From Candidatus Omnitrophota bacterium (lineage in GTDB: Bacteria; Omnitrophota; Gorgyraeia; Gygaellales; Profunditerraquicolaceae), in NCBI GenBank assembly GCA_028716705.1, contig JAQUPI010000001.1, positions 1,614-65,613 of the forward strand: a stretch of 64,000 nt of DNA, given 5' to 3'. Below, piece after piece: positions 1-64,000 of this stretch. A model generated the notes under the pieces. The model had not been told where the DNA came from. It worked only from the letters and a program-made list of their open reading frames with translations, and did no database searches. The translations under genes were made by a program, and so were the position numbers. Position 1 is the stretch's first letter, and every line of letters begins with the position of its first letter.

Positions 1-60
1 GTCAATAAAAAGTGGATTCAGGATATTTACATATTCTTATTGTTCTATATATTTAACTTT

Positions 61-87
61 GCGGTTTAAGAACCGCGTTTTGGTTTT
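61..87 (+). terminator. Rho-independent terminator-like hairpin (gcggtt-taag-aaccgc followed by gttttggtttt), probably ending an upstream gene outside the window
   Basis: 6-bp GC stem, 4-nt loop, T-rich tail read directly in the sequence. Confidence 0.4.
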
Positions 88-147
88 GACGTAAATCGGC
101 ATGTCTTTTTTTGTCTCCTGCCGCCCGCCATACCAATGGAGAGGAAA

Positions 148-549
148 ATGAGAAAAATTATTTTTGCGATCTTAGCGATGGCGACAACAAGTTTATTAGC
201 CCAATTCTCGATTGCCGCGGAAGGGGAAAGCATCCCTACCGTCGTCAGGAAATATATCGAAGACAAATCCAGGGCTACCGGAACGTTCGATGTATACGAT
301 CCTGAAATAGGCAAAACCCGCATGCTGTCCCTTATGCGGTTAAACAGCAATATAGGCAAAAGCGGGGAGAGATATTATTCATCCGCGGATTTCAAGGATA
401 TGGAAACAGCTGAGACGGTCGAATTGGATTTTGATGTAGACGCAAAGAACGGAAAAACTTCCGTGATCCAGGCCAGGATACGCAAGGTTGGCGGCAAAGA
501 GCGGTATACTTATGATGAAAATAATAACATGATCCCGGTTTTAAGATAA
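148..549 (+). CDS. Hypothetical secreted protein with N-terminal signal peptide (MRKIIFAILAMATTSLLAQFSIAA)
   Basis: ORF 136..549; the second in-frame ATG at 148 is preceded by GGAGAGGAAA RBS; hydrophobic signal-like N-terminus. Confidence 0.5.
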   Translation: MRKIIFAILAMATTSLLAQFSIAAEGESIPTVVRKYIEDKSRATGTFDVYDPEIGKTRMLSLMRLNSNIGKSGERYYSSADFKDMETAETVELDFDVDAKNGKTSVIQARIRKVGGKERYTYDENNNMIPVLR

Positions 550-559
550 GGAAGGTTAA

Positions 560-2974
560 ATGACGACGGAGAAACTTACTCATATAGAATTGAGGAAGAA
601 ATGCGACCTTTCCGCTTTCGATTTCAAGACAACCGATGAGCTTTCGGTCGGGCCGCAGATGATCGGCCAGGACAGGGCCTTAAAGGCCATTGACTTCGGG
701 CTTAATATTAAAAGCGAAGGTTTCAATTTATATGTTTCCGGGGCGCTCGGGACCGGCAGGAATACGTCGATCATCCGCGCAGTTGAGGCGATCGCCGCCA
801 AAGAAAACGCTCCGGAAGATATCTGCTACCTCTACAACTTCCAGAAAAAAGACGAGCCCAAGGCCCTCAAGCTTCCGGCAGGCAAGGGATGCGCCTTAAA
901 AAAAGACATGGAAGAATTGAGCAATGACCTTGAGCAACGGATCATCAAAGCCTTTATGAGCGAAGAGTATGAAGAGCACAAAAAGTCCATTTTGAGTAAA
1001 TTCGAAGAGAAAAAGACGGTCCTGCAGAGCGAAACCGAGGAATTCGCCAGGTCAAAAGAGCTTGCTATTCAACAGACCTTGACCGGATTCGTCGTTGCCC
1101 CGGTGCATAAGGGAAGGGTCATTTCCGAGGAAGATTACGGGAAAATGCCGAAAGACAGGAAGAAAAGGGTCTCGAAAGACGAGGAAGAGGTTTACCAGAG
1201 AATAGAGGAGGCTATAAGGCGGATAAATTCCATGAACAGGGAGATGAAAGACGAGATTAAAAAATTAGACGAAGAGATAGGCCTTTACGCGGCGGAACAC
1301 TTGATACACGAATTAAAGAAAAAATACGGCCAATACGAGCTGATCATAAAACATCTTGGGGATATCCAGGATGATATTTTGAAAAATATCGAGGCCTTTA
1401 AAAAAGATAACGAGCCTGCCGCGTTACCTTTCTTGCAGGAAAGGCCGCAGAAACAGGAAATACTGAATAAATACAGGGTAAACCTTTTAGTGGATAACTG
1501 CGATACTAAAAAAGCGCCGATAATCGTCGAAGAGAACCCCACTTATTACAACCTTAACGGCTACATAGAATACCGCCCGCAATTTGGGACGCTTTTAACC
1601 GATTTCACGATGATAAAGGCGGGCGCGGTGCATAAGGCAAGCGGGGGCTACCTGATCCTCCAGGCGGAACAGCTCTTAAGGGATTATATCTCCTGGGATT
1701 CGCTGAAAAAGGTCATCCGTTACAAGAAGGCAAAGATAGAAGACGCTTATGTCCGTTATGGTTTCGCGCCTACCACCGGACTAAAGCCGGAGCCCGTATC
1801 CGTGGATTTAAAGGTGATCATCGTGGGTAATCCTTTATTTTATCATTTGCTTTATGTATATGATGAAGAGTTCAAGAAACTCTTTAAGATAAAGGCGGAT
1901 TTCGACGCCTCTTCGAAAAAGTCGGATGAACTTATCAAAAAGTACGTGTTTTTTATCGCCGGTAAGGTGAAAGATGAGAATCTCCTCCCATTTGAGAAGG
2001 AAGCGGTCGCGGATATCATAGATTACAGCTCGCGGATAATCTCGCACAAAGAGAAACTCAGCGCCAGGTTCTCGGATATCGTCGACATCATGCGCGAAGC
2101 CGATTCATGGGCGAGAAAAGACGGTCAAATACAGGTAAGCGCGGAGGATGTAAAGAGGGCGCTTGAGGAAAAAGTATATCGTTCAAACGCGATCGAGAAA
2201 AAGATCCAGGAATTGATAGAGGAGGGTGTCCTGTTCATAGACACGCAAGGCGCTGAGATAGGGCAGTTAAACGGTTTGGCCGTGATCGATCTGGGGGATT
2301 ATATGTTCGGCCATCCCTCTAGAATAACCGCCCGGACTTATGTCGGCAGAGGCAACATCGTGAATATAGAGAGAGAAGCAAAATTGAGCGGAAGGATACA
2401 CTCTAAAGGCGTTTTGATCTTAAGCGGGTACCTGGGAGACAAATTCGCCCAGGATAAGCCGCTGGCGCTTTCAGCAAGCATATGTTTTGAGCAGCTCTAC
2501 GAGGAAGTAGAGGGCGACAGCGCCTCCAGCGCTGAATTGTATTGCCTGCTTTCCAGCCTTTCAGAGTTTCCTCTCAGGCAGGATATCGCGGTGACCGGAT
2601 CTGTCGATCAGAGAGGAAGGATCCAACCCATTGGCGGAGTTAACCAGAAAATAGAAGGGTTTTTTGACGCCTGCAAGGTAAAGGGTTTGACCGGCAAGCA
2701 GGGCGTAATGATCCCTCAGGCGAATGTGCAGCACCTTATGCTCAGGGAGGAGGTCATTCAGGCGGTCAAAGAGAATAAATTCCATATTTATCCGGTAAAG
2801 ACAATAAACGACGGCATAGAAATACTTACCGGTAAACCAGCCGGCGTAAAACAGGCTGACGGCGGATATCCCGAAGGCTCGGTAAATTACAGGGTAAATC
2901 AGCGGTTGAACGAATACGCCAGGATAGCCGTTGATTTCGGTAAAGCCCGCACCGCTGCCAACGCCGCTCCCTGA
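560..2974 (+). CDS. Lon-like ATP-dependent protease of the YcbZ/LonH type, with a divergent AAA+ N-terminal part and a C-terminal S16 protease domain
   Basis: The C-terminal region (IGQLNGLAVID...GDSASSAELY...AVTGSVDQRGRIQPIGGVNQKIEGFF...TGKQGVMIPQANV) closely resembles the E. coli YcbZ Lon proteolytic domain, including the catalytic Ser/Lys context; RBS AAGGAAGG. Confidence 0.85.
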   Translation: MTTEKLTHIELRKKCDLSAFDFKTTDELSVGPQMIGQDRALKAIDFGLNIKSEGFNLYVSGALGTGRNTSIIRAVEAIAAKENAPEDICYLYNFQKKDEPKALKLPAGKGCALKKDMEELSNDLEQRIIKAFMSEEYEEHKKSILSKFEEKKTVLQSETEEFARSKELAIQQTLTGFVVAPVHKGRVISEEDYGKMPKDRKKRVSKDEEEVYQRIEEAIRRINSMNREMKDEIKKLDEEIGLYAAEHLIHELKKKYGQYELIIKHLGDIQDDILKNIEAFKKDNEPAALPFLQERPQKQEILNKYRVNLLVDNCDTKKAPIIVEENPTYYNLNGYIEYRPQFGTLLTDFTMIKAGAVHKASGGYLILQAEQLLRDYISWDSLKKVIRYKKAKIEDAYVRYGFAPTTGLKPEPVSVDLKVIIVGNPLFYHLLYVYDEEFKKLFKIKADFDASSKKSDELIKKYVFFIAGKVKDENLLPFEKEAVADIIDYSSRIISHKEKLSARFSDIVDIMREADSWARKDGQIQVSAEDVKRALEEKVYRSNAIEKKIQELIEEGVLFIDTQGAEIGQLNGLAVIDLGDYMFGHPSRITARTYVGRGNIVNIEREAKLSGRIHSKGVLILSGYLGDKFAQDKPLALSASICFEQLYEEVEGDSASSAELYCLLSSLSEFPLRQDIAVTGSVDQRGRIQPIGGVNQKIEGFFDACKVKGLTGKQGVMIPQANVQHLMLREEVIQAVKENKFHIYPVKTINDGIEILTGKPAGVKQADGGYPEGSVNYRVNQRLNEYARIAVDFGKARTAANAAP

Positions 2975-3048
2975 GGGCGCAGAATGTGATTGCGGGGCTC
3001 ATAATTTAGCGGTAAAATAACTCAAGCAACGCTTTATGGAGAAAAACG

Positions 3049-3792
3049 ATGCCCGAAAAGATACTTATTGTGGATGACGACGCTGAATTCAGGCAGGAAT
3101 TGAGGGATTACCTGCAAGATTACCAAGTAGTGGAAGCGGCGAACGGGATGGAGGCCTTAAGGATAATAAACCGGGCAAATGAAATAGGAGTCGTCATTTT
3201 AGACGTGATGATGCCGAGGATAAGCGGTACGGAGGTATTAAGCGAAATCAAGAAAATAGAGCCCGATCTCGGTATAATTATTTTAACCGGCCACAGCTCC
3301 AAGGATGTTGCTATTGAAGCCCTGAAGAACCGCGCCGATGAATATCTCGAGAAACCGTCAAGCATAGAAAGCTTGAAAGAGATTATTGAAAAGCTGTTGT
3401 CCAAGAGGAACGGCGAGGCTGAGATAGACACGGCGAATACCGAAGGCAAGGTCCTTAAGGTAAGGCGTTTTATAGAGAAAAATTGTTTTAAAAAGACCAC
3501 CTTGAAAGAAGCCGCGGAAGCCGTCTGCCTAAGCCCAAAATACTTAAGCCGTGTATTCAAAGAAGAAACTGGCGCCGGGTTCAACGAATATAAATTGAAA
3601 ATAAAAATAGGCAGTGCCAAAGAGCTATTGGGCAAAAGCGGATGCAACGTGAATCAGATCTCGGACAAATTAGGTTATGAGAACGCGGAAAGCTTTATCA
3701 GGCAATTTCGTAAATTGACCCGCCAAACCCCCAGCGAATTCAGAAGAAAGCTGCAAGGCAAAAGGAAGAAAAAGGCCCCCCGCACCAGGTAG
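3049..3792 (+). CDS. Response regulator with receiver domain and AraC-type HTH output domain
   Basis: N-terminal KILIVDDD...ILDVMMP receiver motifs; C-terminal AraC-like helix-turn-helix (LSPKYLSRVFKEETG...FRKLTRQTPSEFR). Confidence 0.85.
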   Translation: MPEKILIVDDDAEFRQELRDYLQDYQVVEAANGMEALRIINRANEIGVVILDVMMPRISGTEVLSEIKKIEPDLGIIILTGHSSKDVAIEALKNRADEYLEKPSSIESLKEIIEKLLSKRNGEAEIDTANTEGKVLKVRRFIEKNCFKKTTLKEAAEAVCLSPKYLSRVFKEETGAGFNEYKLKIKIGSAKELLGKSGCNVNQISDKLGYENAESFIRQFRKLTRQTPSEFRRKLQGKRKKKAPRTR

Positions 3793-3798
3793 AAATAA

Positions 3799-3880
3799 GT
3801 CAATAAAAAGTACCTTTCAGTCAATCAAGATCCCGGCATTTATAGTAAGATAAATTTGTTCCGCCAGCTGTCAATACGCT
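3799..3880 (+). promoter_or_regulatory. Three GTCAAT-containing direct repeats (at 3799, 3820 and 3870; first two spaced 21 bp) between the AraC-type regulator and the histidine kinase; candidate regulator binding sites
   Basis: AAGTCAATAAAAAG / CAGTCAATCAAGA / CTGTCAATACGC read in the sequence; the first copy is part of a 13-mer also found at window position 1..13. Confidence 0.3.
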
Positions 3881-4012
3881 GTAATAAAACAGGTTTATAA
3901 ATTATGGGTATTGCTTTTATTTTGCCGTCGAAGGTTTTGCCAGTTAAAAGCATACATGTGGAATAAAGCGGTTGATAAAAAGCGCAGAACAGAACCCTTA
4001 AGGTCTAAGAGG

Positions 4013-6628
4013 ATGGAAGATAATTGGCGCCAGCTCGATAGCCTGAGGAAGTACATCGATATTTTGAACGATATAATAGTCGTTACCGGAAAGGAAAAAA
4101 AGGTAACATTTATAAATAAAAAGGGCGCACAGTTATTAGGGTATAAAGAAAAGGAGATTGTCGGCAAAGAGCTGTCCGATTTCTTTCCTGAGGCGGCAAA
4201 AGAGGGCATAGGAAAAACCCTAAACGCATTGATCATCAAGAAGGCAAAGCCGGCGCATTACGAGCAGGGAATACTCGCAAAGAACGGCAGCCTCCGGCTT
4301 ATCAGTTGGCACAGCACGCTCTTAAAGGACGTAAACGGCAGGATAACCGGCGTGATAAGTTCCGGGAGGGACATTACAGAAAACAAACGCGCGGAAGAAA
4401 AAGAGCGCCATTTAGCGGGTTTCCCGCGGTTCAATCCTCACCCTGTGATGGAGCTGGACGCCGCAGGGAATTTGATCTACGCCAATCCCAGCGCTATCGC
4501 CTCACTAAAGAAATTAGGAAAGGGCAAAGACGCGACATGCTTTTTGCCTTCTGATTTCAAAGAGATCCTGAAATGCCTCTCCTCACAGAAAAACACGAAG
4601 TTTACGCGGGAAGTATGGATAAAAGGAAAATTCTTCATTGAGACGATAATTACCATCCCGGAATTAAGGGTAGCCCGCATTTACGCCCGCGATATCACGC
4701 CGAGCAAGATCTCAGAAAACATCTTGAAGAAGACAAGGGACTACCTGGAAAACCTGATCGATTACGCGAATGTGCCCATTATTGTATGGGATAGCGAGCT
4801 GTGTATAACCCGCTTTAACCGCGCCTTCGAAATACTTACCGGATACAAGGCCAAAGAAGTGCTGAGGAAAGATCTAAGTTTTCTTTTCCCGGCGAAAACA
4901 AAAGAGGAAACGCTCTTCTGGGTCCGCTGCACCCTTTGGGGCGAGCGTTTGGAATCCCAGGTTCTACCCATACGCTGCAAGGATAAATCGGTCAAATCCG
5001 TTATCTGGAGTTCGGCGACTATTTATGATGATAAAACGCATGAGATGCTTTCTGTCATCGCTCAGGGAAGGGACATTACCCAGGAAAAGGCGGCCCGCGA
5101 GGCGCTGCAAAAGCTTAACAGCGAACTGGAAGTAAAAATAGCCGAACGTACCGCTGAATTGACCGAGTCCTACCGGTTGACTGAAGCCCGCAACAAAATA
5201 CTTAATTTGATCGGTACGCAATCTTCGCGTAAAGAGTTCCAGGATTCTCTGCTTCTCCTGTTAAAGGAATGGTGTGGATGCGGAGCGGCCGAAATACGGA
5301 TAATAGCGGATGAGGAGAAAGAAAGCCCGCTCAAAAGGCGCGGGTTTCTTTCATCAGCGATAATACCCATACGCAATAATAAAAAGACTATCGGACACAT
5401 CATGCTCCGCGATGAAAAAGAAGGGGTTTTCTCTTTTAAAAGGCGGAAATTCCTTGAAACCCTTGTTCCTTTAATCGCGGAAGGCATCGGCAAATTTAAT
5501 ATGGAAGACAAGATCAGGCGCGATCATGCTATTCTCGAGGCGTTCTTCAAGCATACGGTCACGCCGCTGGTCTTTTTGAATACCCAGTTTAATTTTATCA
5601 GGGTTAATGAAGCTTACGCCAAGGCGTGGAAGAGAAAGGTTTGCGACTTCCCGGGCCGCAATCATTTTGAGTTATTCCCTCATGCCGAGACGCAAGAGAT
5701 TTTCGCGAACGCGCTGAGAGATAAAACGCCGTATCAGGCGTTCGCTCAGCCCTTTGTATTACCTGACCGGCCCGATTGGGACCTGAACTACTGGGATTGG
5801 ACGCTGGTGCCGGTAACGGATAATAAGGGGGATGTTGAGTTCCTGGTTTTTTCCTTGATGGATGTAACCGAACGCAAGTTAGCGGAAGAAAGCCTTATCT
5901 TAGCGCAGAAGGAACTGGAATCCGCCAAGCGGCTCTCGGATATAGGGGTGCTCGCGGCAACCGTCGCGCATGAACTGCGTAACCCGCTGGGGGTTATCCG
6001 CACAGCGGCTTATAACATAAAAAGAAAGACCTGCGAGCCGCTCCTGGACAATCACCTGCATAACATTGAGAAGAAGATAATCGAATCGGACCAGATCATC
6101 AATAATCTTTTATTTTATTCGCGTATTAAATCGCCCCACTATGAAAGGGTAAAGATTTACGAAATAATTAACGAATGCGTTATCGCGGCGGCGACCAGGT
6201 TTAAGGCCCGCGATGTCGCGCTTGTTAAAAAAATCAGCTCCCTCAAGGCGGATTACGTTGACGCCGATCCCTTGCAGATCGCCGAGATCATCAACAATAT
6301 CCTGAATAACGCCTATGATGCCTTACCGCAAGAAAATGGACGCATAGAAATAACCGCCCAAAAAGACGGCCAAGGCAATATTGAAATGGCCTTTAGCGAC
6401 AATGGGGAAGGTATAGGGGATGATGATATAAAGAAAATATTTGAGCCGTTTTTCACGACCAAAGCAAAAGGGACCGGGCTTGGTTTGACCGTGAGCCGTC
6501 AAATAGTAAGCCTGCACGGAGGAAAGATCTCCGCGGAAAGCAGGCGGAACGAAGGCACAACGGTCAAGGTGACCATACCGGCCAGGCGCTCAGGCGGACT
6601 AAATGAAAAAGAAACTTCTGATCATTGA
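4013..6628 (+). CDS. Multi-PAS sensor histidine kinase (HisKA + HATPase_c)
   Basis: Several PAS-like segments; H-box LAATVAHELRNPLGVI; ATPase G-boxes DNGEGIGDDDIKKIFEPFFTTKAKGTGLGLTVSRQIV. Start set at ATG 4013 (RBS AAGAGG), which is in frame with the tracked ORF 3911..6628. Confidence 0.85.
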   Translation: MEDNWRQLDSLRKYIDILNDIIVVTGKEKKVTFINKKGAQLLGYKEKEIVGKELSDFFPEAAKEGIGKTLNALIIKKAKPAHYEQGILAKNGSLRLISWHSTLLKDVNGRITGVISSGRDITENKRAEEKERHLAGFPRFNPHPVMELDAAGNLIYANPSAIASLKKLGKGKDATCFLPSDFKEILKCLSSQKNTKFTREVWIKGKFFIETIITIPELRVARIYARDITPSKISENILKKTRDYLENLIDYANVPIIVWDSELCITRFNRAFEILTGYKAKEVLRKDLSFLFPAKTKEETLFWVRCTLWGERLESQVLPIRCKDKSVKSVIWSSATIYDDKTHEMLSVIAQGRDITQEKAAREALQKLNSELEVKIAERTAELTESYRLTEARNKILNLIGTQSSRKEFQDSLLLLLKEWCGCGAAEIRIIADEEKESPLKRRGFLSSAIIPIRNNKKTIGHIMLRDEKEGVFSFKRRKFLETLVPLIAEGIGKFNMEDKIRRDHAILEAFFKHTVTPLVFLNTQFNFIRVNEAYAKAWKRKVCDFPGRNHFELFPHAETQEIFANALRDKTPYQAFAQPFVLPDRPDWDLNYWDWTLVPVTDNKGDVEFLVFSLMDVTERKLAEESLILAQKELESAKRLSDIGVLAATVAHELRNPLGVIRTAAYNIKRKTCEPLLDNHLHNIEKKIIESDQIINNLLFYSRIKSPHYERVKIYEIINECVIAAATRFKARDVALVKKISSLKADYVDADPLQIAEIINNILNNAYDALPQENGRIEITAQKDGQGNIEMAFSDNGEGIGDDDIKKIFEPFFTTKAKGTGLGLTVSRQIVSLHGGKISAESRRNEGTTVKVTIPARRSGGLNEKETSDH

Positions 6629-6962
6629 CGACGACGCGGAATTGTGCAAGGAATTAATCGAGATCTTTGATTCCGAAGGATATAATGTTACCTGTATCTT
6701 TAACGGCGATGATATAGAAAAAACCATTGCGCAATCCGAATTCCATATAATACTTCTTGATTTCAAAATGCCCGGCCTTAATGGGATCGAGGCCTTAAGG
6801 GCGATAAAAGAGAAAAGCCGGGAAAGCAAAATCCTCATCGCGACGGGCAGGCCCTATATTGAGGATCTTTTAAAGAGAGAAGGCCTCTTTGGGGCAGTCG
6901 GAGGTATTTTTGTAAAGCCTTATAAACCAGAGCTGCTTATTGAAAAGATCAAAACTTTTTGA
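6603..6962 (+). CDS. Stand-alone receiver-domain (CheY-like) response regulator, overlapping the end of the histidine kinase gene
   Basis: KKLLIIDDD...ILLDFKMPGLNG...FVKPYK receiver motifs; no output domain. Confidence 0.8.
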   Translation: MKKKLLIIDDDAELCKELIEIFDSEGYNVTCIFNGDDIEKTIAQSEFHIILLDFKMPGLNGIEALRAIKEKSRESKILIATGRPYIEDLLKREGLFGAVGGIFVKPYKPELLIEKIKTF

Positions 6963-7082
6963 GAAAAAAGTCAAAAAAAAGCGGAATCCGCCGATTTACT
7001 GGGGGCTTAAATTACAATATCATACGTTTAAATAAAGGCTAAATTTCAATCCTGAACAGATTCTTAAAAGGAGGTAAGTGAA

Positions 7083-7256
7083 ATGGCCAACCAAAAAAGA
7101 AGCGAAAGAACACAGAAGGGATCTGCCAATACCAATATTCATGAGATGATCGAACGCAAAGCCTTTGAGCTTTATAATAATAGAGGGGCTAAGCCCGGGA
7201 AAGAGCTGGACGATTGGCTTGAAGCTGAGAAGCTCGTGACTCAAAGGTCATCCTAG
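7083..7256 (+). CDS. Small DUF2934-like protein (57 aa)
   Basis: AAAGGAGG RBS; ERKAFELYNNRGAKPGKELDDWLEAEKL matches the DUF2934 signature (AYxxW/YxxRGxxxGxxxxDWxxAE). Confidence 0.5.
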   Translation: MANQKRSERTQKGSANTNIHEMIERKAFELYNNRGAKPGKELDDWLEAEKLVTQRSS

Positions 7257-7275
7257 TCTTTGTCAGGAGGGAAAA

Positions 7276-7380
7276 ATGTGCCAAACTTGCGGATGTACTC
7301 CATGCAGGAAATGCGGTAAGCCGGTCAAAAAAGGGGTTTGCAGCGGTTGTGGAAAGAAGACAGAAGACTGTACTTGTTAA
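7276..7380 (+). CDS. 34-aa cysteine-rich peptide (9 Cys: MCQTCGCTPCRKCGKPVKKGVCSGCGKKTEDCTC); metallothionein-like or zinc-ribbon-like small protein
   Basis: Strong RBS AGGAGGG 6 nt upstream of ATG; multiple CxxC/CxC motifs; not in the ORF track (<60 aa). Confidence 0.35.
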   Translation: MCQTCGCTPCRKCGKPVKKGVCSGCGKKTEDCTC

Positions 7381-7456
7381 GAATAACCCAATAAGGTATT
7401 GATAAATGAACTACGTCTGCGTTTTTAACAGCAGGAACAGGACAGGAGAATATTTA

Positions 7457-7828
7457 ATGGGCAGAAAGGTTATGGTTATCGATGACGATAAGGAATTTCT
7501 ACAAGAGCTGAGAGAGACTCTGTCTTTAAGCGGATATGAATTAATAGCGGTGAACGATGCCAGTAACGCGGTAGAGATGGTCCATGCCACCAAACCCGAC
7601 GTTATACTGCTTGACCTTAAGATGCCTCAAAAGAGCGGATTCCAGATCGCTGATGAATTACGCCATCTTTCGGAGGTTTCCAATATACCGATCATAGCGA
7701 TGAGCGCGTATCTGAAGGACGATTATTCCCCCCTATTGAACATCTGCGGCATTAAAGAGTGCCTTAGAAAGCCCTTTAACCCGCTGGATGTAATCGCGAA
7801 GATAGAAGAGGTCTTAGCAGCGAAATAA
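7457..7828 (+). CDS. Stand-alone receiver-domain response regulator
   Basis: RBS ACAGGAGA; KVMVIDDD...ILLDLKMP...KPF receiver motifs; ORF track 7406..7828 trimmed to ATG 7457. Confidence 0.8.
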   Translation: MGRKVMVIDDDKEFLQELRETLSLSGYELIAVNDASNAVEMVHATKPDVILLDLKMPQKSGFQIADELRHLSEVSNIPIIAMSAYLKDDYSPLLNICGIKECLRKPFNPLDVIAKIEEVLAAK

Positions 7829-7928
7829 GGCAGGAACATAATCCTTGACATTCCCGCTGAAAGAAACTATAAAATTGTCAGGATCAGCTTCTTACCTAAT
7901 CGTCCCATTTACTAAGGAGGGAAAGGCA

Positions 7929-8324
7929 ATGACGGACATAAAAGATCTGTTTCAGAGCGCGGATTGGAAAACAGAAAAGCATGTTCCTGTTATAGATGTT
8001 CCTGGGAAGGTCAAAAAGGGGGTTTTTACGCCTGTTTCCATAATGATCGGGAAAGAGATCCCGCATCCCAATACCACCGCACACCATATCCGCTGGATCG
8101 AAGTTTATTTCTTGCCGCAAGGCGAAACTTTTCCGTATGAGCTCGGCAGGGCGGAATTCAGTTCCCATGGAGAATCGGTCCAGGGGCCGGATACCAGTAC
8201 CATATATACGCATTCTGAAATGTTTTTGAAATTCAAAACTGATAAGCCGGGAACGTTGTTGGCCTCTTCCTATTGCAACATCCACGGGCTTTGGAAGAGT
8301 TCTAAAGAGATAGCGGTCGAATAG
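7929..8324 (+). CDS. Superoxide reductase (1Fe-SOR / neelaredoxin-desulfoferrodoxin family)
   Basis: RBS AAGGAGGG; EKHVPVI motif plus His-rich iron-binding context (HHIRW, CNIHG) typical of SOR; ORF 7845..8324 trimmed to ATG 7929. Confidence 0.75.
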   Translation: MTDIKDLFQSADWKTEKHVPVIDVPGKVKKGVFTPVSIMIGKEIPHPNTTAHHIRWIEVYFLPQGETFPYELGRAEFSSHGESVQGPDTSTIYTHSEMFLKFKTDKPGTLLASSYCNIHGLWKSSKEIAVE

Positions 8325-8339
8325 CGCGAGGAGAATAAT

Positions 8340-8783
8340 ATGGCTGATCTAAAGAAAGAATTGGTTGAAATGTTAAATAAAGCGCTTGAGCTTGAACATG
8401 CCGCGCGCATTCAATACCTGGCGCACGCGCAGTTAGTGGAGGGCATTAACGCCGAAAAAATCGTGGAACGGCTTGAAGAGATAGCCTCCGATGAGGATAA
8501 ACATGAAAAGAAATTCAGGAACCTTATTGGCGCCTATCTCGGGGGCGAACCCAGCATGGGAATTTCCGAAACCAGGACCGCCAGGAAGATCGAGGACATA
8601 CTCCAGGCGAACCTGGAACAGGAGAAAGAAGCAATAGACTTCTATAAGGGGATTTACAGGAAAGTCAACGAAAACAAGGACTCCCTGCATTATGAGTTCG
8701 AGACGCTGGAGCATGATCTGCGGCATATCATAATCGATGAAGAGGAGCACGTAATCGAACTTTCTCTTTTGCTTGGATTATAA
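8340..8783 (+). CDS. Ferritin-like diiron protein (rubrerythrin/bacterioferritin-like four-helix bundle)
   Basis: Two ExxH motifs (ELEH, EEEH) in predicted helices. Confidence 0.6.
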   Translation: MADLKKELVEMLNKALELEHAARIQYLAHAQLVEGINAEKIVERLEEIASDEDKHEKKFRNLIGAYLGGEPSMGISETRTARKIEDILQANLEQEKEAIDFYKGIYRKVNENKDSLHYEFETLEHDLRHIIIDEEEHVIELSLLLGL

Positions 8784-8797
8784 AAAAGGCGGGAAAA

Positions 8798-8875
8798 ATG
8801 ATGGGTTGCGGTGCCTGCGGGCCGATGAAGCCGAAAAAGAAGGCGAAAAAGAAAAATAAGAAACCTTCCAAATGA
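8798..8875 (+). CDS. Putative 25-aa peptide MMGCGACGPMKPKKKAKKKNKKPSK (CxxC + poly-Lys tail), start/stop-overlapping (ATGA) with the ferredoxin gene
   Basis: Short ORF with weak RBS AAGGCGGG; the overlap suggests translational coupling; could be non-coding. Confidence 0.2.
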   Translation: MMGCGACGPMKPKKKAKKKNKKPSK

Positions 8876-9057
8876 CTGCGAGAGTTGACCCGAATATATG
8901 CATAGGATGTACGCTCTGTACGCAAATCTGCCCGCAAGTCTTCAGGATGGAAGGCGATAAGGCGGCGGCGTTCATAAACCCGGTTCCAAAAGATATCGAA
9001 GATGCCTGCCGGCAGGCGGCGGACGATTGCCCGGTAACGGCAATATTTGTTGAATGA
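8872..9057 (+). CDS. Small single-cluster 4Fe-4S ferredoxin
   Basis: CIGCTLCTQICP ... CP motif; 61 aa. Confidence 0.8.
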   Translation: MTARVDPNICIGCTLCTQICPQVFRMEGDKAAAFINPVPKDIEDACRQAADDCPVTAIFVE

Positions 9058-10847
9058 TCATGGAACCCGAGTTGCAACTTCCGCTGAATTCCATTAAGGT
9101 ATTGGAAAGGCGGTATCTCGAAAGGGACGACACCCGTAAGATAATTGAGAGTCCTTCACAGCTTTTTAGAAGAGTAGCCAAGGCCGTCGCCAGGGCAGAG
9201 GATAATTTCCCGGATAAACGCGATAAGCGCGAAATAGAAGAAAAGTTTTTCGGCATGATGGCCGGTTTAGAGTTTATGCCGAACTCCCCCACCCTAATGA
9301 ACGCCGGGACCGGTATCGGCCAGCTATCCGCGTGCTTTGTTATCCCTGTAGAAGACTCTATCCCCCAAATATTTGAGGCCTTGAAAAACATGGCGGCAAT
9401 TCACCAAACCGGCGGCGGCACCGGCTTTGATTTTTCCAGGCTTCGTCCTAAAGGCGACCTCGTTTACTCGACTAAGGGCGAGGCTTCGGGCCCCGTATCT
9501 TTTATGAGCGTCTTTGACAGCGCGACCGGGGTGATAGTACAGGGCGGAAGAAGGCGCGGGGCTAACATGGGTATCCTGCGTGTAGATCACCCGGACATCG
9601 AAGAATTCATCGACGCAAAGCTCAAAGAAGGCCTTTTCTCGAATTTTAATCTTTCCGTGGCAGTGACCGATAAATTTATGGCGGATTTTTATAAGGACAG
9701 GGAGTATGCCTTGGTCAATCCCCGCACTAAGAGGCAGGTAAAGAAAGCCAAGGCCAGGAGGATATTCCTTAAGATCTCGGAGTCCGCATGGAAAAGCGGA
9801 GACCCCGGGTTGGTTTTTATTGATGAGGTGAACCGCCGCAATCCTACTCCGGAGGCGGGCCGTATCGAAGCCACCAATCCCTGCGGAGAGTTGCCACTTT
9901 TGCCTTATGAAAGCTGCAACCTGGCCTCGATCAATTTAGCTAAATTCATAACCGAACAGCGGACAATCGACTGGGATAAGCTTGCCGACAGGATCAAGCG
10001 GGGGGTGCGGTTCCTGGATGACGTTATTGAAGTGAACAAATTCGCCCTTCCGCAAATCAGGAAGATGACCTTCGCCAACCGAAAGATCGGTCTTGGTATA
10101 ATGGGATTTGCGGATTTGCTCTTGGCGCTGGGTATACCTTATAATTCTGAATCCGCGGTTAAGCTGGCAAAGGCGCTTATGCGGTTTATGCGCGGAGAAT
10201 CTGTTAAGGCTTCGATCGCGCTGGCGGAAAAACGCGGAGTCTTCCCAAATCATAAGAGGTCAGTTTACGTTAAGAAAGGTTTAAGTATGCGTAATGCCAC
10301 GGTGAATACCATCGCTCCCACAGGCACTATTAGCATTATCGCGGGTTGTTCCAGCGGGATAGAGCCTCTGTTCGCGCTCAGTTTTACCCGCAACGTGCTT
10401 TCCGGGACTAAGCTTTTCGAAGTCAACCCTTTATTTGAAAGGACAGCCAGGCAGCGCGGATTTTACAGCGATGAGTTGATGCTTGAGATCGCCAAAAGAG
10501 GGTCCCTGCAGAGGATAGGCGGCATACCGCGTGATGTAAAAAGACTATTCATCACTGCCTTTGATGTAACCGCCCTGGACCACCTGCGCATTCAGGCCGC
10601 GTTCCAGGAATATTGCGATAATTCCGTTTCGAAGACGGTAAATCTGCCGGAAGAATCCCGGCCGCAAGACGTAAAAAGCGTATATCTGGCCGCGCATAAA
10701 TTAAAATGCAAAGGGATCACCGTTTACCGGTACGGCACAAAAAAAGAGCAGGTTCTTTCATTTTCAGGCCGGGCGGAAACCGGGCCGAGAATGGTTACGG
10801 CGGCCTCGGAGTATTCCGGCGGCTGCGCGAAAGAGGTTTGCGCGTGA
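9054..10847 (+). CDS. nrdJ: Ribonucleotide reductase, class II (adenosylcobalamin-dependent) type
   Basis: Active-site ATNPCGELPLLPYESCNLASINL motif, C-terminal Cys pair (CAKEVCA), about 600 aa; class assignment by motif only. Confidence 0.7.
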   Translation: MIMEPELQLPLNSIKVLERRYLERDDTRKIIESPSQLFRRVAKAVARAEDNFPDKRDKREIEEKFFGMMAGLEFMPNSPTLMNAGTGIGQLSACFVIPVEDSIPQIFEALKNMAAIHQTGGGTGFDFSRLRPKGDLVYSTKGEASGPVSFMSVFDSATGVIVQGGRRRGANMGILRVDHPDIEEFIDAKLKEGLFSNFNLSVAVTDKFMADFYKDREYALVNPRTKRQVKKAKARRIFLKISESAWKSGDPGLVFIDEVNRRNPTPEAGRIEATNPCGELPLLPYESCNLASINLAKFITEQRTIDWDKLADRIKRGVRFLDDVIEVNKFALPQIRKMTFANRKIGLGIMGFADLLLALGIPYNSESAVKLAKALMRFMRGESVKASIALAEKRGVFPNHKRSVYVKKGLSMRNATVNTIAPTGTISIIAGCSSGIEPLFALSFTRNVLSGTKLFEVNPLFERTARQRGFYSDELMLEIAKRGSLQRIGGIPRDVKRLFITAFDVTALDHLRIQAAFQEYCDNSVSKTVNLPEESRPQDVKSVYLAAHKLKCKGITVYRYGTKKEQVLSFSGRAETGPRMVTAASEYSGGCAKEVCA

Positions 10848-10857
10848 GGAGGTTACA

Positions 10858-11376
10858 ATGCGTAAAATATTAATTAACGCGTTCTTTACCTTATTTTTAT
10901 TCCTTTTAACTTTTCCGGTAAATGGTCAGGAGGTACCCATGAGAATAATCAGCAGCGCGTTCCCGATCAACGGTATTATCCCCGAGAAATACACATGCGA
11001 AGGCCAGGATATCAATCCGCCGCTCTCTATCGAGCATATTCCCGGGAACGCCAAGAGCCTGGCTTTGATCGTGGACGATCCTGACGCGCCAATGGGAACA
11101 TGGGTGCATTGGGTTGCGTATAATATTCCCATCACTTCGCGCATAGAAGAGAACAGCGTTCCCGGGGAACAGGGCCGTAATAGTTTTGGCCGGCAAAATT
11201 ACGGCGGCCCCTGCCCTCCCTCGGGCACGCACCGCTATTTCTTCAAGATTTACGCCTTGGACTCAAGCCTGAATCTTAAGCCGGGCGCCACAAAAAATGA
11301 TTTGGAAGATGCCATGAAGGGGCATATACTAGATAGGTCGGAATTAATGGGGTTGTATAAGAAAACAGGCCGCTAA
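10858..11376 (+). CDS. YbhB/YbcL (PEBP / Raf-kinase-inhibitor-like) family protein with signal peptide
   Basis: N-terminal hydrophobic leader; DPDAP...HWV...GPCPPSGTHRYFFKIYALD PEBP signature. Confidence 0.75.
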   Translation: MRKILINAFFTLFLFLLTFPVNGQEVPMRIISSAFPINGIIPEKYTCEGQDINPPLSIEHIPGNAKSLALIVDDPDAPMGTWVHWVAYNIPITSRIEENSVPGEQGRNSFGRQNYGGPCPPSGTHRYFFKIYALDSSLNLKPGATKNDLEDAMKGHILDRSELMGLYKKTGR

Positions 11377-11377
11377 A

Positions 11378-13048
11378 ATGGTTGATTTTTCAATTATTAT
11401 CGGAGGGAAAGCCGGGTTCGGGATAGACAGGGCCAGCGTGATCATCGGCCGGTTATTCAACCAACTCGGTTACAGGATATACATCTACCGCGACTATCCA
11501 TCGCTCATACGCGGGGGCCATACCTTTTCCGTCATCCGCGTCTCCAGCGATAGGATAGCGGCACATCGCAGCAAGATCGACTTTTTGCTCGCGTTGAATC
11601 AGGATACCCTGGACCTGCACAGGGATAAATTGAAAGACGGGTGTTTTTTCCTCTATGACCCTGAACTGGTTAAAGTCCCCGGACAGGCATGCGGCGTCGG
11701 TGTCGCCATAGGAAAAATACTTAAAGAAGAGAACGCTCCTGAAATAATGCGCAATACCTGTATTATCGGCGCCTTATGTAAGGCCGTGGGGATAGACGCG
11801 AAAACCATGGAGGATGTGCTGAGAAAAGAAATTCCCAGGGAATTGGAGCTGAATTTAAAAGTCGCCTCAAGAGGGTTCGGTGAATCCAGGGAATTAACCC
11901 GCGTCGAGCCTTTGGTCCGGGAAAGATTGCCGGTGGTTTCCGGCAACGAAGCGATAGGCCTGGGCCTGGTCAAAGGGGGATTGAATTTCTATGTCGCCTA
12001 TCCGATGACGCCTTCTTCGCCTATACTGCATTTTTTGGCTGAAAAAGCTACCGAATTCGGGATAAAGGTCATCCACCCCGAAAGCGAGATCGCGGTGATC
12101 TTGATGGCGTTGGGTTTCGCTTACATGGGCAAGAAAACCGCGGTAGGCACTTCCGGAGGCGGATTCTGCCTGATGACGGAAGGCCTGAGCTTCGCCGGCA
12201 TGGCGGAATTGCCCGTGGTCATCGTAATGGGCCAGAGGCCGGGGCCTTCGACGGGGCTGCCCACATATTCCAGCCAGACGGAGCTGCATTTTGTTTTGAA
12301 CGCAGGGCAGGGCGAATTTCCCCGTTTTGTAGCGGCTCCCGGAGACGCCGAAGAAGCCTATTATTGGTCGGCCGCGGCGATGAATATCGCCTGGAAATAC
12401 CAGATACCCTCTTTTATCCTATCCGATAAAAACCTGGCGGAAGGTATATTCAATTTCGACATTAATTCCGTAGAGCCCATAAAGGAGGAAAACCCTCTTT
12501 TATGGGATAAGACGTCCCCTTACAAAAGGTATTTAAATACGGAAAGCGGGGTATCGCCGCTGGCTTTTCCTCCTGAGCAGGGCGCGCCGATCAAGGTAAA
12601 CAGCTATGAGCATGACGAATCGGGAATAACGACGGAAGAACCCGCCATGGCAAAGACGATGACAGAAAAGCGCCTGCGGAAAGAGAAATATTTATCCGGG
12701 GAGCTTGAAGGTTATAAGACAATAAACGTCTACGGAAATAAGGATTCCTCTACGGCGATCCTATGCTGGGGTTCGAATAAGGGCGTATGCGTCGAAGCGG
12801 CGAAGAATACGGACCTGAAAGTTATACAGCCGGTAGTCTTATGGCCTTTTCCCGCTGACCGGTTCAGGGACGAGCTAAAAGGCGTGAAAACATTGATCAG
12901 CGTTGAAGACAACGCCACGGGCCAGTTGGCAAGGTTAGTAAAGGCGTTCGGGTTCGATGTGGATGAACAGATATTGAAATACGATGGCAGGCCGTTCTCT
13001 GTGGATGGGCTGGAAGAGGAGCTTAAAAAATGGACCAGAAAAACTTAG
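11378..13048 (+). CDS. 2-oxoacid:ferredoxin oxidoreductase, fused gamma-alpha subunit
   Basis: N-terminal gamma-like domain (IIGGKAGFGI) followed by an alpha-subunit-like region. Confidence 0.8.
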   Translation: MVDFSIIIGGKAGFGIDRASVIIGRLFNQLGYRIYIYRDYPSLIRGGHTFSVIRVSSDRIAAHRSKIDFLLALNQDTLDLHRDKLKDGCFFLYDPELVKVPGQACGVGVAIGKILKEENAPEIMRNTCIIGALCKAVGIDAKTMEDVLRKEIPRELELNLKVASRGFGESRELTRVEPLVRERLPVVSGNEAIGLGLVKGGLNFYVAYPMTPSSPILHFLAEKATEFGIKVIHPESEIAVILMALGFAYMGKKTAVGTSGGGFCLMTEGLSFAGMAELPVVIVMGQRPGPSTGLPTYSSQTELHFVLNAGQGEFPRFVAAPGDAEEAYYWSAAAMNIAWKYQIPSFILSDKNLAEGIFNFDINSVEPIKEENPLLWDKTSPYKRYLNTESGVSPLAFPPEQGAPIKVNSYEHDESGITTEEPAMAKTMTEKRLRKEKYLSGELEGYKTINVYGNKDSSTAILCWGSNKGVCVEAAKNTDLKVIQPVVLWPFPADRFRDELKGVKTLISVEDNATGQLARLVKAFGFDVDEQILKYDGRPFSVDGLEEELKKWTRKT

Positions 13049-13872
13049 GTACCTACGCCCTAAACACCTGGTGCCCCGGCTGCGGCAATTTCGCCATCTT
13101 AAACGCCGTCAAAACGGTCATCGCGGAATTAACCCAGGAGGGCCTTCCTCTTGAGAAGGCCGTGCTGGTTTCGGGTATAGGCTGCCACGGGAAGATCGTC
13201 GATTATATAAATACAAACAGCTTCTATTCCATTCACGGAAGGGATATCCCTCCGGCAGAAGCCATAAAGATATCTTCGCCCGATGTAAAAGTCATTGTCT
13301 TCGCGGGAGACGGCGACGCTTACGGGGAGGGTATTGAACACCTGATATTCGCGGCAAAGAGAAATATCGACATTACGATGATCATACACAATAACCGGGT
13401 TTACGGCCTGACGACCGGCCAATATACTCCCACTTCGCCTTTTGGGTTTAAAGGCCGTTCCACGCCGCGGGGTACAAAGGAAGCGCCGATCAACCCGTTG
13501 GAATTGATGCTGGCCAGCGGCGCTACTTACCTTGCCCGGGGGACTTCGCATGGGATAGAATTGCTTAAAAAGATCTTTAGGGAAGCGATCGCGCATAAAG
13601 GGTTTTCACTGGTGGATGTGCTGCAGGTATGCGTGACATATTATAATATGTACGATTATTATGATAAGCGCGTTTACGAGTTAAAAGACCATAATCCCGC
13701 GGATATAAACCAGGCGCTGGCTAAGATCCGGGAATGGGATTACAATAAGGACGCTCCTATCTGCCTGGGGGAATTATTTAAAAAAGAAAACGTTGCCGGC
13801 CAGGAAGACAGTGCGCAGGGCCCGGTAGACAGGGAAAATAAAATAAAGGAATTCTTAAGCAGTTCTATTTAA
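13030..13872 (+). CDS. 2-oxoacid:ferredoxin oxidoreductase beta subunit (TPP-binding)
   Basis: GDGD TPP motif (VIVFAGDGDAYGEG); N-terminal Cys (CPGCGNF); overlaps the alpha gene. Confidence 0.85.
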   Translation: MDQKNLGTYALNTWCPGCGNFAILNAVKTVIAELTQEGLPLEKAVLVSGIGCHGKIVDYINTNSFYSIHGRDIPPAEAIKISSPDVKVIVFAGDGDAYGEGIEHLIFAAKRNIDITMIIHNNRVYGLTTGQYTPTSPFGFKGRSTPRGTKEAPINPLELMLASGATYLARGTSHGIELLKKIFREAIAHKGFSLVDVLQVCVTYYNMYDYYDKRVYELKDHNPADINQALAKIREWDYNKDAPICLGELFKKENVAGQEDSAQGPVDRENKIKEFLSSSI

Positions 13873-13888
13873 AGGTTCTTCCTATAGA

Positions 13889-14701
13889 ATGACCAGCCCA
13901 TTTGATATAGGAGAGATATTTAACGCTTATAATAATAAGGTATACCGGCTCGCGTTAAGTATAACCAGGAACGAAAAAGACGCCGAAGACGTCATGCAAA
14001 ATACATTTTTCAAAATATTAAAAAATTTAAAGTATTTCCGGAGAAAGTCGCAGCTTTCAACCTGGATCTACAAGATCGCGTATAACGAAGCATTAATGAA
14101 TTTACGCAAAAGAAAAAGCCAATTTAAACTCTCGGGAAGCCTTAAGCTCTCAAGCGAAAAAGGCACTTCCGGCCTTTTTGTGAACTGGGCGAAACTGCCC
14201 GATGAATATTTGCTGGATGAAGAACTGAAAGAAAGGATACAAAATGCCATAAAGCGCATGCCTATCCGGTACAGGATGGCCCTGCTTTTGTGCAACGTCG
14301 AAGGGATCGCCCTCAAGGAAAGCGCCGTCATATTGGGGCTTAAGATAAATTCGCTGAAAACAAGGCTCCACCGGGCGCGCCTTTTATTAAAATCCAGCAT
14401 AGCGGGCTATTTGAGGGACCGGGAAGAGGAAAAAGGGCCGGCGATGCCCAGAAGGTGCGGTATATGGACAGGCTTTGTTTATAATTACGCGCGCGGGAAT
14501 TTAAATCCGAAACGCAGCGATGCCTTCGGAAGACATATAAAGTCCTGCGTAAGCTGCAACTCTTTTTTAAATAGCTACCGCAAGGCGATAGATATAACCG
14601 GAGCCGTGCAGTGCCACGATCTTCCGGATGAATTAAAAGAAAGAGTTGAAAGTTTCATCTTGAAGGCAGCGCTTGAGAAGAAAAAATCCCCTTACAATTA
14701 A
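13889..14701 (+). CDS. ECF (sigma-70 region 2/4) sigma factor with a C-terminal extension carrying a ZAS-like HxxxCxxC zinc motif
   Basis: Region 2 (FFKILKNLKYFRRKSQLSTWIYKIAYNEAL), region 4 HTH (ALKESAVILGLKINSLKTRLHRAR); C-terminal RHIKSCVSCNSF. Confidence 0.7.
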   Translation: MTSPFDIGEIFNAYNNKVYRLALSITRNEKDAEDVMQNTFFKILKNLKYFRRKSQLSTWIYKIAYNEALMNLRKRKSQFKLSGSLKLSSEKGTSGLFVNWAKLPDEYLLDEELKERIQNAIKRMPIRYRMALLLCNVEGIALKESAVILGLKINSLKTRLHRARLLLKSSIAGYLRDREEEKGPAMPRRCGIWTGFVYNYARGNLNPKRSDAFGRHIKSCVSCNSFLNSYRKAIDITGAVQCHDLPDELKERVESFILKAALEKKKSPYN

Positions 14702-14708
14702 GGAAATT

Positions 14709-15350
14709 ATGTTAACGGACAATTTACGGTGGCTGGGTCACGCCGCTTTCAGGTTTGACGGATCGAAGAGGATTTACTTTGATCCCTATCGATTGCCTAA
14801 AAAACCACCCAAGGCGGATATCATACTGGTGACTCATGAGCACTCCGACCATCTTTCTTTGGGCGACATAAAGAAAATCAGTTCCAAGGCCTGCGTTATA
14901 GTCACCGATGGCGCCTCAAGCAGGCAATTGCTGGCGGAGAAAACAACATGCAAAGAGATAAAAACAGTTTGCCCGGGGCAGAATCTTGACCTGGATGGGG
15001 TAAAAATCCACGCCGTTGCAAGCTACAATACTAATAAGCATTTTCATACCTGCAGTTCGGCAAAACTCGGATTCATTATTTCCATAGACGGAATAAAAAT
15101 TTATCACGCCGGAGATACTGACTTTATCCCGGAAATGGAGGATTGCAAGTGCGATATCGCGCTTTTACCTGTAAGCGGGACATACGTGATGACGGCTGAA
15201 GAAGCGGCTGAGGCTGCTTTGACCATCAGGCCGAAGCTAGCCGTCCCCATGCATTACGGCAGCATCGTCGGTTCTCCGGACGACGCGGAAAAGTTCCGGA
15301 GCCTGTTAAGGGGGAAGATCGAGGTTTATATCCCAAAAAAGGAGGTTTGA
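14709..15350 (+). CDS. Metallo-beta-lactamase-fold hydrolase
   Basis: THEHSDH metal-binding motif; ORF 14673..15350 trimmed to ATG 14709 (AAGGA RBS). Confidence 0.7.
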
Positions 15351-15352
15351 GC

Positions 15353-15511
15353 ATGGATAAATACAGATGCAAAGTTTGCGGATACATTTACGACCCCGCG
15401 GCGGGGGATCCCACGCAGGGGATCGCTGCCGGAACTTCCTTTGAAAGTTTGCCTGACAGCTGGACATGCCCCGAATGCGGAGTTGATAAAAGCCAGTTCG
15501 AAAAAGTGTAG
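15353..15511 (+). CDS. Rubredoxin (52 aa)
   Basis: RBS GGAGG; two CxxC pairs (CKVCGY...CPECG) with rubredoxin spacing; not in the ORF track (<60 aa). Confidence 0.85.
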
Positions 15512-15529
15512 CCGGAGCCGGAGATCCAT

Positions 15530-16378
15530 ATGGCGATAAAAGTGGCTTTTAAGGGTACGTCCATGACCCTTGTCGGCAGGAGAATAAAAGAAGGCATGCC
15601 TGGTCCGGATTTTAAGGTCGTGGACGGTGATTCAAAAGAAGTAACCCTTTCAGATTTTAAGGGAAAAACCAAGCTTATAACTACTTACCTTTCGCTGGAT
15701 ACCCCGGTCTGTGACGGGCAGCTGAAGGAATTTAACAAGCAGATCCGGGGGGCTTTTGAAGACGTGCTGGCCATAGGGATCAGCAAAGACCTTCCCTTTG
15801 CCTCAAAAAGGTTCTGCGCGATGAACGAAATAGAGGACATCAAGGCGTTTTCTGATTACAAGACATCTTCCTTCGGGATAAATTACGGCCTTCTGATAAA
15901 AGAGGCGAACCTTCTGGGAAGGAGCGTCATTATTCTGGATAAAAATGACGTGATCCGGTACATTCAGGTCGTCAATGAAATGACCCGCGCCCCTGATTAT
16001 GATGACGCCTTAAAGCGCTTATCCGAAGTGGAAAAAATCCAGAAAGATGAAAAGGTCCAAGAAGCGCCGCGTTGCAAAGCCTGCGCTGGTTTTACTGAAC
16101 CTCTTTCCGGAAAAGAACTGGAAGATTTTCGCTCAAAAGTAACCGGTTGGGAACTGCTTGAAGGCAAAAAACTGGTCAAGGAATTTAAATTCGCGGATTT
16201 TGCGGAGGCCAAGTATTTCCTGGACCTGCTTTGCGTTATCGCGCAAGAGCAGGGGCATCATCCGAATTTCAACCTGATCTATAATAAGCTCAGGGTCAGC
16301 CTGACTACGCACGCGGCCGGCGGCCTGACTGAAAACGATTTTATCATGGCAAAGATCATAGACGAGGTAAATTTATGA
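15530..16378 (+). CDS. Thiol peroxidase (Tpx-type peroxiredoxin) fused to a C-terminal pterin-4a-carbinolamine dehydratase (PCD/DCoH)-like domain
   Basis: N-terminal SLDTPVCDGQ Tpx peroxidatic-Cys motif; C-terminal EQGHHPNFNLIYNKLRVSLTTH matches the PCD signature E-x3-HHP-x6-Y-x3-V-x3-TH. Confidence 0.7.
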   Translation: MAIKVAFKGTSMTLVGRRIKEGMPGPDFKVVDGDSKEVTLSDFKGKTKLITTYLSLDTPVCDGQLKEFNKQIRGAFEDVLAIGISKDLPFASKRFCAMNEIEDIKAFSDYKTSSFGINYGLLIKEANLLGRSVIILDKNDVIRYIQVVNEMTRAPDYDDALKRLSEVEKIQKDEKVQEAPRCKACAGFTEPLSGKELEDFRSKVTGWELLEGKKLVKEFKFADFAEAKYFLDLLCVIAQEQGHHPNFNLIYNKLRVSLTTHAAGGLTENDFIMAKIIDEVNL

Positions 16379-16878
16379 AAAAAATAGCGGTGTTGGTCGA
16401 AGATCATTACCAGGTGCTGGAAGTATGGTATCCGTATTTAAGGTTAAAGGAGGAAGGGTTCCAGACAGTGCTTGTAGGTACGGGTAGGAAGGAATATAAG
16501 AGCAAAGAGGGTTACCCTGCCGAAGAAGAAATCCCGATAAAGAAGGCCGATCCAAAAGAATTTGACGCGGTCATCATCCCCGGAGGTTACGCGCCGGATA
16601 TTTTAAGGAGGCATAAAGAGGTCAATGAATTCGTGAAGAAGATCTTTGAAGGCTCCAGGCTCGTGGCGGCGATTTGCCACGGGGGATGGGTGCTGGTTTC
16701 CGCGGGGATCCTGAAAGGAAAAAGGGTAACCGGCTTTTCGGCGATAATGGACGACCTGAAAAACGCGGGGGCCCAGTATTTTGATGAAGAAGTCGTGGTT
16801 GACGGGAACCTGGTTACCTCGCGCAACCCCTATGACCTGCCCGCATTTTGCAGGGAGATAATCAAAAAATTAAAATAA
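16375..16878 (+). CDS. DJ-1/PfpI family protein (intracellular protease/glyoxalase-like)
   Basis: AAICHGG nucleophile-elbow Cys; about 167 aa. Confidence 0.8.
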   Translation: MKKIAVLVEDHYQVLEVWYPYLRLKEEGFQTVLVGTGRKEYKSKEGYPAEEEIPIKKADPKEFDAVIIPGGYAPDILRRHKEVNEFVKKIFEGSRLVAAICHGGWVLVSAGILKGKRVTGFSAIMDDLKNAGAQYFDEEVVVDGNLVTSRNPYDLPAFCREIIKKLK

Positions 16879-17585
16879 TGCCGAAAGAACTGGAAGCGAA
16901 GATCATCGAGATCATCCCCCGGACATCCAACGTAAAGAGCTTCCGCCTGGATACCGGGGAAGAAATAGACTACAAGGCCGGGCAGTTTCTTTGCGCGTCG
17001 CTGAGGGATGAAAGGGATTGCAAGAGGTATTTATCCATATCCAGTTCACCCACAGAAAAAGGCTACATTGAATTCACCAAGAAGATCACGCAGAGCGATT
17101 TTTCCAGCGCGCTGAACAATTTTAAGACAGGTGATTCCCTTATAGTTAAATATCCCATGGGTAATTTTATCTTAAGGGACGAGGAGGCATCAAATATCGC
17201 CTTCCTTTCCGGAGGGATAGGGATAACCCCGATAAGGAGCATTTGCAAATACGTTGTGGATAAGCGGTTAGATAAGCGAATAGTGCTGCTTTATGGCAAC
17301 CGTTCGATCAATGACATCGTTTTTAAGGACGATTTCGAAATAATGCAGAAAGAGTACCCGGGTCTAAAAGTTACCCATGTCCTCTGCGAACCTGCCGTCG
17401 GATTCGAATGCATCCCCGGGCTTATAAATGCCGGAGTGATCAAGGAACAAATCCCCGATTACTCTCAAAGAAAATTTTATCTCTGCGGACCGCCCGGAAT
17501 GATCGACGCCATGCAGAAGACCCTTATTGATGAGCTGTTTCTGGCCAGGGAAAATATCATTACGGAAAAATTCATAGGTTATTAA
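16878..17585 (+). CDS. Ferredoxin-NADP(+) reductase-like FAD/NAD(P)-binding oxidoreductase
   Basis: RxYS (RYLSISS) FAD motif and GGIGITP NAD motif; TAATG overlap with the preceding gene. Confidence 0.65.
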   Translation: MPKELEAKIIEIIPRTSNVKSFRLDTGEEIDYKAGQFLCASLRDERDCKRYLSISSSPTEKGYIEFTKKITQSDFSSALNNFKTGDSLIVKYPMGNFILRDEEASNIAFLSGGIGITPIRSICKYVVDKRLDKRIVLLYGNRSINDIVFKDDFEIMQKEYPGLKVTHVLCEPAVGFECIPGLINAGVIKEQIPDYSQRKFYLCGPPGMIDAMQKTLIDELFLARENIITEKFIGY

Positions 17586-17603
17586 AGTGCTAAGGAGGAA
17601 GCG

Positions 17604-18803
17604 ATGCCCGTATTGAAGATATTACCGGACATTTATTCGGTCGGGGTTATAGATTGGAATGTGCGCAGCTTTCACGGCCACACTTACAGTACGAACCGGG
17701 GGACGACTTATAATGCCTACCTTATATTGGATGACAAGACAGCTTTGGTGGATACCGTATTCGGCCCTTTCTCTGAGGAATTGATAGCGAATATAAGGCA
17801 GGTTATTCCTGTCGAGAAGATAGATTATATCATCGCCAATCACGTGGAAACCGACCACAGCGGCGGCCTTCCCGCGCTGATGAAACTTTGCCCGAGAGCC
17901 AAGGTTTTAGGCACTGCAAAATGCAAGGAGGGCTTATACAGGAATTATTACGGCAACTGGGATTTTCAGGTAGTGAAAACCGGGGATAAACTCAGCCTGG
18001 GCAAGAAGGCCTTAAATTTTATCGAAGCGCCGATGATCCATTGGCCGGACAGCATGTTTACTTATTGCCCCCAGGAAGAGCTGCTCATGCCCAATGATGC
18101 CTTTGGCCAGCATTATGCGACATCCATCCGTTTTGACGACGAGGCAGATCCCTGCGAGCTCATGGACGAGGCAGCCAAGTATTACGCGAATATACTCCTG
18201 CCCCTGGGCGCCGTTATATTAAAGAAGATCGAAGAGATACAAAAAATGAACATTCCCATAAAAATGATCGCGCCCAGCCATGGGATCATCTGGCGCAAAG
18301 ACCCCATGAAGATCATAAACGCCTATCTCTCCTGGGCCAAAAATGAAACCAAACCGAAGGCCGTGGTCATGTATGAGACAATGTGGGGCGCGACTGAAAA
18401 GATGGCCGGAAAGATCGCGCAAGGCATAATGGACAGCGGGATCAACGTGAAGATTTTCAATATCGCGGTAACCGACCGCACGCAGATGGTCAAAGAGATG
18501 CTCGACGCTAAGGGCCTTATTTTCGGCTCATCTACACATGACAACGGCATGCTGCCGAATATCGCCGGCTTCCTGCAGTTCGTGAAGGGGCTTACCCCAA
18601 AGAACAGGATCGGTTGCGCGTTTGGTTCGCACGGATGGGCGGGAGGAGCGGTAAAAGAGATAGAAGGGGTATTGCGGGAGGCCGGGATAAACTTAACCCG
18701 GGAAGGCCTGCTTGTAAAGTACGCTCCCGATGAGGATGAATTAAAGCGCTGCTATGAATACGGAAGGGATTTCGCTCAGAAAATCTCATCCTCTGTGATA
18801 TAA
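17604..18803 (+). CDS. Flavodiiron protein (rubredoxin:oxygen/NO oxidoreductase, FprA type)
   Basis: HVETDH diiron motif in an MBL-like N-domain plus a flavodoxin-like C-domain; RBS AAGGAGG. Confidence 0.85.
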   Translation: MPVLKILPDIYSVGVIDWNVRSFHGHTYSTNRGTTYNAYLILDDKTALVDTVFGPFSEELIANIRQVIPVEKIDYIIANHVETDHSGGLPALMKLCPRAKVLGTAKCKEGLYRNYYGNWDFQVVKTGDKLSLGKKALNFIEAPMIHWPDSMFTYCPQEELLMPNDAFGQHYATSIRFDDEADPCELMDEAAKYYANILLPLGAVILKKIEEIQKMNIPIKMIAPSHGIIWRKDPMKIINAYLSWAKNETKPKAVVMYETMWGATEKMAGKIAQGIMDSGINVKIFNIAVTDRTQMVKEMLDAKGLIFGSSTHDNGMLPNIAGFLQFVKGLTPKNRIGCAFGSHGWAGGAVKEIEGVLREAGINLTREGLLVKYAPDEDELKRCYEYGRDFAQKISSSVI

Positions 18804-18815
18804 TATGCGCTAAGG

Positions 18816-19277
18816 ATGAAAAGACTGAGCGAAGAGATTATCCGTTTTTTTTACAGCCAGGGATTCGTTATCGTATCGACCATTGACAAAGAAGGATTAG
18901 CGCATAATTCCTGCAAGGGGCTGATCGAGATAAACCATAACGGCATGGTTTATCTCTTGGACCTTTACAGGGCGCGCACCCTTGAGAACCTGAAAAATAA
19001 CCCTTCCATTGGCGTTACCGCCGTCGATGAGCATAAGTTCGTCGGATACAGTCTGGTAGGTAAAGCGAAGGTCCTGCATGAGGAGCAACTTAAACCCCAT
19101 ATCATCAAGGCATGGGAAAGCAGGATCTCCAGCAGGCTCACCCAGAGGCTCCTGAGGAACATTCGGGAGGAAAAGGGGCACCCCAGGCACCCGGAGATTC
19201 TGCTGCCGAGGCCGGAATATATGATCGCCATGGAAGTGGAAAGGGTAATCGACCTTACGCCGCATCATTTAAAATGA
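18816..19277 (+). CDS. Pyridoxamine 5'-phosphate oxidase-like FMN-binding split-barrel protein
   Basis: Overall fold-family resemblance only. Confidence 0.5.
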   Translation: MKRLSEEIIRFFYSQGFVIVSTIDKEGLAHNSCKGLIEINHNGMVYLLDLYRARTLENLKNNPSIGVTAVDEHKFVGYSLVGKAKVLHEEQLKPHIIKAWESRISSRLTQRLLRNIREEKGHPRHPEILLPRPEYMIAMEVERVIDLTPHHLK

Positions 19278-19291
19278 AGAGGGGGAAAGAA

Positions 19292-19789
19292 ATGGGTAAC
19301 ATATTCGCGGGAAGCGAAATTGTGGAAATAGGTATCCAGATCGAAAAAAATGGCAGGGATTTTTATAAGGTTCTTTCCGGAAAATCTAAAGACGGGAAAG
19401 CGGCGGGGGTCTTCGGGTTCTTGGCCGGGGAAGAAGAGAAGCATATTAAAGCCTTCCAGGATATTCTGGATAAAACGGATAAATATGAGCCTGCCGGGAT
19501 CGGGGCGGATGATTATTTCGCTTATATGAACGCCTTGGCCGGCGAATATGTTTTCACGCAGAAAGACAAAGGGGCGGAGATAGCCGAAAGCATAAAAAGC
19601 GATGAAGAAGCCGTGACTATGGGTATAGGTTTCGAGAAGGATTCAATCATATTTTATGAGGGGATGAAAAAAACCGTTCCGGATTTCGATATTAAATTGA
19701 TCGATTCGCTTATCGCGCAGGAGCAGAGCCATTTAACGCAGCTTTCGGATCTAAAGGCGAGTATTTTACAAGGAGAAAAGAATGGATAA
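19292..19789 (+). CDS. Rubrerythrin/ferritin-like diiron protein
   Basis: RBS AAGAGGGGGAAAG; two ExxH motifs (EEKH, EQSH); ORF 19112..19789 trimmed to ATG 19292. Confidence 0.5.
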   Translation: MGNIFAGSEIVEIGIQIEKNGRDFYKVLSGKSKDGKAAGVFGFLAGEEEKHIKAFQDILDKTDKYEPAGIGADDYFAYMNALAGEYVFTQKDKGAEIAESIKSDEEAVTMGIGFEKDSIIFYEGMKKTVPDFDIKLIDSLIAQEQSHLTQLSDLKASILQGEKNG

Positions 19790-20018
19790 AAAGATATTGG
19801 TTTACAGCACGCCGACCTGCCCTTATTGCGTCAGGGCAAAACAGTTCCTGAAAGACAATAATGTAGCTTTTGAGGACATAGACGTTTCCCTGAACCAGGC
19901 TGCCGGAGATGAAATGGTACGCAAGTCCGGCCAGATGGGCGTTCCGGTCCTGGATATTGAAGGAGAGATCATTATCGGGTTTGACAGGGAAAAAATAAAG
20001 ACGGCGTTAGGCTTATAA
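19782..20018 (+). CDS. Glutaredoxin-like protein (CPYC)
   Basis: YSTPTCPYCVRAK active site; 78 aa. Confidence 0.75.
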   Translation: MDKKILVYSTPTCPYCVRAKQFLKDNNVAFEDIDVSLNQAAGDEMVRKSGQMGVPVLDIEGEIIIGFDREKIKTALGL

Positions 20019-20036
20019 CAAAATTATAAACTATAG

Positions 20037-20109
20037 ATCCCAAATCCCAGATCCCAGTGGCCGGAATCCAAATTAAACTAAGGTCATTCGGTAATTTTGA
20101 ATTTGGGAT
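20037..20109 (+). promoter_or_regulatory. Structured element upstream of trxB: three tandem ATCCCA heptads (20037-20056) and an imperfect inverted repeat ATCCCAAATCC / GAATTTGGGAT (20037-47 / 20099-109)
   Basis: Read directly; could be a terminator for grx or a regulator site. Confidence 0.25.
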
Positions 20110-20124
20110 TTATTTTGTAAAATT

Positions 20125-21039
20125 ATGCACGACCTGATTATTATCGGAGCCGGGCCCGCGGGGATCACCGCGGCGGTCTACGCGGCGCGCAAAAACATGA
20201 ATCTCCTGGTCATAAGCAAAGACGTCGGCGGCCAGGCGGCGATCAGCGGCGATGTGGAGAATTATACCGGCTACCAGTTCATTACCGGCCCGGAGCTTGC
20301 GTTGAAATTCGAAGAGCATATGCGGGGATTTGATATCGCCTTGAAGGAAAACGAGGAAGCGGTCGCGGTTGAGAAAACAGGCGATAAAGTAACCGTCAAG
20401 ACGAATAAAGCTGTTTATGAAGCGAAAAGCGTGATCATAGCCTCGGGTAAAAGGTCGCGCGAGCTGAATGTTCCCGGGGAAAAAGAATTCAGGAACAGGG
20501 GGCTTACCTATTGCGCGACTTGCGACGCGCCTTTATTCAAAGGTAAAGAAGTCGCTGTTATAGGTGGAGGCAATTCCGCCCTTGACGCCGGCTTGCAGCT
20601 GATCAAAATCGCAAGCCGGGTGTATATGATCAATATCGGCCCGGATTTCACCGGTGATGCCGTGATGCGGAAGAAGGTCGGCGAGAGCGGGATGGTCACA
20701 GTGTTTTCCGATTCAAAGATCACAGCGATCCTGGGGGATAAAATGGTGACCGGGATACGGATTAACAGGCAGTCAAAAGAGCAGGAATTAGCCGTGCAGG
20801 GCGTATTCGTAGAGATAGGGCTTATACCCAATTCTGAATTTGCCGAAGACATAGAAAAGAACAGATACAAAGAAATTAAGATAAATTCAAGCAATGAAAC
20901 CAATATTCCCGGTATTTTCGCGGCGGGGGATGTTACCGATATCCCGGAGAAACAGATCATCATTGCCGCGGGGGAAGGCGCTAAAGCCGCGTTAAGCGCG
21001 TTTGGATATATGGCGAGGACGTCATGGCCGGCAAAATAA
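20125..21039 (+). CDS. trxB: Thioredoxin-disulfide reductase
   Basis: GAGPAG FAD motif, CATCDAP redox-active disulfide, GGGNSA NADPH motif. Confidence 0.85.
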   Translation: MHDLIIIGAGPAGITAAVYAARKNMNLLVISKDVGGQAAISGDVENYTGYQFITGPELALKFEEHMRGFDIALKENEEAVAVEKTGDKVTVKTNKAVYEAKSVIIASGKRSRELNVPGEKEFRNRGLTYCATCDAPLFKGKEVAVIGGGNSALDAGLQLIKIASRVYMINIGPDFTGDAVMRKKVGESGMVTVFSDSKITAILGDKMVTGIRINRQSKEQELAVQGVFVEIGLIPNSEFAEDIEKNRYKEIKINSSNETNIPGIFAAGDVTDIPEKQIIIAAGEGAKAALSAFGYMARTSWPAK

Positions 21040-21836
21040 AGCTCGACGCTTACAGCTTGTTGGCGAAAATAAGGCAAGAAAATCCGGTTGTGCACCATTT
21101 GACTAACTGGGTCACGATCTATGACTGCGCGAATATCACAAAGGTCCTTGGGGCGTCTCCGGTGATGGCTCACGCTCAGGAAGAGTCCGCCGAAATGGCG
21201 TCAATCGCCTCGAGTTTAGTACTTAATATCGGCACACTAACGGTGGATTTTGTCGAGGCGATGAAGCTCGCCGCGAAAAGCGCCAATAAAAAAGGCATAC
21301 CCGTGATCCTTGATGTTTGCGGAGCGGGAGCTACGCAATTAAGGGACAAAAAATGCCTTGAGCTCCTTGATGAAACAACGATAAATGTGGTTAAAGGCAA
21401 TGCTTCCGAGATCGCCAGGGTGAGCGGCGAAAAAGTATTGACAAGGGGCGTTGATACGGGGCATGTGAGCAAGGATGTGATAACGATATCCCGCGGCCTT
21501 GCCCTAAGGCGGGGCTGTACCGTGGTAGTAACGGGGAGAGAAGATACCGTTACGGACGGCAAAGAAATTTATATCATCAAGAACGGACACCCGATGATGA
21601 CCCATGTTGTGGGTACCGGGTGCATGGCCGCCTCTGTCATAGGCGCATTCTGCGCGGTGGAGAAGGATCTGGCTTACGCGGCAGCCGCGGGCTTAATATG
21701 TTTTGAGATCGCCGCGGAGTGCGCGGTAAAATCCTCTTTGGGCCCCGGCTCTTTTAAAGAGAGGCTTTTTGACTGCGCCTTTAACCTGGATAAAAAGACA
21801 ATAACAAAGATGCAGAAGGTGGAATGTTCAAGTTAA
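21024..21836 (+). CDS. thiM: Hydroxyethylthiazole kinase
   Basis: ThiM-like sequence (VTNWVTIYDCAN...GTGCM). Confidence 0.8.
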   Translation: MAGKIKLDAYSLLAKIRQENPVVHHLTNWVTIYDCANITKVLGASPVMAHAQEESAEMASIASSLVLNIGTLTVDFVEAMKLAAKSANKKGIPVILDVCGAGATQLRDKKCLELLDETTINVVKGNASEIARVSGEKVLTRGVDTGHVSKDVITISRGLALRRGCTVVVTGREDTVTDGKEIYIIKNGHPMMTHVVGTGCMAASVIGAFCAVEKDLAYAAAAGLICFEIAAECAVKSSLGPGSFKERLFDCAFNLDKKTITKMQKVECSS

Positions 21837-22438
21837 ACGGTTATTATTTTATAACCGAATCCAGGCTCAGCCGCTCAGGGAATATAAGCGACGTAAGGGA
21901 TGCTCTGGCGGCAGGAGTAAAAGTAGTGCAGTACAGGAACAAGCATTCCTCGACTGAAGAAATGTTCGAAGAAGCCTTGAAAATAAGGAAGATCTGCCGG
22001 AATATCATTTTTTTGGTTAACGACCGCGTAGACATAGCGTTAGCCGTGAAAGCCGATGGGGTGCACATAGGCAAAGGCGACCTTCCTTACAACGCCGCGA
22101 GAAGACTCCTGGGGAAGAACAGGATCATCGGCCTCACGGTGCATAGCGTCGCGGAGGCAAAGCAAGCGCGAGGATCGGGCGCGGATTATGTCGGCGTGTC
22201 CCCCATATTTATTACAAAGACTAAACCGGATTCCGGCAAGCCCCGGGGAGTATCTTTGATAAGAAAAATAAAAAAAAGCGTTTCCATCCCCGTCGCCGCT
22301 ATCGGCGGAATAGATCTAACGAACGCAAAAGAGGTGATCGATGCCGGTGCGGACGCGATTTGCGCCATATCCGCGGTGGTAACAAGGCCGGATGTAAGTA
22401 AAGAAATAAAAAAGTTCCAAGCGTTATTCGGCGCTTGA
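21824..22438 (+). CDS. thiE: Thiamine-phosphate synthase
   Basis: ThiE-like (VQYRNK...IGLTVHS...GADYVGVSPIF). Confidence 0.85.
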   Translation: MFKLNGYYFITESRLSRSGNISDVRDALAAGVKVVQYRNKHSSTEEMFEEALKIRKICRNIIFLVNDRVDIALAVKADGVHIGKGDLPYNAARRLLGKNRIIGLTVHSVAEAKQARGSGADYVGVSPIFITKTKPDSGKPRGVSLIRKIKKSVSIPVAAIGGIDLTNAKEVIDAGADAICAISAVVTRPDVSKEIKKFQALFGA

Positions 22439-22463
22439 CAAAAACCAATATTCTTGATTTAAT

Positions 22464-22489
22464 GTTGTAGAAGACAACACACCAATCCA
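22464..22489 (+). repeat. 26-bp direct repeat copy 1 (GTTGTAGAAGACAACACACCAATCCA), containing the small hairpin GTTGT-agaag-ACAAC
   Basis: Identical 26-mer also at 22700..22725; the two copies flank the TPP riboswitch. Confidence 0.8.
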
Positions 22490-22495
22490 TCCGCC

Positions 22496-22656
22496 CCGCG
22501 CGGGGGGCACTGGGCAATCATTTATGCCAAGGTGCGACAGGATTGGGTGTAAGCAGTTGAAACGGGGAGGCCGTTGGCCGGCCTGAGAGTTCCGCAAAGT
22601 AAGCGGATTACCCGATGAACCTGATCTGGATAATGCCAGCGGAGGGAAAGGAGGAT
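22496..22656 (+). ncRNA. TPP (THI-box) riboswitch in the leader of thi4
   Basis: Conserved THI-box elements GGGGCAC...CUGAGA...ACCCGAUGAACCUGAUCUGGAUAAUGCCAGCGGAGGGAA read in the sequence. Confidence 0.8.
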
Positions 22657-22666
22657 GAATTGAAGG

Positions 22667-22699
22667 CGCCCTTTATGCAGTTGGCATAAAGGGTTTTTT
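22667..22699 (+). terminator. Riboswitch expression-platform intrinsic terminator (CCCTTTATGC-agttg-GCATAAAGGG + TTTTTT)
   Basis: 10-bp perfect stem followed by T6. Confidence 0.7.
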
Positions 22700-22725
22700 G
22701 TTGTAGAAGACAACACACCAATCCA
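22700..22725 (+). repeat. 26-bp direct repeat copy 2
   Basis: Identical to 22464..22489. Confidence 0.8.
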
Positions 22726-22760
22726 ACGGATAGGATTAGGTGCAAAGACAGGAGGCTAAG

Positions 22761-23573
22761 ATGTTCGCGAAGATCAAAGAATCACAAATAAGCCGGGCAA
22801 TTGTCGGCGAGTTCAACAAGTGGTTTGACGAGTACATAGTTTCAGACGTGATCATCGTCGGCGCCGGGCCAAGCGGGCTTATCGCCGGACGCGATCTGGC
22901 AAACGCGGGTTTTAAGACCCTGATAATCGAGAGCAACAATTATATCGGGGGAGGTTTCTGGGTGGGCGGTTATTTTATGAATACGCTGACTTTCCGCGCG
23001 CCCGGCAATGAAATGCTGGATGAGCTGAGGATCCCCCATAAAGAAATTGAGGACGGGTTGTTTGTTTCTGATGGGCCGAGCGCCTGTTCGAAGCTCATAT
23101 CCGCTGCCTGCGACTCGGGCGTAAAGATACTCAATCTCACGAAGTTTGACGATGTTGTCTACCGTAACAATAAAGTAGAAGGCACGGTGATCAACTGGTC
23201 CCCTGTTTCCGCGCTGCCCAGACAGATCACCTGTGTTGACCCGATCGCCCTGGAATCGAAATTCGTTATCGATGCTACCGGCCATGATGCCTGGGTCGCT
23301 AAAAGCCTGGAAAAAAGAGGGCTCTTAAAAATACAAACCTACGGCCCCATGGATGTAAACAGCTCAGAGGATCTGGTAGTTGAGAAAACAGGCGAAATAT
23401 TCCCTGGATTATACGCGACCGGGATGGCCGTGTCCACAGTTTACGGCATACCCCGGATGGGCCCTACTTTCTCAGGGATGTTGTTTTCAGGAAGAAAAGC
23501 CGCTAAAGAGATAGCCCAAAGACTATCGCAAGCAGGATCGTTTACTACCAAAGAAACAGCAGCTGTTTGCTAA
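22761..23573 (+). CDS. thi4: Thiazole synthase, Thi4 family
   Basis: RBS AGGAGG; VIIVGAGPSGL dinucleotide-binding motif and Thi4-like body. Confidence 0.8.
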   Translation: MFAKIKESQISRAIVGEFNKWFDEYIVSDVIIVGAGPSGLIAGRDLANAGFKTLIIESNNYIGGGFWVGGYFMNTLTFRAPGNEMLDELRIPHKEIEDGLFVSDGPSACSKLISAACDSGVKILNLTKFDDVVYRNNKVEGTVINWSPVSALPRQITCVDPIALESKFVIDATGHDAWVAKSLEKRGLLKIQTYGPMDVNSSEDLVVEKTGEIFPGLYATGMAVSTVYGIPRMGPTFSGMLFSGRKAAKEIAQRLSQAGSFTTKETAAVC

Positions 23574-23602
23574 ATTCTAAGTATCTAGAATAGCGCTTAA
23601 AA

Positions 23603-23641
23603 AGTGCCCCCTCCTTTGAATTATTAACGGGGGCACTTTTT
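23603..23641 (+). terminator. Intrinsic terminator after thi4 (AGTGCCCCC ... GGGGGCACT + TTTTT), A-tract upstream makes it potentially bidirectional
   Basis: 9-bp GC-rich stem and T-tract. Confidence 0.7.
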
Positions 23642-23654
23642 ATTTAAAAAAACC

Positions 23655-23706
23655 TTGACAAAAGGATGTTTCTATGTATACTCTACTATATTAATAGGAA
23701 TAGTAG
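23655..23706 (+). promoter_or_regulatory. Sigma70-like promoter (TTGACA-N16-TATACT) immediately followed by a 24-bp palindrome CTACTAT-N10-ATAGTAG; candidate Rrf2 (CymR/IscR-like) auto-operator
   Basis: -35 23655-60, -10 23677-82, inverted repeat 23683-23706, all upstream of the Rrf2 ATG at 23757. Confidence 0.5.
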
Positions 23707-23756
23707 ACATAGAGAAAGAGGCCAGTTGGGAGACGGCTTGCGAACAAGAAGATAAA

Positions 23757-24197
23757 ATGAGAGTGACATATAAAGGCGATTACGCATTAAAAGCAGTTCT
23801 GGATCTGGCGCTGCATTACGACGCGGCTTTGGTCACCAGCCATGACATTGCCCGCCGCATAGACGCTCCTGTAAAATTTTTAGAACAAGTCCTTTTGGAT
23901 CTGAAAAAAGGCGGCCTCGTGGAAAGCAGGCGCGGGAATATCGGGGGCTATTTGTTGTCCAGGCCGCCGGCTGATATTACCATCGGGGAGGTGTTAAGGA
24001 TCATTGATGGCCCGACTGAGCCGATATCCTGCGTAAACGAGAGCTATTCTAAGTGCGTGGATATAAGAAAATGCGTGTTTAAGAATATCTGGAAGAAAGT
24101 GAGCCAGGCTACCTCGAATATTGTCGATAATATAAATTTTCAAGACCTGGTTTTTCAGGTCAATTCCGCGAAGGAAGCGCTGATGTATTCAATTTAG
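23757..24197 (+). CDS. Rrf2-family transcriptional regulator (CymR/IscR-like)
   Basis: N-terminal wHTH ([26 protein letters not shown]), about 146 aa; the tracked ORF start 23655 is rejected because it overlaps the promoter. Confidence 0.8.
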
Positions 24198-24228
24198 CTA
24201 TTTGCATAAAACGCGAAAGGAGAAAGTA

Positions 24229-25524
24229 ATGGCAAAAAATGAGAATCAATTGAAATTAGAGACTATCCTTTTACACGGGGGCCAGGAGCCCGACCCAACC
24301 ACAGGTTCCAGGGCGGTCCCCATTTACCAGACCACATCATATCAATTTAAGAGCACCGAACACGCGGCTAATTTGTTCGGTCTGAAGGAATTCGGGAATA
24401 TTTATACGCGCCTGATGAATCCGACTACCGATGTCCTTGAGAAAAGGGTCGCGCTTCTGGATGGCGGCGCCGGGGCCCTGGCGGTAGCCAGCGGCCAATC
24501 CGCGATTACGCTCGCCTTGCTCAACATCGCCCAGGCGGGGGACGAAATAGTTTCCGCGGATAATCTTTACGGAGGCACATACACTCTCTTCCATTATACT
24601 TTCCCGCGCTTAGGAGTTAAGGTAAGATTTGTCCCTTCTAATGACCTGGCCGCGTTTCAAAAAGCTATTACATCTAAAACAAAGGCGATTTACTCCGAAT
24701 CGATCGGAAATCCCAAGCTCGATGTGGCGGATTTAGAGGGCATATCCAAAGTAGCTAAAAAAAACGGCATACCCTTTGTATTAGATAATACAGTCTCCCC
24801 ATATTTATTACGGCCGATCGATTTCGGGGTAGATATCGTTGTTTATTCAGCGACTAAATTTATCGGCGGCCATGGCACAAGCCTGGGAGGGTTAATAGTC
24901 GATTCCGGGAAATTCGATTGGACCAACGGAAAATTTCCCTTAATAGCCGAACCCGATCCGAGCTATCATGGCATTAATTTCGTGGAAGCGTTAAAGCCCC
25001 TTGGTAATATCGCTTATATCATTAAGGCGCGGGTAAGCTTATTAAGGGATCTGGGTCCCGCGCTTTCACCTTTTAATGCCTTTTTATTCCTGCAGGGCCT
25101 GGAAACACTGCATCTGAGGATAACCCGTCATTCTGAAAATGCTCTTGCAGTCGCAAAATATCTAAAAAAACATAAATTGGTTAGCTGGGTAAATTATCCC
25201 GGCTTGGAAGACAGCCCGGAAAAGGAAAGGGTCAAAAAGTACCTGCCGCGGGGGGCAGGGGCTATCATAGGTTTTGGAATCAAGGGTGGACTGGAGGCGG
25301 GCAAAAGGTTCATTGATTCGCTGCAATTAATATCGCATCTGGCTAACATAGGAGACGCCAAGACCCTGGCCATCCATCCAGCAACCACGACTCACCAGCA
25401 GTTATCCCCCGGCGAGCAGTTATCCACCGGGGTGACCCCCGATTTTATCCGGTTGTCCATAGGCATTGAGAGTATAGATGATATTCTCGCTGATATTGAA
25501 CAGGCATTGAAAAAGGCTGCATAA
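24229..25524 (+). CDS. metY: O-acetylhomoserine sulfhydrylase (PLP-dependent Cys/Met metabolism enzyme)
   Basis: PLP-lysine context [15 protein letters not shown]; Met-gamma-lyase/OAH sulfhydrylase family. Confidence 0.8.
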
Positions 25525-25541
25525 CTCCCTTGGAGGATGGA

Positions 25542-26477
25542 ATGGCAAAGATATTTTCGGACCTTACAAAAACAGTAGGTAATACTCCCTTGGTCAAGCT
25601 TAATCATATCACTGAGGGCCTGGAGGCGGAGATATTGGTGAAATTGGAGTCGTTCAATCCCCTTTCCAGCGTCAAGGACCGTATCGGGGTAGCGATGATA
25701 GAGGACGCGGAGAGAAGAGGTATCCTAAAAAAGAACACCACGATTATCGAGCCTACCAGCGGTAACACCGGTATCGCCCTGGCGTTTGTGGCGGCAGCTA
25801 AAGGCTACAAATTGATCCTGACCATGCCTGACACCATGAGCGTAGAAAGGCGGCAACTGCTCGCCATTTTCGGGGCAGAGCTGGTTTTGACCCCGGGAGC
25901 CGAAGGCATGAAGGGGGCTGTAAAAAAAGCCGAGGATTTGGCGAAGGAAACACCCGACTCGGTCATCTTGCAGCAATTCAATAATCCGGCTAATCCTGAG
26001 ATCCATCGCAAGACTACAGCCGAAGAAATATGGAATGACACAGACGGGAAAGTGGATGTCTTGGTTTCCGGAGTGGGCACGGGCGGCACCATTACGGGGG
26101 TCGCGGAAGTGATCAAAAAAAGGAAGCCCTCTTTTAAGGCCATCGCGGTCGAGCCTGACGCTTCGCCAGTTCTGTCCGGCGGAGCTGCCGGTTCCCATAA
26201 GATCCAGGGGATAGGGGCGGGGTTTGTGCCGCAGGTATTGAATAAGGACATCATCGATGAAGTCATCCGCGTGACTAACGAGAATGCCGCGGAGGCCGCG
26301 AGGCGCCTGGCAAGAGCGGAAGGGATACTCGCCGGCATTTCGAGCGGGGCCGCTTTATGGGCGGCTTTACAGGTGGCCAAACGCAAAGAGAGCGAAGGAA
26401 AGGTTATTGTCGTGATCCTGCCGGACACCGGCGAAAGGTACCTCACGACATGGCTTTTTCAAGAGGTAAAAGCATGA
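25542..26477 (+). CDS. cysK: Cysteine synthase (O-acetylserine sulfhydrylase)
   Basis: PLP motif [27 protein letters not shown]. Confidence 0.85.
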
Positions 26478-27634
26478 CAAAAGAAAAAATTATTTTACCG
26501 GAAAACAACGTTGGAATAGTCAAGACCGAGTATTTCTCGTTTAACGGGATCACCCTTGAGAGCGGCGAAAAGTTCGGGCCGATCACTCTTGCTTACGAAA
26601 CCTACGGCAAGTTAAACGCGAGCAAGTCCAACGCGGTTTTGATCCTCCACGCGCTCTCCGGAGACGCGCACGCCGCCGGCCTTCACGCGGAGCAGAACGC
26701 TATTGGCTGGTGGGATTCCATGATCGGACCCGGAAAGGCCTTTGATACGAACAAGTATTGTGTCATCTGTTCGAATGTCATTGGCGGGTGTAAAGGTTCA
26801 ACCGGGCCGTCGAGCGTAAACCCCAAGACAAACAAGCCTTACGCGCTGGATTTCCCTCTTATTACCATAGGCGATATGGTCACGGCGCAAAAACATCTGA
26901 TTGAATCTTTGGGTATAGAGAAACTGCTGACCGTAGTTGGAGGCTCGATGGGCGGGATGCAGGTTTTATCCTGGCTGGTCAAATATCCCAGGAAGGTCCG
27001 CAGTGTCATCCCTATCGCCACGGCTATAAAACACTCGCCGCAGCAGATCGCCTTTAATGAAGTAGGCAGGCAGGCGATCATGGCTGACGCGTATTGGAAA
27101 TCAGGGAATTATTATGAAGGCCCTGTGCCCGCAAAAGGCCTGGCAGTGGCCCGGATGATCGGGCATATAACATATATGAGCGATATATCGATGGCGGAAA
27201 AGTTCGGCAGGCAAAAGAAAAACTACGCCGAGCCATTTAAATTTACCGCTGATTTTGAAGTTGAAGGGTATCTGCGTTATAGAGGCGATAATTTTGTCAA
27301 GCGCTTTGACGCCAATTCTTACCTTTATATCACTAAGGCGATGGATAACTTTGACGCTTCCAAAGGCAAACCGTTCTATGAGGTTTTAAAAGATGTAGAA
27401 GCAAAAGCGCTGGTAGTTGCCTTTAAATCAGACTGGCTTTATCCGGCTTACCAATCGAAAGAGATAGCCAAGGCCTGCAAGCTTTCCGGGATCGACGCGA
27501 CTTACTGTGAAATTGATTCCACTTACGGCCACGACGCGTTTCTTTTGGAGGTAGCGGAGGAAACACACCTTATTTCGCATTTCTTAAAAAAGGTGGTTTT
27601 TGAGTATGAGGCGAAAGGAAGACATGATAAATAA
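26474..27634 (+). CDS. metX: Homoserine O-acetyltransferase
   Basis: Alpha/beta hydrolase fold with GGSMGG nucleophile elbow; MetX-like N-terminus; ATGA overlap with cysK. Confidence 0.85.
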
Positions 27635-28217
27635 AGGTGTACGTCTTGACCATGAAATAATACTGGAACTGGTCGGGCCGCAGTCTACGGTACTGGACCT
27701 TGGCTGCGGTACGGGCGAGCTTTTGGATATCCTGGCCAAAGAAAAAAAGACCAGGGGGCAGGGTATAGAGATAGACGAGCAGGCGATATATGAATGTGTC
27801 GCCAGGGGGGTGAGTGTTTTCCATGGCGACGTGGACAGCGGCCTGGCCGAATACAATGACAGTTCGTTTGATTATGTAATATTGAATCAGAGCCTGCAGC
27901 AGATAAGGCATGTGGATACGGTCCTTAACGATGCTTTGCGTGTCGGGAAGAAGGTGATCGTAGGCATACCTAATTTCGCTTTTTACAAAGCGAGGGTACA
28001 GATGTTCTTCAGGGGCAGGGCTCCTGTTACCGGATCTCTCCCCTACCAATGGTATGAAACGCCGAACCTGCATTTTTTAAGCATACTTGATTTCATATAC
28101 TATTGCCGCGAGAAAAAGATCAATATTGAGCAGAGCAAGTATATTAACGAGAAAAAACGCGTAATCCTGTTCCCTAACCTGTTCGCGCTGGTGGGGATAT
28201 TCCTGATTTCAAGATAA
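27624..28217 (+). CDS. metW: Methionine biosynthesis protein MetW
   Basis: SAM-MTase-like [10 protein letters not shown] motif; canonical metX-metW pairing; start at ATG 27624 (AAGGAAG RBS). Confidence 0.75.
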
Positions 28218-28246
28218 AAGCGAGTAAGGCTAGGATCCGTGCAAGG

Positions 28247-28285
28247 GGGCCCGGAGACGAAGATATCCGGGCCTGTTTGTTCTTT
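28247..28285 (+). terminator. Terminator-like hairpin after metW (GGCCCGGA...TCCGGGCC + T-rich tail)
   Basis: 8-bp GC stem read in the sequence. Confidence 0.45.
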
Positions 28286-28308
28286 AGGCCTGAACATAAG
28301 GAGGTAAT

Positions 28309-28488
28309 ATGCCGTATATCAATCTGAAATTAGTGGGAAAGTTAAGTAAAGAGCAAAAGGGAAAGATAGCGAAAGAATTCTCGGATACGCTTCTTAAGGT
28401 CGCAGGCAAGCCCAAAGAAAGCCTGTATCTGGTTATCGATGAAGTTTCCGGGGAGAATTGGGCGCAGGGTGAGAAGTTTTTCGGATAA
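28309..28488 (+). CDS. 4-oxalocrotonate tautomerase family protein (59 aa, N-terminal Pro1)
   Basis: RBS AAGGAGG; starts MPYINLKLVGK (Pro after the initiator Met) and is of tautomerase-family length; not in the ORF track. Confidence 0.6.
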   Translation: MPYINLKLVGKLSKEQKGKIAKEFSDTLLKVAGKPKESLYLVIDEVSGENWAQGEKFFG

Positions 28489-28504
28489 TAAACAATAATT
28501 AAGG

Positions 28505-29251
28505 TTGGGCGTAAAGGAGAAACAGATGAGTTTGTTGTCGAACAAAGATGATTTAAAAGAATTAGTTGAAAAGCTGAACTTTAAAGAAAAAGTTGAGCGC
28601 TCTAAGGAGCTCCTCAGGGAGTCCTATGCGAAATACGGCGATTTTTTGGTTGTGGCTAACAGTTTGGGGAAGGATTCGGTGGCCGTTTGGGACCTGGCAA
28701 AGAGGGTAAACCCGAAGATCCGCGGTTTTATTGTTACCACAAGATATAAGCCCCCGCAAACCGTACGGTTTATGAATGATGTTGTTTCCAGGTATCCTGA
28801 ATTAAAAGTTTACAAAAATGATGACCCCATAGGCGAAAGGCTTTATGAAAACGAGCCTGATAAGTGCTGCGATATCTTGAAAGTCATCCCGGTTAAGCAG
28901 GCGATACAAGAAATGCATGTGAAATGCTGGGTGACGGGCCTGCGCTGCACCGAAGGGCGCACGCGCACGGATTTTAAAGAAGTCGAAGAAAGGGACAAGG
29001 GCCTTATCAAGCTAAATCCCATACTTATCTGGAAAGAGAGGGAAGTCTGGCAGTATTTGGCTCTTTATCAGGTTCCTGTTAACCCTCTGTATGCCGAGGG
29101 TTACCGTTCTTTGGGCTGCGCTCCCTGCACCAAAATTACCAATGACGATAATGAGCGCGCCGGCCGCTGGATAGGCACGAGCAAGTGCGGCGGAGAATGC
29201 GGGATCCATACCAGGCCCTTAAAAACTAATGTAGCGGGAGACGGGATTTGA
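28505..29251 (+). CDS. cysH: Adenylyl-sulfate (APS/PAPS) reductase, thioredoxin-dependent, Fe-S (CC...CxxC) type
   Basis: PAPS-reductase PP-loop-like N-terminus; KCCDILKV and SLGCAPCT cysteine motifs typical of 4Fe-4S APS reductases. Confidence 0.75.
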   Translation: MGVKEKQMSLLSNKDDLKELVEKLNFKEKVERSKELLRESYAKYGDFLVVANSLGKDSVAVWDLAKRVNPKIRGFIVTTRYKPPQTVRFMNDVVSRYPELKVYKNDDPIGERLYENEPDKCCDILKVIPVKQAIQEMHVKCWVTGLRCTEGRTRTDFKEVEERDKGLIKLNPILIWKEREVWQYLALYQVPVNPLYAEGYRSLGCAPCTKITNDDNERAGRWIGTSKCGGECGIHTRPLKTNVAGDGI

Positions 29252-30213
29252 TCGGATATTTCTTCTTAGCCGTGCTTGTTGTTTTTTTCGCCTTTAATAT
29301 GGGCGCGAGCGGGATCGCCCCCTCCTTCGCTTCTGCTTATGGCGGAAGATTGATCAAGAAAAGGAGCGCCCTTTTATTATTCGCGATCTTTGTAATCCTG
29401 GGAGCGGTTACTTTGGGCAGGAATGTAGCCCTTACCCTGGGCAAGGGTTTATTGCCCCAGGAATTTGTGAGCTTTGATGTAGTGTTGGTTATACTTGTCG
29501 CGGCGACTGCCGGGCTTTTCTTAGCCAACCTGTTGAAGATCCCGCAGTCAACCAGCCAGGTTACTGTAGGGGCAATTTTAGGAGCGGGAATGTATTTTAA
29601 TGATTTGAATCAGAGGACTTTTTTTCTGAAAATACTTCCCGTGTGGATCCTCTTACCCTTATTGTCCTATCTATTCACATGGCTGATCTACCGGAAGGTC
29701 TATCCTCCGGAACACGATAACCTGCATATCTATCAAAAATTATTCGCTAATGAGAAGAAATTAAAATTACTTGCTTTGATAGCGAGCTGTTATGTCGCTT
29801 TCGCTATCGGCACAAATAACGTTGGGAACGCTGTCGGGCCTTTATTCGGGGCAGGCATCATGGGGATCAATATAGGCTTGATCCTGGTCTCGCCGCTTTT
29901 TGGCATCGGCGCTTTGATCCTGGGAAAAGGAACCCTTGAGACAGCAGGCAAGGAGATAATACCGCTGGGATTATTCTCAAGTACTTTGGTCTCATTTGTT
30001 ACAGCTACCCTGTTAATAATCGCCTCGTCCTTGGGGATACCGCAGTCGCTGGTGCAACTCAATATACTTTCTATTTTCGCGGTAAGTTGCCTGAAAGACG
30101 GGCATAAATGTACATTGGACCGGCAGTTAACCAAGAAAACATTCCTTATTTGGGCAATTACGCCTTTAATTTCTCTAGTCTTATCTTATTCGTTGTTGTT
30201 TATGATAAAATAA
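29248..30213 (+). CDS. PiT-family inorganic anion permease; by context a CysP-like sulfate permease
   Basis: Multi-TM protein with duplicated GANDVANA-like motifs (GTNNVGNAVGP); cysH-cysP adjacency as in the Bacillus cysH operon. Confidence 0.65.
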   Translation: MIGYFFLAVLVVFFAFNMGASGIAPSFASAYGGRLIKKRSALLLFAIFVILGAVTLGRNVALTLGKGLLPQEFVSFDVVLVILVAATAGLFLANLLKIPQSTSQVTVGAILGAGMYFNDLNQRTFFLKILPVWILLPLLSYLFTWLIYRKVYPPEHDNLHIYQKLFANEKKLKLLALIASCYVAFAIGTNNVGNAVGPLFGAGIMGINIGLILVSPLFGIGALILGKGTLETAGKEIIPLGLFSSTLVSFVTATLLIIASSLGIPQSLVQLNILSIFAVSCLKDGHKCTLDRQLTKKTFLIWAITPLISLVLSYSLLFMIK

Positions 30214-30271
30214 GAGAACGTTTACGGAGAAAAAACCCCAAACCTTACCTGGCCTTATCGGATAGGCCAGT

Positions 30272-30352
30272 ATGCGTTGCTGCGCAATCGGATGGTGCGC
30301 ACTTTCTGTGCAGCACCCGATCCTATCGGATGAATCGATGTGCATTTTCTAA
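30272..30352 (+). CDS. Candidate 26-aa Cys-rich upstream ORF (MRCCAIGWCALSVQHPILSDESMCIF) ending 14 nt before the cysK2 start
   Basis: 5 Cys codons in 26 including a CC pair; preceded by hairpin GGCCTTATCGGATAGGCC; no clear SD; speculative. Confidence 0.2.
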   Translation: MRCCAIGWCALSVQHPILSDESMCIF

Positions 30353-30365
30353 GCAAGGAGAAGAT

Positions 30366-31301
30366 ATGTCTTTTTCGGACAAGATCATTAATAATGTTAC
30401 TGAATTGATCGGCCATACTCCGCTGGTAAGGCTAAACCGCATGGTCAACGATAAGATGGCGGATATTTTGGCGAAATTAGAATCCTTTAACCCCAGCGGA
30501 AGCGTAAAAGACAGGATCTGCCTTGAGATGATCGAAGACGCGGAGAAAAAAGGCCTGCTTAAGGCAGGCTCAACCATAGTTGAGCCTACTTCAGGCAATA
30601 CCGGAATCGGCCTGGCCATGATCTCCGCCGTGAAAGGATATAAATGTATCCTGGTGATGTCTGAAGCCATGAGCCTGGAAAGGATATACATACTCAAAAC
30701 TTACGGGGCCCAGATCGTGCTTACGCCTGCTTCTGAGGGCATGCAGGGAGCGATCAACAAGGCGCAAGAAATCATAAGAAAGACCCCGGATAGTTTTATG
30801 CCGCAGCAATTTAAGAACGCGGCTAATCCCGAAGCGCACCGTAAATCTACCGCTTTGGAGATACTCGAGGCGACAAAGGGCGATCTTGACGCTTTTGTTT
30901 CGGGAGTCGGCACCGGAGGAACCATTACCGGCGTGGGCGAAGTCCTCAAGAAACATGATAAGAATATAAAGATCATTGCCGTCGAACCAAAAGGGAGCGC
31001 GGTTTTGTCCGGACAAAAAGCGGGTTTTCACAGGATCCAGGGTATCGGGGCCGGCTTTATCCCGGATATCTTAAACCGGGGCATTATCGACGAGGTGATC
31101 CCCGTGGAAGATAAAGACGCTTTCAGGATAGCAAAATCGCTGGCTAAGGAAGAAGGGCTCTTCGCCGGTATTTCAGCGGGAGCCGCTGTATGGGCCGCTT
31201 TAAAAGTTGCCGGGGAAATGGGCAAAGGTAAGCGCATTGTGGTAGTGTTGCCGGATACGGGAGAAAGGTATTTTTCCATGCAGCAGTATTTTGAGGCATA
31301 A
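30366..31301 (+). CDS. Cysteine synthase paralog (CysK/CysM-like)
   Basis: RBS AAGGAGAAG; [26 protein letters not shown] motifs; tracked ORF 30108 trimmed to ATG 30366. Confidence 0.85.
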   Translation: MSFSDKIINNVTELIGHTPLVRLNRMVNDKMADILAKLESFNPSGSVKDRICLEMIEDAEKKGLLKAGSTIVEPTSGNTGIGLAMISAVKGYKCILVMSEAMSLERIYILKTYGAQIVLTPASEGMQGAINKAQEIIRKTPDSFMPQQFKNAANPEAHRKSTALEILEATKGDLDAFVSGVGTGGTITGVGEVLKKHDKNIKIIAVEPKGSAVLSGQKAGFHRIQGIGAGFIPDILNRGIIDEVIPVEDKDAFRIAKSLAKEEGLFAGISAGAAVWAALKVAGEMGKGKRIVVVLPDTGERYFSMQQYFEA

Positions 31302-31303
31302 AC

Positions 31304-31795
31304 ATGAGAAGGCGGCCATTTATTCCCTATTACCCGGTGGCTTTGAACCTCTCCGGCAGGCTTGTCGCGGTTGTTGGTGGAGGCAAGGTCGCCGAACGCA
31401 AGATAAATAAACTCCTTCGCGCGAAAGCGCGAATAAAAGTAATTTCGCCTGTTATCACGCCCGCCTTAAAGCGTTTAGTTTCTAAAAAGAAAATAACCTG
31501 GGTTTGCCGTTCCGTGCGCAGCCGGGACCTGCGCGCCTCAACTCTTGTTATAGCGGCTGCTTCTAATTCCGCGGTGAATAAATCGGTGAGCAGATGGTCA
31601 GAAAACGGGAAAATATGGGCCAACGTAGTGGATGACCCGGAACTGAGCGATTTTATTTCACCCGCGTCCTTCCGTAAGGGAAAAGCGGTCATCAGCGTTC
31701 ATACGGACGGAAAGGATCCGGTCCTGTCCCGGGATTTAAAAAATTTCTTAAAGGAAGAATGGGATGATTTTTTATCTTATCGGCGTAAATCATAA
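31304..31795 (+). CDS. Precorrin-2 dehydrogenase / sirohydrochlorin ferrochelatase N-terminal-type protein (SirC/Met8-like)
   Basis: VVGGGKVAERK Rossmann motif; CysG-N-like. Confidence 0.7.
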   Translation: MRRRPFIPYYPVALNLSGRLVAVVGGGKVAERKINKLLRAKARIKVISPVITPALKRLVSKKKITWVCRSVRSRDLRASTLVIAAASNSAVNKSVSRWSENGKIWANVVDDPELSDFISPASFRKGKAVISVHTDGKDPVLSRDLKNFLKEEWDDFLSYRRKS

Positions 31796-32741
31796 GACCG
31801 CCCCTATCGGCGCGCGTGAAGCGTTGTATCGTAAACGCCAGGAGATAGCCGGGTATTCGACTGGGTATATTGAGGGCGCGGCGGTTCTTTGCACTTGCAA
31901 TAGAATCGAACTTTACGGCTTCGCCGCGGACCTTCCTCAGGCGGACATATCCATAAGGCATTTCCGGGGGAAGTTCAGGGAGTTTTCCCGTTATGGTTAT
32001 GTCATATCGGGACAAGCCAATGTATTCCGTCATTTATTGCGCCTGGCAACAGGGCTTGAATCGCAGGTCAGGGGCGAACAGCAGATTCTGCGGCAGTTAC
32101 ACAATTGGAAACTGCGGGATCCTTTTCACGCTCCATTCCAGTTACTGGTAAATAAGGCGCTGTCATGCGCAAGGGTTATTCGCATGAACGCGGGCCTAGA
32201 CCGCGAAGAATATAACATCGCTGATTTAGTTTCAAAAGAATTAATAAGGCTTCTTTGGGACCGTGAACGCCCTGAGGTTGTCATTATCGGGACGGGAAAG
32301 ATCGCCGAGCTTTTTGCTTCCATTGAAAACGCGCCTCTTTATTTACATTTTGCGGGCCACAAAAATTATCCTAAAGCGCAAGAATTGGCAAGAAGGTCAA
32401 AAGGGCAGGCATTGATGCTTGAAGACCTTCCGGGAGCCCTTCTAAGGGCTGACGCGATGATAAGCGCCACTTCCAGCCCGCATTTTTTGTTCAGCCGGGA
32501 TTATTTCCGGAAGGTTTTGAGCGTCCGGGAGAAGCCGCTTTATATTTATGATCTGGCAATACCCAGGGATATAGACCCCGAAGTTAAAGGGATGAAGGGG
32601 GCCGTTTTGTATGATCTGGACAATTTAGGGGAAGTATTTAACGAGCATCATAAAGCGCTGAGCGTTAATCTGCTTCAGGCTGAATATATGATAGAAGAGG
32701 CTATTCGAATTCAAGGGGATATATTATGCGCAAGATCTTAA
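31764..32741 (+). CDS. hemA: Glutamyl-tRNA reductase
   Basis: N-terminal LIGVNHKTAPIGAREAL and CNRIELY catalytic Cys motif. Confidence 0.85.
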   Translation: MIFYLIGVNHKTAPIGAREALYRKRQEIAGYSTGYIEGAAVLCTCNRIELYGFAADLPQADISIRHFRGKFREFSRYGYVISGQANVFRHLLRLATGLESQVRGEQQILRQLHNWKLRDPFHAPFQLLVNKALSCARVIRMNAGLDREEYNIADLVSKELIRLLWDRERPEVVIIGTGKIAELFASIENAPLYLHFAGHKNYPKAQELARRSKGQALMLEDLPGALLRADAMISATSSPHFLFSRDYFRKVLSVREKPLYIYDLAIPRDIDPEVKGMKGAVLYDLDNLGEVFNEHHKALSVNLLQAEYMIEEAIRIQGDILCARS

Positions 32742-33391
32742 GGATGGGCATACGGCCGAGCCGGTTAGCTTTAAAACAGGCTGAAGAAATAAAAAGTAGT
32801 TTTCCTTCCGCCTCCTTCAAGATAATTGCTATCAAAACCGCGGGCGATAAAGACAGGATAACTCCCTTAAGCGACGTAGAAGGCTCGGATTTCTTTACCA
32901 AAGAGATCGACGACGCGCTTTTGTCCGGAGAGATCGATCTGGCAGTGCACAGCAGCAAGGACCTGCCGGATATTATCCCGCCAGGTTTAAGGGTTATTCT
33001 CGAGACAGAATCGATCAGCCTTTTTGACGCGCTGGTATCGCGTGACGGCCTTAAGCTTATGGATCTGCCCGGAGGCTCTAGGGTCGGTTCAAGCAGCTTA
33101 AGGAGAAAAAGCCAGCTTAGCCGGATCAGAGACGATCTGGAGGCCGTGGATATCCGGGGAACGATAGAAGAACGCCTGGCTTTGGTTGATTCCAAAAGAA
33201 TCGACGCCTTGATCGTCGCGCACGCGGCATTGATCAGGTTAGGGCTTGAGGAAAGAATAACCGAAGTCTTTCCGTTGAAAATTTTTCAAACGCATTCCAA
33301 GCAGGGAAGGTTGTCCTTATTGGTAATGGAGGATAGGTGCGAAAGGGTAAAGTTTATATTATCGGGGCAGGCCCGGGTGACTGGGAACTGA
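32726..33391 (+). CDS. hemC: Hydroxymethylbilane synthase (porphobilinogen deaminase), apparently C-terminally truncated (221 aa; lacks domain 3 with the cofactor-binding Cys)
   Basis: Aligns to HemC domains 1-2 (GTRGSRLALKQ...AVHSSKDLP...GSSSLRRKSQL) then stops; overlaps cobA by 55 nt. Confidence 0.7.
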   Translation: MRKILRMGIRPSRLALKQAEEIKSSFPSASFKIIAIKTAGDKDRITPLSDVEGSDFFTKEIDDALLSGEIDLAVHSSKDLPDIIPPGLRVILETESISLFDALVSRDGLKLMDLPGGSRVGSSSLRRKSQLSRIRDDLEAVDIRGTIEERLALVDSKRIDALIVAHAALIRLGLEERITEVFPLKIFQTHSKQGRLSLLVMEDRCERVKFILSGQARVTGN

Positions 33392-34044
33392 TCAGCGTAA
33401 AAGGCCTTGAAAGGTTGAAAGAGGCGGATGCCATCGTCTATGATTTTCTGGCCTCGAAGGATCTTCTGGCCTTCGCGAAAAAAGGCGCGCGAGTAATTTG
33501 CGCCGGAAAAGCCGATGGGCTGCATATATTAGAGCAGGGGCAGATCAATAAACTACTCTACGAAGAAGCAAAGAGGGGCAAAACTGTCGCCAGGCTTAAG
33601 GGGGGAGACCCCTTTGTGTTCAGCCGGGGCATCGAAGAAGCGCTTTATTTAAAGAAAAAGAAGGTCGACTTCGAGGTCATCCCCGGGATAACTTCAGCCT
33701 TTGCCTCGGCGGAGAGTTTTGGGATCCCCTTGACCAGAAGAGGAAAGTTTTCTTCGGTCGCGGTTTTGACAGGAAGAAAGAGCAGTGGCAAAAGCCTGGA
33801 TGCCCCGGATTGCGATACTTTGGTTTATCTGATGGCTGTCGGAAATATTAAGAAAGTTGTCGAGAAGATACTGGCATCAGGAAGGCCGGAATCAACACCA
33901 TGCGTTTTCATCGAGCGCGCGACTACAAAAGACAAGCGGATCGTTAGAGGTAATTTAGGAAATATCGAGCGCCGCGCTCAGAAATACTCAGTGCGTGCCC
34001 CCGCGGTATTTATAGTCGGTAAGATCGTAAATTATGGAAAATAA
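33337..34044 (+). CDS. cobA: Uroporphyrinogen-III C-methyltransferase (SUMT)
   Basis: GTG start; VYIIGAGPGDWELISVKG SUMT N-terminal motif. Confidence 0.8.
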   Translation: MRKGKVYIIGAGPGDWELISVKGLERLKEADAIVYDFLASKDLLAFAKKGARVICAGKADGLHILEQGQINKLLYEEAKRGKTVARLKGGDPFVFSRGIEEALYLKKKKVDFEVIPGITSAFASAESFGIPLTRRGKFSSVAVLTGRKSSGKSLDAPDCDTLVYLMAVGNIKKVVEKILASGRPESTPCVFIERATTKDKRIVRGNLGNIERRAQKYSVRAPAVFIVGKIVNYGK

Positions 34045-34939
34045 TATTATCTACCCCTATTTTGTCGTTGAAGGAAGGAACAAAAAGCAAGAAATAAAGA
34101 ATTTTCCCGGTATTTATAGATTCTCTGCCGATACGCTGCTTAAGGATGTTTCTGAAGCCGGATCGCTGGGTTTGAGCAAGATTCTATTATTCGGCATACC
34201 ATCGAGAAAGGACAGCGAAGCCGTTTCCGCCTGCGGCCCCGGCAGTATCGCGGCAAAAGCGGTAAAGAGCCTGAAGAAAGAATTTAAGGATTTGACGGTA
34301 TTTACCGATGTCTGCCTGTGCGCGTATACTACCCACGGCCATTGCGGTTTGTTTAAGGAAGGAAAGAGAGAAATAGATCCTAAACGCACATTAAGCAGGC
34401 TGGCGGACGTTGCTTTATCCCACGCGGAGGCGGGGGTAGATTTTGTGGCTCCTTCCGCCATGGCCAAAGGACAGATCTTGGCCATAAGAAACGCTTTGGA
34501 TAAAAGAGGTTTCCGGAATGTCAAGATCATGGGTTATTCCGCCAAATTCGCCTCAAACTTTTATGGGCCTTTCCGCGAGGCGGCGGATTCAGCGCCCGCT
34601 TTCGGTGATAGAAGCGGCTACCAGCTTAATTATACGGATCCGGCCGCCGCCTTAAGAGAGATCACCCAGGATATAAAAGAGGGAGCGGATATAGTCATGG
34701 TAAAGCCGGCGCTAAGCTATTTGGATGTGATCAAGCAGGCAAGCCTCAAATTTGACCATCCTCTTGCTGCTTTTAACGTAAGCGGAGAATACGCATTGGT
34801 GAAGTACGGCGCAGGAAGAGGCCTTTGGGATGAAAAAAAGATGACTTTAGAGATTATCTCTTCTATAAAACGCGCCGGAGCGGATTTAATAATTACCTAT
34901 CACGCTAAGGATATCGCGAAATGGTTAAAGAAAACCTGA
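34034..34939 (+). CDS. hemB: Porphobilinogen synthase (ALA dehydratase)
   Basis: HemB-like body with active-site Lys regions (MVKPAL). Confidence 0.85.
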   Translation: MENNIIYPYFVVEGRNKKQEIKNFPGIYRFSADTLLKDVSEAGSLGLSKILLFGIPSRKDSEAVSACGPGSIAAKAVKSLKKEFKDLTVFTDVCLCAYTTHGHCGLFKEGKREIDPKRTLSRLADVALSHAEAGVDFVAPSAMAKGQILAIRNALDKRGFRNVKIMGYSAKFASNFYGPFREAADSAPAFGDRSGYQLNYTDPAAALREITQDIKEGADIVMVKPALSYLDVIKQASLKFDHPLAAFNVSGEYALVKYGAGRGLWDEKKMTLEIISSIKRAGADLIITYHAKDIAKWLKKT

Positions 34940-36174
34940 TGACTTTTAATAGGGCAAAAAAATACCTTGTGGGCGGAGTGAATAGCCCTGTGCGCAGTTT
35001 TTCTTATGTGGGCGGCCAACCGCTGTTGATCAAAAAGGGGAAGGGCGCGAGAATATACGATTACGATTCTAAAAGGTACATCGATTATGTGCTCTCGTGG
35101 GGCAGCCTGATCTTAGGGCATGCGCACCCGGCAGTCATGGGCGCTTTAAAGAAGAGGATCGATCAGGGATTGAGTTTCGGTGCTACTAACGCCCTGGAGA
35201 TAGAATTAGCAGCGGCTATCCTAGAAGCAATACCGGCTATGGATAAAATTAGATTTGTGAATTCCGGGACCGAGGCGGTTATGGCAGCGCTGAGGCTGGC
35301 TCGCGGATATACGAAGCGGGACAGGATAATAAAATTCGAGCATTCTTATCACGGCCATGCCGATTACCTCCTGGCCGCTTCCGGATCAGGCTTGGCAACC
35401 CTGAGTATCGCGCGAAGCCGGGGAGTCCCGGAGGAGTTTATAAAGAATACTTTAGTCGCGCCTTATGGAGACAGTGAATATTTAATCCGGACATTCAGAA
35501 AATACGGCAGTAAGGTCGCGGCTGTAATATTTGAGCCTGTGGGAGGCAATTACGGAGTGATCCCCCCGGATATTTCTTTTTTGAGGTTTTTGAGGTCGGT
35601 TACCAGCAAGTACGGCGCCTTGCTGGTCGCTGATGAAGTGATCACGGGTTTTCGTTCCCGCTTCGGTTCGCTCAGCGAAGAATTCGGCATAACCCCGGAT
35701 TTGATCACTTTGGGCAAGATCATAGGAGGCGGCTTACCGGTCGGCGCCTGCGCCGGGAAAGAAAAAGTAATGCGTTATTTGGCGCCGCTGGGAAAAGTTT
35801 ACCAGGCATCTACTTTCGCCGGTAATCCTATTGTGATGCAGGCCGGAGTATCCACCCTCTTAACTTTAAAGAAATTACAAAAAAAATATCCAAATTTACG
35901 CGATCTGACCGTTGAGCTGACCGGTTTTATCCGGGAGCAAGCCGGGGAATACGCGGTGCCTCTTGAGGTAAACAGTTATGGTTCGATGTTCAGCCTGAAG
36001 TTCAAGAGCAGGGAAGGCTTTAAAAAATTTTATAAAGGAATGCTTGACGCGGGGGTTTTCCTGGCGCCCTCCGAATACGAGTCGAATTTTTTATCTTTCG
36101 CGCATACCGGCAAGGATATCGAAGAAACAAAGAAAGCGGTTAAATCCGCTTTATCCAGGGTAAGAGAAAGGTGA
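34939..36174 (+). CDS. hemL: Glutamate-1-semialdehyde 2,1-aminomutase
   Basis: Class III aminotransferase; VNSPVRSF N-terminus, PLP-Lys context LGKIIGGG; TGATG overlap with hemB. Confidence 0.85.
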   Translation: MTFNRAKKYLVGGVNSPVRSFSYVGGQPLLIKKGKGARIYDYDSKRYIDYVLSWGSLILGHAHPAVMGALKKRIDQGLSFGATNALEIELAAAILEAIPAMDKIRFVNSGTEAVMAALRLARGYTKRDRIIKFEHSYHGHADYLLAASGSGLATLSIARSRGVPEEFIKNTLVAPYGDSEYLIRTFRKYGSKVAAVIFEPVGGNYGVIPPDISFLRFLRSVTSKYGALLVADEVITGFRSRFGSLSEEFGITPDLITLGKIIGGGLPVGACAGKEKVMRYLAPLGKVYQASTFAGNPIVMQAGVSTLLTLKKLQKKYPNLRDLTVELTGFIREQAGEYAVPLEVNSYGSMFSLKFKSREGFKKFYKGMLDAGVFLAPSEYESNFLSFAHTGKDIEETKKAVKSALSRVRER

Positions 36175-36177
36175 GAT

Positions 36178-36900
36178 ATGGAAAATATCGATTATGATGC
36201 CTTGAAAAAACGCGGTTTTTTAAGACAAAAACAGGAAGGCTTTTTTGTGTTGAGGACCAGGATGTCAGAAGGCGTATACAAAAAAGAACACCTTGAGAAA
36301 ATAAGCGAAATAGCCCAAAAGTTCGGGCGCGGTTTCGCGCATATTACCGTACGCCAGGGCATAGAAGTCCCTTTTATCAAATTCGAAGACATTCCCCAGG
36401 TTGAAGCTGAACTTAAGCTGGCGGGAATAGAAGCGGGGACTTCGGGCCCCAGGCTGCGCGCAACTACCTGCTGCCCCGGAAATAATTGGTGCAAGCAGGG
36501 CTTGATCGACACATTTTCATTGGCTGAGAGGATCGAGAAGGAATTAGGGATAAAGTGCGGCCTGGACCTGCCGCATAAATTCAAGATAGCTGTTTCCGGA
36601 TGCCCCAACGCGTGCACGCGGCCGCAGTGGTCTGAGATCGGCATTCACGGGCAAATAGATACGGATTCTCCCGATAGACGTATAGGGTATGCCGTATATT
36701 TAGGCGGCTGCGGGGGAAGGGACCCAAAAAGCGGATTTAAGCTGGATAAAATCTTTACGGATGAGGAAGTGTTAGCTCTTTTAAAACGGGTTGTTGATTA
36801 TTACAAAGATAAGGCCAGGCCGAGGCAGAGGTTGGGGTTATTGATCGAAGAGGGCGGTAAAGACAAGTTTCTGCGGGGGATAGGCCTGGCTCCCGGATAA
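36178..36900 (+). CDS. Small (240 aa) siroheme/4Fe-4S nitrite-sulfite reductase-like protein (Dsr-LP-like minimal sulfite reductase)
   Basis: CPGNNWC (C-x5-C) and SGCPNAC (C-x3-C) siroheme-Fe-S binding cysteine pattern; adjacent to siroheme synthesis genes. Confidence 0.65.
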   Translation: MENIDYDALKKRGFLRQKQEGFFVLRTRMSEGVYKKEHLEKISEIAQKFGRGFAHITVRQGIEVPFIKFEDIPQVEAELKLAGIEAGTSGPRLRATTCCPGNNWCKQGLIDTFSLAERIEKELGIKCGLDLPHKFKIAVSGCPNACTRPQWSEIGIHGQIDTDSPDRRIGYAVYLGGCGGRDPKSGFKLDKIFTDEEVLALLKRVVDYYKDKARPRQRLGLLIEEGGKDKFLRGIGLAPG

Positions 36901-36940
36901 TTTTATTGCCTCGTTTCAGCATTCAGGATATAATGATTTT

Positions 36941-37891
36941 ATGGATCATAAAGCCATAAAAGAAAAGATCGCCCATGCGAAAAGCATAGTGATCGCCGGG
37001 CATATTAATCCCGACGGAGATTCGATAGGATCGCTTTTGTCTCTGGGCCTGGGCATGGAGAAGCTGGGTAAGCGGGTATACATGCTCAGCGCTGACGCGG
37101 TACCCGCGAAATACAGGTTCCTCCCAGGCGCGGACCGCATCATAAGCGATACCCGGAAGAACGCGGACCTGGCTATTTCGGTGGACTGCAGCAATAAAGA
37201 GATGCTGGGAAGCGCGTATAATGTGATCAAAAGGGCTAAAGACATACTGGAAATAGACCACCATGAATTTAAGCGCCCTTTTGGCAACCTTTTTTTAATA
37301 GATTACAAGGCTGCCGCGGTTGGGGAATTGGTTTACCGGCTCCTCCAGGAATTGGGTATCGATATAGACAGGGATATAGCCCAGAACCTATTGACCTCTA
37401 TAATCGTAGAGACAAATTCATTCCGTCTGCCTAACGTCAGGCCCCTGACCTTTAAGATATGCGCGGAGCTGATAAAAAAAGACGTGGATTTCTATAATTT
37501 AGTGGATATGGTTTTTTGGTCCAGGACCAGGGAATCCGCGGTCTTAACCGGTATCTGCCTGGCAAGGTGTAAGTTCCTCGAAGAGGGGAGGCTGGCCTGG
37601 TCCATAATAAGAGAAAAAGATTTTAAGCTTGTAAACGGCAAAGACGAGGACATAGACGCCGTTGCCGATGAAATACGCGCGATCCAGGGCGTGGAAATAG
37701 TTGTTTTATTCAGGGAAAAAAGCAAAAAGGTCCTGAGGGTCAGCTTGAGGTCTAAAGGAAGGATAAATGTAGCGGCCGTTGCCGAATATTACAAGGGAGG
37801 CGGGCACTTCGATATCGCCGGATGCACCATACCCAATAACCCGGAATCTATCCGGGAGCTATTGGTTATTTCAAAGAGCATCTTGCGTTAA
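36941..37891 (+). CDS. nrnA: DHH/DHHA1 phosphoesterase, NrnA-like (oligoribonuclease / pAp phosphatase)
   Basis: AGHINPDGDSIGS DHH motif I; DHHA1-like C-terminus (GGGH). Confidence 0.75.
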   Translation: MDHKAIKEKIAHAKSIVIAGHINPDGDSIGSLLSLGLGMEKLGKRVYMLSADAVPAKYRFLPGADRIISDTRKNADLAISVDCSNKEMLGSAYNVIKRAKDILEIDHHEFKRPFGNLFLIDYKAAAVGELVYRLLQELGIDIDRDIAQNLLTSIIVETNSFRLPNVRPLTFKICAELIKKDVDFYNLVDMVFWSRTRESAVLTGICLARCKFLEEGRLAWSIIREKDFKLVNGKDEDIDAVADEIRAIQGVEIVVLFREKSKKVLRVSLRSKGRINVAAVAEYYKGGGHFDIAGCTIPNNPESIRELLVISKSILR

Positions 37892-37981
37892 GAAAATACA
37901 AGGGGAGGGAATTAACTCCACTTGACATTTCCGGGAAATTGGATAAGAATAAAATCAGTTAGTTTATTAGAGGAGCTTAAA

Positions 37982-38203
37982 ATGAGAGAAAAGGTGGAAC
38001 AGGCTTTGGATAAAATAAGGCCCATGCTTATGGCTGACGGCGGAAACGTGGAATTGGTGGAAGTCACAGCCGATGGGATAGTGAAACTGAAGCTTACCGG
38101 AAGCTGCGGATGCTGTCCGATGAGCCAGATGACCTTAAAAAACGGCATCGAGAGGCTGTTGAAAGAGGCAGTTCCGGAAGTAAAGGAAGTCGTTTCCTTA
38201 TAA
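37982..38203 (+). CDS. Nfu/NifU C-terminal-domain Fe-S cluster carrier
   Basis: RBS AGGAG; GSCGCCPMS CxxC motif in an Nfu-like 73-aa protein; tracked ORF 37922 trimmed. Confidence 0.6.
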
Positions 38204-38257
38204 ATCCTCTAGTCAAGATCTTCCCTTATCCATGCCGCTCGAAGCGTAATTCTCCAA

Positions 38258-39064
38258 ATGAATTCAGAGAAGAAACTACGGCGCCTTAAAAGCATTATCT
38301 CGGAGATGAATTCCATGCTGATCGCTTTTTCCGGCGGGGTAGACAGCACTTTCCTACTTAAAGTAGCCTCTACAGTTTTACCCGGGGAAAAGATCATCGC
38401 GGTTACAGCCGATTCGGAGACTTATCCCGGAAAAGAATTATTGTCAGCGAAAGAAACCGCCCGCTCTTTCGGGGTCAGGCATAAAATAATAAAGACTTTT
38501 GAGATGCGCGATAAAAGGTTCACGCGCAATCCTGTTAACCGGTGTTATTTCTGCAAGAAAGAGTTATTCGCGAAGCTGGCAGTTTTGGCAAGGTCTTTAA
38601 AACTGGATTTTGTGGCGGACGCGAGCAACGCTTCGGATAAGCAGGATTTCCGGCCGGGGAATAAAGCGAAAGATGAGCTAAAGATACGTTCTCCGCTGCA
38701 GGAAGCGGGGATCAGTAAAAAAGAGATAAGGTCGTTAAGCAAAAAATTGGGCCTTTTGAACTGGGATAAACCCGCCGCCGCCTGTCTTGCGTCGAGGGTC
38801 CCCTACGGCACGAAGATCACGGGCGCCTTATTGGCCAGGATCGATGAGGCGGAGGGTGTTTTGGGCCGATTTGGTTTTAAACAGGCCAGGGTCAGGCACT
38901 ATAACGGCCTCTGCCGGATAGAAGTACGCAAGGAGGATATACCCGGGCTGTTGCGCAGGCGCGATTTGATAGTAGAAAGATTCAAGAAATTGGGCTATAA
39001 TTATGTCACGGTAGATTTGGAGGGATACCGGACAGGAAGCTTGAACGAGGTGATCAGGAAATGA
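38258..39064 (+). CDS. PP-loop ATP pyrophosphatase of the LarE/TIGR00268 type (ATP-dependent sulfur transferase-like)
   Basis: SGGVDS PP-loop; conserved Cys in CYFCKK context. Confidence 0.7.
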   Translation: MNSEKKLRRLKSIISEMNSMLIAFSGGVDSTFLLKVASTVLPGEKIIAVTADSETYPGKELLSAKETARSFGVRHKIIKTFEMRDKRFTRNPVNRCYFCKKELFAKLAVLARSLKLDFVADASNASDKQDFRPGNKAKDELKIRSPLQEAGISKKEIRSLSKKLGLLNWDKPAAACLASRVPYGTKITGALLARIDEAEGVLGRFGFKQARVRHYNGLCRIEVRKEDIPGLLRRRDLIVERFKKLGYNYVTVDLEGYRTGSLNEVIRK

Positions 39065-40227
39065 CGAAGAGGATATATTTAGATTACGCGGCTACGGCGC
39101 CCTGCGACCCGCAAGTCCTAAAAGCTATGGAGCCGTACTTTTTCGAGAAATTCGGCAATCCTTCCAGCATTCACGCTGAAGGCCAGGAGGCGAGGGCGGG
39201 CATCGAGGAGGCGCGCGAAAAGCTGGCCTCCCTCTTAGGGGCAAAGAAAGAAGAGCTCATTTTTACTTCAGGCGGGACAGAGTCGAATAATTTCGCCGTA
39301 AAAGGAACCGCTTTTGCCCTCAGCCAAAAAGGCAACCACATTATCACCACCGCCATTGAGCATCACTCTGTGAGCGAGCCCTGTAAATTCCTCGAAAAAA
39401 AAGGATTTAAAGTAACGTATATCGGTGTTGATAAGTATGGCCAGGTTTCTCCTTCCGATATAAAGAAGGCGGTTACCGATAAAACCATCCTCATTTCCGT
39501 TATGCACGCGAATAACGAGATCGGCACGATACAACCTATCGCCGAAATCGGGAAATTCGCCAGAGAAAAAGGCGTGTATTTTCACACAGACGCGGTCCAA
39601 ACCACGGGTCATATCCCTGTGGACGTAAATGAATTAAACGTTGACCTTTTATCTTTATCGGCGCATAAGTTCTACGGGCCGAAGGGTGTAGGCGCCTTGT
39701 ACATAAGAAAAGGCACTCGCTGGGAAAGATTCCTGCACGGCGGAGATCAGGAAAGGGGGATGCGCGCGTCCACCCATAATACCCCGGGCATCGTGGGTTT
39801 AGGCAAGGCGGCGGAATTGTGCCGGGAAAAAATGGCCGATGAGGCGAAATTCCAGTCCGGCTTACGCGACAGGCTGATCAAAGAGATCAAAGATAAGATC
39901 CCGGACGTGTATCTTAACGGCCACCCCGCGCAAAGGCTCCCCAATAACGTGAATTTTTCCATCAAATATATAGAAGGAGAATCGATCCTTTTGAATTTAG
40001 ACATGCTGGGCATCGCAGCCTCAACAGGATCCGCCTGCACCTCCTCTTCCCTCGAGCCTTCCCACGTATTATTAGCCATCGGCCTGCCGCATGAGATCGC
40101 CCACAGTTCGCTCAGGCTTACCATGGGCAGATGGACAAAGCAGGAAGATATAGATTATCTTCTCGAACAGCTGCCGCAGGTGGTCGGTAAATTGCGCCAG
40201 ATGTCTCCTCTCTATGAAAATAAGTGA
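39061..40227 (+). CDS. Cysteine desulfurase (NifS/IscS class)
   Basis: PLP-Lys SAHKFYGPKGVG; catalytic Cys in SGSACTS loop. Confidence 0.85.
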   Translation: MTKRIYLDYAATAPCDPQVLKAMEPYFFEKFGNPSSIHAEGQEARAGIEEAREKLASLLGAKKEELIFTSGGTESNNFAVKGTAFALSQKGNHIITTAIEHHSVSEPCKFLEKKGFKVTYIGVDKYGQVSPSDIKKAVTDKTILISVMHANNEIGTIQPIAEIGKFAREKGVYFHTDAVQTTGHIPVDVNELNVDLLSLSAHKFYGPKGVGALYIRKGTRWERFLHGGDQERGMRASTHNTPGIVGLGKAAELCREKMADEAKFQSGLRDRLIKEIKDKIPDVYLNGHPAQRLPNNVNFSIKYIEGESILLNLDMLGIAASTGSACTSSSLEPSHVLLAIGLPHEIAHSSLRLTMGRWTKQEDIDYLLEQLPQVVGKLRQMSPLYENK

Positions 40228-41183
40228 TGCAGGAAAAAATCCTCGATCTTCTTAAAAAAAGCCCCGAATACGTTTCTGGAGAAGAAATAAGCAGCCATTT
40301 AAAGATCAGCCGCCAGGCGTTATGGAAGCATATCCACGCCCTGATTGACGCCGGTTATGACATAGCGGCTGTGCCGCACCTGGGTTACAGGCTGGTCTCT
40401 TCCCCTGACAGGCTTTTTCCTTCGGAAGTTACAAGGCGCTTGAACACAAGGTTCGTCGGGAAAAAGATCCATTATTTCGATACTGTTTCATCCACGATGG
40501 ATGATGCTTTACGGCTGGCTTTAAGCGGCTCTCCGGAAGGGACGGCGGTAATAGCGGAATCGCAGACCAAGGGCAGGGGAAGGCTGGGCAGGGATTGGTA
40601 TTCGCCTAAATATAAAGGCGTATATTTTTCCCTGATCTTAAGGCCTTTGATCCCGCCTAACCAGGCGCCGCTATTGACTTTAATGAGCGCTGTGAGCCTT
40701 TGCGAAGCCATAAAAGAGAATACCGGCTTAGCGTGCCAGATAAAGTGGCCAAACGACATACTGCTTCACAATAAGAAGGTAGGGGGCATCCTTACCGAAT
40801 TAAACGGCGAAACCGACGTAAGCCGCTTCATGGTTATCGGCATCGGCATAAACGTCAATAATGACAAAAGGTCCATGCTTCCGCAGTCAACCTCATTAAA
40901 AGAGATCAAAAAACAGGATATAAGCCGCGTGGAATTACTGCAGGAAATCTTCCGCAGGCTGGAGTCGAATTACCTCGCCTTTCAGAAAAAAGGAAGCGCC
41001 TACATTACCGGGGAATGGCGGGAGTGGAACATCACGCTCGGCAGGAGAGTAAAAGTAACCTGCCATAAAGAGCATATCGAGGGGGAAGCCGTAGATATAG
41101 ACGCGGACGGCGGCCTTCTCGTAAGGAATGATCCCGGTCTTATCCGCAAAGTCCTCGCCGGGGATGTCACTCACTGCCGCTGA
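40224..41183 (+). CDS. birA: Bifunctional biotin-protein ligase / bio-operon repressor with N-terminal HTH
   Basis: N-terminal wHTH (ISGEEISSHLKISRQALWKHI); GRGRRGR biotin-binding motif (QTKGRGRLGRDW). Confidence 0.85.
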   Translation: MMQEKILDLLKKSPEYVSGEEISSHLKISRQALWKHIHALIDAGYDIAAVPHLGYRLVSSPDRLFPSEVTRRLNTRFVGKKIHYFDTVSSTMDDALRLALSGSPEGTAVIAESQTKGRGRLGRDWYSPKYKGVYFSLILRPLIPPNQAPLLTLMSAVSLCEAIKENTGLACQIKWPNDILLHNKKVGGILTELNGETDVSRFMVIGIGINVNNDKRSMLPQSTSLKEIKKQDISRVELLQEIFRRLESNYLAFQKKGSAYITGEWREWNITLGRRVKVTCHKEHIEGEAVDIDADGGLLVRNDPGLIRKVLAGDVTHCR

Positions 41184-41210
41184 CGGTACGCTTGCCTTTT
41201 TCCTTGCCAA

Positions 41211-41248
41211 AGTAAACCCGATATAATAAAATAGTTGACGGTTCGACT
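41211..41248 (+). promoter_or_regulatory. Candidate BirA operator: degenerate inverted half-sites GTAAACCCG ... CGGTTCGAC overlapping a TATAAT hexamer (41222-27) upstream of bioB
   Basis: 6/9 match between half-sites; reminiscent of E. coli bioO TTGTAAACC architecture; weak. Confidence 0.2.
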
Positions 41249-41278
41249 AATGCTCTAACGTGATTCAAAGGATTGACA

Positions 41279-42196
41279 ATGGACAAACAAGAATTGATCA
41301 GGCTCTCGCGGCTGCCTTTACTGGAGCTGATAGCCATGGCTGATGAGGCCAGGCGCGAGTTTCAAGGCTTGAACCTGGAATTATGCAGCATAATGAACGC
41401 CAAATCAGGAGCCTGCGGCGAGGACTGTAAGTTCTGCGCCCAGGCCGGCCGCCACGCGACGCGGATATCATCCTTCCCGTTGAAAAGTAAAGAAGAAATG
41501 ATAGAGCGGGCCTGGCGCGCGAAGGACATAGGCGCTGAAAGGTTCGATATCGTTACCAGCGGGGATAACCTTTCGGAAAAAGAACTGAATGCCGTCGCGG
41601 AGGCGATCAGGGAAATAACCGGTAAAGTTAAAATAAAAATGTGCGCCTCTTTAGGCACGCTTGATAAAGACGCCTTTGAATTATTAAAAGATTCGGGGCT
41701 TTCCCGTTATCACCATAATATCGAAACCTCCCCGGGGTACTTCCCGCGCATTGTCACCACGCATACCTTCCAGCGGAGGATAGAAACCATCAAGCAGGCG
41801 AAAGCCGCCGGCTTGCAGGTTTGCAGCGGAGGCATAATCGGCATGGGGGAGAGCATGCAAGACAGGATAGAGATGGCCGCCTGCTTGAAAGAGCTGGACG
41901 TCGACTCCGTCCCGCTCAACGTGCTCGTCCCTATAAAAGGTACGCCTTTCGAGGATCTTAAGCCGCTTTCCTGCGAAGAGGCTGTCAGGACGATAGCGGT
42001 ATTCCGGGTGATATTAAAAGATAAGATCATCAAAATAGCGGCGGGCAGGGAATCCATCCTCAAGGATTTTCAGGCGATGGCTTTTATGGCGGGGGCTAAC
42101 GGCATGCTGATCGGCGGATATTTGACCATAAAGGGGCGGGAGGCCCACGAAGACCAGAAACTTGTTGAGGAAGTCAAGAGGGCATGGCGGAGATAA
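41279..42196 (+). CDS. bioB: Biotin synthase (radical SAM)
   Basis: CGEDCKFC radical-SAM motif; RBS AAGGA. Confidence 0.9.
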   Translation: MDKQELIRLSRLPLLELIAMADEARREFQGLNLELCSIMNAKSGACGEDCKFCAQAGRHATRISSFPLKSKEEMIERAWRAKDIGAERFDIVTSGDNLSEKELNAVAEAIREITGKVKIKMCASLGTLDKDAFELLKDSGLSRYHHNIETSPGYFPRIVTTHTFQRRIETIKQAKAAGLQVCSGGIIGMGESMQDRIEMAACLKELDVDSVPLNVLVPIKGTPFEDLKPLSCEEAVRTIAVFRVILKDKIIKIAAGRESILKDFQAMAFMAGANGMLIGGYLTIKGREAHEDQKLVEEVKRAWRR

Positions 42197-43335
42197 GGCA
42201 ATTCCTCGAAAAAAGAAAAGCACAAGGCTTGTTGAGGGCCTTAAGCCCGGCGTCTATGCGGCGGGAAGGGAAAATTTATTTTGGCAAAAAGGAATTTGTC
42301 GATCTTTCCTCCAATGATTATCTGGGTTTATCGGGCCATCCCAGGATTATTGAAGCGGCAAGAAAAGCGCAGGATAAATTTGGGAACTCATCTTCCGGCT
42401 CGCGCCTTTTAAGCGGGGACTTGAACTTGCACCATGAGCTCGAAGAGTCCGTAGCCCGCTTCAAGAATAAAGAATCCGCCCTGGTTTTTAATTCCGGTTA
42501 CCACGCGAATATAGGAGTATTAAGCTCCCTCTACGGAAAGGACGATTGTATATTTTCGGACCGTTTGAATCATGCCAGCATTGTCGACGGGGTTATTCTT
42601 TCCAGGGCGCGTTTTTTCCGTTTCCGGCATAATGACACCGCCCATCTTGAGTCGCTCCTCAACGAACAAAGAGGAAGGTTTAGAAAAGCGCTGATCGTTA
42701 CCGAAAGCGTCTTCAGTATGGACGGCGATAAAGCGCCTTTAAAGGGATTAGTCCGGCTCAAAGATAAATATGATTGCTCGATGATGATCGATGAAGCGCA
42801 CGCCACCGGAATATTCGGAAAGAACGGAAGCGGCCTGGCTGAGGAGGAAGGGCTGGCAGGTAAAATAGAGTTGATTATGGGGACTTTTGGCAAGGCGCTG
42901 GGCAGCTTCGGTGCTTACGTGGCTTCTTCGCGCGAGATAATCGAATATTTGATAAACACCTCCAGGAGCTTTATTTATTCCACGGCGCTTCCTCCCGCGG
43001 TAATCGCGTCGGATTTAGCTTCCATAGGATTAATAGAGCAAGAGCCCTTTCGCAGGTTAAAACTCTTGGAATCGGCGGCAAACCTGCGCGGCGCATTAAA
43101 GGAGAAGGGATTTGACGTCAAGGGGGAGTCCCAGATCGTCCCCTTGATCACCGGCGATAACTTAAGGACCGTAAAATTGGCCAAAAGGCTTCAGGAAAAA
43201 GGCTACTGGGTATTACCCATCAGGCCTCCGACTGTCCCTCAAGGGGAAGGCCGGCTCAGGTTTTCATTATCCTTTTGCCATAATAAAGATACTTTAGAGA
43301 GGCTTATCGATGATATCTCAGGAATCGAAGTTTGA
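42184..43335 (+). CDS. bioF: 8-amino-7-oxononanoate synthase
   Basis: Alpha-oxoamine synthase family; PLP-Lys context TFGKALGSFGAY. Confidence 0.85.
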   Translation: MAEIRQFLEKRKAQGLLRALSPASMRREGKIYFGKKEFVDLSSNDYLGLSGHPRIIEAARKAQDKFGNSSSGSRLLSGDLNLHHELEESVARFKNKESALVFNSGYHANIGVLSSLYGKDDCIFSDRLNHASIVDGVILSRARFFRFRHNDTAHLESLLNEQRGRFRKALIVTESVFSMDGDKAPLKGLVRLKDKYDCSMMIDEAHATGIFGKNGSGLAEEEGLAGKIELIMGTFGKALGSFGAYVASSREIIEYLINTSRSFIYSTALPPAVIASDLASIGLIEQEPFRRLKLLESAANLRGALKEKGFDVKGESQIVPLITGDNLRTVKLAKRLQEKGYWVLPIRPPTVPQGEGRLRFSLSFCHNKDTLERLIDDISGIEV

Positions 43336-44011
43336 ATTAATTGACCGGGGTTTTGACAGAAAGATACTTCTCATACCCGGATGGGCGGTGGATTACCGGG
43401 TTTTTGGCGGCCTGGAATTAGGTTATAACTATTTATTGCCTACCGAACTAAATCCTCTTGATTTTGAAAGCGCGTTGAGCGGCGCATTGGAAAAAGAAAA
43501 TACCGGGAAGATCTCGCTTTTGGGCTGGTCAATGGGCGGGTTTCTGGCTTCGGATTTTGCCTCTAAGAACCCGGATAAGGTAGACGAGCTTATACTGGCG
43601 GGCATACGCAGGAAATACAGCCCGGAATTATTGAACGAGGTGAAGCGTTTAGTTACCCAGAATAAAAGGGCGTTCCTTTACAAGCTCTATCTCAATTCTT
43701 TTTCAGAAACGGACCAGGAAGGCCTGAAGTGGTTCAGGGAGCATTTATTGGATATATATGTCAATGAATTGGATTTAGACGTGCTTCTATCGGGGCTGGA
43801 TTATCTCTCTAAAGCCGAAATTAACCCCGCCTCGCTGGGGAAGATCAAAAAGATAAAGATAATCCATGGAGAAGAAGATAAGATCGCTTCGCTTGATGAG
43901 GCGTTAAAGGTCAAGTCGGAATTGCCTCAGGCGGAATTTATCGCCTTGCGGAAAATGGGGCACTTCCTGTTTTTGAACCGGCAGTTTACGAAAAGCCTAA
44001 GTAATGAATAA
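43310..44011 (+). CDS. Alpha/beta-hydrolase, BioH-like pimeloyl-ACP methyl ester esterase
   Basis: GWSMGG nucleophile elbow; position between bioF and bioC. Confidence 0.6.
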   Translation: MISQESKFELIDRGFDRKILLIPGWAVDYRVFGGLELGYNYLLPTELNPLDFESALSGALEKENTGKISLLGWSMGGFLASDFASKNPDKVDELILAGIRRKYSPELLNEVKRLVTQNKRAFLYKLYLNSFSETDQEGLKWFREHLLDIYVNELDLDVLLSGLDYLSKAEINPASLGKIKKIKIIHGEEDKIASLDEALKVKSELPQAEFIALRKMGHFLFLNRQFTKSLSNE

Positions 44012-44768
44012 GGAAATAATCGCCAGGAATTTTTCCAGATACGCGCATCTTTATGACAGGTTCGCCGATATCCAGAAGAGGGCTGCTTTGGAAATTATAG
44101 GCGGCATGGAAAATGACGGTTTTAGCGACATTCTGGAGATAGGATGCGGCACAGGGAATTACACTTTACTTTTGCGCGATAAATTCAAGGAAGCCAGCCT
44201 TACCGCGGTAGATATATCCCCAAGGATGATCGATATCGCCCGGGATAAGCTGGGAGGCAAGAGGATAAATTTTCTCGCGGCTGACGCGGAAGTGAAGGAT
44301 CTGACCGCCGAAAAATATGACCTTATTACTTCCAATGCCTGTTTCCAATGGTTTGAGGACCTCGGGAAGGCCATACAGACCTACAGGCTAATGCTTAAAG
44401 AAAAAGGCACGATCTTATTTTCCATTTTCGGGCCGCTTACCTTTTGGGAATTAAACGCGGCTTTAGGGGAAACGATGAAAAGGAATATTCCGGCAGAGAA
44501 GTTTTTAAATAAAGATAAGATAATCGAAATTCTCAGGGAGAATTTCCGCAGCGCGGGTATAGAGGAGGCGGTATATGAGGAATCATTCGCCAGCCTGCGG
44601 GACCTATTAATGAAAATAAAATACAGCGGCATAAATGGCGGCGGCTTGGCGGGAAAAGTCCAGTTTAGCCGGAGAAGCTTGAGGGATTTGGAAAGGACAT
44701 ATTTGGATAAATTTCAAAGGATGAAGGCGACCTATCAAGTCTTCTTTTGCCGCGGGCAGGCAGGATGA
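44004..44768 (+). CDS. bioC: Malonyl-ACP O-methyltransferase
   Basis: SAM-MTase motif ILEIGCGTGNYT; bio-operon context. Confidence 0.75.
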   Translation: MNKEIIARNFSRYAHLYDRFADIQKRAALEIIGGMENDGFSDILEIGCGTGNYTLLLRDKFKEASLTAVDISPRMIDIARDKLGGKRINFLAADAEVKDLTAEKYDLITSNACFQWFEDLGKAIQTYRLMLKEKGTILFSIFGPLTFWELNAALGETMKRNIPAEKFLNKDKIIEILRENFRSAGIEEAVYEESFASLRDLLMKIKYSGINGGGLAGKVQFSRRSLRDLERTYLDKFQRMKATYQVFFCRGQAG

Positions 44769-45448
44769 AAAGTGTATTCATTACCGGCACCGATACGGGC
44801 GTAGGCAAGACAACGGTTACGGCGTTGTTAGGCAGGTATCTTGCCGATAAAGGTTATAAAGCCGCAACCCAAAAATGGATTGAAACCGGGTGCAGGGAAA
44901 AATTGGAAGGAACGCCTGCCGCGCCGTACAGGTTCAGGGTTCCTTGTTCTCCGCATTTGGCCTCCGGGATAGAGAAAAGATCGATCGATCCGGATAAGAT
45001 CGTAAAGAGCTTCAGGTCTTTGGCGGGAAAAAACGACTTTGTTATCGTGGAAGGGATAGGCGGAGCTCTGGTGCCTTTCAATGAAAAAGATCTGGTGATA
45101 GATATCGCGGTGAGGTTGAAATTGCCGGTATTGGTAGTCGCGCAGAATAAATTGGGCGCGATCAACCATACCTTATTGACCGTCGAGGCCCTGAGAAAAA
45201 GAAAGCTGAATATTATGGGAATAATTTTTAATGATATAAAGGGAGAAGACAGCCGGATAGCCAGGGATAATCCTTCGATCATCAGGTCTTTAACCGCAGA
45301 AAGGGTTCTTGGGATCTTGCCTTGGACAAAGGATTGGGAGAAATTATACGGAAGCTTTTGTAATATAGGAGATAAGATATTAAGCGGATTTATCGATGCC
45401 GCAACTCTTTATAAGCCAAAGAGTTATAAGCTAAGGGAGCGTCCCTGA
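44765..45448 (+). CDS. bioD: Dethiobiotin synthetase
   Basis: P-loop ITGTDTGVGKT; ATGA overlap with bioC; start moved to ATG 44765. Confidence 0.85.
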   Translation: MKSVFITGTDTGVGKTTVTALLGRYLADKGYKAATQKWIETGCREKLEGTPAAPYRFRVPCSPHLASGIEKRSIDPDKIVKSFRSLAGKNDFVIVEGIGGALVPFNEKDLVIDIAVRLKLPVLVVAQNKLGAINHTLLTVEALRKRKLNIMGIIFNDIKGEDSRIARDNPSIIRSLTAERVLGILPWTKDWEKLYGSFCNIGDKILSGFIDAATLYKPKSYKLRERP

Positions 45449-45463
45449 TATGGAGGATATTCG

Positions 45464-46816
45464 ATGGATTTACTGAAAAAAGACGCTGAATTCATCTGGC
45501 ATCCTTACACGCAAATGAAGGATTGCCGTAAATTCCCTCCCATATTGATAAACAGGGCAAAAGGGGTAAAGCTTTACGATAAGCAGGGGAATTTTTATTA
45601 TGATACCATATCCAGCTGGTGGTGTAATGTGCACGGCCACAATCATCCGAAAATAAAATCCGCGGTTAAAAAACAATTCGACGCGCTGGAGCATGTGGTT
45701 TTTGCCGGTTTTACCCATGAGCCCGCCATACTCCTCGCTGAGAAACTTATCTCGATCGCACCCGGAAAATTAAAAAAGATATTTTTTTCAGACAATGGAT
45801 CTACGTCAGTTGAAGTAGCGCTTAAAATGTCGTATCAATATTGGCAGAATACAGGTAAGGCCAAAAAGAAAAACTTTATTTCCCTGGACTACGGATATCA
45901 TGGGGATACTATCGGCACTATGAGCGTCAGCGGGGTGGACCTTTTTAATAAAGTGTTCTCGCCTTTATTCTTCGAGTCTTTTAAAGCGCCTTCCCCGTAT
46001 TGTTATCGCTGCCCCATGGGTAAGGACATTTCCCATTGCGGTATGGATTGCGTAAACGCGCTGGAGAGATTGCTGATAAAAAGATCGGATACTATCTGCG
46101 GGATCATCCTTGAGCCGATGGTCCTTGCCGCGGGAGGGATGATCGTGTATCCGAAAGAGTACCTATCGAGGGCAGCGGCGTTGGCCCGCAAATACGATGT
46201 CCACCTTATACTGGACGAGGTAGCCACGGGTTTCGGCAGGACGGGTAAGATGTTCGCCTGCGAACACGCGGATAATATAGAACCAGACCTGTTTTGCCTT
46301 TCCAAAGGCATAACCGGAGGCTGCCTGCCTTTAGGGGCCACGCTTACGACAAAAAAGATATTCAACGCCTTTTACGCGGATTATAAGAAAAAAAAGACTT
46401 TCTTTCACGGCCATACCTATACCGCGAATCCTTTAGCCTGTTCCGCCGGGGTAGCCAGCTTGGAAGTTTTCAGAGAAGAAAAAACATTAGATAGAATGAA
46501 GGAAATGATCCCTTTATTTCACAGGGGTATGGAGAAATTCCGTGATCTGACGCTGGCGGGAGATGTAAGATATCTAGGTATGCTCGGCGCCGTGGAATTA
46601 GTCAAGGATAAGCCTTCCAAAAAGGGTTTTCCTTTCGAAAAGCGGATAGGGCTGGAAGTTTATAAGAGGGGATTAAGGAAGAATATTGTGTTAAGGCCGC
46701 TGGGAAACGTCATTTATCTGTTCCTGCCGCTTTGCATAAGAAAAAAAGAACTTGAAGAAATACTGGACAGGACATACGCGATAATTAGGGACAGCGACTA
46801 TTTTTTAAATAAATGA
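45464..46816 (+). CDS. bioA: Adenosylmethionine-8-amino-7-oxononanoate aminotransferase
   Basis: Class III aminotransferase; PLP-Lys context CLSKGITGG. Confidence 0.85.
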   Translation: MDLLKKDAEFIWHPYTQMKDCRKFPPILINRAKGVKLYDKQGNFYYDTISSWWCNVHGHNHPKIKSAVKKQFDALEHVVFAGFTHEPAILLAEKLISIAPGKLKKIFFSDNGSTSVEVALKMSYQYWQNTGKAKKKNFISLDYGYHGDTIGTMSVSGVDLFNKVFSPLFFESFKAPSPYCYRCPMGKDISHCGMDCVNALERLLIKRSDTICGIILEPMVLAAGGMIVYPKEYLSRAAALARKYDVHLILDEVATGFGRTGKMFACEHADNIEPDLFCLSKGITGGCLPLGATLTTKKIFNAFYADYKKKKTFFHGHTYTANPLACSAGVASLEVFREEKTLDRMKEMIPLFHRGMEKFRDLTLAGDVRYLGMLGAVELVKDKPSKKGFPFEKRIGLEVYKRGLRKNIVLRPLGNVIYLFLPLCIRKKELEEILDRTYAIIRDSDYFLNK

Positions 46817-46834
46817 AAAATAGTCGCTGTCCCT
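46787..46834 (+). terminator. Perfect 18-bp-arm palindrome AGGGACAGCGACTATTTT-N12-AAAATAGTCGCTGTCCCT overlapping the bioA stop; bidirectional terminator-like; followed by tandem CCCTATTAAATT x2 (46831-46856)
   Basis: Read directly. Confidence 0.55.
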
Positions 46835-46856
46835 ATTAAATTGCCCCTATTAAATT

Positions 46857-47939
46857 ATGGAAAGAGTAGTCGTGGCCATGAGCGGAGGCGTGGATTCATC
46901 TGTTGCCGCGGCCCTTTTAAAAGACAAGGGTTACGAGGTTATCGGGATCACTATGTGTTTTAACCTTCCGGATTCTTTCGGGAAAAGGCCTTCGTGCTGC
47001 GGCTTGCAAGGAATTGATGACGCCAAAAAGGTCGCGCGCAAACTGGGGATCAGGCATTATGTATTGAATTTTCAGAAGGCCTTGCAGGAGAAAGTGATCA
47101 GTGAATTCCGGGACGAATATTTGCGCGGGCGCACGCCTAATCCCTGCGTAAGATGCAACCAGTTCATAAAGTTTGACGCCTTGCTAAAGAAGGCGCTGGC
47201 CCTGGGCGCTGAATATCTGGCAACCGGGCATTACGCCAGAGTAAAGAAGGGGCTAAGGACAAAAGGAAGCAAGCGGGCAAGTTATATCCTGAAAAAGGCG
47301 AAAGATAAGAAAAAGGATCAATCCTATTTTTTGTACCGTTTAAATCAGAACCAGCTCAGGCATACGCTTTTCCCGCTGGGAAATTATACTAAAGACGAGG
47401 TAAGAAAAATGGCTAAAGGTTTTGGCTTATCGGTGGCAGATAAGCTAGCCAGCCAGGAGATATGTTTTCTCCCCGGGAACGATTACCGCGCGTTTTTAAG
47501 GGCTATTAAAAAGGGGATCAAGCCCGGAGATATAGTCGACAGCGAGAATAATGTGTTGGGCAGGCATAAGGGTATCCCTTTCTATACTATCGGCCAGCGC
47601 GAAGGGTTAGGCATCGCTATGGGTTATCCGGTATACGTGATCAAAATAGACCCTAAAAATGACCGCATAACCGTAGGCGGAAAAGGAGAGGTTTACGCCA
47701 GGGAATTCCTGGTTACAGACATACACCTGGCTTTACCGGTCCTAAAAAAGAGAATTGCCCTAAAGGTAAGGATAAGGTATAATCATCCAGAAGCGGCGGC
47801 AGAGGCTGAATTTTTGGGGAACAAAGCGAAAATTTCGTTTAAATCGCCGCAGTTTGCCGTAACCCCGGGCCAGTCAGCTGTCTTTTATGACAAAGGATCG
47901 GTATTAGGAGGCGGTATTATTGACGAGGTCTTAAAATGA
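46857..47939 (+). CDS. mnmA: tRNA-specific 2-thiouridylase
   Basis: PP-loop VAMSGGVDSSVAA; conserved catalytic Cys regions. Confidence 0.85.
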   Translation: MERVVVAMSGGVDSSVAAALLKDKGYEVIGITMCFNLPDSFGKRPSCCGLQGIDDAKKVARKLGIRHYVLNFQKALQEKVISEFRDEYLRGRTPNPCVRCNQFIKFDALLKKALALGAEYLATGHYARVKKGLRTKGSKRASYILKKAKDKKKDQSYFLYRLNQNQLRHTLFPLGNYTKDEVRKMAKGFGLSVADKLASQEICFLPGNDYRAFLRAIKKGIKPGDIVDSENNVLGRHKGIPFYTIGQREGLGIAMGYPVYVIKIDPKNDRITVGGKGEVYAREFLVTDIHLALPVLKKRIALKVRIRYNHPEAAAEAEFLGNKAKISFKSPQFAVTPGQSAVFYDKGSVLGGGIIDEVLK

Positions 47940-48859
47940 TGAATAAGAAGTTTTCCGACGAATTGCTAAGCAAGATCGTCGCGCTTAAAAAACAACGCAA
48001 CGCCATAATCCTGGCGCATAACTATCAGCTTCCCGAGGTCCAGGACGCAGCTGATTTTCACGGGGATTCCCTGGAATTGAGCCGCGCGGCGGCAAAGACC
48101 GACGCCGAAGTGATCGTTTTCTGCGGAGTGCACTTTATGGCGGAGACGGCTTCTATCCTCTGTCCCCAGAAAAAAGTGATCATGCCCGACTTATCCGCCG
48201 GATGCCCGATGGCGAACATGATGTCTGCCGCGCAACTCAGGGATTTAAAGAAGGCGCACCCAAACGCGGCGGTGGTTGGTTATGTCAACACTTCCGCTGA
48301 GGTTAAAGCCGAATTGGACGTATGTTGTACTTCCACCAACGCGGTAGCGGTGGTCAATGCCCTTAAAGACAAGGAAGAGATCATCTTTGTCCCGGATAAA
48401 TACCTGGCGGACTACGTGTCAAAAGTAACAGGCAGGCAGCTTATTTCCTGGAACGGTTTCTGCCCCACCCACATAAAGATCCTGCCCGAAGATATCAAGC
48501 GCGAAAGAAGATTCCATCCCTTCGCCAAAGTAATGGTGCATCCGGAGTGCCTGCCGCAGGTAGTCTCGATAGCTGACGCCGTTCTTTCCACGAGCAGGAT
48601 GTGTAAATTCGCCAAGGAAAGCGACGTAAAAGAGTTCATCGTCGGCACAGAAGTGGGTTTAATATACCGCTTGAAGCAGGATAACCCCAAGAAAGAATTT
48701 TATCCCGCTTCCGAGAGGGCGGTCTGCCCGAATATGAAGCGCACCACCCAGGAGAAAATTCTCTGGGCTTTGGAAGAGCTCAAAGAAGAAGTGAGGGTTT
48801 CTGATGACATCCGGGCGCGTTCGAAGAAAGCCATAGACAGGATGCTCGAGATAGTTTAA
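47936..48859 (+). CDS. nadA: Quinolinate synthase
   Basis: NadA-like three-repeat body with conserved Cys (FCGVHFMAE...CPTH...CPNMKRT). Confidence 0.85.
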   Translation: MMNKKFSDELLSKIVALKKQRNAIILAHNYQLPEVQDAADFHGDSLELSRAAAKTDAEVIVFCGVHFMAETASILCPQKKVIMPDLSAGCPMANMMSAAQLRDLKKAHPNAAVVGYVNTSAEVKAELDVCCTSTNAVAVVNALKDKEEIIFVPDKYLADYVSKVTGRQLISWNGFCPTHIKILPEDIKRERRFHPFAKVMVHPECLPQVVSIADAVLSTSRMCKFAKESDVKEFIVGTEVGLIYRLKQDNPKKEFYPASERAVCPNMKRTTQEKILWALEELKEEVRVSDDIRARSKKAIDRMLEIV

Positions 48860-49489
48860 GTGAATATCCCCATCGTCTTCGAAGATGAATGGCTTTTGGT
48901 ATTGAATAAACCTTCCGGACTGCTTACCGTACCCACCCCCAAAATGGAATCCCGCACACTGAGCAGTATCCTTAATGATGACCTGAAAGAAAGAGGCATC
49001 GCCTACCGCTTATATCCCTGCCACCGCCTGGACCGGGAAACATCAGGCCTGATCATTTACGCTAAAGGAAAATCCATACAGAAAAAAATGATGGATGAAT
49101 TCAGGGGGAAAACGATAAAAAAAACATACATCGCTTTCTTACGCGAAAGCCCCCCCAAAGATAAAGGGAGGATCGTTTGTCCCATAGAAGGCCAAAACGC
49201 GCTTACCGAATACAGGGTTATCGAAAAGCGCAAAGGCTTCAGCGTGGCTGAAGCGATGCCGTTGACCGGCAGGACCAATCAGATAAGGATACATTTTAAA
49301 CAGATAGGGCATCCTTTGATAGGCGAGTCAAAATTCGCCTTCCGGAGGGATTTTAAGATCAAGGCAAAGCGCGCCATGCTGCATGCTAAAAAACTGGAGT
49401 TTATCCATCCAGTAACGCGTAAATTGTTATCTCTTAAGTCGCCTTTGCCGACTGATATGCTGGATTTTCTAAAAAGACATGAAAATTAA
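48860..49489 (+). CDS. RluA-family pseudouridine synthase
   Basis: GTG start; HRLDRETSGL catalytic Asp motif. Confidence 0.75.
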   Translation: MNIPIVFEDEWLLVLNKPSGLLTVPTPKMESRTLSSILNDDLKERGIAYRLYPCHRLDRETSGLIIYAKGKSIQKKMMDEFRGKTIKKTYIAFLRESPPKDKGRIVCPIEGQNALTEYRVIEKRKGFSVAEAMPLTGRTNQIRIHFKQIGHPLIGESKFAFRRDFKIKAKRAMLHAKKLEFIHPVTRKLLSLKSPLPTDMLDFLKRHEN

Positions 49490-50735
49490 TTCCGGGAAAA
49501 CGAAAAGGGGATTTTTGATATTTTCCTGGGCTCTGTATGACCTGGCGAACCAGTTTTTTGCCCTGAATATCGTAAGCCTGTATTTTGTGCGCTGGATAAC
49601 CCTTGAGATGGGGGCTCCGGAGATTTTTTACAGCATAGCGTTCGGAGTGTCTACGCTTTTCGTGGCTTTAGCGGGCCCAATCCTCGGGACGATCTCAGAC
49701 ATGACAGGCAGGCGCAGGTTCTTTCTGGTGAGCCTTACCCTTTTATCCGTCCTTTTTACCATGATGCTGGGTATGTATCAAAACATCATATACGCTTTAT
49801 TGATATTTATCATAGCCAATTTCGGATGCCAGACGGCGATCGTTTTCTATAATGCCATTCTTGTAAATATCACTCCCCGGCGCAGGGTCGGGCTGGTATC
49901 GGGATTCGGCAAGACCATGGGATATACGGGGGCCATAGCGGCGTTATACCTCATAAAGCCGTTCGTTTTAAAGAGCGGATACCGGGCTACATTTTTTCCC
50001 ACCGGGGTCTTATTTTTGCTCTTCGCTTTACCCTGCATGCTTTTTATAAAAGATAGGCCGCCCACTCAGGCGCTGGCGTGGAGTTATTTCGGGAAGAAAA
50101 AATTAGCCGAGATCTTTTCGATCCTGAAAACAACCGCGTTTGATACATATAAATTCCCGGGGCTTTTGGATTTTCTGAAGGCCTCATTTTGCGGTTTGTG
50201 CGCGGTGAACGCGGTCATTCTGTTTATGTCGATATATGCCACGCGCGCCTTTGGTTTAAATGAGGCCGGGGTGATCGCTTTGGTTTCTTACTCGACGCTC
50301 TTTGCCATCGGCGGAAGCTTCCTCTCCGGTTTCATCAGCGACTATTTCGGCCACAAACGCAGCCTGATAGCGGTATTTATCCTGTGGGGTATTTCTTTTA
50401 CGCTGGGGGCGTTTGTCAGGGATCCGCGCTGGTATTTGGCCATAGGCGCGCTGACCGGCGCCTCTTTGGGTTCGACATGGGTGGTTTCGCGCGCCATGGC
50501 AATAAATATCGTGCCCGCGCACAAGGTAGGAGAAGTATTCGGGCTCTTTAACCTTGTGGGTTACTTTTCGGCTATCATAGGCGCTTTCTTCTGGGGAGCG
50601 ATCATCTTTTTCCTTTCCCGTTTCGGCGAATCAGGGTACCGCATCGCGCTTGTCAGTTTAAATCTGTTCCTTGTCCTGGGGGTTCTCTTCCTTTTGCGCA
50701 TACCTGAAGATAGAAAAAAACCGGATGAGCCATGA
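49479..50735 (+). CDS. MFS transporter, LplT-like (lysophospholipid transporter) by context
   Basis: About 12 TM segments; ATGA overlap with the downstream Aas-like gene, mirroring E. coli lplT-aas. Confidence 0.6.
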   Translation: MKINSGKTKRGFLIFSWALYDLANQFFALNIVSLYFVRWITLEMGAPEIFYSIAFGVSTLFVALAGPILGTISDMTGRRRFFLVSLTLLSVLFTMMLGMYQNIIYALLIFIIANFGCQTAIVFYNAILVNITPRRRVGLVSGFGKTMGYTGAIAALYLIKPFVLKSGYRATFFPTGVLFLLFALPCMLFIKDRPPTQALAWSYFGKKKLAEIFSILKTTAFDTYKFPGLLDFLKASFCGLCAVNAVILFMSIYATRAFGLNEAGVIALVSYSTLFAIGGSFLSGFISDYFGHKRSLIAVFILWGISFTLGAFVRDPRWYLAIGALTGASLGSTWVVSRAMAINIVPAHKVGEVFGLFNLVGYFSAIIGAFFWGAIIFFLSRFGESGYRIALVSLNLFLVLGVLFLLRIPEDRKKPDEP

Positions 50736-53392
50736 ATAAAACATTAACGATCCCCGCCATCTTTAATGAAGTCGCTTCCAAGTTTTCCGATAAGACAGCC
50801 CTGAAGATCAAGCGCGACGGAGATTGGTTCAAACTTAGATACAGCCAGGTCAGGGAAAACGCCTTAAAAGTAGCGGCGTTCCTGATTAAGGAAGGTTGCA
50901 GGAAGAATGACGCCGCCTGCATTATTCTAGAAAATTGTCCGGAATGGCCGGTGATTTATCTGGGTATCGTCTACGCGGGCTTGACCTGCGTCCCCCTTGA
51001 CGCGCACTTAACCGGCCAGGAAGTAAAAAGCCTTGCCGCCGATAGCGGGGCAAAGATATTATTTTGCTCACGCGAGATATATTCAAGTAAAATTGAAAAA
51101 AATATCGGAGACGATAGAATTAAGCCCTTTGTCCTGGAAAACTTTTCCGATATAGAAAACATCACGGCTCCGCCGGCCTTTTTGCCGGAGGTCGATCCGG
51201 ATGATATAGCCTCTTTAATTTATACCTCAGGAACTACCGCGCTTCCCAAAGGGGTCCTATTAAGCCACAATAACATATGCTCAAACGCCATGAGCCTTCT
51301 AAAACTGGATATCTGCCTGGAATCGGATAGCACGCTTTCCATTCTGCCGTTACATCATACTTACGCCTTTATGGTTGCCTTGGTCGTGCCTCTTTTCTTA
51401 GGGGCGACAGTCACATATTGCCCCAGTTTTAAGGCTGAAGACATAAGCCGGACCATAAGAGAAGGCCGGATCTCTATTTTTCCGGGCGTGCCGCAGCTTT
51501 TTTCCATGCTGCATAAAGCAATATCCGAACGCGTGAAGAAAATCCCTCGCGTCCTCCTATTCTTTTTATTGCCTTTTATCCGGCCAAAGATACGCCAGGA
51601 GCTCGGTAACAGCTTGAGGCTTTTGGTCAGCGGCGGAGCAAGGCTTGACCCGCGAACCGGCCGCGGCTTATCGCGCTTACTTGGCATCAAGATGGTCGAG
51701 GGCTACGGCTTGACGGAAACTTCTCCTGTCGTGACTTTAAACCCGGTCAAGAAAATAAAATTCGGCTCTGTGGGCTTACCTATTCCGGATGTCCAGATCA
51801 GGATTTTGAACCCGGATAGATCGGGAGTGGGGCAGGTGCTGATCAAGGGCCCGAATGTAATGCGCGGATATTTTAAGCATCCTGAATGGAGCCGGGCTGT
51901 GATAAAAGACGGCTGGTTTTATTCCGGGGACCTGGGCTATATCGACGCGGAGGGCTACCTTTTCCTTGTCGGCCGGGAGAAGGACGTGATCGTATTGAGT
52001 TCAGGGAAGAATATTTATCCTGAGGAATTGGAAGAATATTACGGTAAGAGCCCGTTCATAAAGGAAATTTGTATTATGGACGTAAAGCAGGAGCGGTTCG
52101 GCCAATTGATCGATACCCTTCAGGCGGTAGTGGTCCCGGACCTGGAATATTTCAAGCGCAAGAAAATGTCTGATGTGCAGGGAAAGATCCGCTGGGAACT
52201 GGAAAACCTCGCCAGCGCCCTGCCCTCCCACAACCACATTATGGGGTTTATCCTCACCAAGGATGAATTGCCGCGGACGGCACTGAGGAAGATCAAAAGA
52301 TATAAGGTTAAGGAGAAATATTTTTCCAGAGGAGAACCCAACGGGAAACCCAATGGCGAAGGCCGCCTTGAAGCCGCGCAGGAGGCGGTTTTTTCCGAAG
52401 AAGACGCCAGGCTCCTGGATAAAGAGGTCGCCAGAAAGACCATTGATTATATTTCCAGAGAGATAAAAAGACCAGTAAATCTCAACAGTCATCTTGAGAT
52501 AGACCTGGGAATAGATTCCTTGACCAAGGTGGACCTGGCGCTGGGGCTGGAAGAACTTTTTAAGGTCAAACTCCCTGAAGAATTATTCTATAGCATCTCC
52601 ACCATCAAAGAACTTATTATAAAGCTCTCCGAAATAACCGGCGAAGGCCGGCATAAAGCCGATGAAACACGAAAAACCTGGAGCCAGATCCTTTCCAAGC
52701 CTTCGGATAAGAAATTACAGGCGGAGCCGCGTTTCGCGGATAAGTTATTCACCCTCGCGTGCAAAATTTCATTTACAATTATTTTAAAAGTCTTTTGGCT
52801 GTTGAAGGTAAAAGGGAGGGATAATCTGCCCGCATCCGGGCCTTATCTGGTTTGCCCCAACCACGCCAGCTATTTAGACGGATTTTTTGTTTTTATCGGC
52901 CTTTCCCGCAGGCTTACTGACCTATTCTTCCTGGGTTATAGCGACATTCTGGAACATCCCCTTTTAAAATGGGCGATCAAGCCGGCAAGGCTTATCCCGA
53001 TCGACCCAAATACAAACTTAACAGACGCCATGCAGGCGGTATCTTATCTGCTTTCACAGGGGAAGATCGTTTGTATCTTTCCCGAAGGAAGGCGCTCTAT
53101 AAATGAGAACATAGGAAAGTTCAAAAAAGGAATAGGGATATTGATCAGGGAGCTGAATATTCCCGTCGTTCCGGCCTATATTAAAGGTTCGTATAAGTCT
53201 TGGCCCAGGACGAAGCGGTTCCCGCGTTTTTATCCGGTAAAGGTAATTTTCGGGCGGCCGAAGACAGCGAAAGACCTGTTAGAAGGAAAGGCCGGCAAAG
53301 ACGATTATGAGACCATTGCGGCTAATTTAAGGGAAGAGGTCATAGGATTGGCGGATCCACAAAATTTACAGAAAGTAGACTCAAACCATTGA
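50732..53392 (+). CDS. Tri-domain acyl-AMP ligase (FadD-like) / acyl-carrier (phosphopantetheine-binding) / PlsC-type lysophospholipid acyltransferase fusion (Aas-like with permuted domain order)
   Basis: AMP-binding motif YTSGTTALPKGV; carrier DLGIDSLTKVDL; acyltransferase HxxxxD (CPNHASYLDG) and FPEGRRS blocks. Confidence 0.75.
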   Translation: MNKTLTIPAIFNEVASKFSDKTALKIKRDGDWFKLRYSQVRENALKVAAFLIKEGCRKNDAACIILENCPEWPVIYLGIVYAGLTCVPLDAHLTGQEVKSLAADSGAKILFCSREIYSSKIEKNIGDDRIKPFVLENFSDIENITAPPAFLPEVDPDDIASLIYTSGTTALPKGVLLSHNNICSNAMSLLKLDICLESDSTLSILPLHHTYAFMVALVVPLFLGATVTYCPSFKAEDISRTIREGRISIFPGVPQLFSMLHKAISERVKKIPRVLLFFLLPFIRPKIRQELGNSLRLLVSGGARLDPRTGRGLSRLLGIKMVEGYGLTETSPVVTLNPVKKIKFGSVGLPIPDVQIRILNPDRSGVGQVLIKGPNVMRGYFKHPEWSRAVIKDGWFYSGDLGYIDAEGYLFLVGREKDVIVLSSGKNIYPEELEEYYGKSPFIKEICIMDVKQERFGQLIDTLQAVVVPDLEYFKRKKMSDVQGKIRWELENLASALPSHNHIMGFILTKDELPRTALRKIKRYKVKEKYFSRGEPNGKPNGEGRLEAAQEAVFSEEDARLLDKEVARKTIDYISREIKRPVNLNSHLEIDLGIDSLTKVDLALGLEELFKVKLPEELFYSISTIKELIIKLSEITGEGRHKADETRKTWSQILSKPSDKKLQAEPRFADKLFTLACKISFTIILKVFWLLKVKGRDNLPASGPYLVCPNHASYLDGFFVFIGLSRRLTDLFFLGYSDILEHPLLKWAIKPARLIPIDPNTNLTDAMQAVSYLLSQGKIVCIFPEGRRSINENIGKFKKGIGILIRELNIPVVPAYIKGSYKSWPRTKRFPRFYPVKVIFGRPKTAKDLLEGKAGKDDYETIAANLREEVIGLADPQNLQKVDSNH

Positions 53393-53416
53393 CAAATTTC
53401 GGCTTAGTAGTAGAAT
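53389..53416 (+). promoter_or_regulatory. Sigma70-like promoter TTGACA-N16-TAGAAT upstream of the rhs gene
   Basis: -35 53389-94 (overlaps the upstream stop), -10 53411-16; RBS GAAAGGA before ATG 53472. Confidence 0.45.
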
Positions 53417-53471
53417 GCTGACAAATTAAGAGATTGTTCTTGGTTATTTATTAAAACTCAGAAAGGATCCA

Positions 53472-56400
53472 ATGTCTGAGATAAAAGCCAAGGAAATAAG
53501 AACAAAACTCAGGGTCATATTTATGACCCTATTTTTTTGCCTGTTTAGTAAGCTTGCATTTGCAGAAACCACAGCCAGTATATCCGTATCCGGAAGCAGA
53601 GGCGTCATTGATATTTCAACATCCACTTTTTTTTCTGTGGACCCGGATACCGGAAGGACCGGCGGGACTGTAGCCATATACAGGGACAGTTCCAAGATCT
53701 ACGAAGCCTCTACTACAAAATATCCCTCTTGGGCTTATTCTTTTAGATACAGCACGATAGAGTTTATTGATGGCTCCCATACTTTTTCGGTCGTCGCTAC
53801 TTCGTGGGACGGCTCCTCTGCTTCAGATTCGCAAGCAATTCAGACAGATAATTCCCCCCGAATAAATATAATCTCTCCGCAAGGCGAAACGCGAGGAGTA
53901 GTAGACGTTAACATATCCTACAGCTACCCAAGCAGTCATAACACTTCTCCCAATATGTACCTTGATTTATACACAAATCCCGCTAATCCGAATCCAAGCT
54001 ATACCATGTATCTTGCCCTGAGCAATACCGCTGAAACGCAAGGAAACTGGATTCTTAAAATCGATACCACTGCTTGGAGAGACGGGGCCAGGACCATAAG
54101 GGCTGTTACCAGGAATATCAGAAACGCGGTGACTGCCACCTCGGATGTCGTGAGTAATAACACCCCTTATGTCATTTTATCTCCCGGAGACGGAAAAATA
54201 ACGAGAGGGATAATTCCCGTCAATGTAACTTACAGCTTTCCCAGCACTGCTTCAGCTGTAGGTATTCCCAATGCATATTTGACTTTTTATATCGATAATG
54301 TCGCGAAAAGCGCATATTGGTTCGCTTTAAGCGATACTTCCGAGACTACGGGCATTTGGAGCTTTAATATAGATACGAGTAATTGGGCGGAAGGCAGCGC
54401 TCATACTTTAAAAATTACAACACTGACGCACCCCAACCAGGCTATCATGGTCTCGAATGTAATAGTCGCAAAGAAAACTACCGAAGTCCCGCTCACCCGT
54501 CTTCTTTCCAAGGATAAGGGCACGGTTGTGGGCGAGCCAATCAATGTGGCTACCGGCAATATGTTCACTTCGCAAACCGATATCCTCATTCCTGGCCGCG
54601 AGATCCCGCTTGAGCTCTCCCGCACCTATAACAGCCAGGATGACTTTGGAGGGCAATTCGGTTATGGCTGGCGCTCTAATTTTGATATCGTTTTAACCGA
54701 TGAATCCGACCGGGTCATTGAGGTGGATGAAACAGGGGTCTATACCATTTACGATAAGGATTCCGATGGAACCTATAAACCCTCAGCCGGGAAATATTCT
54801 GTTTTAACCAAGAATCCCGAAGGAACCTATACGATATTAAGGAAGAGCGGCCGTAAACTCTACTTTGACAGCCAGGGTTGGCTTATAAAAATAGGAGGCA
54901 GGAACGGGAACTTTATCAATATCCTGCGCGACTCCAACGGCACGATAACAGAGATCAGCGACGCCTCAACCAGGAAATTATTATTTACCGCTGACAGCCA
55001 GGGAAGGATTGTCCGGGTAACTGACCAGCAGGAAAGAACCTTTAAATACGAATATGACACAAACGGCGATCTCATCAAAACCATTGACCCCTTAAATCAG
55101 GAGACTCTTTATCAATACGATAGTAATCACAACCTCATCCGGCAAACCGATGCCAATAGCCATTCGTTATACTTTGAATACGATTCCTCTGATCGCGCCT
55201 ATCATTCCTGGCAGGATGAGCATAATAATGAGGTGACTTTATCCTTTGACCCGGAAAATAAGACTACCATTACAACCGATTCTTTAGGCAATGCTACTAA
55301 ATACGAATATGACGATTACGGCTTAGTTACCAAAATCACCGACAGCCAGAATAAGGTCCAGAGTTTTATCTGGGATAGCGACTTAAATAAAACCGCATCC
55401 ACTGACCAGAATGGGAACACCGCTCTTTTCACCTATGACTCAAGGGGCAACCTCTTGACCGTAAAAGACCCGCTCAATAACACCGCCGCCTTTACCTATG
55501 AGCCGGATTTTGACCTGGTAAGCTCTATTACGGATGCCCTGGGAGCTGTCACGCAGTATACCTACGATGCCAGAGGTAATTTAATTAAAATAAAAGACGC
55601 CCTGGATAATGCCACTGACTGCATTTACAATGTGCAAGGAGACCTTATCCAGCTAAAAGACGCGAACAATAATATTACTAATTTTACCTATGATGCTTTT
55701 GGCAATCTCGCCCAGGCAGTTGATGCCCTGAATAACCCTACAAGCTTTACTTATGATATACTTGGCAACCTCGTTCGGACTACGGATGCCGTAGGCAACG
55801 CTACTCAATTTACCTACGATGCGTTAAACCGGCTTATCCGGATAACTTACCCGGATAATTCCCAGGCAGCCAGGGCTTATGATCCCGTAGGTAATTTGAT
55901 AACCTCTACTGATCCTAACAACCAAATCACCAGCTATGCCTATGATACAGTCAACCGCCTCATCCAGGTAACCGATCCTCAAGGCAATATTACTCAATGT
56001 GCTTATGACAGCGAAGGAAACCGCACCTCTGCCGTTGATGCCGCGGGAAACGTTCAGAGGTATTTCTACGATAGTTTAAACCGGCCAATCCGCACCCTTG
56101 ATGCTTTAAATAACCAGGCCAATTTTGTTTACGACCCTGCGGGAAATCTTATTTCCCGGACCGATGCCAATGGCAATACCATAAACTATACCTATGATTC
56201 CCTGAACCGTCTGCTCAAAAAACAATACCCGGATTCAACCGAGGAGGCTTTCGACTATGATCCCCGGGGAAATATGCTCAGCTGTTCTGATCCTGAGATC
56301 TCCTATAATTTGAGCTATGACGCGTTAGGCAGGCTAATCGATCTAACCGATTCGAATAACGCGAAGCTTTCCTACGCCTATGATCCCGTGGGAAATAAGA

Positions 56401-57965
56401 TCAAAACGACCACTCCCGAAGACAGAACTATCAGTTACTATTACGACGGATTAAATCAGCTGGCTTCTCTTGTGGATATCTACGGAAAATCCACCACCTA
56501 TACCTATGACAGCTTGGGCAGGAGGATAAAAACCACGCTTCCTAACTCAACTACCGCATCCTATACTTATGATGCCTTAAGCCGGCTGCTTAGTTTAACC
56601 AATAAAACCAGCTCAGGCGCGATCATCTCAAGCTATACCTATACTTATGATAGTGTGGGTAATCGCCTCACCAGAGTAGAGCCGCATTTAAAGACCTCCT
56701 ATGCCTACGATGATCTATATCAGCTTACCCAAAGCTCCTTCACCAGGCTTAAAGGCCACAAAAGCGATATAGAGGAAGATCTCGAGGAGGATGACGATGA
56801 AGATGATGACGAAGAAGAAAAAGACAGCCGCAAAGAGCCAAAAGAACGCTTGACTGAAGCCTATACCTATGATGTTCTGGGCAATCGTCTCACCTCCTTG
56901 AAAGATACCTACACTTATAATCCCCTGAATCAGCTCTTGGCCACAGATAAATATGCCTACGAATACGACCATAACGGCAATCTCATCCGTAAGACCGAGC
57001 TTGACGAAAACGAAGCCCCGGTTACCTTTAATTATGAATACGATTACGAGAACAGGTTAAAGCAGGTCCGGATCGAAAAAGAAGACGAAAGTAAGATAAT
57101 CTCCTTTGGCTATGATCCTTTCGGAAGAAGAATAAGAAAAACAATACAAAAAGAAGATAAGACAGAGACCACAACCTACATATATGACAACGAGGATATC
57201 ATCCTGGAATACCGCAGGGATGGTTCAAAGCCGTCCAAACAAGAAGTAGTCCGCTACACCCACGGTCCGGGCACGGATGAGCCGATTTCGATGGAGCGAA
57301 AGAAAAAACGCTTCTACTACCACTATGACGGCTTAGGCAGCGTCACTGAATTTACCAGCCAGAAACAAAAGACAGCTGAGCGCTACGAATATGACTCCTT
57401 TGGCAATCTCTACCGCCAAGGCAACCGCACCAAAAACACATACACCTTCACCGGCAGGGAATTCGATAAAGAAACCGGCCTCTACTACTACCGCAACCGT
57501 TACTATGATCCTAAAGTAGGCAGGTTCATTACCCAGGATCCATTGGGCATGGTCGACGGTCCGAATATGTATGCGTATGTCAGGAATAATCCAATTACTT
57601 TTGTAGATCCGTGGGGATGGTGTAAAAAAACTGGATGGTGGCCAAGATGGTTAAATTTAATTGTGCCTGGCTATAGAAATTATGGTGGTCCATCTAGAAG
57701 TGGGCCTTTGCTACCAGAAGACTTATTGGATGCTGCATTTCAAAGGCATGATATTGGTTATAGGGAAGGAAATTTAGATTTTGCTGATTTGCAATTATTA
57801 AATGATCTTTCTAATCTTCCGCCGGATCCTCGAAACTGGGGAGAAGGAGTAAATCCTATTTATGCTAGACTATACCGGAAAAGTGCATTTATTATTTTTG
57901 CGACTCGACAAACAATCCGACAAGGTACAAAAGAACTAGAACGATTAGAATATCTTGCAGTGTAA
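53472..57965 (+). CDS. rhs: Rhs/YD-repeat polymorphic toxin (1497 aa): Sec signal peptide, three tandem ~105-aa N-terminal repeat domains, RHS shell with YD repeats, DPxGL/PWGW autoproteolysis motif, C-terminal PLA2-like toxin domain
   Basis: Signal MTLFFCLFSKLAFA; RHS hallmark VATGNMF...GYGWRSNFD; dozens of YxYDxxGNL repeats; FITQDPLGMVDGPNMYAYVRNNPITFVDPWGW core end; then a 114-aa AT-rich tail. Confidence 0.9.
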   Translation: MSEIKAKEIRTKLRVIFMTLFFCLFSKLAFAETTASISVSGSRGVIDISTSTFFSVDPDTGRTGGTVAIYRDSSKIYEASTTKYPSWAYSFRYSTIEFIDGSHTFSVVATSWDGSSASDSQAIQTDNSPRINIISPQGETRGVVDVNISYSYPSSHNTSPNMYLDLYTNPANPNPSYTMYLALSNTAETQGNWILKIDTTAWRDGARTIRAVTRNIRNAVTATSDVVSNNTPYVILSPGDGKITRGIIPVNVTYSFPSTASAVGIPNAYLTFYIDNVAKSAYWFALSDTSETTGIWSFNIDTSNWAEGSAHTLKITTLTHPNQAIMVSNVIVAKKTTEVPLTRLLSKDKGTVVGEPINVATGNMFTSQTDILIPGREIPLELSRTYNSQDDFGGQFGYGWRSNFDIVLTDESDRVIEVDETGVYTIYDKDSDGTYKPSAGKYSVLTKNPEGTYTILRKSGRKLYFDSQGWLIKIGGRNGNFINILRDSNGTITEISDASTRKLLFTADSQGRIVRVTDQQERTFKYEYDTNGDLIKTIDPLNQETLYQYDSNHNLIRQTDANSHSLYFEYDSSDRAYHSWQDEHNNEVTLSFDPENKTTITTDSLGNATKYEYDDYGLVTKITDSQNKVQSFIWDSDLNKTASTDQNGNTALFTYDSRGNLLTVKDPLNNTAAFTYEPDFDLVSSITDALGAVTQYTYDARGNLIKIKDALDNATDCIYNVQGDLIQLKDANNNITNFTYDAFGNLAQAVDALNNPTSFTYDILGNLVRTTDAVGNATQFTYDALNRLIRITYPDNSQAARAYDPVGNLITSTDPNNQITSYAYDTVNRLIQVTDPQGNITQCAYDSEGNRTSAVDAAGNVQRYFYDSLNRPIRTLDALNNQANFVYDPAGNLISRTDANGNTINYTYDSLNRLLKKQYPDSTEEAFDYDPRGNMLSCSDPEISYNLSYDALGRLIDLTDSNNAKLSYAYDPVGNKIKTTTPEDRTISYYYDGLNQLASLVDIYGKSTTYTYDSLGRRIKTTLPNSTTASYTYDALSRLLSLTNKTSSGAIISSYTYTYDSVGNRLTRVEPHLKTSYAYDDLYQLTQSSFTRLKGHKSDIEEDLEEDDDEDDDEEEKDSRKEPKERLTEAYTYDVLGNRLTSLKDTYTYNPLNQLLATDKYAYEYDHNGNLIRKTELDENEAPVTFNYEYDYENRLKQVRIEKEDESKIISFGYDPFGRRIRKTIQKEDKTETTTYIYDNEDIILEYRRDGSKPSKQEVVRYTHGPGTDEPISMERKKKRFYYHYDGLGSVTEFTSQKQKTAERYEYDSFGNLYRQGNRTKNTYTFTGREFDKETGLYYYRNRYYDPKVGRFITQDPLGMVDGPNMYAYVRNNPITFVDPWGWCKKTGWWPRWLNLIVPGYRNYGGPSRSGPLLPEDLLDAAFQRHDIGYREGNLDFADLQLLNDLSNLPPDPRNWGEGVNPIYARLYRKSAFIIFATRQTIRQGTKELERLEYLAV
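56893..57505 (+). repeat. 613-bp segment of rhs (RHS core end) that is 100% identical to 58375..58987 in the orphan cassette
   Basis: Nucleotide identity checked by eye at both ends and in the middle (offset 1482 bp); identity breaks at 57506/58988, then decays. Confidence 0.85.
57621..57962 (+). other. C-terminal toxin domain 1 of Rhs: phospholipase A2-like (parvovirus VP1u/PLA2 motif)
   Basis: YRNYGGPSRSGPLLPEDLLDAAFQRHDIGY aligns with the viral PLA2 consensus YxGPG...DAAAKEHDEAY (Ca loop + HD catalytic dyad with the same about 18-aa spacing). Confidence 0.55.
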
Positions 57966-57978
57966 AGGAGGGATAAGA

Positions 57979-58212
57979 ATGAAACTCAAAGATAATCAAA
58001 TAATTAAAATATTTGTATTGTCGTTTCTCCTTATGGAATTTATGTTAATTAGTTTTTGCTTCGTTTCATGCGAAAATGCTCCTCTATTAATTCGCTTGAT
58101 AATTATCTTATTAGTTATAATTTGTTGTTTATGCCTATTTTATTTTATTTTTAGATTTTTAATCTGGATTATAAAAAAAATTGTAATTGTGAAGAATAAA
58201 TTAACACGATAA
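57979..58212 (+). CDS. Putative cognate immunity protein 1: 77-aa hydrophobic (2-3 TM) membrane protein
   Basis: RBS AAAGGAGGG; Cys/Ile/Leu-rich TM helices; immediately downstream of the toxin; AT-rich. Confidence 0.5.
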   Translation: MKLKDNQIIKIFVLSFLLMEFMLISFCFVSCENAPLLIRLIIILLVIICCLCLFYFIFRFLIWIIKKIVIVKNKLTR

Positions 58213-58256
58213 GAATAATAATGGAATTCCGGGGAGGTACCAATTCCGGGTAGAAG

Positions 58257-58320
58257 ACGCTCTTTATAATTTTTTCTTGATTTCATTAGATATGAAATAA
58301 TTCCTTCCGCCTTCTAATCA
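58257..58320 (+). repeat. Junction repeat R1 (about 65 bp) downstream of immunity gene 1; imperfect copy at 59873..59940
   Basis: CGCTCTTTATAA...AATAATTCCTTCC...TTCTA shared blocks; about 75% identity. Confidence 0.6.
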
Positions 58321-58328
58321 AATCTGCG

Positions 58329-59453
58329 ATGAAAATAGAAATATCCAAAATCACCCCCTTAGGTAACCGTTTAACCTCCTTGAAAGATACCTACACTTAT
58401 AATCCCCTGAATCAGCTCTTGGCCACAGATAAATATGCCTACGAATACGACCATAACGGCAATCTCATCCGTAAGACCGAGCTTGACGAAAACGAAGCCC
58501 CGGTTACCTTTAATTATGAATACGATTACGAGAACAGGTTAAAGCAGGTCCGGATCGAAAAAGAAGACGAAAGTAAGATAATCTCCTTTGGCTATGATCC
58601 TTTCGGAAGAAGAATAAGAAAAACAATACAAAAAGAAGATAAGACAGAGACCACAACCTACATATATGACAACGAGGATATCATCCTGGAATACCGCAGG
58701 GATGGTTCAAAGCCGTCCAAACAAGAAGTAGTCCGCTACACCCACGGTCCGGGCACGGATGAGCCGATTTCGATGGAGCGAAAGAAAAAACGCTTCTACT
58801 ACCACTATGACGGCTTAGGCAGCGTCACTGAATTTACCAGCCAGAAACAAAAGACAGCTGAGCGCTACGAATATGACTCCTTTGGCAATCTCTACCGCCA
58901 AGGCAACCGCACCAAAAACACATACACCTTCACCGGCAGGGAATTCGATAAAGAAACCGGCCTCTACTACTACCGCAACCGTTACTACGACCCTGCGATC
59001 GGCCGCTTCATCACCCAGGACCCGCTGGGGATGGTCGATGGGCCGAATATGTATACGTATGTAAACAATAATCCGGTGAATTTTGTGGATCCGTGGGGAT
59101 TGTGCGGGACAGATAAAAGTAAGCATTGGGGTCCAGAATGGTTAGAAAAATTAATTCCTGATTATGAAGGATATGGCGGGCCTGATAGAACAGATCTAAC
59201 TTTTAAAACAAGACCAACAGATAGCATGGACGAGATATTTATGCAACATGATTTCTTATGGTTTAAGGGATATGGAAAACAAGCAGATACAATAATATTT
59301 TCTAATCTTGTTAATCTACCTTTAAATCCCTATAACTGGGAAAATAAACCGAGAAATCTTATTTGGGCTGTGTTATATCGTGAAAGCGCTATTATATATT
59401 TTGGATATAAGGAGATAATAAAAGGAGAAGCGAATGATAAAAAAACCAACTAG
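58329..59453 (+). CDS. Orphan rhs C-terminal cassette: truncated RHS core fragment (homology from about 58363) plus alternative diverged PLA2-like toxin domain (59103..59450)
   Basis: The N-terminal MKIEISK is not homologous and lacks an RBS; from LGNRLTSLKD onward it is identical or near-identical to Rhs residues about 1134-1376, then ends DPWGLCG + 116-aa tail with YEGYGGP...DEIFMQHDFLW. Confidence 0.7.
   Translation: MKIEISKITPLGNRLTSLKDTYTYNPLNQLLATDKYAYEYDHNGNLIRKTELDENEAPVTFNYEYDYENRLKQVRIEKEDESKIISFGYDPFGRRIRKTIQKEDKTETTTYIYDNEDIILEYRRDGSKPSKQEVVRYTHGPGTDEPISMERKKKRFYYHYDGLGSVTEFTSQKQKTAERYEYDSFGNLYRQGNRTKNTYTFTGREFDKETGLYYYRNRYYDPAIGRFITQDPLGMVDGPNMYTYVNNNPVNFVDPWGLCGTDKSKHWGPEWLEKLIPDYEGYGGPDRTDLTFKTRPTDSMDEIFMQHDFLWFKGYGKQADTIIFSNLVNLPLNPYNWENKPRNLIWAVLYRESAIIYFGYKEIIKGEANDKKTN
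58375..58987 (+). repeat. Second copy of the 613-bp identical rhs segment
   Basis: See 56893..57505. Confidence 0.85.
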
Positions 59454-59793
59454 AGTTATTTTAATTTCAGGTCTAGGTTTAATTATTGGAATTTTTAATA
59501 TTTTTGTATACTCTAATCATAATAGTCCGATTTTTCTTACTATCGGAGTTACATGTTTTATACTAAGTATAGGTTTATTTAAATTAAATAATTGGGCACG
59601 TATGCTGACTATAATTATGGCTAGCGTGTTCATTATAATTTATGGTGCATTGCTAATATATACATTTGCATATTACGAGCAACATCATGGGTTTGCCGGA
59701 ATCGCTCTTATTTTTCACTTGCCTTTATTATTGCTATCCATTTGGTCTTTAGATTGTTTGAATAACCCAGGTATTAAAACATTATTTCATTGA
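59434..59793 (+). CDS. Putative cognate immunity protein 2: 119-aa polytopic membrane protein
   Basis: RBS AAAGGAGAAG; 3-4 predicted TM helices; overlaps the orphan toxin stop; AT-rich. Confidence 0.5.
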   Translation: MIKKPTRVILISGLGLIIGIFNIFVYSNHNSPIFLTIGVTCFILSIGLFKLNNWARMLTIIMASVFIIIYGALLIYTFAYYEQHHGFAGIALIFHLPLLLLSIWSLDCLNNPGIKTLFH

Positions 59794-59872
59794 AACAACC
59801 AATTATGGGAATTCTAGGGACACAATACTTATTTTAATTAAGTAATTGTGGAAAAATAACAAAAATAGCAAG

Positions 59873-59940
59873 GCGCTCTTTATAAGTCTTTCTCATCCGT
59901 TTAGGTATAAAATAATTCCTTCCATCGATTCTATTAAACT
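59873..59940 (+). repeat. Junction repeat R2 (imperfect copy of 58257..58320) downstream of immunity gene 2
   Basis: See R1. Confidence 0.6.
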
Positions 59941-60002
59941 TTCATTAACCTTAAAGAAAGGGGGCGCTTCTATATTTCGCATCCTTTTCTCCAAACCAAC
60001 CC

Positions 60003-60030
60003 TTTACTAATCCGTAAATTATTGTATAAT
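60003..60030 (+). promoter_or_regulatory. Sigma70-like promoter TTTACT-N16-TATAAT upstream of the PfkB kinase gene
   Basis: Read directly; 10 nt before ATG 60041. Confidence 0.4.
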
Positions 60031-60040
60031 ACCTGCTAAT

Positions 60041-60940
60041 ATGAGCATAATCGTATTGGGAACAGTGGCATTGGACACGGTAAAGACGCCGTTTGGCAGC
60101 AAAAAGCATATGCTGGGCGGCTCTGCGGCGCATTTTTCCATGTCGGCGCGCCTGTTCGCCAAGGTGAATTTAGTCGCGATCATCGGAGAGGACTTTCCTC
60201 CTAAATATATCGAATTTCTGCGTAAAAAAGGCCTGATCCTGACTTCATTGATCAAGGAAAAGGGAAGGACTTTTAAATGGCAGGGGGAATACAGGGGAGA
60301 CTTGAATACCGCCCTTACCTTAAATACAGAGCTGGGCGTGCTTTCGGCGTTCCGTCCTTGCATTTCCAAAGAACAGAGGAAGATAAAACATATTTTCCTG
60401 GCCAATGTTGACCCGGATATCCAGAGGCACCTGCTTTCCAGCATGCAGTCCCCGCAGCTGGTGGGGTTGGACAGCATGAACTACTGGATACACCATAAGC
60501 GTCAGGGGCTGGTACGCCTTTTAAAGAAGGTGGATATCTATGTCGCCAATGATCAGGAAGCCAGGGATCTATCGGGAGAAACGAACTTGATCAAAGCGGC
60601 TAAATGTTTATCCAGCTACGGCCCGAAGATGGTCCTGATCAAAAAAGGCGAGCACGGCGTAATTTTTTACACCGATAAATTCATCATCGCCATACCCGCC
60701 TACCCCACGGATAAAGTGATCGACCCGACGGGAGCCGGGGATACCTTTGCCGGAGGGTTTATGGGTTATTTGACCAAGGCAAGGAAGATAAATTCTGAAA
60801 CACTTAAGCAGGCGATCGCCTTCGGCACGATCGCGGCTTCCTTCAATGTGGAGGGTTTCGGCCTGGAAAGGACTTCCAGGCTTAGTTTAAGCGAATTGGA
60901 GCGCAGGCTTTCCCGTTTCAGGGAGCTTGTTGTTTTTTAA
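60041..60940 (+). CDS. PfkB/ribokinase-family sugar kinase
   Basis: DPTGAGDTFAGGF PfkB signature 2; GG N-terminal motif. Confidence 0.8.
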   Translation: MSIIVLGTVALDTVKTPFGSKKHMLGGSAAHFSMSARLFAKVNLVAIIGEDFPPKYIEFLRKKGLILTSLIKEKGRTFKWQGEYRGDLNTALTLNTELGVLSAFRPCISKEQRKIKHIFLANVDPDIQRHLLSSMQSPQLVGLDSMNYWIHHKRQGLVRLLKKVDIYVANDQEARDLSGETNLIKAAKCLSSYGPKMVLIKKGEHGVIFYTDKFIIAIPAYPTDKVIDPTGAGDTFAGGFMGYLTKARKINSETLKQAIAFGTIAASFNVEGFGLERTSRLSLSELERRLSRFRELVVF

Positions 60941-60956
60941 TAAACCGGAGAATGAC

Positions 60957-61418
60957 ATGCTAGAAGAGAAGATCTTTAATGATTACAAAGAAGCGATGAA
61001 GAATAAGGATACCTTAAAGAGTTCGGTCCTGAGTTTTCTGCGCGCCGCGATGATCAACTCCGCCATAGAGAAAAAGAAGAAGGCCCTGGATGATCCCGAG
61101 GTGGTAGCGGTGATAAAGAAACAGGTAAAACAGCGCCAGGATTCCATCGAACAGTTCCAAAAAGGCAACCGCCAGGACCTGGCGGACAAGGAAATAAGGG
61201 AATTAGAGGTGCTCAAGGCGTATTTGCCGGAAGAACTTCCCGAGGAAGAGGTCAAAAAGGTGGTCGAAGAGGCCATTTCTTTGACTTCTGCTTCAGGGAT
61301 CAAAGATATGGGCCTGGTAATGAAGGAAGTTAACGCGAAGATAGCCGGCCGGGCAGACGGCAAGCTGGTAAGCGGGTTGGTCAGGGAACGGCTAATTTTC
61401 CTTGACAACAAAAAGTAA
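60957..61418 (+). CDS. GatB/YqeY-domain protein
   Basis: YqeY-like N-terminus (IFNDYKEAMKNKDTLKSSVLSFLRAA); start at ATG 60957 with GGAGA RBS. Confidence 0.7.
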   Translation: MLEEKIFNDYKEAMKNKDTLKSSVLSFLRAAMINSAIEKKKKALDDPEVVAVIKKQVKQRQDSIEQFQKGNRQDLADKEIRELEVLKAYLPEELPEEEVKKVVEEAISLTSASGIKDMGLVMKEVNAKIAGRADGKLVSGLVRERLIFLDNKK

Positions 61419-61460
61419 TTGTAGTATTCTTGTAATTTCTAATAGTTTTTAGGGCTATTA

Positions 61461-61475
61461 TGTGATTTTTTCACA
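61461..61475 (+). promoter_or_regulatory. TGTGA-N5-TCACA palindrome (CRP/FNR-family-like site with a 5-nt rather than 6-nt spacer) 30 bp upstream of an Fe-S oxidoreductase gene
   Basis: ATGTGATTTTTTCACAT read directly. Confidence 0.25.
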
Positions 61476-61505
61476 TATCCCGCCATAAATTCTTCTATAA
61501 AATCA

Positions 61506-62570
61506 ATGGGTGCGATATATTATAGCGAATCCGGCCAGTTAAATTCCTTCTATAATGATTTAAAAAAGAAGTTCCGGGTTTTTTCGCCTGTAATAAAAGA
61601 GCAGAATTATACTAAGAAGACGGATTATTCTTTTCAAGACCTTCCTGAAGGAGAAACCCTCGTATACAATCCCTACCGCGCAGTTGAGCCCCTGAAATCT
61701 TTTTTTACATACCCACAAGAGAAAGCGGCGAAATACTTTAATCCCGATGAGCCTTCACCTGAATCCAAACAGGTGGTGATCTTTGGGGTTAAAAGCTGCG
61801 ATATAGCCGGCCACAAGGTCCAGGATTTCATTTACCTGGAAGGAGTGGAAGTCGATGAGCAGTACCGGTTTAGGCGCGAGAATACAATATTCATTTCCAG
61901 CGACTGCACTGATTACAAGGAAGTCTGCCATTGCCTTGCCTGGGATATACTGCCTCATCCTACATGGGGCTTTGACCTGAATCTTTCTCCCCTAAATGAG
62001 GGGTATCTGGTGGAAGTCGGCTCCGAAAAAGGCGAGGGCCTGATAACGCGGTTTAAAGAGTATTTTGTCCTTGCCAAAGAGTCGCAAATAGCGGCGCGCA
62101 AAGTAAAAAGGGAGAACCTCATTAATCGCCTAAGTGCGGACCTTTTGCCGAAACGCCTGGTTAAAAAAGATACCGTCCAGAAGCTGATGAGGCAGGGATA
62201 CGACCTGGATACATGGCAGCAGTTCATGCTGACCTGCGTTGAATGCGGCGGATGCAATTTGATCTGCGACACTTGCCATTGTTTCCTTTTAGCGGATAAA
62301 AAAGAAAAAAACAGCGTCAACAGCAAGCTCAAGCTCTGGGATTCCTGTTTATACGCCAATTACGCCAGGGTGGCCGGCGGGGCTAATCCCAATAAAAGAA
62401 GGGCGCAGAGGCTAAGGTTCCGTTTTACGAAAAAATTCGATTTCTTTGTGGATAATCTCGGCATGCAGGCCTGCTGCGGCTGCGGAAGGTGCATCGAGGT
62501 TTGCCCGGGAAAGATCGACATAAGGGAGGTCTTGAAGGACCTGGCCAAGAAACTTAATATAAATCAATGA
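61506..62570 (+). CDS. Cys-rich Fe-S protein resembling anaerobic sulfite reductase subunit A / sulfhydrogenase beta subunit
   Basis: Multiple Cys clusters (CVECGGCNLICDTCHC, CCGCGRCIEVCPG); pairing with a downstream AsrB-like flavoprotein. Confidence 0.55.
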   Translation: MGAIYYSESGQLNSFYNDLKKKFRVFSPVIKEQNYTKKTDYSFQDLPEGETLVYNPYRAVEPLKSFFTYPQEKAAKYFNPDEPSPESKQVVIFGVKSCDIAGHKVQDFIYLEGVEVDEQYRFRRENTIFISSDCTDYKEVCHCLAWDILPHPTWGFDLNLSPLNEGYLVEVGSEKGEGLITRFKEYFVLAKESQIAARKVKRENLINRLSADLLPKRLVKKDTVQKLMRQGYDLDTWQQFMLTCVECGGCNLICDTCHCFLLADKKEKNSVNSKLKLWDSCLYANYARVAGGANPNKRRAQRLRFRFTKKFDFFVDNLGMQACCGCGRCIEVCPGKIDIREVLKDLAKKLNINQ

Positions 62571-63382
62571 AAAATATATACCAGCCTAAAGAGGCGATAC
62601 TCGAAGATATAATTACGGAAAGCCCGACGATAAAAACCTTTGTCATAAGGCCGAAAGAGGCTTTTGAATTTAAGACCGGCCAGTTCATTGAATTGACGCT
62701 GCCCGGAGCGGGCGAGGCTCCTTTTACTCCGTCATCCGACCCGAATGTGAAGGATAAGATCGATGTGACCATTATGAACGTGGGGAAAGTCACCTCTCTT
62801 TTACACTCGAGCGGCAAGAATATACCCTTAGGGATACGCGGGCCGTTCGGGAAGGGATACCCCCTTGAGGATTTTAAAGGAAAAGATATTTTGATCGTTG
62901 GCGGAGGCGTGGGGCTGGCGCCTTTACGCTCTTTGCTTTTCAGCCTGTTTTCGAAGATCGACGATTATAATAAGGTTGTGCTGCGTTACGGGGCCAGGAC
63001 CGCGAATGACATAATATATAAAGGGTCCATCCCCGAATGGGGCAAGAAGAAAAAGGTTGATGTGGTGACTACCGTTGACGTGGGGACACCGGATTGGAAG
63101 GGCAATGTCGGACTGGTGACCACGATATTAAAAGACCTGCCCGTAGATATGAAAAAGGCGATTTCGATCGTCTGCGGCCCTCCTATAATGATGAAATTCG
63201 TCACCTTAAAATTACTGGACATAGGTTTTAAGCCGAAAGACATATACCTTTCCATGGAGAAGAACATGTCCTGCGGGCTGGGTAAGTGCGGGCATTGCCG
63301 CCTTGGCAGTTATTTTATCTGCAGGGACGGCCCGGTATTCACTTATGAGCAGTTAAAGGATACTCGGGATATATGGGATTAA
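62567..63382 (+). CDS. FAD/NAD-binding oxidoreductase with C-terminal 2Fe-2S site (AsrB / sulfhydrogenase gamma / PyrK-like)
   Basis: GGVGLAP NAD motif; C-terminal CGLGKCGHCRLG...C cluster. Confidence 0.7.
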   Translation: MKNIYQPKEAILEDIITESPTIKTFVIRPKEAFEFKTGQFIELTLPGAGEAPFTPSSDPNVKDKIDVTIMNVGKVTSLLHSSGKNIPLGIRGPFGKGYPLEDFKGKDILIVGGGVGLAPLRSLLFSLFSKIDDYNKVVLRYGARTANDIIYKGSIPEWGKKKKVDVVTTVDVGTPDWKGNVGLVTTILKDLPVDMKKAISIVCGPPIMMKFVTLKLLDIGFKPKDIYLSMEKNMSCGLGKCGHCRLGSYFICRDGPVFTYEQLKDTRDIWD

Positions 63383-63383
63383 A

Positions 63384-63875
63384 ATGAAACGTTTATTTGT
63401 TGATCTGGATATTTGCAATGAATGCGAAGAATGCCGGGTATGCTGCGATTATTTTTATCACCCGCAGAATAACGGAATCACGTCTCTGCGCGAGTACGCC
63501 ACTTTTGCCACCATATGCCGTCATTGCGACGAGGCGCCGTGTGTCAACTCCTGTTATCATAACGCGCTTGAGCGCGCCGCGGACGGCCATATCAAGCGTT
63601 ATAAGATGCGCTGCACAAGCTGTAAATCCTGTTCGGTGGCCTGCCCGTTCGGGATAATCTTCCAGGATTTTATACCGTACCTGGATTCAAAGTGCGATTA
63701 TTGCGTCGGTGTTTCCGGCAAGCTTCCGAAGTGCGTCACCAGCTGCCCCCAGAAGGCGCTTGAGGTCAAGGAAGTAGAAGAGAGTGTCGAAAATAATATC
63801 TACTTTGTCGGAGAACACCTGGCGGTTCATTCGAGGAAATGGTTCAGAGAGGACCTGCACCCGAAGAAGAAATGA
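63384..63875 (+). CDS. 4Fe-4S dicluster ferredoxin-domain protein
   Basis: CRHCDEAPCVNSC and CTSCKSCSVACP motifs. Confidence 0.65.
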   Translation: MKRLFVDLDICNECEECRVCCDYFYHPQNNGITSLREYATFATICRHCDEAPCVNSCYHNALERAADGHIKRYKMRCTSCKSCSVACPFGIIFQDFIPYLDSKCDYCVGVSGKLPKCVTSCPQKALEVKEVEESVENNIYFVGEHLAVHSRKWFREDLHPKKK

Positions 63876-64000
63876 AATTATTATTTAATTATCTATTATT
63901 CCCGGGTTTTCTTTTCAGCGCCTGCGTGGGGCTGATCGCCGGCTGGGTGGACAGGAAAGTGACCGCGCGCATACAATGGCGGAAAGGGCCTCCCTGGTAC
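63872..64000 (+). CDS. 5' part of a NuoH/HycD-like membrane subunit (complex-I/energy-converting hydrogenase-type), continues beyond the window
   Basis: ATGA overlap with the ferredoxin gene; VDRKVTARIQWRKGPPW is the NuoH-family signature. Confidence 0.6.
   Translation, partial: MKLLFNYLLFPGFLFSACVGLIAGWVDRKVTARIQWRKGPPWY

Follow-up and report, generated by a model that had tools for sequence, protein, structure and literature searches.

The 25-kb run of sulfur, siroheme, Fe-S, and biotin genes found in a 64-kb window (the whole stretch of DNA analysed) of a MAG from an uncultured Candidatus Omnitrophota bacterium is, judged by sequence comparison, real and partly conserved across Omnitrophota. 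We read it, with a probability of about two in three, as a mosaic "sulfur island" of several separately controlled modules on a co-directional stretch of chromosome. The genes named in the first-pass annotation were all present on the + strand and in the order given when open reading frames (ORFs) were compared with NCBIfam profiles. Small corrections comprised improved starts for metX (26474), cysH (28526), the second cysK (cysK2; 30366), and nfu (37982); the labels nrnA (NF053633, 97.5 bits), bioH (41.7), and cysP (NF053884, 256 bits) are valid by their scores at the family level only (curated cut-offs of 350, 207, and 400, respectively). Coordinates of genes and directional signals given below are on the + strand; the two operator-like elements are given without strand.

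The + strand carries 62 of the 63 long ORFs of the window, and tight packing continues past nadA into rluA (gap of 0), an MFS gene (overlap of 11), and a gene for an 886-aa acyl-ACP synthetase-like protein (overlap of 4), up to position 53392. The proposed end at 48859 is thus arbitrary, and co-linearity by itself does not point to an operon. The 28 gene junctions between rrf2 and nadA comprise 15 overlaps, 5 gaps of ≤20 nt, 3 of 37 to 40 nt, and 5 of 54 to 152 nt (metW/tautomerase gene, 91; cysP/cysK2, 152; nrnA/nfu, 90; nfu/larE, 54; birA/bioB, 89 nt). Promoter and terminator calls are consensus-match or folding predictions, and in scans of the window such sites were no commoner than in shuffled sequence. 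No riboswitch was found inside the block. As had been claimed, profile searches of the window detected no sat or cysC; cysDN was likewise absent, and none of these genes was found in 10 kb upstream or about 7 kb downstream.

Upstream of the block, a TPP riboswitch (22553 to 22664; Rfam RF00059, 63.5 bits versus a gathering score of 54.3) with a terminator-like stem on its 3' side (22668 to 22694) precedes thi4, encoding a His-type ("ATGHD") thiazole synthase (22740 to 23573; Pfam Thi4, E = 4.9e-65), and delimits a regulatory unit of its own, external to the block. The predicted intrinsic terminator 3' of thi4 (23598 to 23642), a 14-bp perfect stem followed by UUUUUAUUU (folding dG of -22.5 kcal/mol, z = -4.6), would isolate the block from upstream transcription. 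The TTG at 23655, previously taken as a start codon, belongs instead to the -35 box of the predicted rrf2 promoter (TTGACA-N16-TATACT, 23655 to 23682; 11 of 12 consensus matches), which recurs as cTTGACAa-N16/17-TATACT at the equivalent position in >20 relatives; because the Rrf2 domain begins at residue 35 of that ORF, rrf2 was placed at 23757 to 24197. Its product is an IscR-like regulator with three Cys (C92, C100, and C106) that matches TIGR00738 (117.8 bits, cut-off of 73.3) and scores under the IscR and CymR cut-offs; the best PDB match was 4cic, an Rrf2 regulator (Thermincola potens IscR).

Directly abutting the -10 box is a 24-bp palindrome, CTACTAT-N10-ATAGTAG (23683 to 23706), with a position weight matrix (PWM) score of 27.6, compared with 10.6 for the runner-up in the window and a maximum of 19.5 in 20 shuffles; the PWM scan found one copy only in the window, and few off-target matches were seen across about 2 Mb. 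Conserved copies lie 32 to 62 nt 5' of rrf2 (31 loci), and in relatives the element also precedes the cysH unit (23 loci). The earlier proposal of a putative Rrf2 operator at this site is thus backed by its conservation beside a conserved promoter in >30 Omnitrophota loci. The first 13 kb, from rrf2 to the sulfite reductase gene (23655 to about 36900), is probably one Rrf2-controlled unit, which we infer to be a single transcript; the regulator would act as a repressor autoregulating from the promoter that abuts its operator, and two modules that are apart in relatives both lie behind rrf2 here.

The first of these, the Cys/Met module, consists of metY (O-acetylhomoserine sulfhydrylase; 24202 to 25524; TIGR01326, 676.5 bits), cysK copy 1 (25530 to 26477; TIGR01139, 482 bits), metX (homoserine O-acetyltransferase; 26474 to 27634; NF001209, 505.6 bits), metW (27600 to 28217; TIGR02081, 237 bits), and a gene for a 59-aa protein of the 4-oxalocrotonate tautomerase family (28309 to 28488; Pfam PF01361, E = 1e-10). 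The reported metW-to-cysH order is correct in that both genes are present, but this tautomerase-family gene, by synteny the conserved final gene of the met module in relatives, had been missed between them. Downstream of metW, a GC-rich hairpin followed by the U-rich tail UGUUUGUUCUUU (28246 to 28275; dG of -25.7 kcal/mol, z = -2.65) is possibly a terminator or attenuator within the Rrf2 unit. Were it a true terminator, cysH and the genes up to the sulfite reductase (SiR) gene would need their own promoter, and none was found in the 91-nt spacer between metW and the tautomerase gene. Since the operator copy of the cysH unit is missing here, read-through from the rrf2 promoter past the hairpin is most likely.

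The second module opens with cysH (28526 to 29251; NF002537, 173.7 bits), whose CC (121-122), CxxC (205-208), and ECGIH motifs form the Fe-S (APS-type) signature and agree with its first assignment as an APS-type sulfonucleotide reductase. A cysP-like gene for a PiT-family permease follows (29248 to 30213; its relatives' proteins have a PHO4 domain), and then a structured 152-nt spacer (30214 to 30365; fold dG of -45.6 kcal/mol, z = -2.1) that matched no known RNA family in Rfam and was not conserved in related loci. Next come cysK copy 2 (30366 to 31301; TIGR01139, 454 bits), a short sirC (163 aa; 31304 to 31795; TIGR01470, 115.7 bits, profile positions 1 to 139 of 205) with a precorrin-2 dehydrogenase domain only, and a short hemA (325 aa; 31764 to 32741) without the dimerisation domain (TIGR01035, 166 bits, cut-off of 209.55, profile positions 3 to 326 of 416; also aligned to 1gpj). 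The short hemC (221 aa; 32726 to 33391; TIGR00212, profile positions 1 to 208 of 293) encodes domains 1 and 2 without the cofactor-bearing domain 3, its alignment to 1pda stopping near residue 203; across 51 relatives, the median HemC length is 217 aa and no Cys is conserved. The module continues with cobA (uroporphyrinogen-III C-methyltransferase; 33337 to 34044; TIGR01469, 254.8 bits), hemB (34034 to 34939; NF006762, 396 bits), and hemL (34921 to 36174; NF000818, 531 bits) and ends with a 240-aa siroheme/[4Fe-4S] sulfite reductase (36178 to 36900; Pfam NIR_SIR_ferr and NIR_SIR) with invariant CX5C and CX3C motifs and, as its top PDB match, the C-terminal half of Fsr (7np8). Siroheme supply, as ascribed to the block, is incomplete, with no hemD found in the window, no recognisable ferrochelatase found for the siroheme set, and a HemC without domain 3. 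The absence of HemD beside a HemC missing its cofactor domain is an oddity of this set.

The next unit would be a lineage-specific insertion, a gene for an NrnA-like DHH/DHHA1 phosphoesterase (36941 to 37891) preceded by a promoter-like site (36906 to 36934; 10 of 12 consensus matches). It adjoins the cluster in this lineage only (0 of about 95 other loci), and the pAp rationale proposed for it is weak, as AMP rather than pAp is the product of an APS-type CysH. Another promoter-like site, TTGACA-N17-AAGAAT (37922 to 37950; 10 of 12 matches), lies upstream of nfu (37982 to 38203), which has a ribosome-binding site and ATG at 37982, matches TIGR03341 and TIGR02000 over their C-terminal Nfu/NifU part (NifU C-terminal-type Fe-S carrier), and was called as 73 aa in a related locus. 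Then follow larE (38258 to 39064; TIGR00268, 314 bits, cut-off of 150), nifS (class I cysteine desulfurase; 39061 to 40227; TIGR03402, 581 bits, cut-off of 531), and birA (40224 to 41183; TIGR00121, 229 bits; TIGR00122, 46.6 bits; HTH_11), of the bifunctional ligase/repressor type with an N-terminal HTH. The LarE-family PP-loop sulfur transferase, with invariant SGGVDS, C96, C99, and C176 (aligned to 5udq/6b2o), was assigned to the CXXC-C ([4Fe-4S]) type with reference to PMC9283937. On this reading, the third unit was originally the tail end of the rrf2 operon and now lies behind a promoter-like site of its own.

Between birA and bioB lies a BirA-operator-like element, AGTAAACC-N14-AGTTGACG (41211 to 41240), whose right half overlaps a -35-like TTGACG. 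The form TGTAAACC-N14-AGTTGACA is conserved directly 3' of birA in 10 relatives, where the right half doubles as the -35 box of TTGACA-17-TATAAT; the window site has two mismatches to it, with both half-sites deviating, and a poor -10. In bio-less relatives, the putative BirA operator/promoter precedes a TonB-dependent receptor gene instead. A fourth unit, bioB-F-(H)-C-D-A, would thus be under biotin-responsive, not sulfur-responsive, control. Its bioB (41273 to 42196; TIGR00433, 390 bits) encodes a protein in which Cys replaces E. coli S43 and Asp replaces C97, ranks 8vdw > 8vcw > 1r30 in PDB alignments, and was assigned to the alternative type with reference to PMC10813225. The genes bioF, an alpha/beta-hydrolase gene in the BioH position (a weak match), bioC, bioD, and bioA occupy 42184 to 46816 (TIGR00858, TIGR02072, TIGR00347, and TIGR00508, the TIGR02072 match falling just under its cut-off). 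Genes mnmA (46857 to 47939; NF001138, 424 bits; C97xxC100...C203), nadA (47936 to 48859; NF006878, 423 bits), and those for an rluA-family pseudouridine synthase, an MFS transporter, and the 886-aa AMP-binding/PP-binding/acyltransferase protein (aas; 48860 to 53392) may ride on the bio transcript as a fifth unit, no separate signal having been found ahead of mnmA. In functional terms, the first unit would lead from sulfate through sulfide to Cys and homocysteine, and its sulfur would be spent by NifS, Nfu, the Fe-S-type LarE, MnmA, and BioB; sequence motifs of Fe-S type were seen in CysH, LarE, MnmA, and BioB.

Comparison with about 95 related loci, SiR anchored and LarE anchored (not phylogenetically independent, so that counts overstate support), resolved an Rrf2-headed Cys/Met module, cysH-(cysP-cysK)-sirC-hemA-hemC-cobA-hemB-hemL-small SiR, nfu-larE-nifS-birA, bioBFHCDA, and mnmA-nadA-rluA-MFS-aas. 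The cysH-to-SiR unit is phylum-wide: at species level, the complete sirC-to-SiR run occurs in 38 of 43 informative SiR-anchored loci, with cysH upstream in 41 of the 43. Directly 3' of SiR (50 loci) stand rrf2 (13), metY (12), or unrelated genes (22), and nrnA in none. Among LarE-anchored loci, nifS comes after larE in 16/19, with birA in 13/13, nfu upstream in 14/14, rrf2 upstream in 9/13, mnmA and nadA downstream in 6/7, and SiR in only 1/27. Orders seen for rrf2, met, and the cysH-to-SiR unit were [rrf2][cys/siroheme][met], [cys/siroheme][rrf2][met], and [met][cys/siroheme].

These orders bear on an unlikely alternative, in which the genes are neighbours solely through inherited synteny of the backbone in a strand-biased genome that rearranges slowly, the sulfur modules being coupled neither by selection nor by regulation. 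In LarE-anchored relatives, unrelated neighbours are indeed equally conserved in order, with fprA-rbr-trxR-thi on the upstream side and rluA-MFS-aas on the downstream side, and the presence of nrnA and of the bio operon varies; contiguity, extending equally to oxidative-stress genes upstream and to rluA, MFS, and aas downstream, does not serve as the mark of sulfur coupling it was taken for. However, the rrf2, met, and cys/siroheme modules, though shuffled into at least three orders, are still neighbours, which upholds their physical linkage; two of these units share the same operator in relatives, and mnmA, nadA, cysK, or nifS homologues adjoin distant LarE homologues (45 to 52% identity, on unidentified metagenome contigs) in 15/57 loci.

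The earlier model of one ~25-kb super-operon, running from the rrf2 promoter through nadA wholly under Rrf2, is improbable. Co-directional genes with 20 of 28 junctions overlapping or ≤20 nt apart, the sole Rrf2 operator at the head, and the lack of a predicted strong canonical + strand terminator inside the block are consistent with it, as are relatives in which an rrf2-headed operon runs through cysK, nfu, larE, nifS, and birA with gaps of ≤40 nt and a distant relative (L078) with nearly the same full gene set. Against it speak the conserved BirA operator with its -35 box, the promoter-like site ahead of nfu together with units headed by nfu that stand alone in relatives, each with its own upstream region, the hairpin after metW, and the separation of the modules in most species; contiguity does not discriminate in a one-strand window. 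An Rrf2-controlled operon from rrf2 to birA (23.7 to 41.2 kb), with separate bio and mnmA units, is less probable still: relatives have an uninterrupted rrf2-to-birA run with one operator, larE, nifS, and birA overlap by 4 nt, and matches like the 10/12 sites ahead of nrnA and nfu are no more frequent than in shuffles, but gaps of 40, 90, and 54 nt with TTGACA/TATAAT-like boxes surround nrnA and nfu, the nrnA insertion is lineage specific, and the metW hairpin intervenes. In the favoured mosaic of separately controlled modules, those of the Rrf2 regulon are probably kept close by selection for co-regulation or co-inheritance, and the remaining genes by inherited synteny of the backbone.

The Bacillus subtilis cysH operon is cysH-cysP-sat-cysC-ylnDEF. 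The block resembles it in an Fe-S CysH followed by a PiT-family sulfate permease and in siroheme-branch genes in the same operon; unlike it, the block is without sat and cysC, includes the hemA, hemL, hemB, and hemC trunk and SiR, the latter a 240-aa single-module enzyme rather than CysJI, and has an Rrf2 gene and operator in cis. CysP/Pit and a 4Fe-4S CysH are referenced in PMC1266029, as is the Corynebacterium glutamicum fpr2-cysIXHDNYZ cluster, a single operon in which genes for taking up and reducing sulfate stand with those for sulfite reductase and for CysY, a SirB-like siroheme-maturation protein. The block shows a like combination of functions, but the cluster differs in being regulated by McbR instead of Rrf2, in having cysDN, and in lacking trunk hem genes and a link to Cys/Met synthesis, NifS, Nfu, and biotin genes. 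Like IscR/iscRSUA and Gram-positive iscRSU, the block has a three-Cys Rrf2 regulator predicted to autoregulate through a palindromic operator in the promoter of its gene, and in relatives the rrf2 operon includes genes for a class I desulfurase and a protein of the NifU type. Unlike IscR, the regulator scores below the equivalog cut-offs (95 versus 207.55 and 84 versus 275), has the spacing C-X7-C-X5-C and no His at the third position past the final Cys, and has the putative operator CTACTA-N12-TAGTAG and a regulon of sulfate reduction, siroheme, and Cys/Met rather than the IscU scaffold. CymR (B. subtilis and S. aureus; PDB 2y75 and 3t8r) is similarly an Rrf2-family master regulator of cysteine metabolism linked to cysK, but it is not known to have cluster-ligating Cys and needs a complex with CysK, whereas the regulator here has three Cys and scores 88.5 versus the CymR cut-off of 195.

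In B. subtilis, NifS adjoins nad genes. Dedicated desulfurase-acceptor pairs of that species are YrvO-MnmA and NifZ-ThiI (PMC8300815). The block similarly has a class I desulfurase gene near mnmA and nadA, but its NifS adjoins a LarE-family enzyme, Nfu, and BirA, with mnmA-nadA 6.6 kb downstream. The small SiR is like the C-terminal half of the F420-dependent sulfite reductase Fsr (7np8/7npa) in its NIR_SIR_ferr and NIR_SIR domains, its size of ~27 kDa, and its CX5C...CX3C motifs. Small "alSiR" enzymes occur in Desulfovibrio and Methanosarcina; archaeal homologues share ~30% identity with the block's enzyme (L073), and unlike theirs, its gene consistently closes a siroheme-biosynthesis operon within a single bacterial phylum. 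In E. coli-type BirA/bioO control, an HTH-bearing BirA acts with an inverted repeat, TGTAAAC...GTTGACA, overlapping the bio promoter. The block is similar in its HTH-bearing BirA and its inverted repeat overlapping a predicted bio promoter but differs in that birA lies directly upstream of its own putative operator.

The block at 23655-48859 had been described in the first-pass annotation as one Rrf2-headed super-operon of about 25 kb, running from rrf2 to nadA. A conserved Rrf2 sulfur regulon stood up to analysis, but a single 25-kb transcription or regulatory unit ending at nadA did not. The claimed gene list and order were borne out by NCBIfam and Pfam, with corrections. Rrf2, MetY, CysK, MetX, MetW, CysH, a PiT/PHO4 permease and a second CysK are followed by a SirC-like protein, HemA, HemC, CobA, HemB, HemL and a 240-aa NIR_SIR protein (SiR), then by a DHH/DHHA1 protein, Nfu, a TIGR00268 (LarE) protein, NifS and BirA, and finally by BioB, BioF, an alpha/beta-hydrolase, BioC, BioD, BioA, MnmA and NadA. 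The TTG at 23655 is part of a -35 box and not a start codon, and rrf2 starts at 23757; starts were likewise revised for metX (26474), cysH (28526), the second cysK, cysK2 (30366), and nfu (37982). NCBIfam scores were sub-threshold for the names NrnA, BioH and CysP, and a 59-aa tautomerase gene (28309-28488) was missing from the earlier list. This gene, of the 4-oxalocrotonate-tautomerase family, holds a conserved place at the end of the metY-cysK-metX-metW module throughout Omnitrophota, as seen in the related loci L003, L006, L008, L044, L058, L060 and L062.

The single-operon reading had drawn on contiguity, and 20 of the 28 junctions between rrf2 and nadA indeed measure 20 nt or less, with five gaps of 54 to 152 nt. 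Unbroken packing continues beyond nadA up to 53392, through rluA, an MFS transporter and an 886-aa AMP-binding/PP-binding/acyltransferase gene, and tight packing also covers unrelated genes of the window. In a greedy ORF map, 62 of 63 long ORFs were on the + strand and spacers were mostly tiny or negative along all 64 kb; GC skew was positive across most of the window. Because of this strand bias and the tight spacing throughout, same-strand contiguity is a trait of the genome region and not of the 25-kb block, and super-operons should not be read from co-linearity in strand-biased genomes.

An rrf2-nadA operon free of internal promoters and operators is contradicted by a conserved BirA operator/-35 box at 41211-41240 and by promoter-like sites before nrnA (36906-36934) and nfu (37922-37950); some relatives have nfu-larE-nifS as a free-standing unit behind an upstream region of its own. 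A hairpin after metW (28246-28275; dG -25.7 kcal/mol) with a U-rich tail may attenuate read-through from the rrf2 promoter, and no other convincing + strand terminators were found in the block. Upstream, thi4 is separate from the block: a TPP riboswitch of its own precedes it, and a strong predicted terminator (23598-23642) comes after it. At Rfam gathering thresholds this riboswitch was the only one in the whole window, with no riboswitch or leader inside the block, and a permissive RNA-family scan of 23.5-49 kb returned chance-level matches only. A 32-nt direct repeat (22458-22489 and 22694-22725; 30/32 identical; spacing, 236 nt) flanks the riboswitch and terminator stem upstream of thi4, as if a riboswitch cassette had been duplicated or inserted. 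Two spacers within the block have features of their own: that between cysP and cysK2 (30214-30365; 152 nt) folds into several hairpins (dG -45.6 kcal/mol; z = -2.1), matches no Rfam family and has no equivalent in relatives, in which the two genes are about 20 nt apart, and the 40-nt bioA-mnmA spacer consists mostly of a tandem 14-nt repeat, TG(T/C)CCCTATTAAAT x2 (46828-46855).

Gene adjacency over the whole stretch from rrf2 to nadA is not kept across genomes either. In a species-level scan of 68 SiR-anchored Omnitrophota loci, the run sirC-hemA-hemC-cobA-hemB-hemL-SiR was unbroken in 38 of the 43 loci with enough upstream DNA, and cysH was upstream of it in 41/43, with or without cysP-cysK. 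Immediately downstream of SiR were rrf2 (13/50), metY (12/50) or unrelated genes (22/50), never nrnA. Among relatives, at least three arrangements of the rrf2, met and cys/siroheme modules exist, and the order of the window, met before cys/siroheme, was seen again in two loci (L044 and L058). The SiR and LarE modules adjoin in about 3 of 50 SiR-anchored loci and only 1 of 27 LarE-anchored loci; nrnA was adjacent in none of either set. The one LarE-anchored locus with SiR nearby, L078, holds nearly the full gene set of the window in a different order.

The 27 LarE-anchored loci (59-72% LarE identity) share a backbone of their own, [fprA-rbr-trxR]-(thi genes)-rrf2-cysK-nfu-(HcyBio + NIL/ferredoxin)-larE-nifS-birA, which after birA continues as (bio operon or TonB-dependent receptor)-mnmA-nadA-rluA-MFS-aas. 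Here larE is followed by nifS in 16/19 loci, birA is present in 13/13, nfu lies upstream in 14/14, and mnmA and nadA lie downstream in 6/7. Since this backbone is conserved, the window can be described as its rrf2...birA and mnmA...aas parts plus four insertions. Three of these, the met module, the cys/siroheme module and nrnA, would have entered between rrf2 and nfu, replacing an HcyBio route to homocysteine, and the fourth, the bio operon, would have entered between birA and mnmA. An HcyBio (PF01837) gene and a NIL/ferredoxin gene stand between nfu and larE in 11/14 LarE-anchored loci (among them L076-L079), and we take them to resemble methanogen-type homocysteine genes. The window is without HcyBio/NIL genes and has MetX, MetY and MetW, an apparent pathway swap at one locus.

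The Rrf2 protein has the winged-helix domain of its family (TIGR00738, 117.8 bits versus a cut-off of 73.3) and falls below the cut-offs of the IscR (95.3 versus 207.55 and 84.4 versus 275) and CymR (88.5 versus 195) equivalogs; among solved structures the closest to it is the Rrf2 regulator 4cic, which outranks E. coli IscR and CymR. Three Cys residues (C92, C100 and C106) are kept in 21/21 close homologues (50-71% identity). The protein is probably an IscR-like, cluster-sensing repressor of the sulfur regulon, with the presumed cluster bound by these residues. At the same position in other Omnitrophota are more divergent Rrf2 proteins, some lacking these Cys residues, with a similar operator. 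Further Rrf2 genes head other units: one, in the 10 kb upstream of the window (locus L162, 6043-8827), a ferredoxin and hybrid-cluster-protein (Prismane) unit, and another, in the LarE-anchored relative L076, the oxidative-stress genes of that locus.

The rrf2 promoter (TTGACA-N16-TATACT; 23655-23682) directly abuts the 24-bp palindrome at 23683-23706 noted in the first-pass annotation, which lies next to the -10 box, and more than 20 aligned relatives have kept this geometry. A PWM built from the conserved promoter-adjacent sites of relatives gave hits 32 to 62 nt before rrf2 in 31 loci and ahead of a small ORF preceding cysH in 23 loci, with few stray matches in about 2 Mb. Among intergenic spacers, conservation was found only for the operator, apart from matches to the identical L001 assembly. 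The proposal that this palindrome is the Rrf2 operator is thus strongly supported as a prediction by the conserved geometry and the PWM sites; a repressor bound there would block open-complex formation. In many loci with a cysH unit, L002 and L003 included, a DUF2061 ORF of about 73 aa (start, MEHPKRS...) lies between the operator and cysH; it is absent from the window.

The operator occurs once in the window, the next best PWM score (10.6) being inside the shuffled-sequence range, and no second copy was found before the tautomerase gene or cysH, cysK2, nrnA, nfu, bioB or mnmA, either as a pattern with up to 3 mismatches or by PWM. L044 and L058 match the module order of the window yet still have an operator at the tautomerase-cysH junction, which in the window is only 37 nt long. 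The cys/siroheme unit has thus probably become fused behind the rrf2 promoter, losing its own operator on landing there, which would illustrate how operons can fuse.

BirA has an N-terminal HTH (TIGR00122) in addition to its ligase domain (TIGR00121), as expected of a bifunctional class II protein with an operator at its target promoter. Directly 3' of birA, TGTAAACC-N14-AGTTGACA is conserved in ten relatives, and the right half of this BirA-type repeat forms the -35 box of a promoter, TTGACA-N17-TATAAT, that precedes bioB or, in bio-less genomes, a TonB-dependent receptor. The putative operator of the window reads AGTAAACC-N14-AGTTGACG (41211-41240). Because this operator/promoter is conserved after birA and BirA has the HTH domain, the bio operon is a separate, presumably biotin-responsive unit. 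In seven loci (L076, L077, L079, L080, L083, L085 and L092) the TonB-dependent receptor is downstream of birA with no bio operon there, an arrangement that suggests BirA-regulated biotin uptake in these Omnitrophota.

BioB of the window has Asp ('RFDIVTSG') at the position of E. coli C97, where type I enzymes have Cys, and Cys at the S43 position; in structure matches it is closer to Type II enzymes than to E. coli BioB. Asp-type BioB proteins form the alternative class 'Type D' (PMC10813225), and a neighborhood analysis failed to find the sulfur supplier of Type II BioB (PMC10813225). The arrangement nfu-larE-nifS-birA-bioB is a candidate lead on that supply.

With regard to sulfate reduction, CysH scored as the Fe-S type (NF002537, 173.7 bits versus a cut-off of 154) and carries, in a PAPS_reduct fold, the APS-type signature C121-C122, C205xxC208 and E231-C232-G-I-H; by these motifs it is a predicted assimilatory APS reductase of the Fe-S type. 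Such enzymes release AMP, not pAp, and the stated rationale for nrnA as a pAp phosphatase would therefore fall away. The NrnA-like protein itself reached 97.5 bits versus a cut-off of 350, with DHH and GGGH motifs present. SiR (36178-36900), identical to a protein of the Candidatus Omnitrophota MAG GCA_028710245.1, matched NIR_SIR_ferr and NIR_SIR (Pfam), and its CX5C...CX3C ligands (C99, C105, C142 and C146) do not vary among 15 sequences. Nitrite reductases are among its PDB matches, and the context of cysH and cysK argues for sulfite as the substrate. The earlier observation that the window lacks sat and cysC was upheld by ORF profile searches, with cysDN likewise absent, and none of these genes was found in the 10 kb upstream or in about 7 kb downstream. 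Between cysH and sirC, cysD and cysN were found in two other Omnitrophota, Ca. Omnitrophus magneticus and one other MAG (L061 and L066), so that sulfate activation sometimes belongs to the module.

GluTR, GSAM, PBGS and SUMT are all encoded (by a short hemA, hemL, hemB and cobA, respectively), and the siroheme set as encoded is incomplete. HemC (221 aa) ends after domains 1-2, its alignment to 1pda stopping near residue 203, and HMBS domain 3 with the dipyrromethane Cys is missing. The same domain is absent in all 51 Omnitrophota loci examined (median length, 217 aa), in which the catalytic Arg, Lys and Asp are kept and no Cys is conserved (51-52 sequences). A C-terminal Cys as a replacement cofactor site was rejected, since only 3 sequences carry one. 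In an exhaustive HMMER search, the truncated HemC module was found fused in other organisms, as HemC-CobA-HemD, HemC-HemD and SirC-HemA-HemC. No HEM4 match was obtained among the ORFs of the window, and neither the window nor any of 159 loci (about 2 Mb; 51 with the hemC of the cluster) gave a tblastn match to four HemD segments; together with ORF sizes, this ruled out a HemD hidden inside the cluster. SirC is a 163-aa NAD_binding_7 module only (profile positions 1-139 of 205), and no ferrochelatase (SirB/CbiX) was recognized with the siroheme set. A literature search for a natural domain-3-less HMBS found no paper. How siroheme is made with such a HemC and no visible HemD is the question raised.

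A second question is what a LarE-family enzyme does at a site flanked by nfu, nifS and birA. The protein scored 314 bits (TIGR00268) versus a cut-off of 150, and its PP-loop (S25-GGVDS), C96xxC99 and C176 are invariant, the Cys residues corresponding to the CXXC-C cluster motif defined for LarE (PMC9283937). The P2CMN phosphate-binding residues S180, R212 and R214 of L. plantarum LarE align with S179, R211 and R213. Searches of the window and of the Pfam-annotated relatives L076-L079 found no LarB, LarC or LarA-family user. On distant metagenome contigs, homologues of this LarE subfamily lie beside mnmA, nadA, cysK or nifS. MnmA carries CxxC...C and Thi4 has His in place of the sacrificial Cys, and judging from such motifs the sulfur-using enzymes (LarE family, MnmA, Thi4 and BioB) are all of a predicted anaerobic Fe-S type.

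Outside the block, the stretch ahead of the thi genes (7845-21039) holds an oxidative-stress cluster that comprises desulfoferrodoxin, ferritin, a peroxiredoxin-PCD fusion, DJ-1, an FNR-like protein, flavodiiron FprA, rubrerythrin and a TrxR-like protein; the order dj1, fnr, fprA, rbr, trxR is repeated in LarE-anchored relatives. Downstream, a 1,497-aa RHS-repeat protein and a second RHS fragment (53472-59453) follow a strong predicted promoter (TTGACA-N16-TAGAAT; 53389-53416), and a drop in GC to 36% at 58-60 kb (58000-60000) suggests a toxin/immunity cassette. Genes at the window end (61506-63875; locus L160) that were considered as asrABC score better as sulfhydrogenase/hydrogenase beta and gamma subunits, AsrAB-like; the next genes, past the window edge, form a membrane-bound [NiFe] hydrogenase/antiporter module.

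These observations can be joined into a proposal in which one Fe-S-sensing Rrf2 repressor of Omnitrophota, through a 24-bp operator specific to the phylum, may coordinate sulfate reduction, siroheme formation, Cys/homocysteine synthesis and a NifS-Nfu-LarE sulfur relay, the siroheme branch may be non-canonical, and the LarE-family protein may be a general [4Fe-4S] sulfur insertase and not an NPN-cofactor enzyme. As a whole this proposal is unlikely (a probability of roughly 0.15). A non-canonical branch is considered because HemC is without the dipyrromethane domain and Cys and no uroporphyrinogen-III synthase is encoded alongside in any of about 50 species. The insertase idea is considered because the gene is co-operonic with nifS and birA and adjoins an alternative-type BioB, with no LarB/LarC nearby; the enzyme may, for instance, supply sulfide for BioB or homocysteine synthesis. 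Of all the findings, the HemC/HemD gap and the function of the LarE-family enzyme most merit follow-up.

The regulator, its promoter and operator and the operons it targets together provide a testable regulatory model of sulfur assimilation in a phylum that is large and uncultured; no paper was found on siroheme or sulfate assimilation in Omnitrophota or on an Rrf2-cysH operator. What is conserved for real is an Rrf2 regulon uniting Cys/Met synthesis, APS reduction, siroheme synthesis and a small sulfite reductase, along with the nfu-larE-nifS-birA operon and a BirA-controlled bio operon. Their particular concatenation is rare even inside the phylum (the window and L078), and the block is a variation on known sorts of sulfur-assimilation cluster and Rrf2 regulon.

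Follow-up and report, generated by a model that had tools for sequence, protein, structure and literature searches.

A signal-peptide Rhs polymorphic toxin locus with predicted phospholipase A2-like tips and a spare toxin cassette in Candidatus Omnitrophota

What does an Rhs protein that begins with a secretion signal deliver, by which route, and what is the truncated second copy behind its gene? The locus raising this question comes from a MAG of an uncultured Candidatus Omnitrophota bacterium, a presumed diderm of the PVC group; its main protein has exact matches in NCBI (MDD4938837.1 / MDD5552307.1, Candidatus Omnitrophota bacterium). The window, that is, the whole 64-kb stretch of DNA that was analysed, contains an Rhs polymorphic toxin locus with an orphan C-terminal tip (CT)/immunity cassette. 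An earlier sequence-only reading had proposed this, and the proposal is confirmed by matches to RHS_repeat, DUF6531 and Rhs_assc_core together with a truncated rhs copy; all open reading frames lie where that reading had placed them. In our opinion, the locus is likely to encode a Sec-exported Rhs polymorphic toxin with a phospholipase A2 (PLA2)-like tip, a membrane immunity protein and a silent spare cassette. The genes are ordered main::CT1 - imm1 - orphan::CT2 - imm2 - pfkB. The main gene and its parts are the following.

53389..53416, + strand: sigma-70-like promoter candidate TTGACA-16-TAGAAT, 5' of main rhs (11/12 matches; consensus match only)
53472..57965, + strand: main Rhs polymorphic toxin gene, 1497 aa (ORF list, Pfam, NCBIfam)
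53472..53564, + strand: Sec-type (SPase I) signal peptide, residues 1-31, MSEIKAKEIRTKLRVIFMTLFFCLFSKLAFA, predicted cleavage before ET (sequence reading, hydrophobicity scan)
53580..54476, + strand: three tandem all-beta repeats of ~100 aa, residues 37-129, 130-232 and 233-335
54531..54743, + strand: DUF6531 "plug" with VATGNMF and GYGWRSNFD, residues 354-424 (Pfam PF20148, E=6e-22)
54744..57389, + strand: YD/RHS-repeat shell (13 RHS_repeat stretches; TEN_YD-shell matches)
56772..56819, + strand: acidic low-complexity insertion EEDLEEDDDEDDDEEE within the shell
56892..57504, + strand: 613-nt block, 100% identical to 58374-58986 and thus shared with the orphan (DNA comparison)
57390..57620, + strand: Rhs-associated core, DPLG...DPWGW, residues 1307-1383 (TIGR03696, E=2e-27)
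57621..57962, + strand: CT1, 114-aa PLA2-like toxin tip (family profile, residue alignment)
57976..58212, + strand: imm1, small membrane protein with 2 predicted TM segments, candidate immunity protein

The profile search against RHS/YD and Rhs core models that the sequence-only reading had suggested gave strong matches, RHS_repeat (PF05593) scoring E=5.9e-100 over 13 stretches in Pfam and YD_repeat_2x (TIGR01643) E=2.6e-82 in NCBIfam. The hallmark motifs which it had listed are likewise present: VATGNMF at residue 359, GYGWRSNFD at 397 and DPWGW at 1379, with 19 YxYD motifs for the YD repeats. DPWGW (residues 1379-1383), the predicted C-terminal autoproteolysis motif, directly precedes the variable tip, and DNA identity with the orphan collapses just after it. 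The promoter candidate is the best promoter-like site that a simple consensus scan finds within 53200-60200. A pair of genes, encoding an MFS protein and an acyl-ACP-synthetase/acyltransferase (49479-53392), adjoins the rhs locus.

Behind imm1 lies the second module, which consists of these elements.

58226..58308, + strand: conserved inter-module element (...GCTCTTTATAA-N-TTTCT...TTAGATATGAAATAATTCCTTCC)
58329..59453, + strand: orphan rhs fragment, 374 aa, with a novel 10-aa start, a shell and core stub, then CT2
59103..59450, + strand: CT2, 116-aa PLA2-like tip with the same invariant residues as CT1
59434..59793, + strand: imm2, 119-aa membrane protein with 4 predicted TM segments, candidate immunity protein
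59870..59923, + strand: second copy of the inter-module element, which ends the cassette array before pfkB

The second module has the features of an orphan: a 5'-truncated rhs, core sequence shared with the main gene (Rhs_assc_core, E=1.3e-27, NCBIfam), and its own tip and membrane-protein gene. No obvious Shine-Dalgarno sequence lies upstream of it, and the consensus scan of 53200-60200 finds no promoter-like site with at least 10/12 matches before it. The acidic insertion in the main gene sits directly 5' of the start of homology with the orphan. Beyond the 613-nt identical block, which we propose as a recombination substrate common to both genes, main and orphan DNA stay ~75% identical as far as the PWG motif, after which identity falls to background.

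The identity of the tips emerges only from their family. Neither CT1 nor CT2 alone matches a PLA2 in Pfam or the PDB, even at E<=10, and the assignment is transitive, via a family profile. Used in an exhaustive HMMER search, a profile built from CT1, CT2 and P0003 gave 170 cluster representatives at E<=1e-3, defining a family of about that many around the two tips; its members occur in Rhs proteins, giant proteins and small phage-encoded proteins. The family consensus reads PxYGNYGGPGWSGG...PxDSMDxxFxxHDxxY...ADxxL. Among 52 divergent members, G23, D37, H43, D44 and F93 (CT1 numbering) are invariant, while D56 and a Tyr or Trp at the Y52 position are nearly so. The family thus has the catalytic His-Asp dyad pattern D-x-x-x-x-x-H-D-x-x-Y plus a distal Asp; in HMMER alignments its conserved residues align with the Ca2+ loop, H48/D49 and Y52 of classical secreted PLA2s (sPLA2s), H43/D44 pairing with H48/D49 of the bovine and snake enzymes. 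In CT1 the corresponding residues are the Ca-loop Y1401-x2-Y1404-G-G-P, H1426-D1427 (codons 57747-57752), Y1430 and D1439.

Searched against the PDB, the profile of all 52 sequences reaches sPLA2s at E=6e-8. There, a profile of the 20 closest, cysteine-free members has sPLA2s or parvovirus/AAV VP1 as all of its best 60 matches (E=0.006-0.1). The commonest Pfam match of individual members is PF08398 (24/52), followed by PF00068 (17/52), and a single member matches PF09056 (1/52, E=0.086). From this evidence CT1 and CT2 are identified as cysteine-free, divergent secreted PLA2 domains, nearest to the parvovirus type PF08398, and a phospholipase A2 activity can be predicted for two toxin tips which escape the present Pfam models. 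The disulfides that stabilise sPLA2s are absent from both tips, each of which has one Cys, at the cleavage junction; some family members keep CC/C motifs. The AF2 model of CT1 is of moderate quality (pLDDT 73.8, below 50 in the Ca-loop region). The two tips are 37% identical, so that the tail of the second module, previously read as a different toxin, is better described as a divergent copy within one PLA2-like family.

Comparison with related loci, also suggested by the sequence-only reading, showed that tip and immunity cassettes vary. The flanks of the window and of two near-identical metagenome contigs, L004 and L005, are 98-99.7% identical. In L004 the order is main::CTx - 132-aa TM protein - 641-aa protein - orphan lipase - 113-aa TM protein - short-stub orphan::CT1 - imm1 - orphan CT2, where CTx is a third PLA2 variant and the orphan lipase an alpha/beta-hydrolase with GHSWGG. 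Thus CT1, the tip of the main gene in the window, stands further downstream in L004 as an orphan, after CTx and the orphan lipase. L005 is arranged as L004 but leads directly to CT2 - imm2 - pfkB. The inter-module element recurs in L004 at 4905-4922 and 5835-5852. No continuous open reading frame spans 57965-59453 in these relatives, which have rearranged modules instead, and the orphan status of the second module is upheld. Since sister populations carry other module arrangements, switching occurs in nature, and it is documented here between near-identical wild populations. A window-specific allele at 57506-57560 indicates that the recombination history was not one clean crossover.

Such variation bears on the target of the toxin. 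Conceivably, the protein serves to attack prey or host, and with it an ultra-small Omnitrophota cell lyses the membranes of attached microbes, its membrane proteins serving only to prevent self-damage. A predatory or parasitic life on other microbes has been proposed for most Omnitrophota (PMC10066038), and MAGs of this phylum repeatedly encode signal-peptide Rhs proteins with PLA2 tips (P0004, P0044 and that of the window). Moreover, all tips at the variant locus are lipid-directed, three being PLA2 variants and one the GHSWGG hydrolase, which suits a role in membrane lysis. On the other hand, strain-level polymorphism of tips and immunity genes in ~99%-identical populations is the hallmark of competition among kin or strains, predation needs no orphan arrays with matched immunity genes, and two surveys of Omnitrophota, PMC10066038 being one, mention neither Rhs nor phospholipase. 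We consider a weapon against prey or host unlikely and prefer a polymorphic toxin with a spare cassette.

A polymorphic toxin should be accompanied by immunity, and the sequence-only reading had pointed to a small membrane protein after each toxin tail. Both imm1 and imm2 are indeed hydrophobic, with the predicted TM segments given above, and each has a strong Shine-Dalgarno site and lies in close coupling with its toxin frame: the ATG of imm1, preceded by AAGGAGG, lies 10 nt past the rhs stop, while imm2, preceded by AAGGAG, overlaps the orphan end by 20 nt. Pfam gives a weak DUF7144 match for imm2. A small polytopic membrane protein directly follows the PLA2 tip in all six cases examined, namely the two in the window and those of L002, L004, L006 and L007. 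In L004 a protein identical to imm1 comes after CT1; in L007 an imm1 homologue (51% over 41 aa, E=2e-10) directly follows the tip of P0163; and in L006 a 111-aa imm2 homologue (29% over 90 aa, E=2e-5) follows that of P0044. The tip family is thus tied to two small membrane-protein families as candidate immunity factors, and gene position suggests that imm1 and imm2 are immunity proteins.

Both assignments could fail, in that the tips might be non-enzymatic membrane binders or pore formers with a PLA2 fold, or the membrane proteins might not be immunity factors. The PLA2 fold tolerates toxic variants that are not catalytic, such as the catalytically dead homologues of snake venoms, and the Ca-loop is degenerate here: where the consensus has YGNYGGPG, which fits the Ca2+-loop pattern Y-G-x-Y-x-G-x-G, CT1 has YRNYGGPS and CT2 YEGYGGPD, so that the equivalents of Y25, Y28 and G30 are kept in both tips, while Ser in CT1 and Asp in CT2 replace that of G32. 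In addition, the type of membrane protein does not simply track the toxin subtype, CT1 being followed by a 2-TM protein and its 64%-identical relative P0003 by a 4-TM protein. Against these points stand the near-invariance of D56 and the aromatic residue at Y52, the invariance of H43, D44 and D37 across 52 divergent members, which is the conservation expected of a catalytic site, and the membrane protein behind the tip in 6/6 loci. We regard such a non-enzymatic or non-immunity reading as decidedly improbable, and retain enzymatic tips with membrane-bound immunity candidates as the preferred one.

The third part of the question is the route of delivery. By rule-based reading, the main Rhs protein starts with a signal peptide that has an n-region of net charge +3, a hydrophobic core of ~15 residues and an AFA/E cleavage motif, in agreement with the Sec signal noted from the sequence; signal peptides are found in 6/6 complete PLA2-tipped Rhs proteins inspected (the window protein, P0163, P0044, P0004, P0164 and P0121). 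The three N-terminal all-beta repeats are probably Ig-like, judging from sub-threshold Pfam matches (Big_7, E=0.0074; Big_13, E=0.051) and an AF2 model that has beta strands at pLDDT 40; the repeat region is 50% identical in the homologue P0163. No wall-binding domain was detected. None of the ~45 window proteins scanned or listed has a T6SS, PAAR or VgrG domain, as had been claimed. Substrates of a T6SS are loaded in the cytoplasm and carry no signal peptide. Delivery as a T6SS effector, with VgrG, PAAR, Hcp and sheath genes elsewhere in the genome, is what most Rhs toxins characterised in diderm bacteria would suggest, but it is very improbable here, given a canonical cleavable Sec signal kept in every complete homologue, an N-terminus of all-beta repeats without any PAAR, VgrG-binding or clade domain (Pfam), and no T6SS gene in the 64 kb or beside four related loci.

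With Sec export as the preferred route, the mechanism can be outlined as follows. The signal peptide would export the 1497-aa protein; the host being presumably diderm, Sec alone would bring it only as far as the periplasm and would not account for passage through the outer membrane. Outer-membrane secretins have been reported for the phylum (PMC10066038). The three N-terminal domains may mediate surface attachment or target binding, and the DUF6531 plug and YD repeats would form a closed shell around the C-terminal tip. Cleavage after DPWGW by the aspartyl autoprotease in the core would free the 114-aa tip, which would split a fatty acid off the membrane glycerophospholipids of a neighbour, generating lysophospholipids and killing by membrane damage. 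Judging from its position, imm1 would act at the membrane to shield the producing cell and its kin. The second module (rhs stub, CT2 and imm2) would be a silent spare cassette, which recombination across the 613-nt perfect repeat could fuse to the main gene or exchange.

A more far-reaching proposal is that signal-peptide Rhs proteins with cysteine-free PLA2 tips are a lineage-typical, T6SS-independent lysis weapon of ultra-small Omnitrophota on attached prey or host, that the small polytopic membrane proteins represent a novel type of immunity to phospholipases, acting within the bilayer, and that the adjacent LplT/Aas-like pair repairs lysophospholipid as a second, non-cognate protection; we hold this to be a long shot. 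The narrower reading, of a Sec-exported polymorphic toxin with a spare cassette, already implies that uncultured Omnitrophota, thought to be predators or parasites, may carry secreted Rhs toxins attacking lipids, a trait unmentioned in two surveys of the phylum (PMC10066038 being one). This locus leaves the current understanding of how such Rhs toxin loci function unchanged.

Several known systems resemble this locus in part. The closest is Tox-PLA2, described on RHS proteins by Zhang, de Souza, Anantharaman, Iyer and Aravind (2012, Biol Direct 7:18; PMC3482391), with a predicted attack on membrane lipids and a route listed as "T2SS", i.e., signal peptide and general secretory pathway. Both have a PLA2-fold tip on an RHS-repeat protein and a signal-peptide route, and the present locus is thus an addition to the Tox-PLA2 Rhs proteins with Sec signals already known since the 2012 catalogue. 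The catalogued domain, however, is of the Streptomyces 1kp4 / group XIV (PF09056) type, with conserved Cys in the motifs DxC[ST] and CxxHxxxYxN (PMC3482391), whereas CT1 and CT2 lack these motif cysteines and their family matches PF09056 only in the one case given above. Furthermore, Tox-PLA2 is given no immunity partner in the catalogue (PMC3482391); the small polytopic membrane proteins consistently linked to the tips here are candidates for that role. The parvovirus VP1u PLA2 (PF08398, Phospholip_A2_4) is similarly small and cysteine-free, with a YxGxG Ca-loop and HDxxY, but it is a viral capsid domain for endosome escape rather than a bacterial toxin tip.

In overall design the locus resembles WapA of Bacillus subtilis, with a signal peptide, N-terminal surface domains, a YD shell, a polymorphic tip with a downstream immunity gene, and no T6SS. 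WapA is a wall-anchored protein of a monoderm and has tRNase tips with cytosolic immunity proteins; the Omnitrophota locus differs in its presumed diderm host, unrelated N-terminal domains, PLA2-like tip and membrane immunity candidates. Of the WapA-like Sec route inferred earlier, the Sec signal therefore stands, and the likeness to WapA holds as an analogy. The T6SS effectors Tle1-5 with their Tli partners also attack phospholipids between bacteria, from the periplasmic side, and have a dedicated immunity gene. The Tle proteins, delivered by T6SS, are lipases of the GxSxG type or PLD enzymes, and Tli proteins are periplasmic or lipoproteins, whereas the tips here are PLA2-like and the immunity candidates small polytopic membrane proteins; the L004 orphan with GHSWGG is nearer to the Tle class. 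Finally, the layout of a main rhs followed by a 5'-truncated orphan with shared core and its own immunity gene is that of enterobacterial rhs orphans. In the Salmonella rhs-main / rhs-orphan pair, Koskiniemi and colleagues reportedly found in 2014 that recombination between repeats switches the expressed tip. The enterobacterial orphans are T6SS-dependent and their switching comes from experimental evolution, whereas in Omnitrophota it is seen as natural alleles in metagenomes.

The sequence-only reading took this region for a Rhs polymorphic toxin locus, and the domain matches bear it out. The features concerned are the following:

53472-57965, + strand: main rhs gene, 1497-aa ORF
56754-56846, + strand: acidic low-complexity insertion (EEDLEEDDDEDDDEEEKDSRKEPKE) inside the YD shell of the main protein, residues about 1095-1125
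57621-57962, + strand: CT1, the C-terminal toxin tip of the main gene
57976-58212 from ATG (57955 from TTG), + strand: imm1, small hydrophobic ORF
58329-59453, + strand: orphan rhs fragment, 374-aa ORF
59103-59450, + strand: CT2, the tip of the orphan
59434-59793, + strand: imm2, hydrophobic ORF, 119 aa

The main protein matches Pfam RHS_repeat in 13 stretches (E=5.9e-100) and DUF6531 at residues 354-424 (E=6e-22), as well as the NCBIfam models YD_repeat_2x (E=2.6e-82) and Rhs_assc_core (residues 1307-1382, E=2e-27). The ORFs and quoted motifs are all present, with VATGNMF at residue 359, GYGWRSNFD at 397 and DPWGW at 1379. The orphan ORF contains the Rhs-associated core too (E=1.3e-27), and its DNA at 58374-58986 is 100% identical to 56892-57504 of the main gene; past this 613-nt block, identity is about 75% up to the PWG codons and at background beyond. 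Both tip/immunity segments are poorer in G+C (about 30%, down from about 46%), as is typical of acquired Rhs tips. A Tc-toxin BC component is ruled out by the absence of TcB/SpvB or TcA-type domains, and a separate, functional small Rhs encoded by the orphan is ruled out because most of the shell is missing. The acidic insertion lies directly upstream of the start of homology with the orphan. At the equivalent place, the homologous protein P0163 carries about 180 aa of inserted, lectin-like sequence; among the matches listed for the peptide EEDDDEDD in other genomes' contigs, the only one is a distant Thermoleophilaceae Rhs.

The orphan had been credited with a different toxin tail. This needs correction, as CT1 and CT2 align end to end over their whole length at 37% identity. 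Searched alone against Pfam and PDB sequences, either tip returned nothing or noise only, and only 3 relatives emerged from 5.8 billion proteins in a word-indexed search. An exhaustive HMMER search with a profile of CT1, CT2 and the CT1 relative P0003 recovered 170 cluster representatives at E<=1e-3, and the domain is C-terminal in most of its proteins. The family consensus reads PxYGNYGGPGWSGG...PxDSMDxxFxxHDxxY...ADxxL...LPxNPxxW...YR..A...F; in CT1 numbering, G23, D37, H43, D44 and F93 are invariant, and Y18, P32, D34 and D56 nearly so. Judged by sequence, these residues are the Ca2+-loop and His-Asp signature of secreted phospholipases A2 (sPLA2s). Some members keep the classical YGNWCGPG / HDxCY / CDxxLxxC cysteines; CT1 and CT2 are without disulfides. 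A 52-sequence profile matched snake, bovine and rice sPLA2 chains in the PDB (E=6e-8 to 1e-6), in alignments that cover the Ca-loop and HD motif, and the top 60 PDB matches of a profile built from the 20 closest, cysteine-free sequences were only sPLA2s and parvovirus/AAV VP1 (E=0.006-0.1). Individually, 24 of the 52 members match the parvovirus-type PLA2-like domain PF08398 and 17 match PF00068, while the prokaryotic PF09056 is touched by only one. As a caveat, the residue equivalent to G32 is replaced, by Ser in CT1 and by Asp in CT2. CT1 and CT2 appear to be PLA2-like tips, an assignment that is transitive via the family profile and from which activity is predicted.

Short proteins account for about half of the family matches. 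One of these, P0043, is a stand-alone 110-aa member (L010 / L011 6001-6333; JGI 3300032202, ENA ERZ23487396), which lies in a phage-like contig; the gene for a tape-measure protein (PhageMin_Tail) is found a few genes upstream of it. Some of the short proteins may be PLA2s encoded by phages, which would give bacterial viruses a counterpart to the PLA2 of parvovirus VP1u.

As the sequence-only reading had it, a small membrane protein stands behind each tail, with 2 transmembrane (TM) segments predicted in imm1 and 4 in imm2. imm1 has AAGGAGG ahead of its ATG, which at 57976 is 10 nt past the rhs stop; imm2, with AAGGAG ahead of it, overlaps the orphan end by 20 nt. No relationship between imm1 and imm2 was detectable. 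In every other readable locus from relatives, a small polytopic membrane protein is found directly behind the PLA2-like tip:

L002: 124 aa
L004: 132 aa, behind a third PLA2 variant
L006: 111 aa, imm2 homologue (29% over 90 aa, E=2e-5)
L007: 77 aa, imm1 homologue (51% over 41 aa, E=2e-10)

This is, in our opinion, good guilt-by-association evidence for an immunity function, short of proof. It should be noted that immunity type does not simply track tip subtype: P0003 is 64% identical to CT1, yet is accompanied by a 4-TM protein.

The exact tips were found on two other metagenome contigs, the shared parts of which are 98-99.7% identical to the window. The modules are arranged as follows:

Window: main::CT1, imm1, orphan::CT2, imm2, pfkB
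L004 (JGI 3300029288), part 1: main rhs core, CTx (third PLA2-like variant), 132-aa TM protein
L004, part 2: 641-aa signal-peptide protein with weak TPR-like/CTLH matches, between toxin cassettes (1668-3593); 237-aa orphan rhs stub with an alpha/beta-hydrolase tip (GHSWGG; Abhydrolase_1/8), then a 113-aa TM protein (3683-4841)
L004, part 3: short-stub orphan::CT1, imm1 (identical), start of a long-stub CT2 orphan
L005 (ENA ERZ27247363): collinear with L004 to the stub, then directly CT2, imm2, pfkB, yqeY; no CT1 module

No continuous ORF spans 57965-59453 in L004 or L005, and the modules are rearranged, in agreement with the proposed orphan toxin/immunity module. In one population CT1 would be a silent orphan, in another the tip that is expressed, as the orphan-displacement model predicts. 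CTx alone matches PF08398 at E=0.0026; since the orphan tip of the variant L004 allele is an alpha/beta-hydrolase, all four tips known at the locus are predicted to be lipid-directed.

The exchange maps to a point between 57404 and 57593. In its details it does not support one clean crossover between an L004-type main gene and its CT1 orphan, since at 57506-57560 the window carries a private allele. Given a strain divergence of about 3%, the perfect 613-nt repeat points to recent gene conversion. The same repeat predicts a deletion derivative with CT2 on the full-length gene; this main::CT2 allele was absent from the metagenome scan, whose only hit, L009, continues the L004 strain.

A conserved element of about 55-80 nt (...GCTCTTTATAA.T.TTTCT...TTAG.TAT.AAATAATTCCTTCC) is located behind each immunity gene, before the next orphan stub, and also ends the array before pfkB:

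Window 58226-58308
Window 59870-59923
L004 4905-4922
L004 5835-5852

This element may mark a cassette boundary, be the scar of a recombination or act as a regulatory site; a search for terminator-like hairpins at it was negative. A different setting is seen in L002 (GCA_041643075.1, 3196-11600), where an ilv-leu operon is interrupted by the gene for a signal-peptide Rhs of 1655/1658 aa that has two lectin-like domains (DUF1080/3keto-disac_hyd) at its N-terminus. Behind it, small genes and orphan modules form an array; the PLA2 orphan P0003 is part of it, as are duplicated Imm32-like genes.

The N-terminus of the main protein, MSEIKAKEIRTKLR-VIFMTLFFCLFSKLAFA/ET (the slash marks the cleavage point), combines an n-region of net charge +3, a hydrophobic core and an A-x-A cleavage site. 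The Sec signal peptide, assigned by rules, is thus present as claimed, and comparable features occur on all six complete Rhs proteins with the same tip family (the window protein, P0163, P0044, P0004, P0164 and P0121). P0163 is 50% identical to the main protein over its full length, N-terminal region included; it was reached by an indirect route, and a homologue search with the N-terminal 352 aa as query gave no match. The signal peptide is followed by three repeats, each about 100 aa long, with an all-beta prediction. Their Ig-like matches are sub-threshold (Big_7, E=0.0074; Big_13, E=0.051), and a single-sequence AF2 model of the region was unusable (pLDDT 40). The promoter-like site TTGACA-16-TAGAAT at 53389-53416 is the best of the region, and the same scan gave no comparable site upstream of the orphan, which is weak evidence.

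Directly upstream of the main gene is the following pair:

49479-53392, + strand: MFS transporter (418 aa) and an 886-aa fusion protein, genes overlapping by 4 nt

The fusion contains AMP-binding, ACP (PP-binding) and PlsC-type acyltransferase domains, with partial, sub-threshold NCBIfam matches that include Aas, 'acyl-[ACP]--phospholipid O-acyltransferase'. The two proteins correspond to the components of the LplT/Aas system for lysophospholipid repair, which shields E. coli from phospholipase attack (PMC11416262). Membership of the pair in the toxin locus is unsupported: the adjacency is absent in L002, L006 and L007 and may be coincidental. Strand bias over the 64-kb window is extreme: the + strand encodes all 57 gene-like ORFs (at least 150 aa) that lie upstream of 50 kb, and also the genes further on. 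No tRNA genes were found in the window; one further element is

22553-22664: TPP riboswitch, ahead of thiamine genes

NCBI lists the exact main protein under MDD4938837.1 / MDD5552307.1, from MAGs of Candidatus Omnitrophota bacterium, and the window differs from GCA_028710245.1 contig JAQTUM010000004.1 by 2 mismatches over the shared 16.6 kb. The PLA2-tipped Rhs proteins P0004 and P0044 are also from Omnitrophota, and the same tip occurs on a 3805-aa Elusimicrobiota protein. Omnitrophota, ultra-small bacteria of the PVC group, have been proposed to live as predators or parasites, and outer-membrane secretins have been described for them (PMC10066038); Sec therefore accounts for export to the periplasm only. 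The suggested WapA-like route stands as to the signal peptide; WapA belongs to a monoderm, and the likeness is hence one of analogy, not membership. About 45 other window proteins, all encoded on the + strand, are housekeeping enzymes, regulators and hydrogenase subunits, with no T6SS or T7SS component among them, as the sequence-only reading had noted for T6SS. Rhs or phospholipases are mentioned in neither of two Omnitrophota surveys (one of them PMC10066038), and the locus accession numbers had no match in a literature search.

The earlier interpretation is largely right, with corrections on the different toxin and the WapA analogy. The locus probably encodes a PLA2-like membrane toxin that would be enclosed in the Rhs shell and freed by autoproteolysis to attack the membrane; the membrane protein would give immunity, and the orphan module would serve as a spare cassette ready for recombination. 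Locus architecture, orphan cassette and recombination logic are textbook Rhs biology. What is added is modest: an activity assignment missed by Pfam, candidate membrane immunity families, natural switching alleles documented at the locus, and a first description in Omnitrophota of such an Rhs toxin. The catalogue of Zhang et al. 2012 lists a Tox-PLA2 tip on RHS and ALF-repeat toxins, states a signal-peptide ('T2SS') route for it and names no immunity protein (PMC3482391). Unlike that cysteine-containing 1kp4 / PF09056 type, CT1 and CT2 belong to a different, cysteine-free branch, nearer PF08398.

Follow-up and report, generated by a model that had tools for sequence, protein, structure and literature searches.

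Divergent phospholipase A2-like toxin tails in an Rhs polymorphic toxin and its orphan cassette, with candidate membrane immunity proteins

Introduction

A domain of phospholipase A2 (PLA2) fold, Tox-PLA2, was listed together with RHS repeats by Zhang et al. 2012 (PMC3482391). It occupies the C-terminus of RHS-repeat/filamentous polymorphic toxins, is predicted to hydrolyze lipids, and is marked by the motifs DxC[ST] and CxxHxxxYxN with conserved cysteines; no immunity family was listed for it (PMC3482391). The Nte1 protein of Neisseria cinerea, reported in 2021, is a PAAR-Rhs-PLA2_like (cd00618) effector whose toxicity requires targeting to the periplasm and is neutralized by Nti1, the product of the adjacent gene (PMC8263058). 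Both reports precede the sequence-only reading that we have followed up here, which had considered PLA2-like domains on Rhs carriers to be at most sparsely described.

The T6SS lipase effectors Tle1-4 are alpha/beta-hydrolases with a GxSxG motif, which hydrolyze membrane phospholipids and have an adjacent cognate immunity gene. The Tli immunity proteins are soluble periplasmic proteins or lipoproteins.

We have analyzed two toxin tails that are encoded within a 64-kb stretch of DNA, the whole of which is referred to below as the window. As judged by profile searches and structure modeling, the tails are real but very divergent members of the PLA2 superfamily and add a new branch to a type of toxin that is known on Rhs proteins. 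The general picture remains unchanged, since PLA2 domains on Rhs were predicted already in 2012 and one of them was proven toxic in 2021. The Rhs repertoire gains a predicted lipid-targeting toxin family, and the tails in the window are missed by current annotation models.

The Rhs gene and the orphan cassette

The full-length Rhs polymorphic toxin gene (53472..57965, on the forward strand, as are all features given below) is an ORF of 1497 aa. Its product starts with a predicted Sec-type signal peptide (53472..53564; MSEIKAKEIRTKLRVIFMTLFFCLFSKLAFA followed by ETT, read off the translation), which is followed by an N-terminal region without matches, DUF6531 (residues 354-424, E 6.2e-22), RHS/YD repeats (RHS_repeat, 20 stretches, E 5.9e-100), the DPWGW motif, and the PLA2-like tail. 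The Pfam matches to the repeats and to the DUF6531-type N-terminal plug region identify the protein as an Rhs polymorphic toxin. Residues 1-376 had no match in NCBIfam, and no Pfam match to PAAR or VgrG was found anywhere in the 1497 residues. No linkage to a T6SS was apparent; the protein has the Sec-type signal peptide instead of PAAR or VgrG, the scanned large ORFs nearby are housekeeping genes, and no delivery machinery was seen among the scanned ORFs, which were some of those in the window.

The conserved core ends at DPWGW (57606..57620; ...NNPITFVDPWGW / ...YYDPKVGRFITQDPLGMVDGPNMYAYVRNNPITFVDPWGW, then C), with the variable toxin tail following directly, so that residue 1384 is the Cys immediately after the motif. 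By analogy with other Rhs proteins, this is presumed to be an autoproteolytic junction at which cleavage releases the tail. The corresponding segment of the relatives, ...NNP..xxDPxG[LW], aligns with the C-termini of Rhs/TccC shells or plugs of solved structure (E 2e-15). A D[PL]xG[LW] junction lies upstream of the tail domain in 36 of 149 relatives, and four further long Rhs proteins bear the same tail.

Tail 1 (57621..57962, 114 aa) is a cysteine-poor domain. The second tail (59103..59450, 116 aa) forms the tip of an orphan Rhs C-terminal cassette (58329..59453, 374 aa), which is a copy of the late Rhs core joined to a different tail. Translation of the two segments reproduced exactly the tail peptides that had been quoted for them. 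In the pairwise alignment the tails proved to be diverged members of one family, homologous over 103 residues with an E-value of 6e-22, as had been claimed, but their identity is 38% rather than about 30%.

The core repeat in the main gene (56884..57495, ~610 nt) recurs 1482 nt downstream in the orphan, at ~58366-58977, and a position-by-position comparison shows the copies to be essentially 100% identical. Identity drops to ~75-80% over the following ~130 nt, and the similarity is gone at the tail, after DPWGW. GC content is 0.33-0.39 across the tips versus 0.47-0.50 in the flanks. The orphan cassette thus shares its core sequence with the main gene, and each tail is followed by a small ORF, an arrangement characteristic of Rhs loci. 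Other cassette arrangements are present in strain variants. From the sequence identity, it is likely that homologous recombination across the repeat can exchange the tails.

Relationship of the tails to PLA2

Neither tail was detected by the curated models of Pfam, NCBIfam, and PHROGs (Pfam and NCBIfam even at E ≤ 10). Single-sequence phmmer searches of the PDB with the tails gave irrelevant weak matches only, and a word-indexed homologue search with each tail returned the tail itself and a single homologue. The profile built from three sequences (the two tails and this homologue) had 32 weak matches in the PDB, with E-values of 0.17-1.8 for PLA2s; 30 of the 32 were secreted PLA2s (sPLA2s) or the N-terminus of AAV VP1, with the loop and the HD motif in register. 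The same profile collected 170 clusters at E ≤ 1e-3 among 1.8 billion proteins, the ~170 family clusters being defined at 50% identity, and a related-locus search with the 3-sequence alignment located two genome loci.

The family profile was built from an alignment of 65 members. It matched 150 PDB sequences at E < 1, and the 60 that were listed are all PLA2s (best E 4.6e-7). When the 65 members were compared with known families at E ≤ 1, matches were obtained to PF08398 (21 members), PF00068 (10), PLA2G12 (4), and PF05826 (3). None of the 65 matched, at the same cutoff, PF09056, which we take to be the Pfam family of Tox-PLA2 (Streptomyces 1kp4-type). One distant relative, P0120, is the only one to exceed the gathering score of PF08398 (33.2 versus 23.9 bits), and the best relative against PF00068 reached 30.2 bits versus a gathering score of 32.1 bits. 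The tails themselves gave no match to PF00068 and none to PF08398 at E ≤ 10, well short of these thresholds. Since the tails miss the thresholds and the single-sequence matches, their significant link to PLA2 is transitive, via more canonical members of the family. A comparison with these Pfam families had been proposed as a check of the motif assignment; relatives match both families directly and the tails match neither. For a close subfamily of 23 sequences, PLA2s were almost the only non-Rhs matches among those listed (best E 0.016), the one non-PLA2 exception listed being a match to the junction region. That the likeness is a coincidence of motifs in an unrelated all-helical toxin domain is disfavored, and we regard it as highly improbable.

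The word-indexed search with the 65-sequence profile found 15 proteins that bear either no name or the label 'hypothetical' or 'RHS repeat', and the relatives that we have seen are annotated in their sources as 'hypothetical protein' or as RHS-repeat proteins. The family is common to Rhs toxin tips and small proteins of tailed phages, and it has its own conserved C-terminal helix (LP.NP..W ... YR..A...F).

The tails had been described as being of the parvovirus VP1u type. In support of this, PF08398 is the family most often matched by the relatives, and VP1 proteins head the list of structural matches in BFVD (see below); against it, the PF08398 model misses both tails and the best solved structure is that of rice PLA2. 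The description is only partly right, because the position of the family is intermediate, with parvoviral PLA2s on one side and plant/secreted PLA2s on the other.

Predicted structure and catalytic residues

The template-free AF2 model of tail 1 (pLDDT 92.4, pTM 0.83) has helices at residues 35-48, which carry D37, H43, D44, and Y47, at 52-64, which carry D56, and at 79-113; it shows the three-helix core of the PLA2 fold, and the expectation that the HD pair would lie on a helix of such a core is borne out. An earlier AF2 model from three sequences (pLDDT 73.6) was left out of the fold searches. Foldseek comparison of the tail 1 model with the PDB gave rice PLA2 as the top match, with a weak E-value of 0.47. 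The BFVD list is headed by parvovirus and densovirus VP1 proteins at TM ~0.5, with E-values that are individually weak (0.15-2), and two phage 'PLA2 domain' proteins are also near its top.

The equivalent of the Ca2+ loop in tail 1 is Y21-G22-G23-P24-S25 (57681..57695), as located in the 65-sequence alignment and in the HMM alignments to sPLA2 and rice PLA2. H43-D44-I-G-Y47 (57747..57761) corresponds to H48-D49-x-x-Y52 of secreted PLA2s and lies on the modeled helix 35-48. The family alignment gives Y24-G-G-P-D28 (59172..59186) and H49-D50-F-L-W53 (59247..59261) as the counterparts in tail 2. Of the 65 aligned members, all have Y18, D37, H43, and D44, the HD pair being aligned with that of solved PLA2s, and at least 90% have G22, G23, D34, D56, Y85, and F93. 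In the loop, position 21 is W, Y, or F in 64/65, G22 is kept in 61/65, G23 in 63/65, and P24 in 48/65; position 25 is Gly in 38/65, for a family consensus of [WY]-G-G-P-G. Position 47 is Tyr in 46/65 and Trp in 11/65. D56 of tail 1 (57786..57788) is Asp in 62/65 members and aligns by HMM at the ...CNENL... stretch of rice PLA2. It is a candidate, from the alignment and its place on helix 52-64, for the role of Asp99 in orienting the catalytic His, as is D62 in tail 2 (59286..59288).

Two details of the motif as it was first reported have to be amended. A literal YxGxG is present only in tail 2, as Y-E-G-Y-G, and there it is outside the homologous register; the loops in register are Y-G-G-P-S and Y-G-G-P-D, so that the third Gly of [YW]xGxG is replaced in both tails, by Ser in tail 1 and by Asp in tail 2. 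The His follows the loop Tyr at a distance of 22 residues in tail 1 and of 25 in tail 2, as against the ~18 first given. The main point, the membership of both tails in the PLA2 superfamily with retention of the catalytic His-Asp, agrees with the profile and structure evidence.

The translations show that the sole Cys of each tail is its first residue, and the disulfide framework of cellular secreted PLA2s is therefore missing. Such a framework is also absent from parvoviral PLA2s. Cysteine is lacking altogether in 66 of 151 family domains.

It is pertinent to ask whether the tails are enzymes at all, as a protein of PLA2 fold could injure membranes or attach to a target with no hydrolysis involved, in the manner of the PLA2-like Lys49 snake myotoxins. 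The loss of the third loop Gly in both tails and the Trp in place of Tyr52 in tail 2 would fit a non-catalytic protein, the long amphipathic C-terminal helix 79-113 of the model could contact membranes, and the membrane-embedded immunity candidates described below would also suit a toxin that inserts into membranes. Yet all 65 members have H43 and the Ca2+-ligand position D44, and 62/65 have D56, whereas catalytically dead PLA2 homologues typically lose the Asp49 position. The Ca2+-loop ligands of PLA2 are backbone carbonyls, so that Ser or Asp in place of Gly need not abolish function. We consider a non-catalytic function to be quite unlikely and favor active enzymes.

Membrane proteins encoded downstream of the tails

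Immunity candidate 1 (57979..58212) is a 77-aa protein with two hydrophobic helices. Its likely start is the ATG at 57979, which is preceded by AAGGAGG at 57965-57971; the mechanically called ORF begins at TTG 57955. It is 41% identical (pairwise E 3e-13) to a 79-aa ORF that follows a PLA2-tailed Rhs gene in an Omnitrophota MAG (locus L002), a similarity that is much weaker with other BLAST settings. Immunity candidate 2 (59434..59793, 119 aa, about four hydrophobic helices) has its first 20 nt in common with the end of the orphan. Its matches in Pfam are weak and to membrane-protein DUFs only. Over 90 aa it shows 29% identity (E 1.7e-5) to an uncalled ORF that lies after another PLA2-tailed Rhs gene (locus L009). 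The small polytopic membrane ORFs pointed out earlier at the window tails recur in related loci, where an ORF with 2-4 TM helices lies directly downstream of the tail in 7/7 loci examined. This membrane protein probably protects the producer.

The candidates were also considered as one protein family, and this was rejected; they fall into three or four families at the minimum, among which similarity is slight or undetectable, and their pairing with the toxin subtypes is not one-to-one. An LplT/Aas-like gene pair located directly upstream was likewise rejected as a dedicated PLA2 repair or immunity module. The pair is not conserved beside the related loci L001 and L002, and for that reason its adjacency in the window is probably coincidental.

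The question then is what the tails attack. They could be active PLA2-fold hydrolases with another substrate, such as lysophospholipids or the acyl chains of lipoproteins or lipid A, or with another target organism, such as a eukaryotic or archaeal host or prey whose membranes would be attacked in place of those of sibling bacteria. One close relative of the tails is in a Candidatus Omnitrophota MAG, and some cells of this phylum are believed to depend on a host or to be predators. The window Rhs has no associated T6SS or PAAR in the ORFs scanned, and tailed phages encode stand-alone members of the family beside their tail genes, where a part in envelope penetration would be plausible from the gene context. 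Against this, a small ORF after every tail together with an orphan cassette is the signature of self-protection among bacteria, and the catalytic residues match those of glycerophospholipid sn-2 esterases. Another substrate or target organism thus appears unlikely to us, and the membrane glycerophospholipids of bacterial competitors are the favored target.

Discussion

The locus probably encodes a Sec-exported Rhs system with interchangeable, disulfide-free tips that are PLA2-superfamily enzymes, act by phospholipid hydrolysis, and are accompanied by immunity ORFs. The tail would be enclosed within the YD-repeat shell and freed by a cut after DPWGW. Once in the envelope of the target cell, it would hydrolyze the sn-2 acyl ester of membrane glycerophospholipids, with a water molecule that may be activated by the His43/Asp56 pair and a Ca2+ ion that may be held by Asp44 and the backbone carbonyls of the Y21-G-G-P-x loop. 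The released lysophospholipids and free fatty acids would damage the membrane. The producer would be shielded by the small polytopic membrane protein that is encoded directly downstream of each tail, and the expressed tail could be replaced by the orphan cassette via recombination across the ~610-nt identical core repeat.

A broader proposal, which we put forward tentatively and regard as rather doubtful, is that the cysteine-free family is the prokaryotic sister or the source of the VP1u PLA2, and that its toxins are neutralized within the bilayer by proteins of 2-4 helices. If true, there would be an in-bilayer immunity to PLA2 that is distinct from the Tli mode, with its soluble proteins or lipoproteins, and from the proteinaceous PLA2 inhibitors known so far. 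Tiny membrane partners are an unusual candidate immunity arrangement for a phospholipase. The family connects the tips of bacterial toxins with proteins of tailed phages and the PLA2 of parvovirus capsids in one sequence continuum, which bears on the origin of the viral PLA2.

Comparison with known systems

The VP1u PLA2 of parvoviruses and densoviruses (PF08398) is, like the tails, a small, essentially cysteine-free, helical domain, and the two have in common the succession of a [YW]xGxG-type loop, ~20 residues, HDxxY, and an Asp further on. Residues 44-80 of AAV VP1 align with VPGYRNYGGP...DAAFQRHDIGY of tail 1. Unlike VP1u, the domain of the tail family is carried on an Rhs shell, a phage protein, or a stand-alone protein and not on a capsid protein; both tails lack the third loop Gly, and the C-terminal helix is specific to the family.

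The alignment with rice PLA2 (plant group XI; 2wg7/2wg8/2wg9) spans the loop, the HD motif, and the second helix (E 3e-6 with the 65-member profile), and sets YGKYCG...PCDALDACCMVHDHC of rice against YGNyGGpgwsGG...piDslDelFkeHDlaY of the family profile. Identity to the tail family is ~17%, and rice has Asn at the D56 position. Plant PLA2s are held together by several disulfides, and the rice segment is rich in Cys, whereas the tails have Cys only as the first residue.

The motifs of Tox-PLA2 are absent from the tails, which have D-L-L-D or D-S-M-D and F-x-x-H-D-x-x-[YW] without Cys. Nte1, compared by its description only, resembles the window Rhs in having an Rhs carrier and a C-terminal PLA2-superfamily domain. 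It differs by its N-terminal PAAR and its T6SS linkage; the window protein lacks PAAR and starts with a predicted Sec signal peptide. The Tle1-4/Tli pairs are comparable to the tails as interbacterial toxins that hydrolyze phospholipids, an activity that is predicted here from sequence, and that are encoded next to a cognate immunity gene. The tails, in contrast to Tle1-4, have an all-helical PLA2 fold, and their immunity candidates, in contrast to Tli, are small polytopic membrane proteins.

Rhs carrier gene and cassette array

The full-length Rhs ORF (53472..57965, + strand) encodes 1497 aa and matches the Pfam models RHS_repeat (E 5.9e-100, 20 stretches) and DUF6531 (E 6.2e-22); neither PAAR nor VgrG was found in it with Pfam or NCBIfam. 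Its N-terminus, read from the translation, is a Sec-type signal peptide, MSEIKAKEIRTKLRVIFMTLFFCLFSKLAFA followed by ETT. Residues 32-353 (53565..54530), which separate the signal peptide from DUF6531, match no Pfam or NCBIfam model; they may form a receptor-binding or cell-surface module in place of the PAAR domain of T6SS-linked Rhs proteins. This region apparently comprises two similar segments of ~100 aa, ...INIISPQGETRGVVDVNISYSYPSS... and ...YVILSPGDGKITRGIIPVNVTYSFPST.... The repeat region carries a strongly acidic insert, ...DIEEDLEEDDDEDDDEEEKDSRKE..., at residues ~1090-1120 (~56740..56830), shortly before the stretch that is copied in the orphan tip; this insert accounts for weak, spurious Pfam matches to NOA36 and CENP-B. 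The conserved core terminates in ...NNPITFVDPWGW. Tail 1 (57621..57962) has 114 residues and starts at residue 1384, exactly where the sequence-only reading had placed it.

The ORF call and a direct repeat define an orphan Rhs tip at 58329..59453 (+ strand). A stretch of ~610 nt from the main gene (~56884-57495) is present again, essentially 100% identical, at ~58366-58977; identity is about 75-80% over the next ~130 nt, and similarity ends exactly where the tails start. Tail 2 (59103..59450, 116 residues) shares 38% of 103 aligned residues with tail 1 (E 6e-22). The GC content of the two tail and immunity modules (57500..60000) is 0.33-0.39 versus 0.47-0.50 in flanking housekeeping genes, as would fit cassettes that have been exchanged horizontally.

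The locus has strain variants (L018 and L019, 98-99.6% identity over shared parts) in two other metagenome assemblies, where both tails are present as short orphan cassettes. Ahead of these lies a third orphan Rhs tip (1591-2749 in both L018 and L019) that is missing from the window; its tail has a GHSWGG (GxSxG) alpha/beta-hydrolase motif and is followed by a 113-aa polytopic membrane ORF. The array in the variants also contains another lipase-type toxin, unrelated to the PLA2-like tails, and this too has a membrane-protein partner. Since the cassette arrangements differ from that of the window, the array has been shuffled between strains.

Directly upstream of the Rhs gene, genes for an MFS transporter (418 aa) and an 886-aa fusion of AMP-binding, PP-binding and Acyltransferase domains overlap each other by 4 nt (49479..53392, + strand). 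The second-best NCBIfam match of the fusion protein is acyl-[ACP]--phospholipid O-acyltransferase, well below cutoff, and the two genes together resemble the LplT/Aas type of lysophospholipid uptake and re-acylation. LplT/Aas is the E. coli system that repairs PLA2 damage, and in the window the similar pair adjoins a PLA2 toxin locus. This adjacency may be coincidence, because the pair was not found beside the related loci L001 and L002. Farther away, at 1..39100, all ORFs of at least 180 aa that are not embedded in a larger ORF lie on the + strand.

Assignment of the tails to the PLA2 superfamily

The sequence-only reading had taken both tails for phospholipase A2 of the parvovirus VP1u type. 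Neither tail matches any Pfam or NCBIfam model at E <= 10, the parvovirus-type model PF08398 proposed for this check included, or any PHROGs family at E <= 0.01, and searches of the PDB with single tail sequences returned noise only. Apart from the tails, a word-indexed protein search found a single homologue, P0002 (64% identical), which is an orphan cassette adjoining another Rhs gene. With a three-sequence profile, 30 of 32 weak PDB matches (E 0.17-1.8) were secreted PLA2s or residues 44-80 of the AAV capsid protein VP1, with the glycine loop and His-Asp in register. The same profile, searched exhaustively against 1.8 billion representatives, retrieved 170 proteins at E <= 1e-3, of which 41 reach E <= 1e-10.

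We then aligned both tails with 63 short representatives (65 members). In tail 1 numbering, Y18, D37, H43 and D44 are invariant, and conservation is at least 90% at G22, G23, D34, D56, L59, Y85 and F93. The profile of this alignment matched 150 PDB sequences at E < 1, the best 60 of which are all PLA2s (best E 4.6e-7; rice PLA2, E 3e-6). Scanned singly, the members matched PF08398 (21 of 65), PF00068 (10), PLA2G12 (4) and PF05826 (3); the Streptomyces-type prokaryotic PLA2 family PF09056 was not among the families listed. One relative, P0120, exceeds the PF08398 gathering score (33.2 vs 23.9 bits) and matches the tail profile at E 3e-5 library-wide. When a profile of the close subfamily alone (23 sequences) was compared with the PDB, its junction region matched solved Rhs/TccC plugs (E 2e-15), after which nearly all matches listed were PLA2s (best E 0.016).

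For tail 1, template-free AlphaFold2 modelling on the 65-member alignment gave a confident structure (pLDDT 92.4, pTM 0.83) with helices at 35-48, 52-64 and 79-113. The first is predicted to carry D37, H43, D44 and Y47 and the second D56. Foldseek ranked rice PLA2 first in the PDB (E 0.47); in BFVD, parvovirus and densovirus VP1 and two phage 'PLA2 domain' proteins make up most of the top 27 places (E 0.15-2, TM about 0.5). On the profile searches and the agreeing model we therefore judge both tails to be true PLA2-superfamily members, albeit divergent ones, as first proposed.

Several details of that proposal need adjustment. A homologous loop is present in both tails, but the literal Y-E-G-Y-G of tail 2, cited as a shared YxGxG, is three residues out of register; the equivalent of the PLA2 [YW]xGxG reads Y21-G22-G23-P24-S25 in tail 1, and in tail 2 it reads Y-G-G-P-D. 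The family consensus is [WY]-G-G-P-G, with the final Gly in 38 of 65 members, and this third loop Gly is absent from both tails. Likewise, the HD of HDxxY is kept in both, whereas its Tyr is replaced by Trp in tail 2. The label "parvovirus-type" fits the cysteine-free character and the commonest Pfam match, although the family lies between viral and plant/secreted PLA2s. The rice PLA2 segment YGKYCG...PCDALDACCMVHDHC aligns to the family consensus YGNyGGpgwsGG...piDslDelFkeHDlaY. D56 aligns to Asn in ...CNENL... of the rice enzyme and probably corresponds to the Asp paired with the catalytic His.

Relatives and partner ORFs

This tail type is also found at the end of no fewer than four other long DUF6531-RHS proteins (P0004, P0030, P0044 and P0121) and, in a Candidatus Omnitrophota MAG (L002), at the end of the Rhs protein. 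A D[PL]xG[LW] junction lies just upstream of the domain in 36 of 149 relatives. About 64 of the 149 family representatives are stand-alone proteins of 60-140 aa that start at the domain, typically as M..WWQRL.P.YGNWGGPGWSGG...DSMD..F..HD..Y. One of these (6001-6333 of L004/L011, IMGVR_UViG_3300032202_000009) is encoded on a phage contig of 20.7 kb, where a tape-measure gene precedes it by 3.3 kb, and relatives occur on seven IMG/VR viral contigs, L012-L017 among them. Tailed phages therefore carry small PLA2-like proteins of the Rhs-tip family. Source annotations of the relatives are absent, 'hypothetical' or 'RHS repeat'.

A small ORF with 2-4 hydrophobic helices lies immediately 3' of the tail in 7/7 loci examined, so the immunity candidates are membrane proteins throughout. 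The tail 1 candidate (57979..58212, 77 aa) resembles a 79-aa ORF of L002 (41% pairwise identity, weaker under other BLAST settings), and the tail 2 candidate (59434..59793, 119 aa) resembles an uncalled ORF of L009 (E 1.7e-5). The downstream ORFs of L001 and L008 match each other at E 3e-29; that of L010 has no similarity to the other partner ORFs compared. The candidates belong to several families, which do not correspond one-to-one with toxin subtypes.

Proposed mechanism

The analysis establishes the homology, fold, residue conservation, architecture, repeat and recurrent partner ORFs. Tail cleavage and catalysis, the use of Ca2+, the compartment of action, immunity and the delivery route are inferred parts of one model, which we consider probable as a whole. 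The Rhs protein would be exported via Sec, its YD shell would encapsulate the tail, and the tail would be freed after DPWGW, the presumed autoproteolytic junction. It would then act as a Ca2+-dependent sn-2 phospholipase on the target membrane, from the periplasmic or outer side, while the small membrane protein would shield the producer. The orphan cassette could be recombined into the expressed gene via the identical ~610-nt repeat.

Comparison with known systems

A 2012 catalogue already lists toxin domains of the PLA2 fold on RHS carriers under the name Tox-PLA2, a cysteine-containing 1kp4 type with the motifs DxC[ST] and CxxHxxxYxN (PMC3482391), both of which are absent from the two window tails. 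A PAAR-Rhs-PLA2_like effector of N. cinerea, Nte1, has already been tested experimentally and, with Nti1, provides an Rhs-PLA2 precedent for periplasm-specific toxicity and cognate immunity (PMC8263058). The novelty lies in a distinct branch that is free of cysteine: its tails in the window escape every curated model searched, and it comes with membrane-protein partners and tailed-phage relatives.
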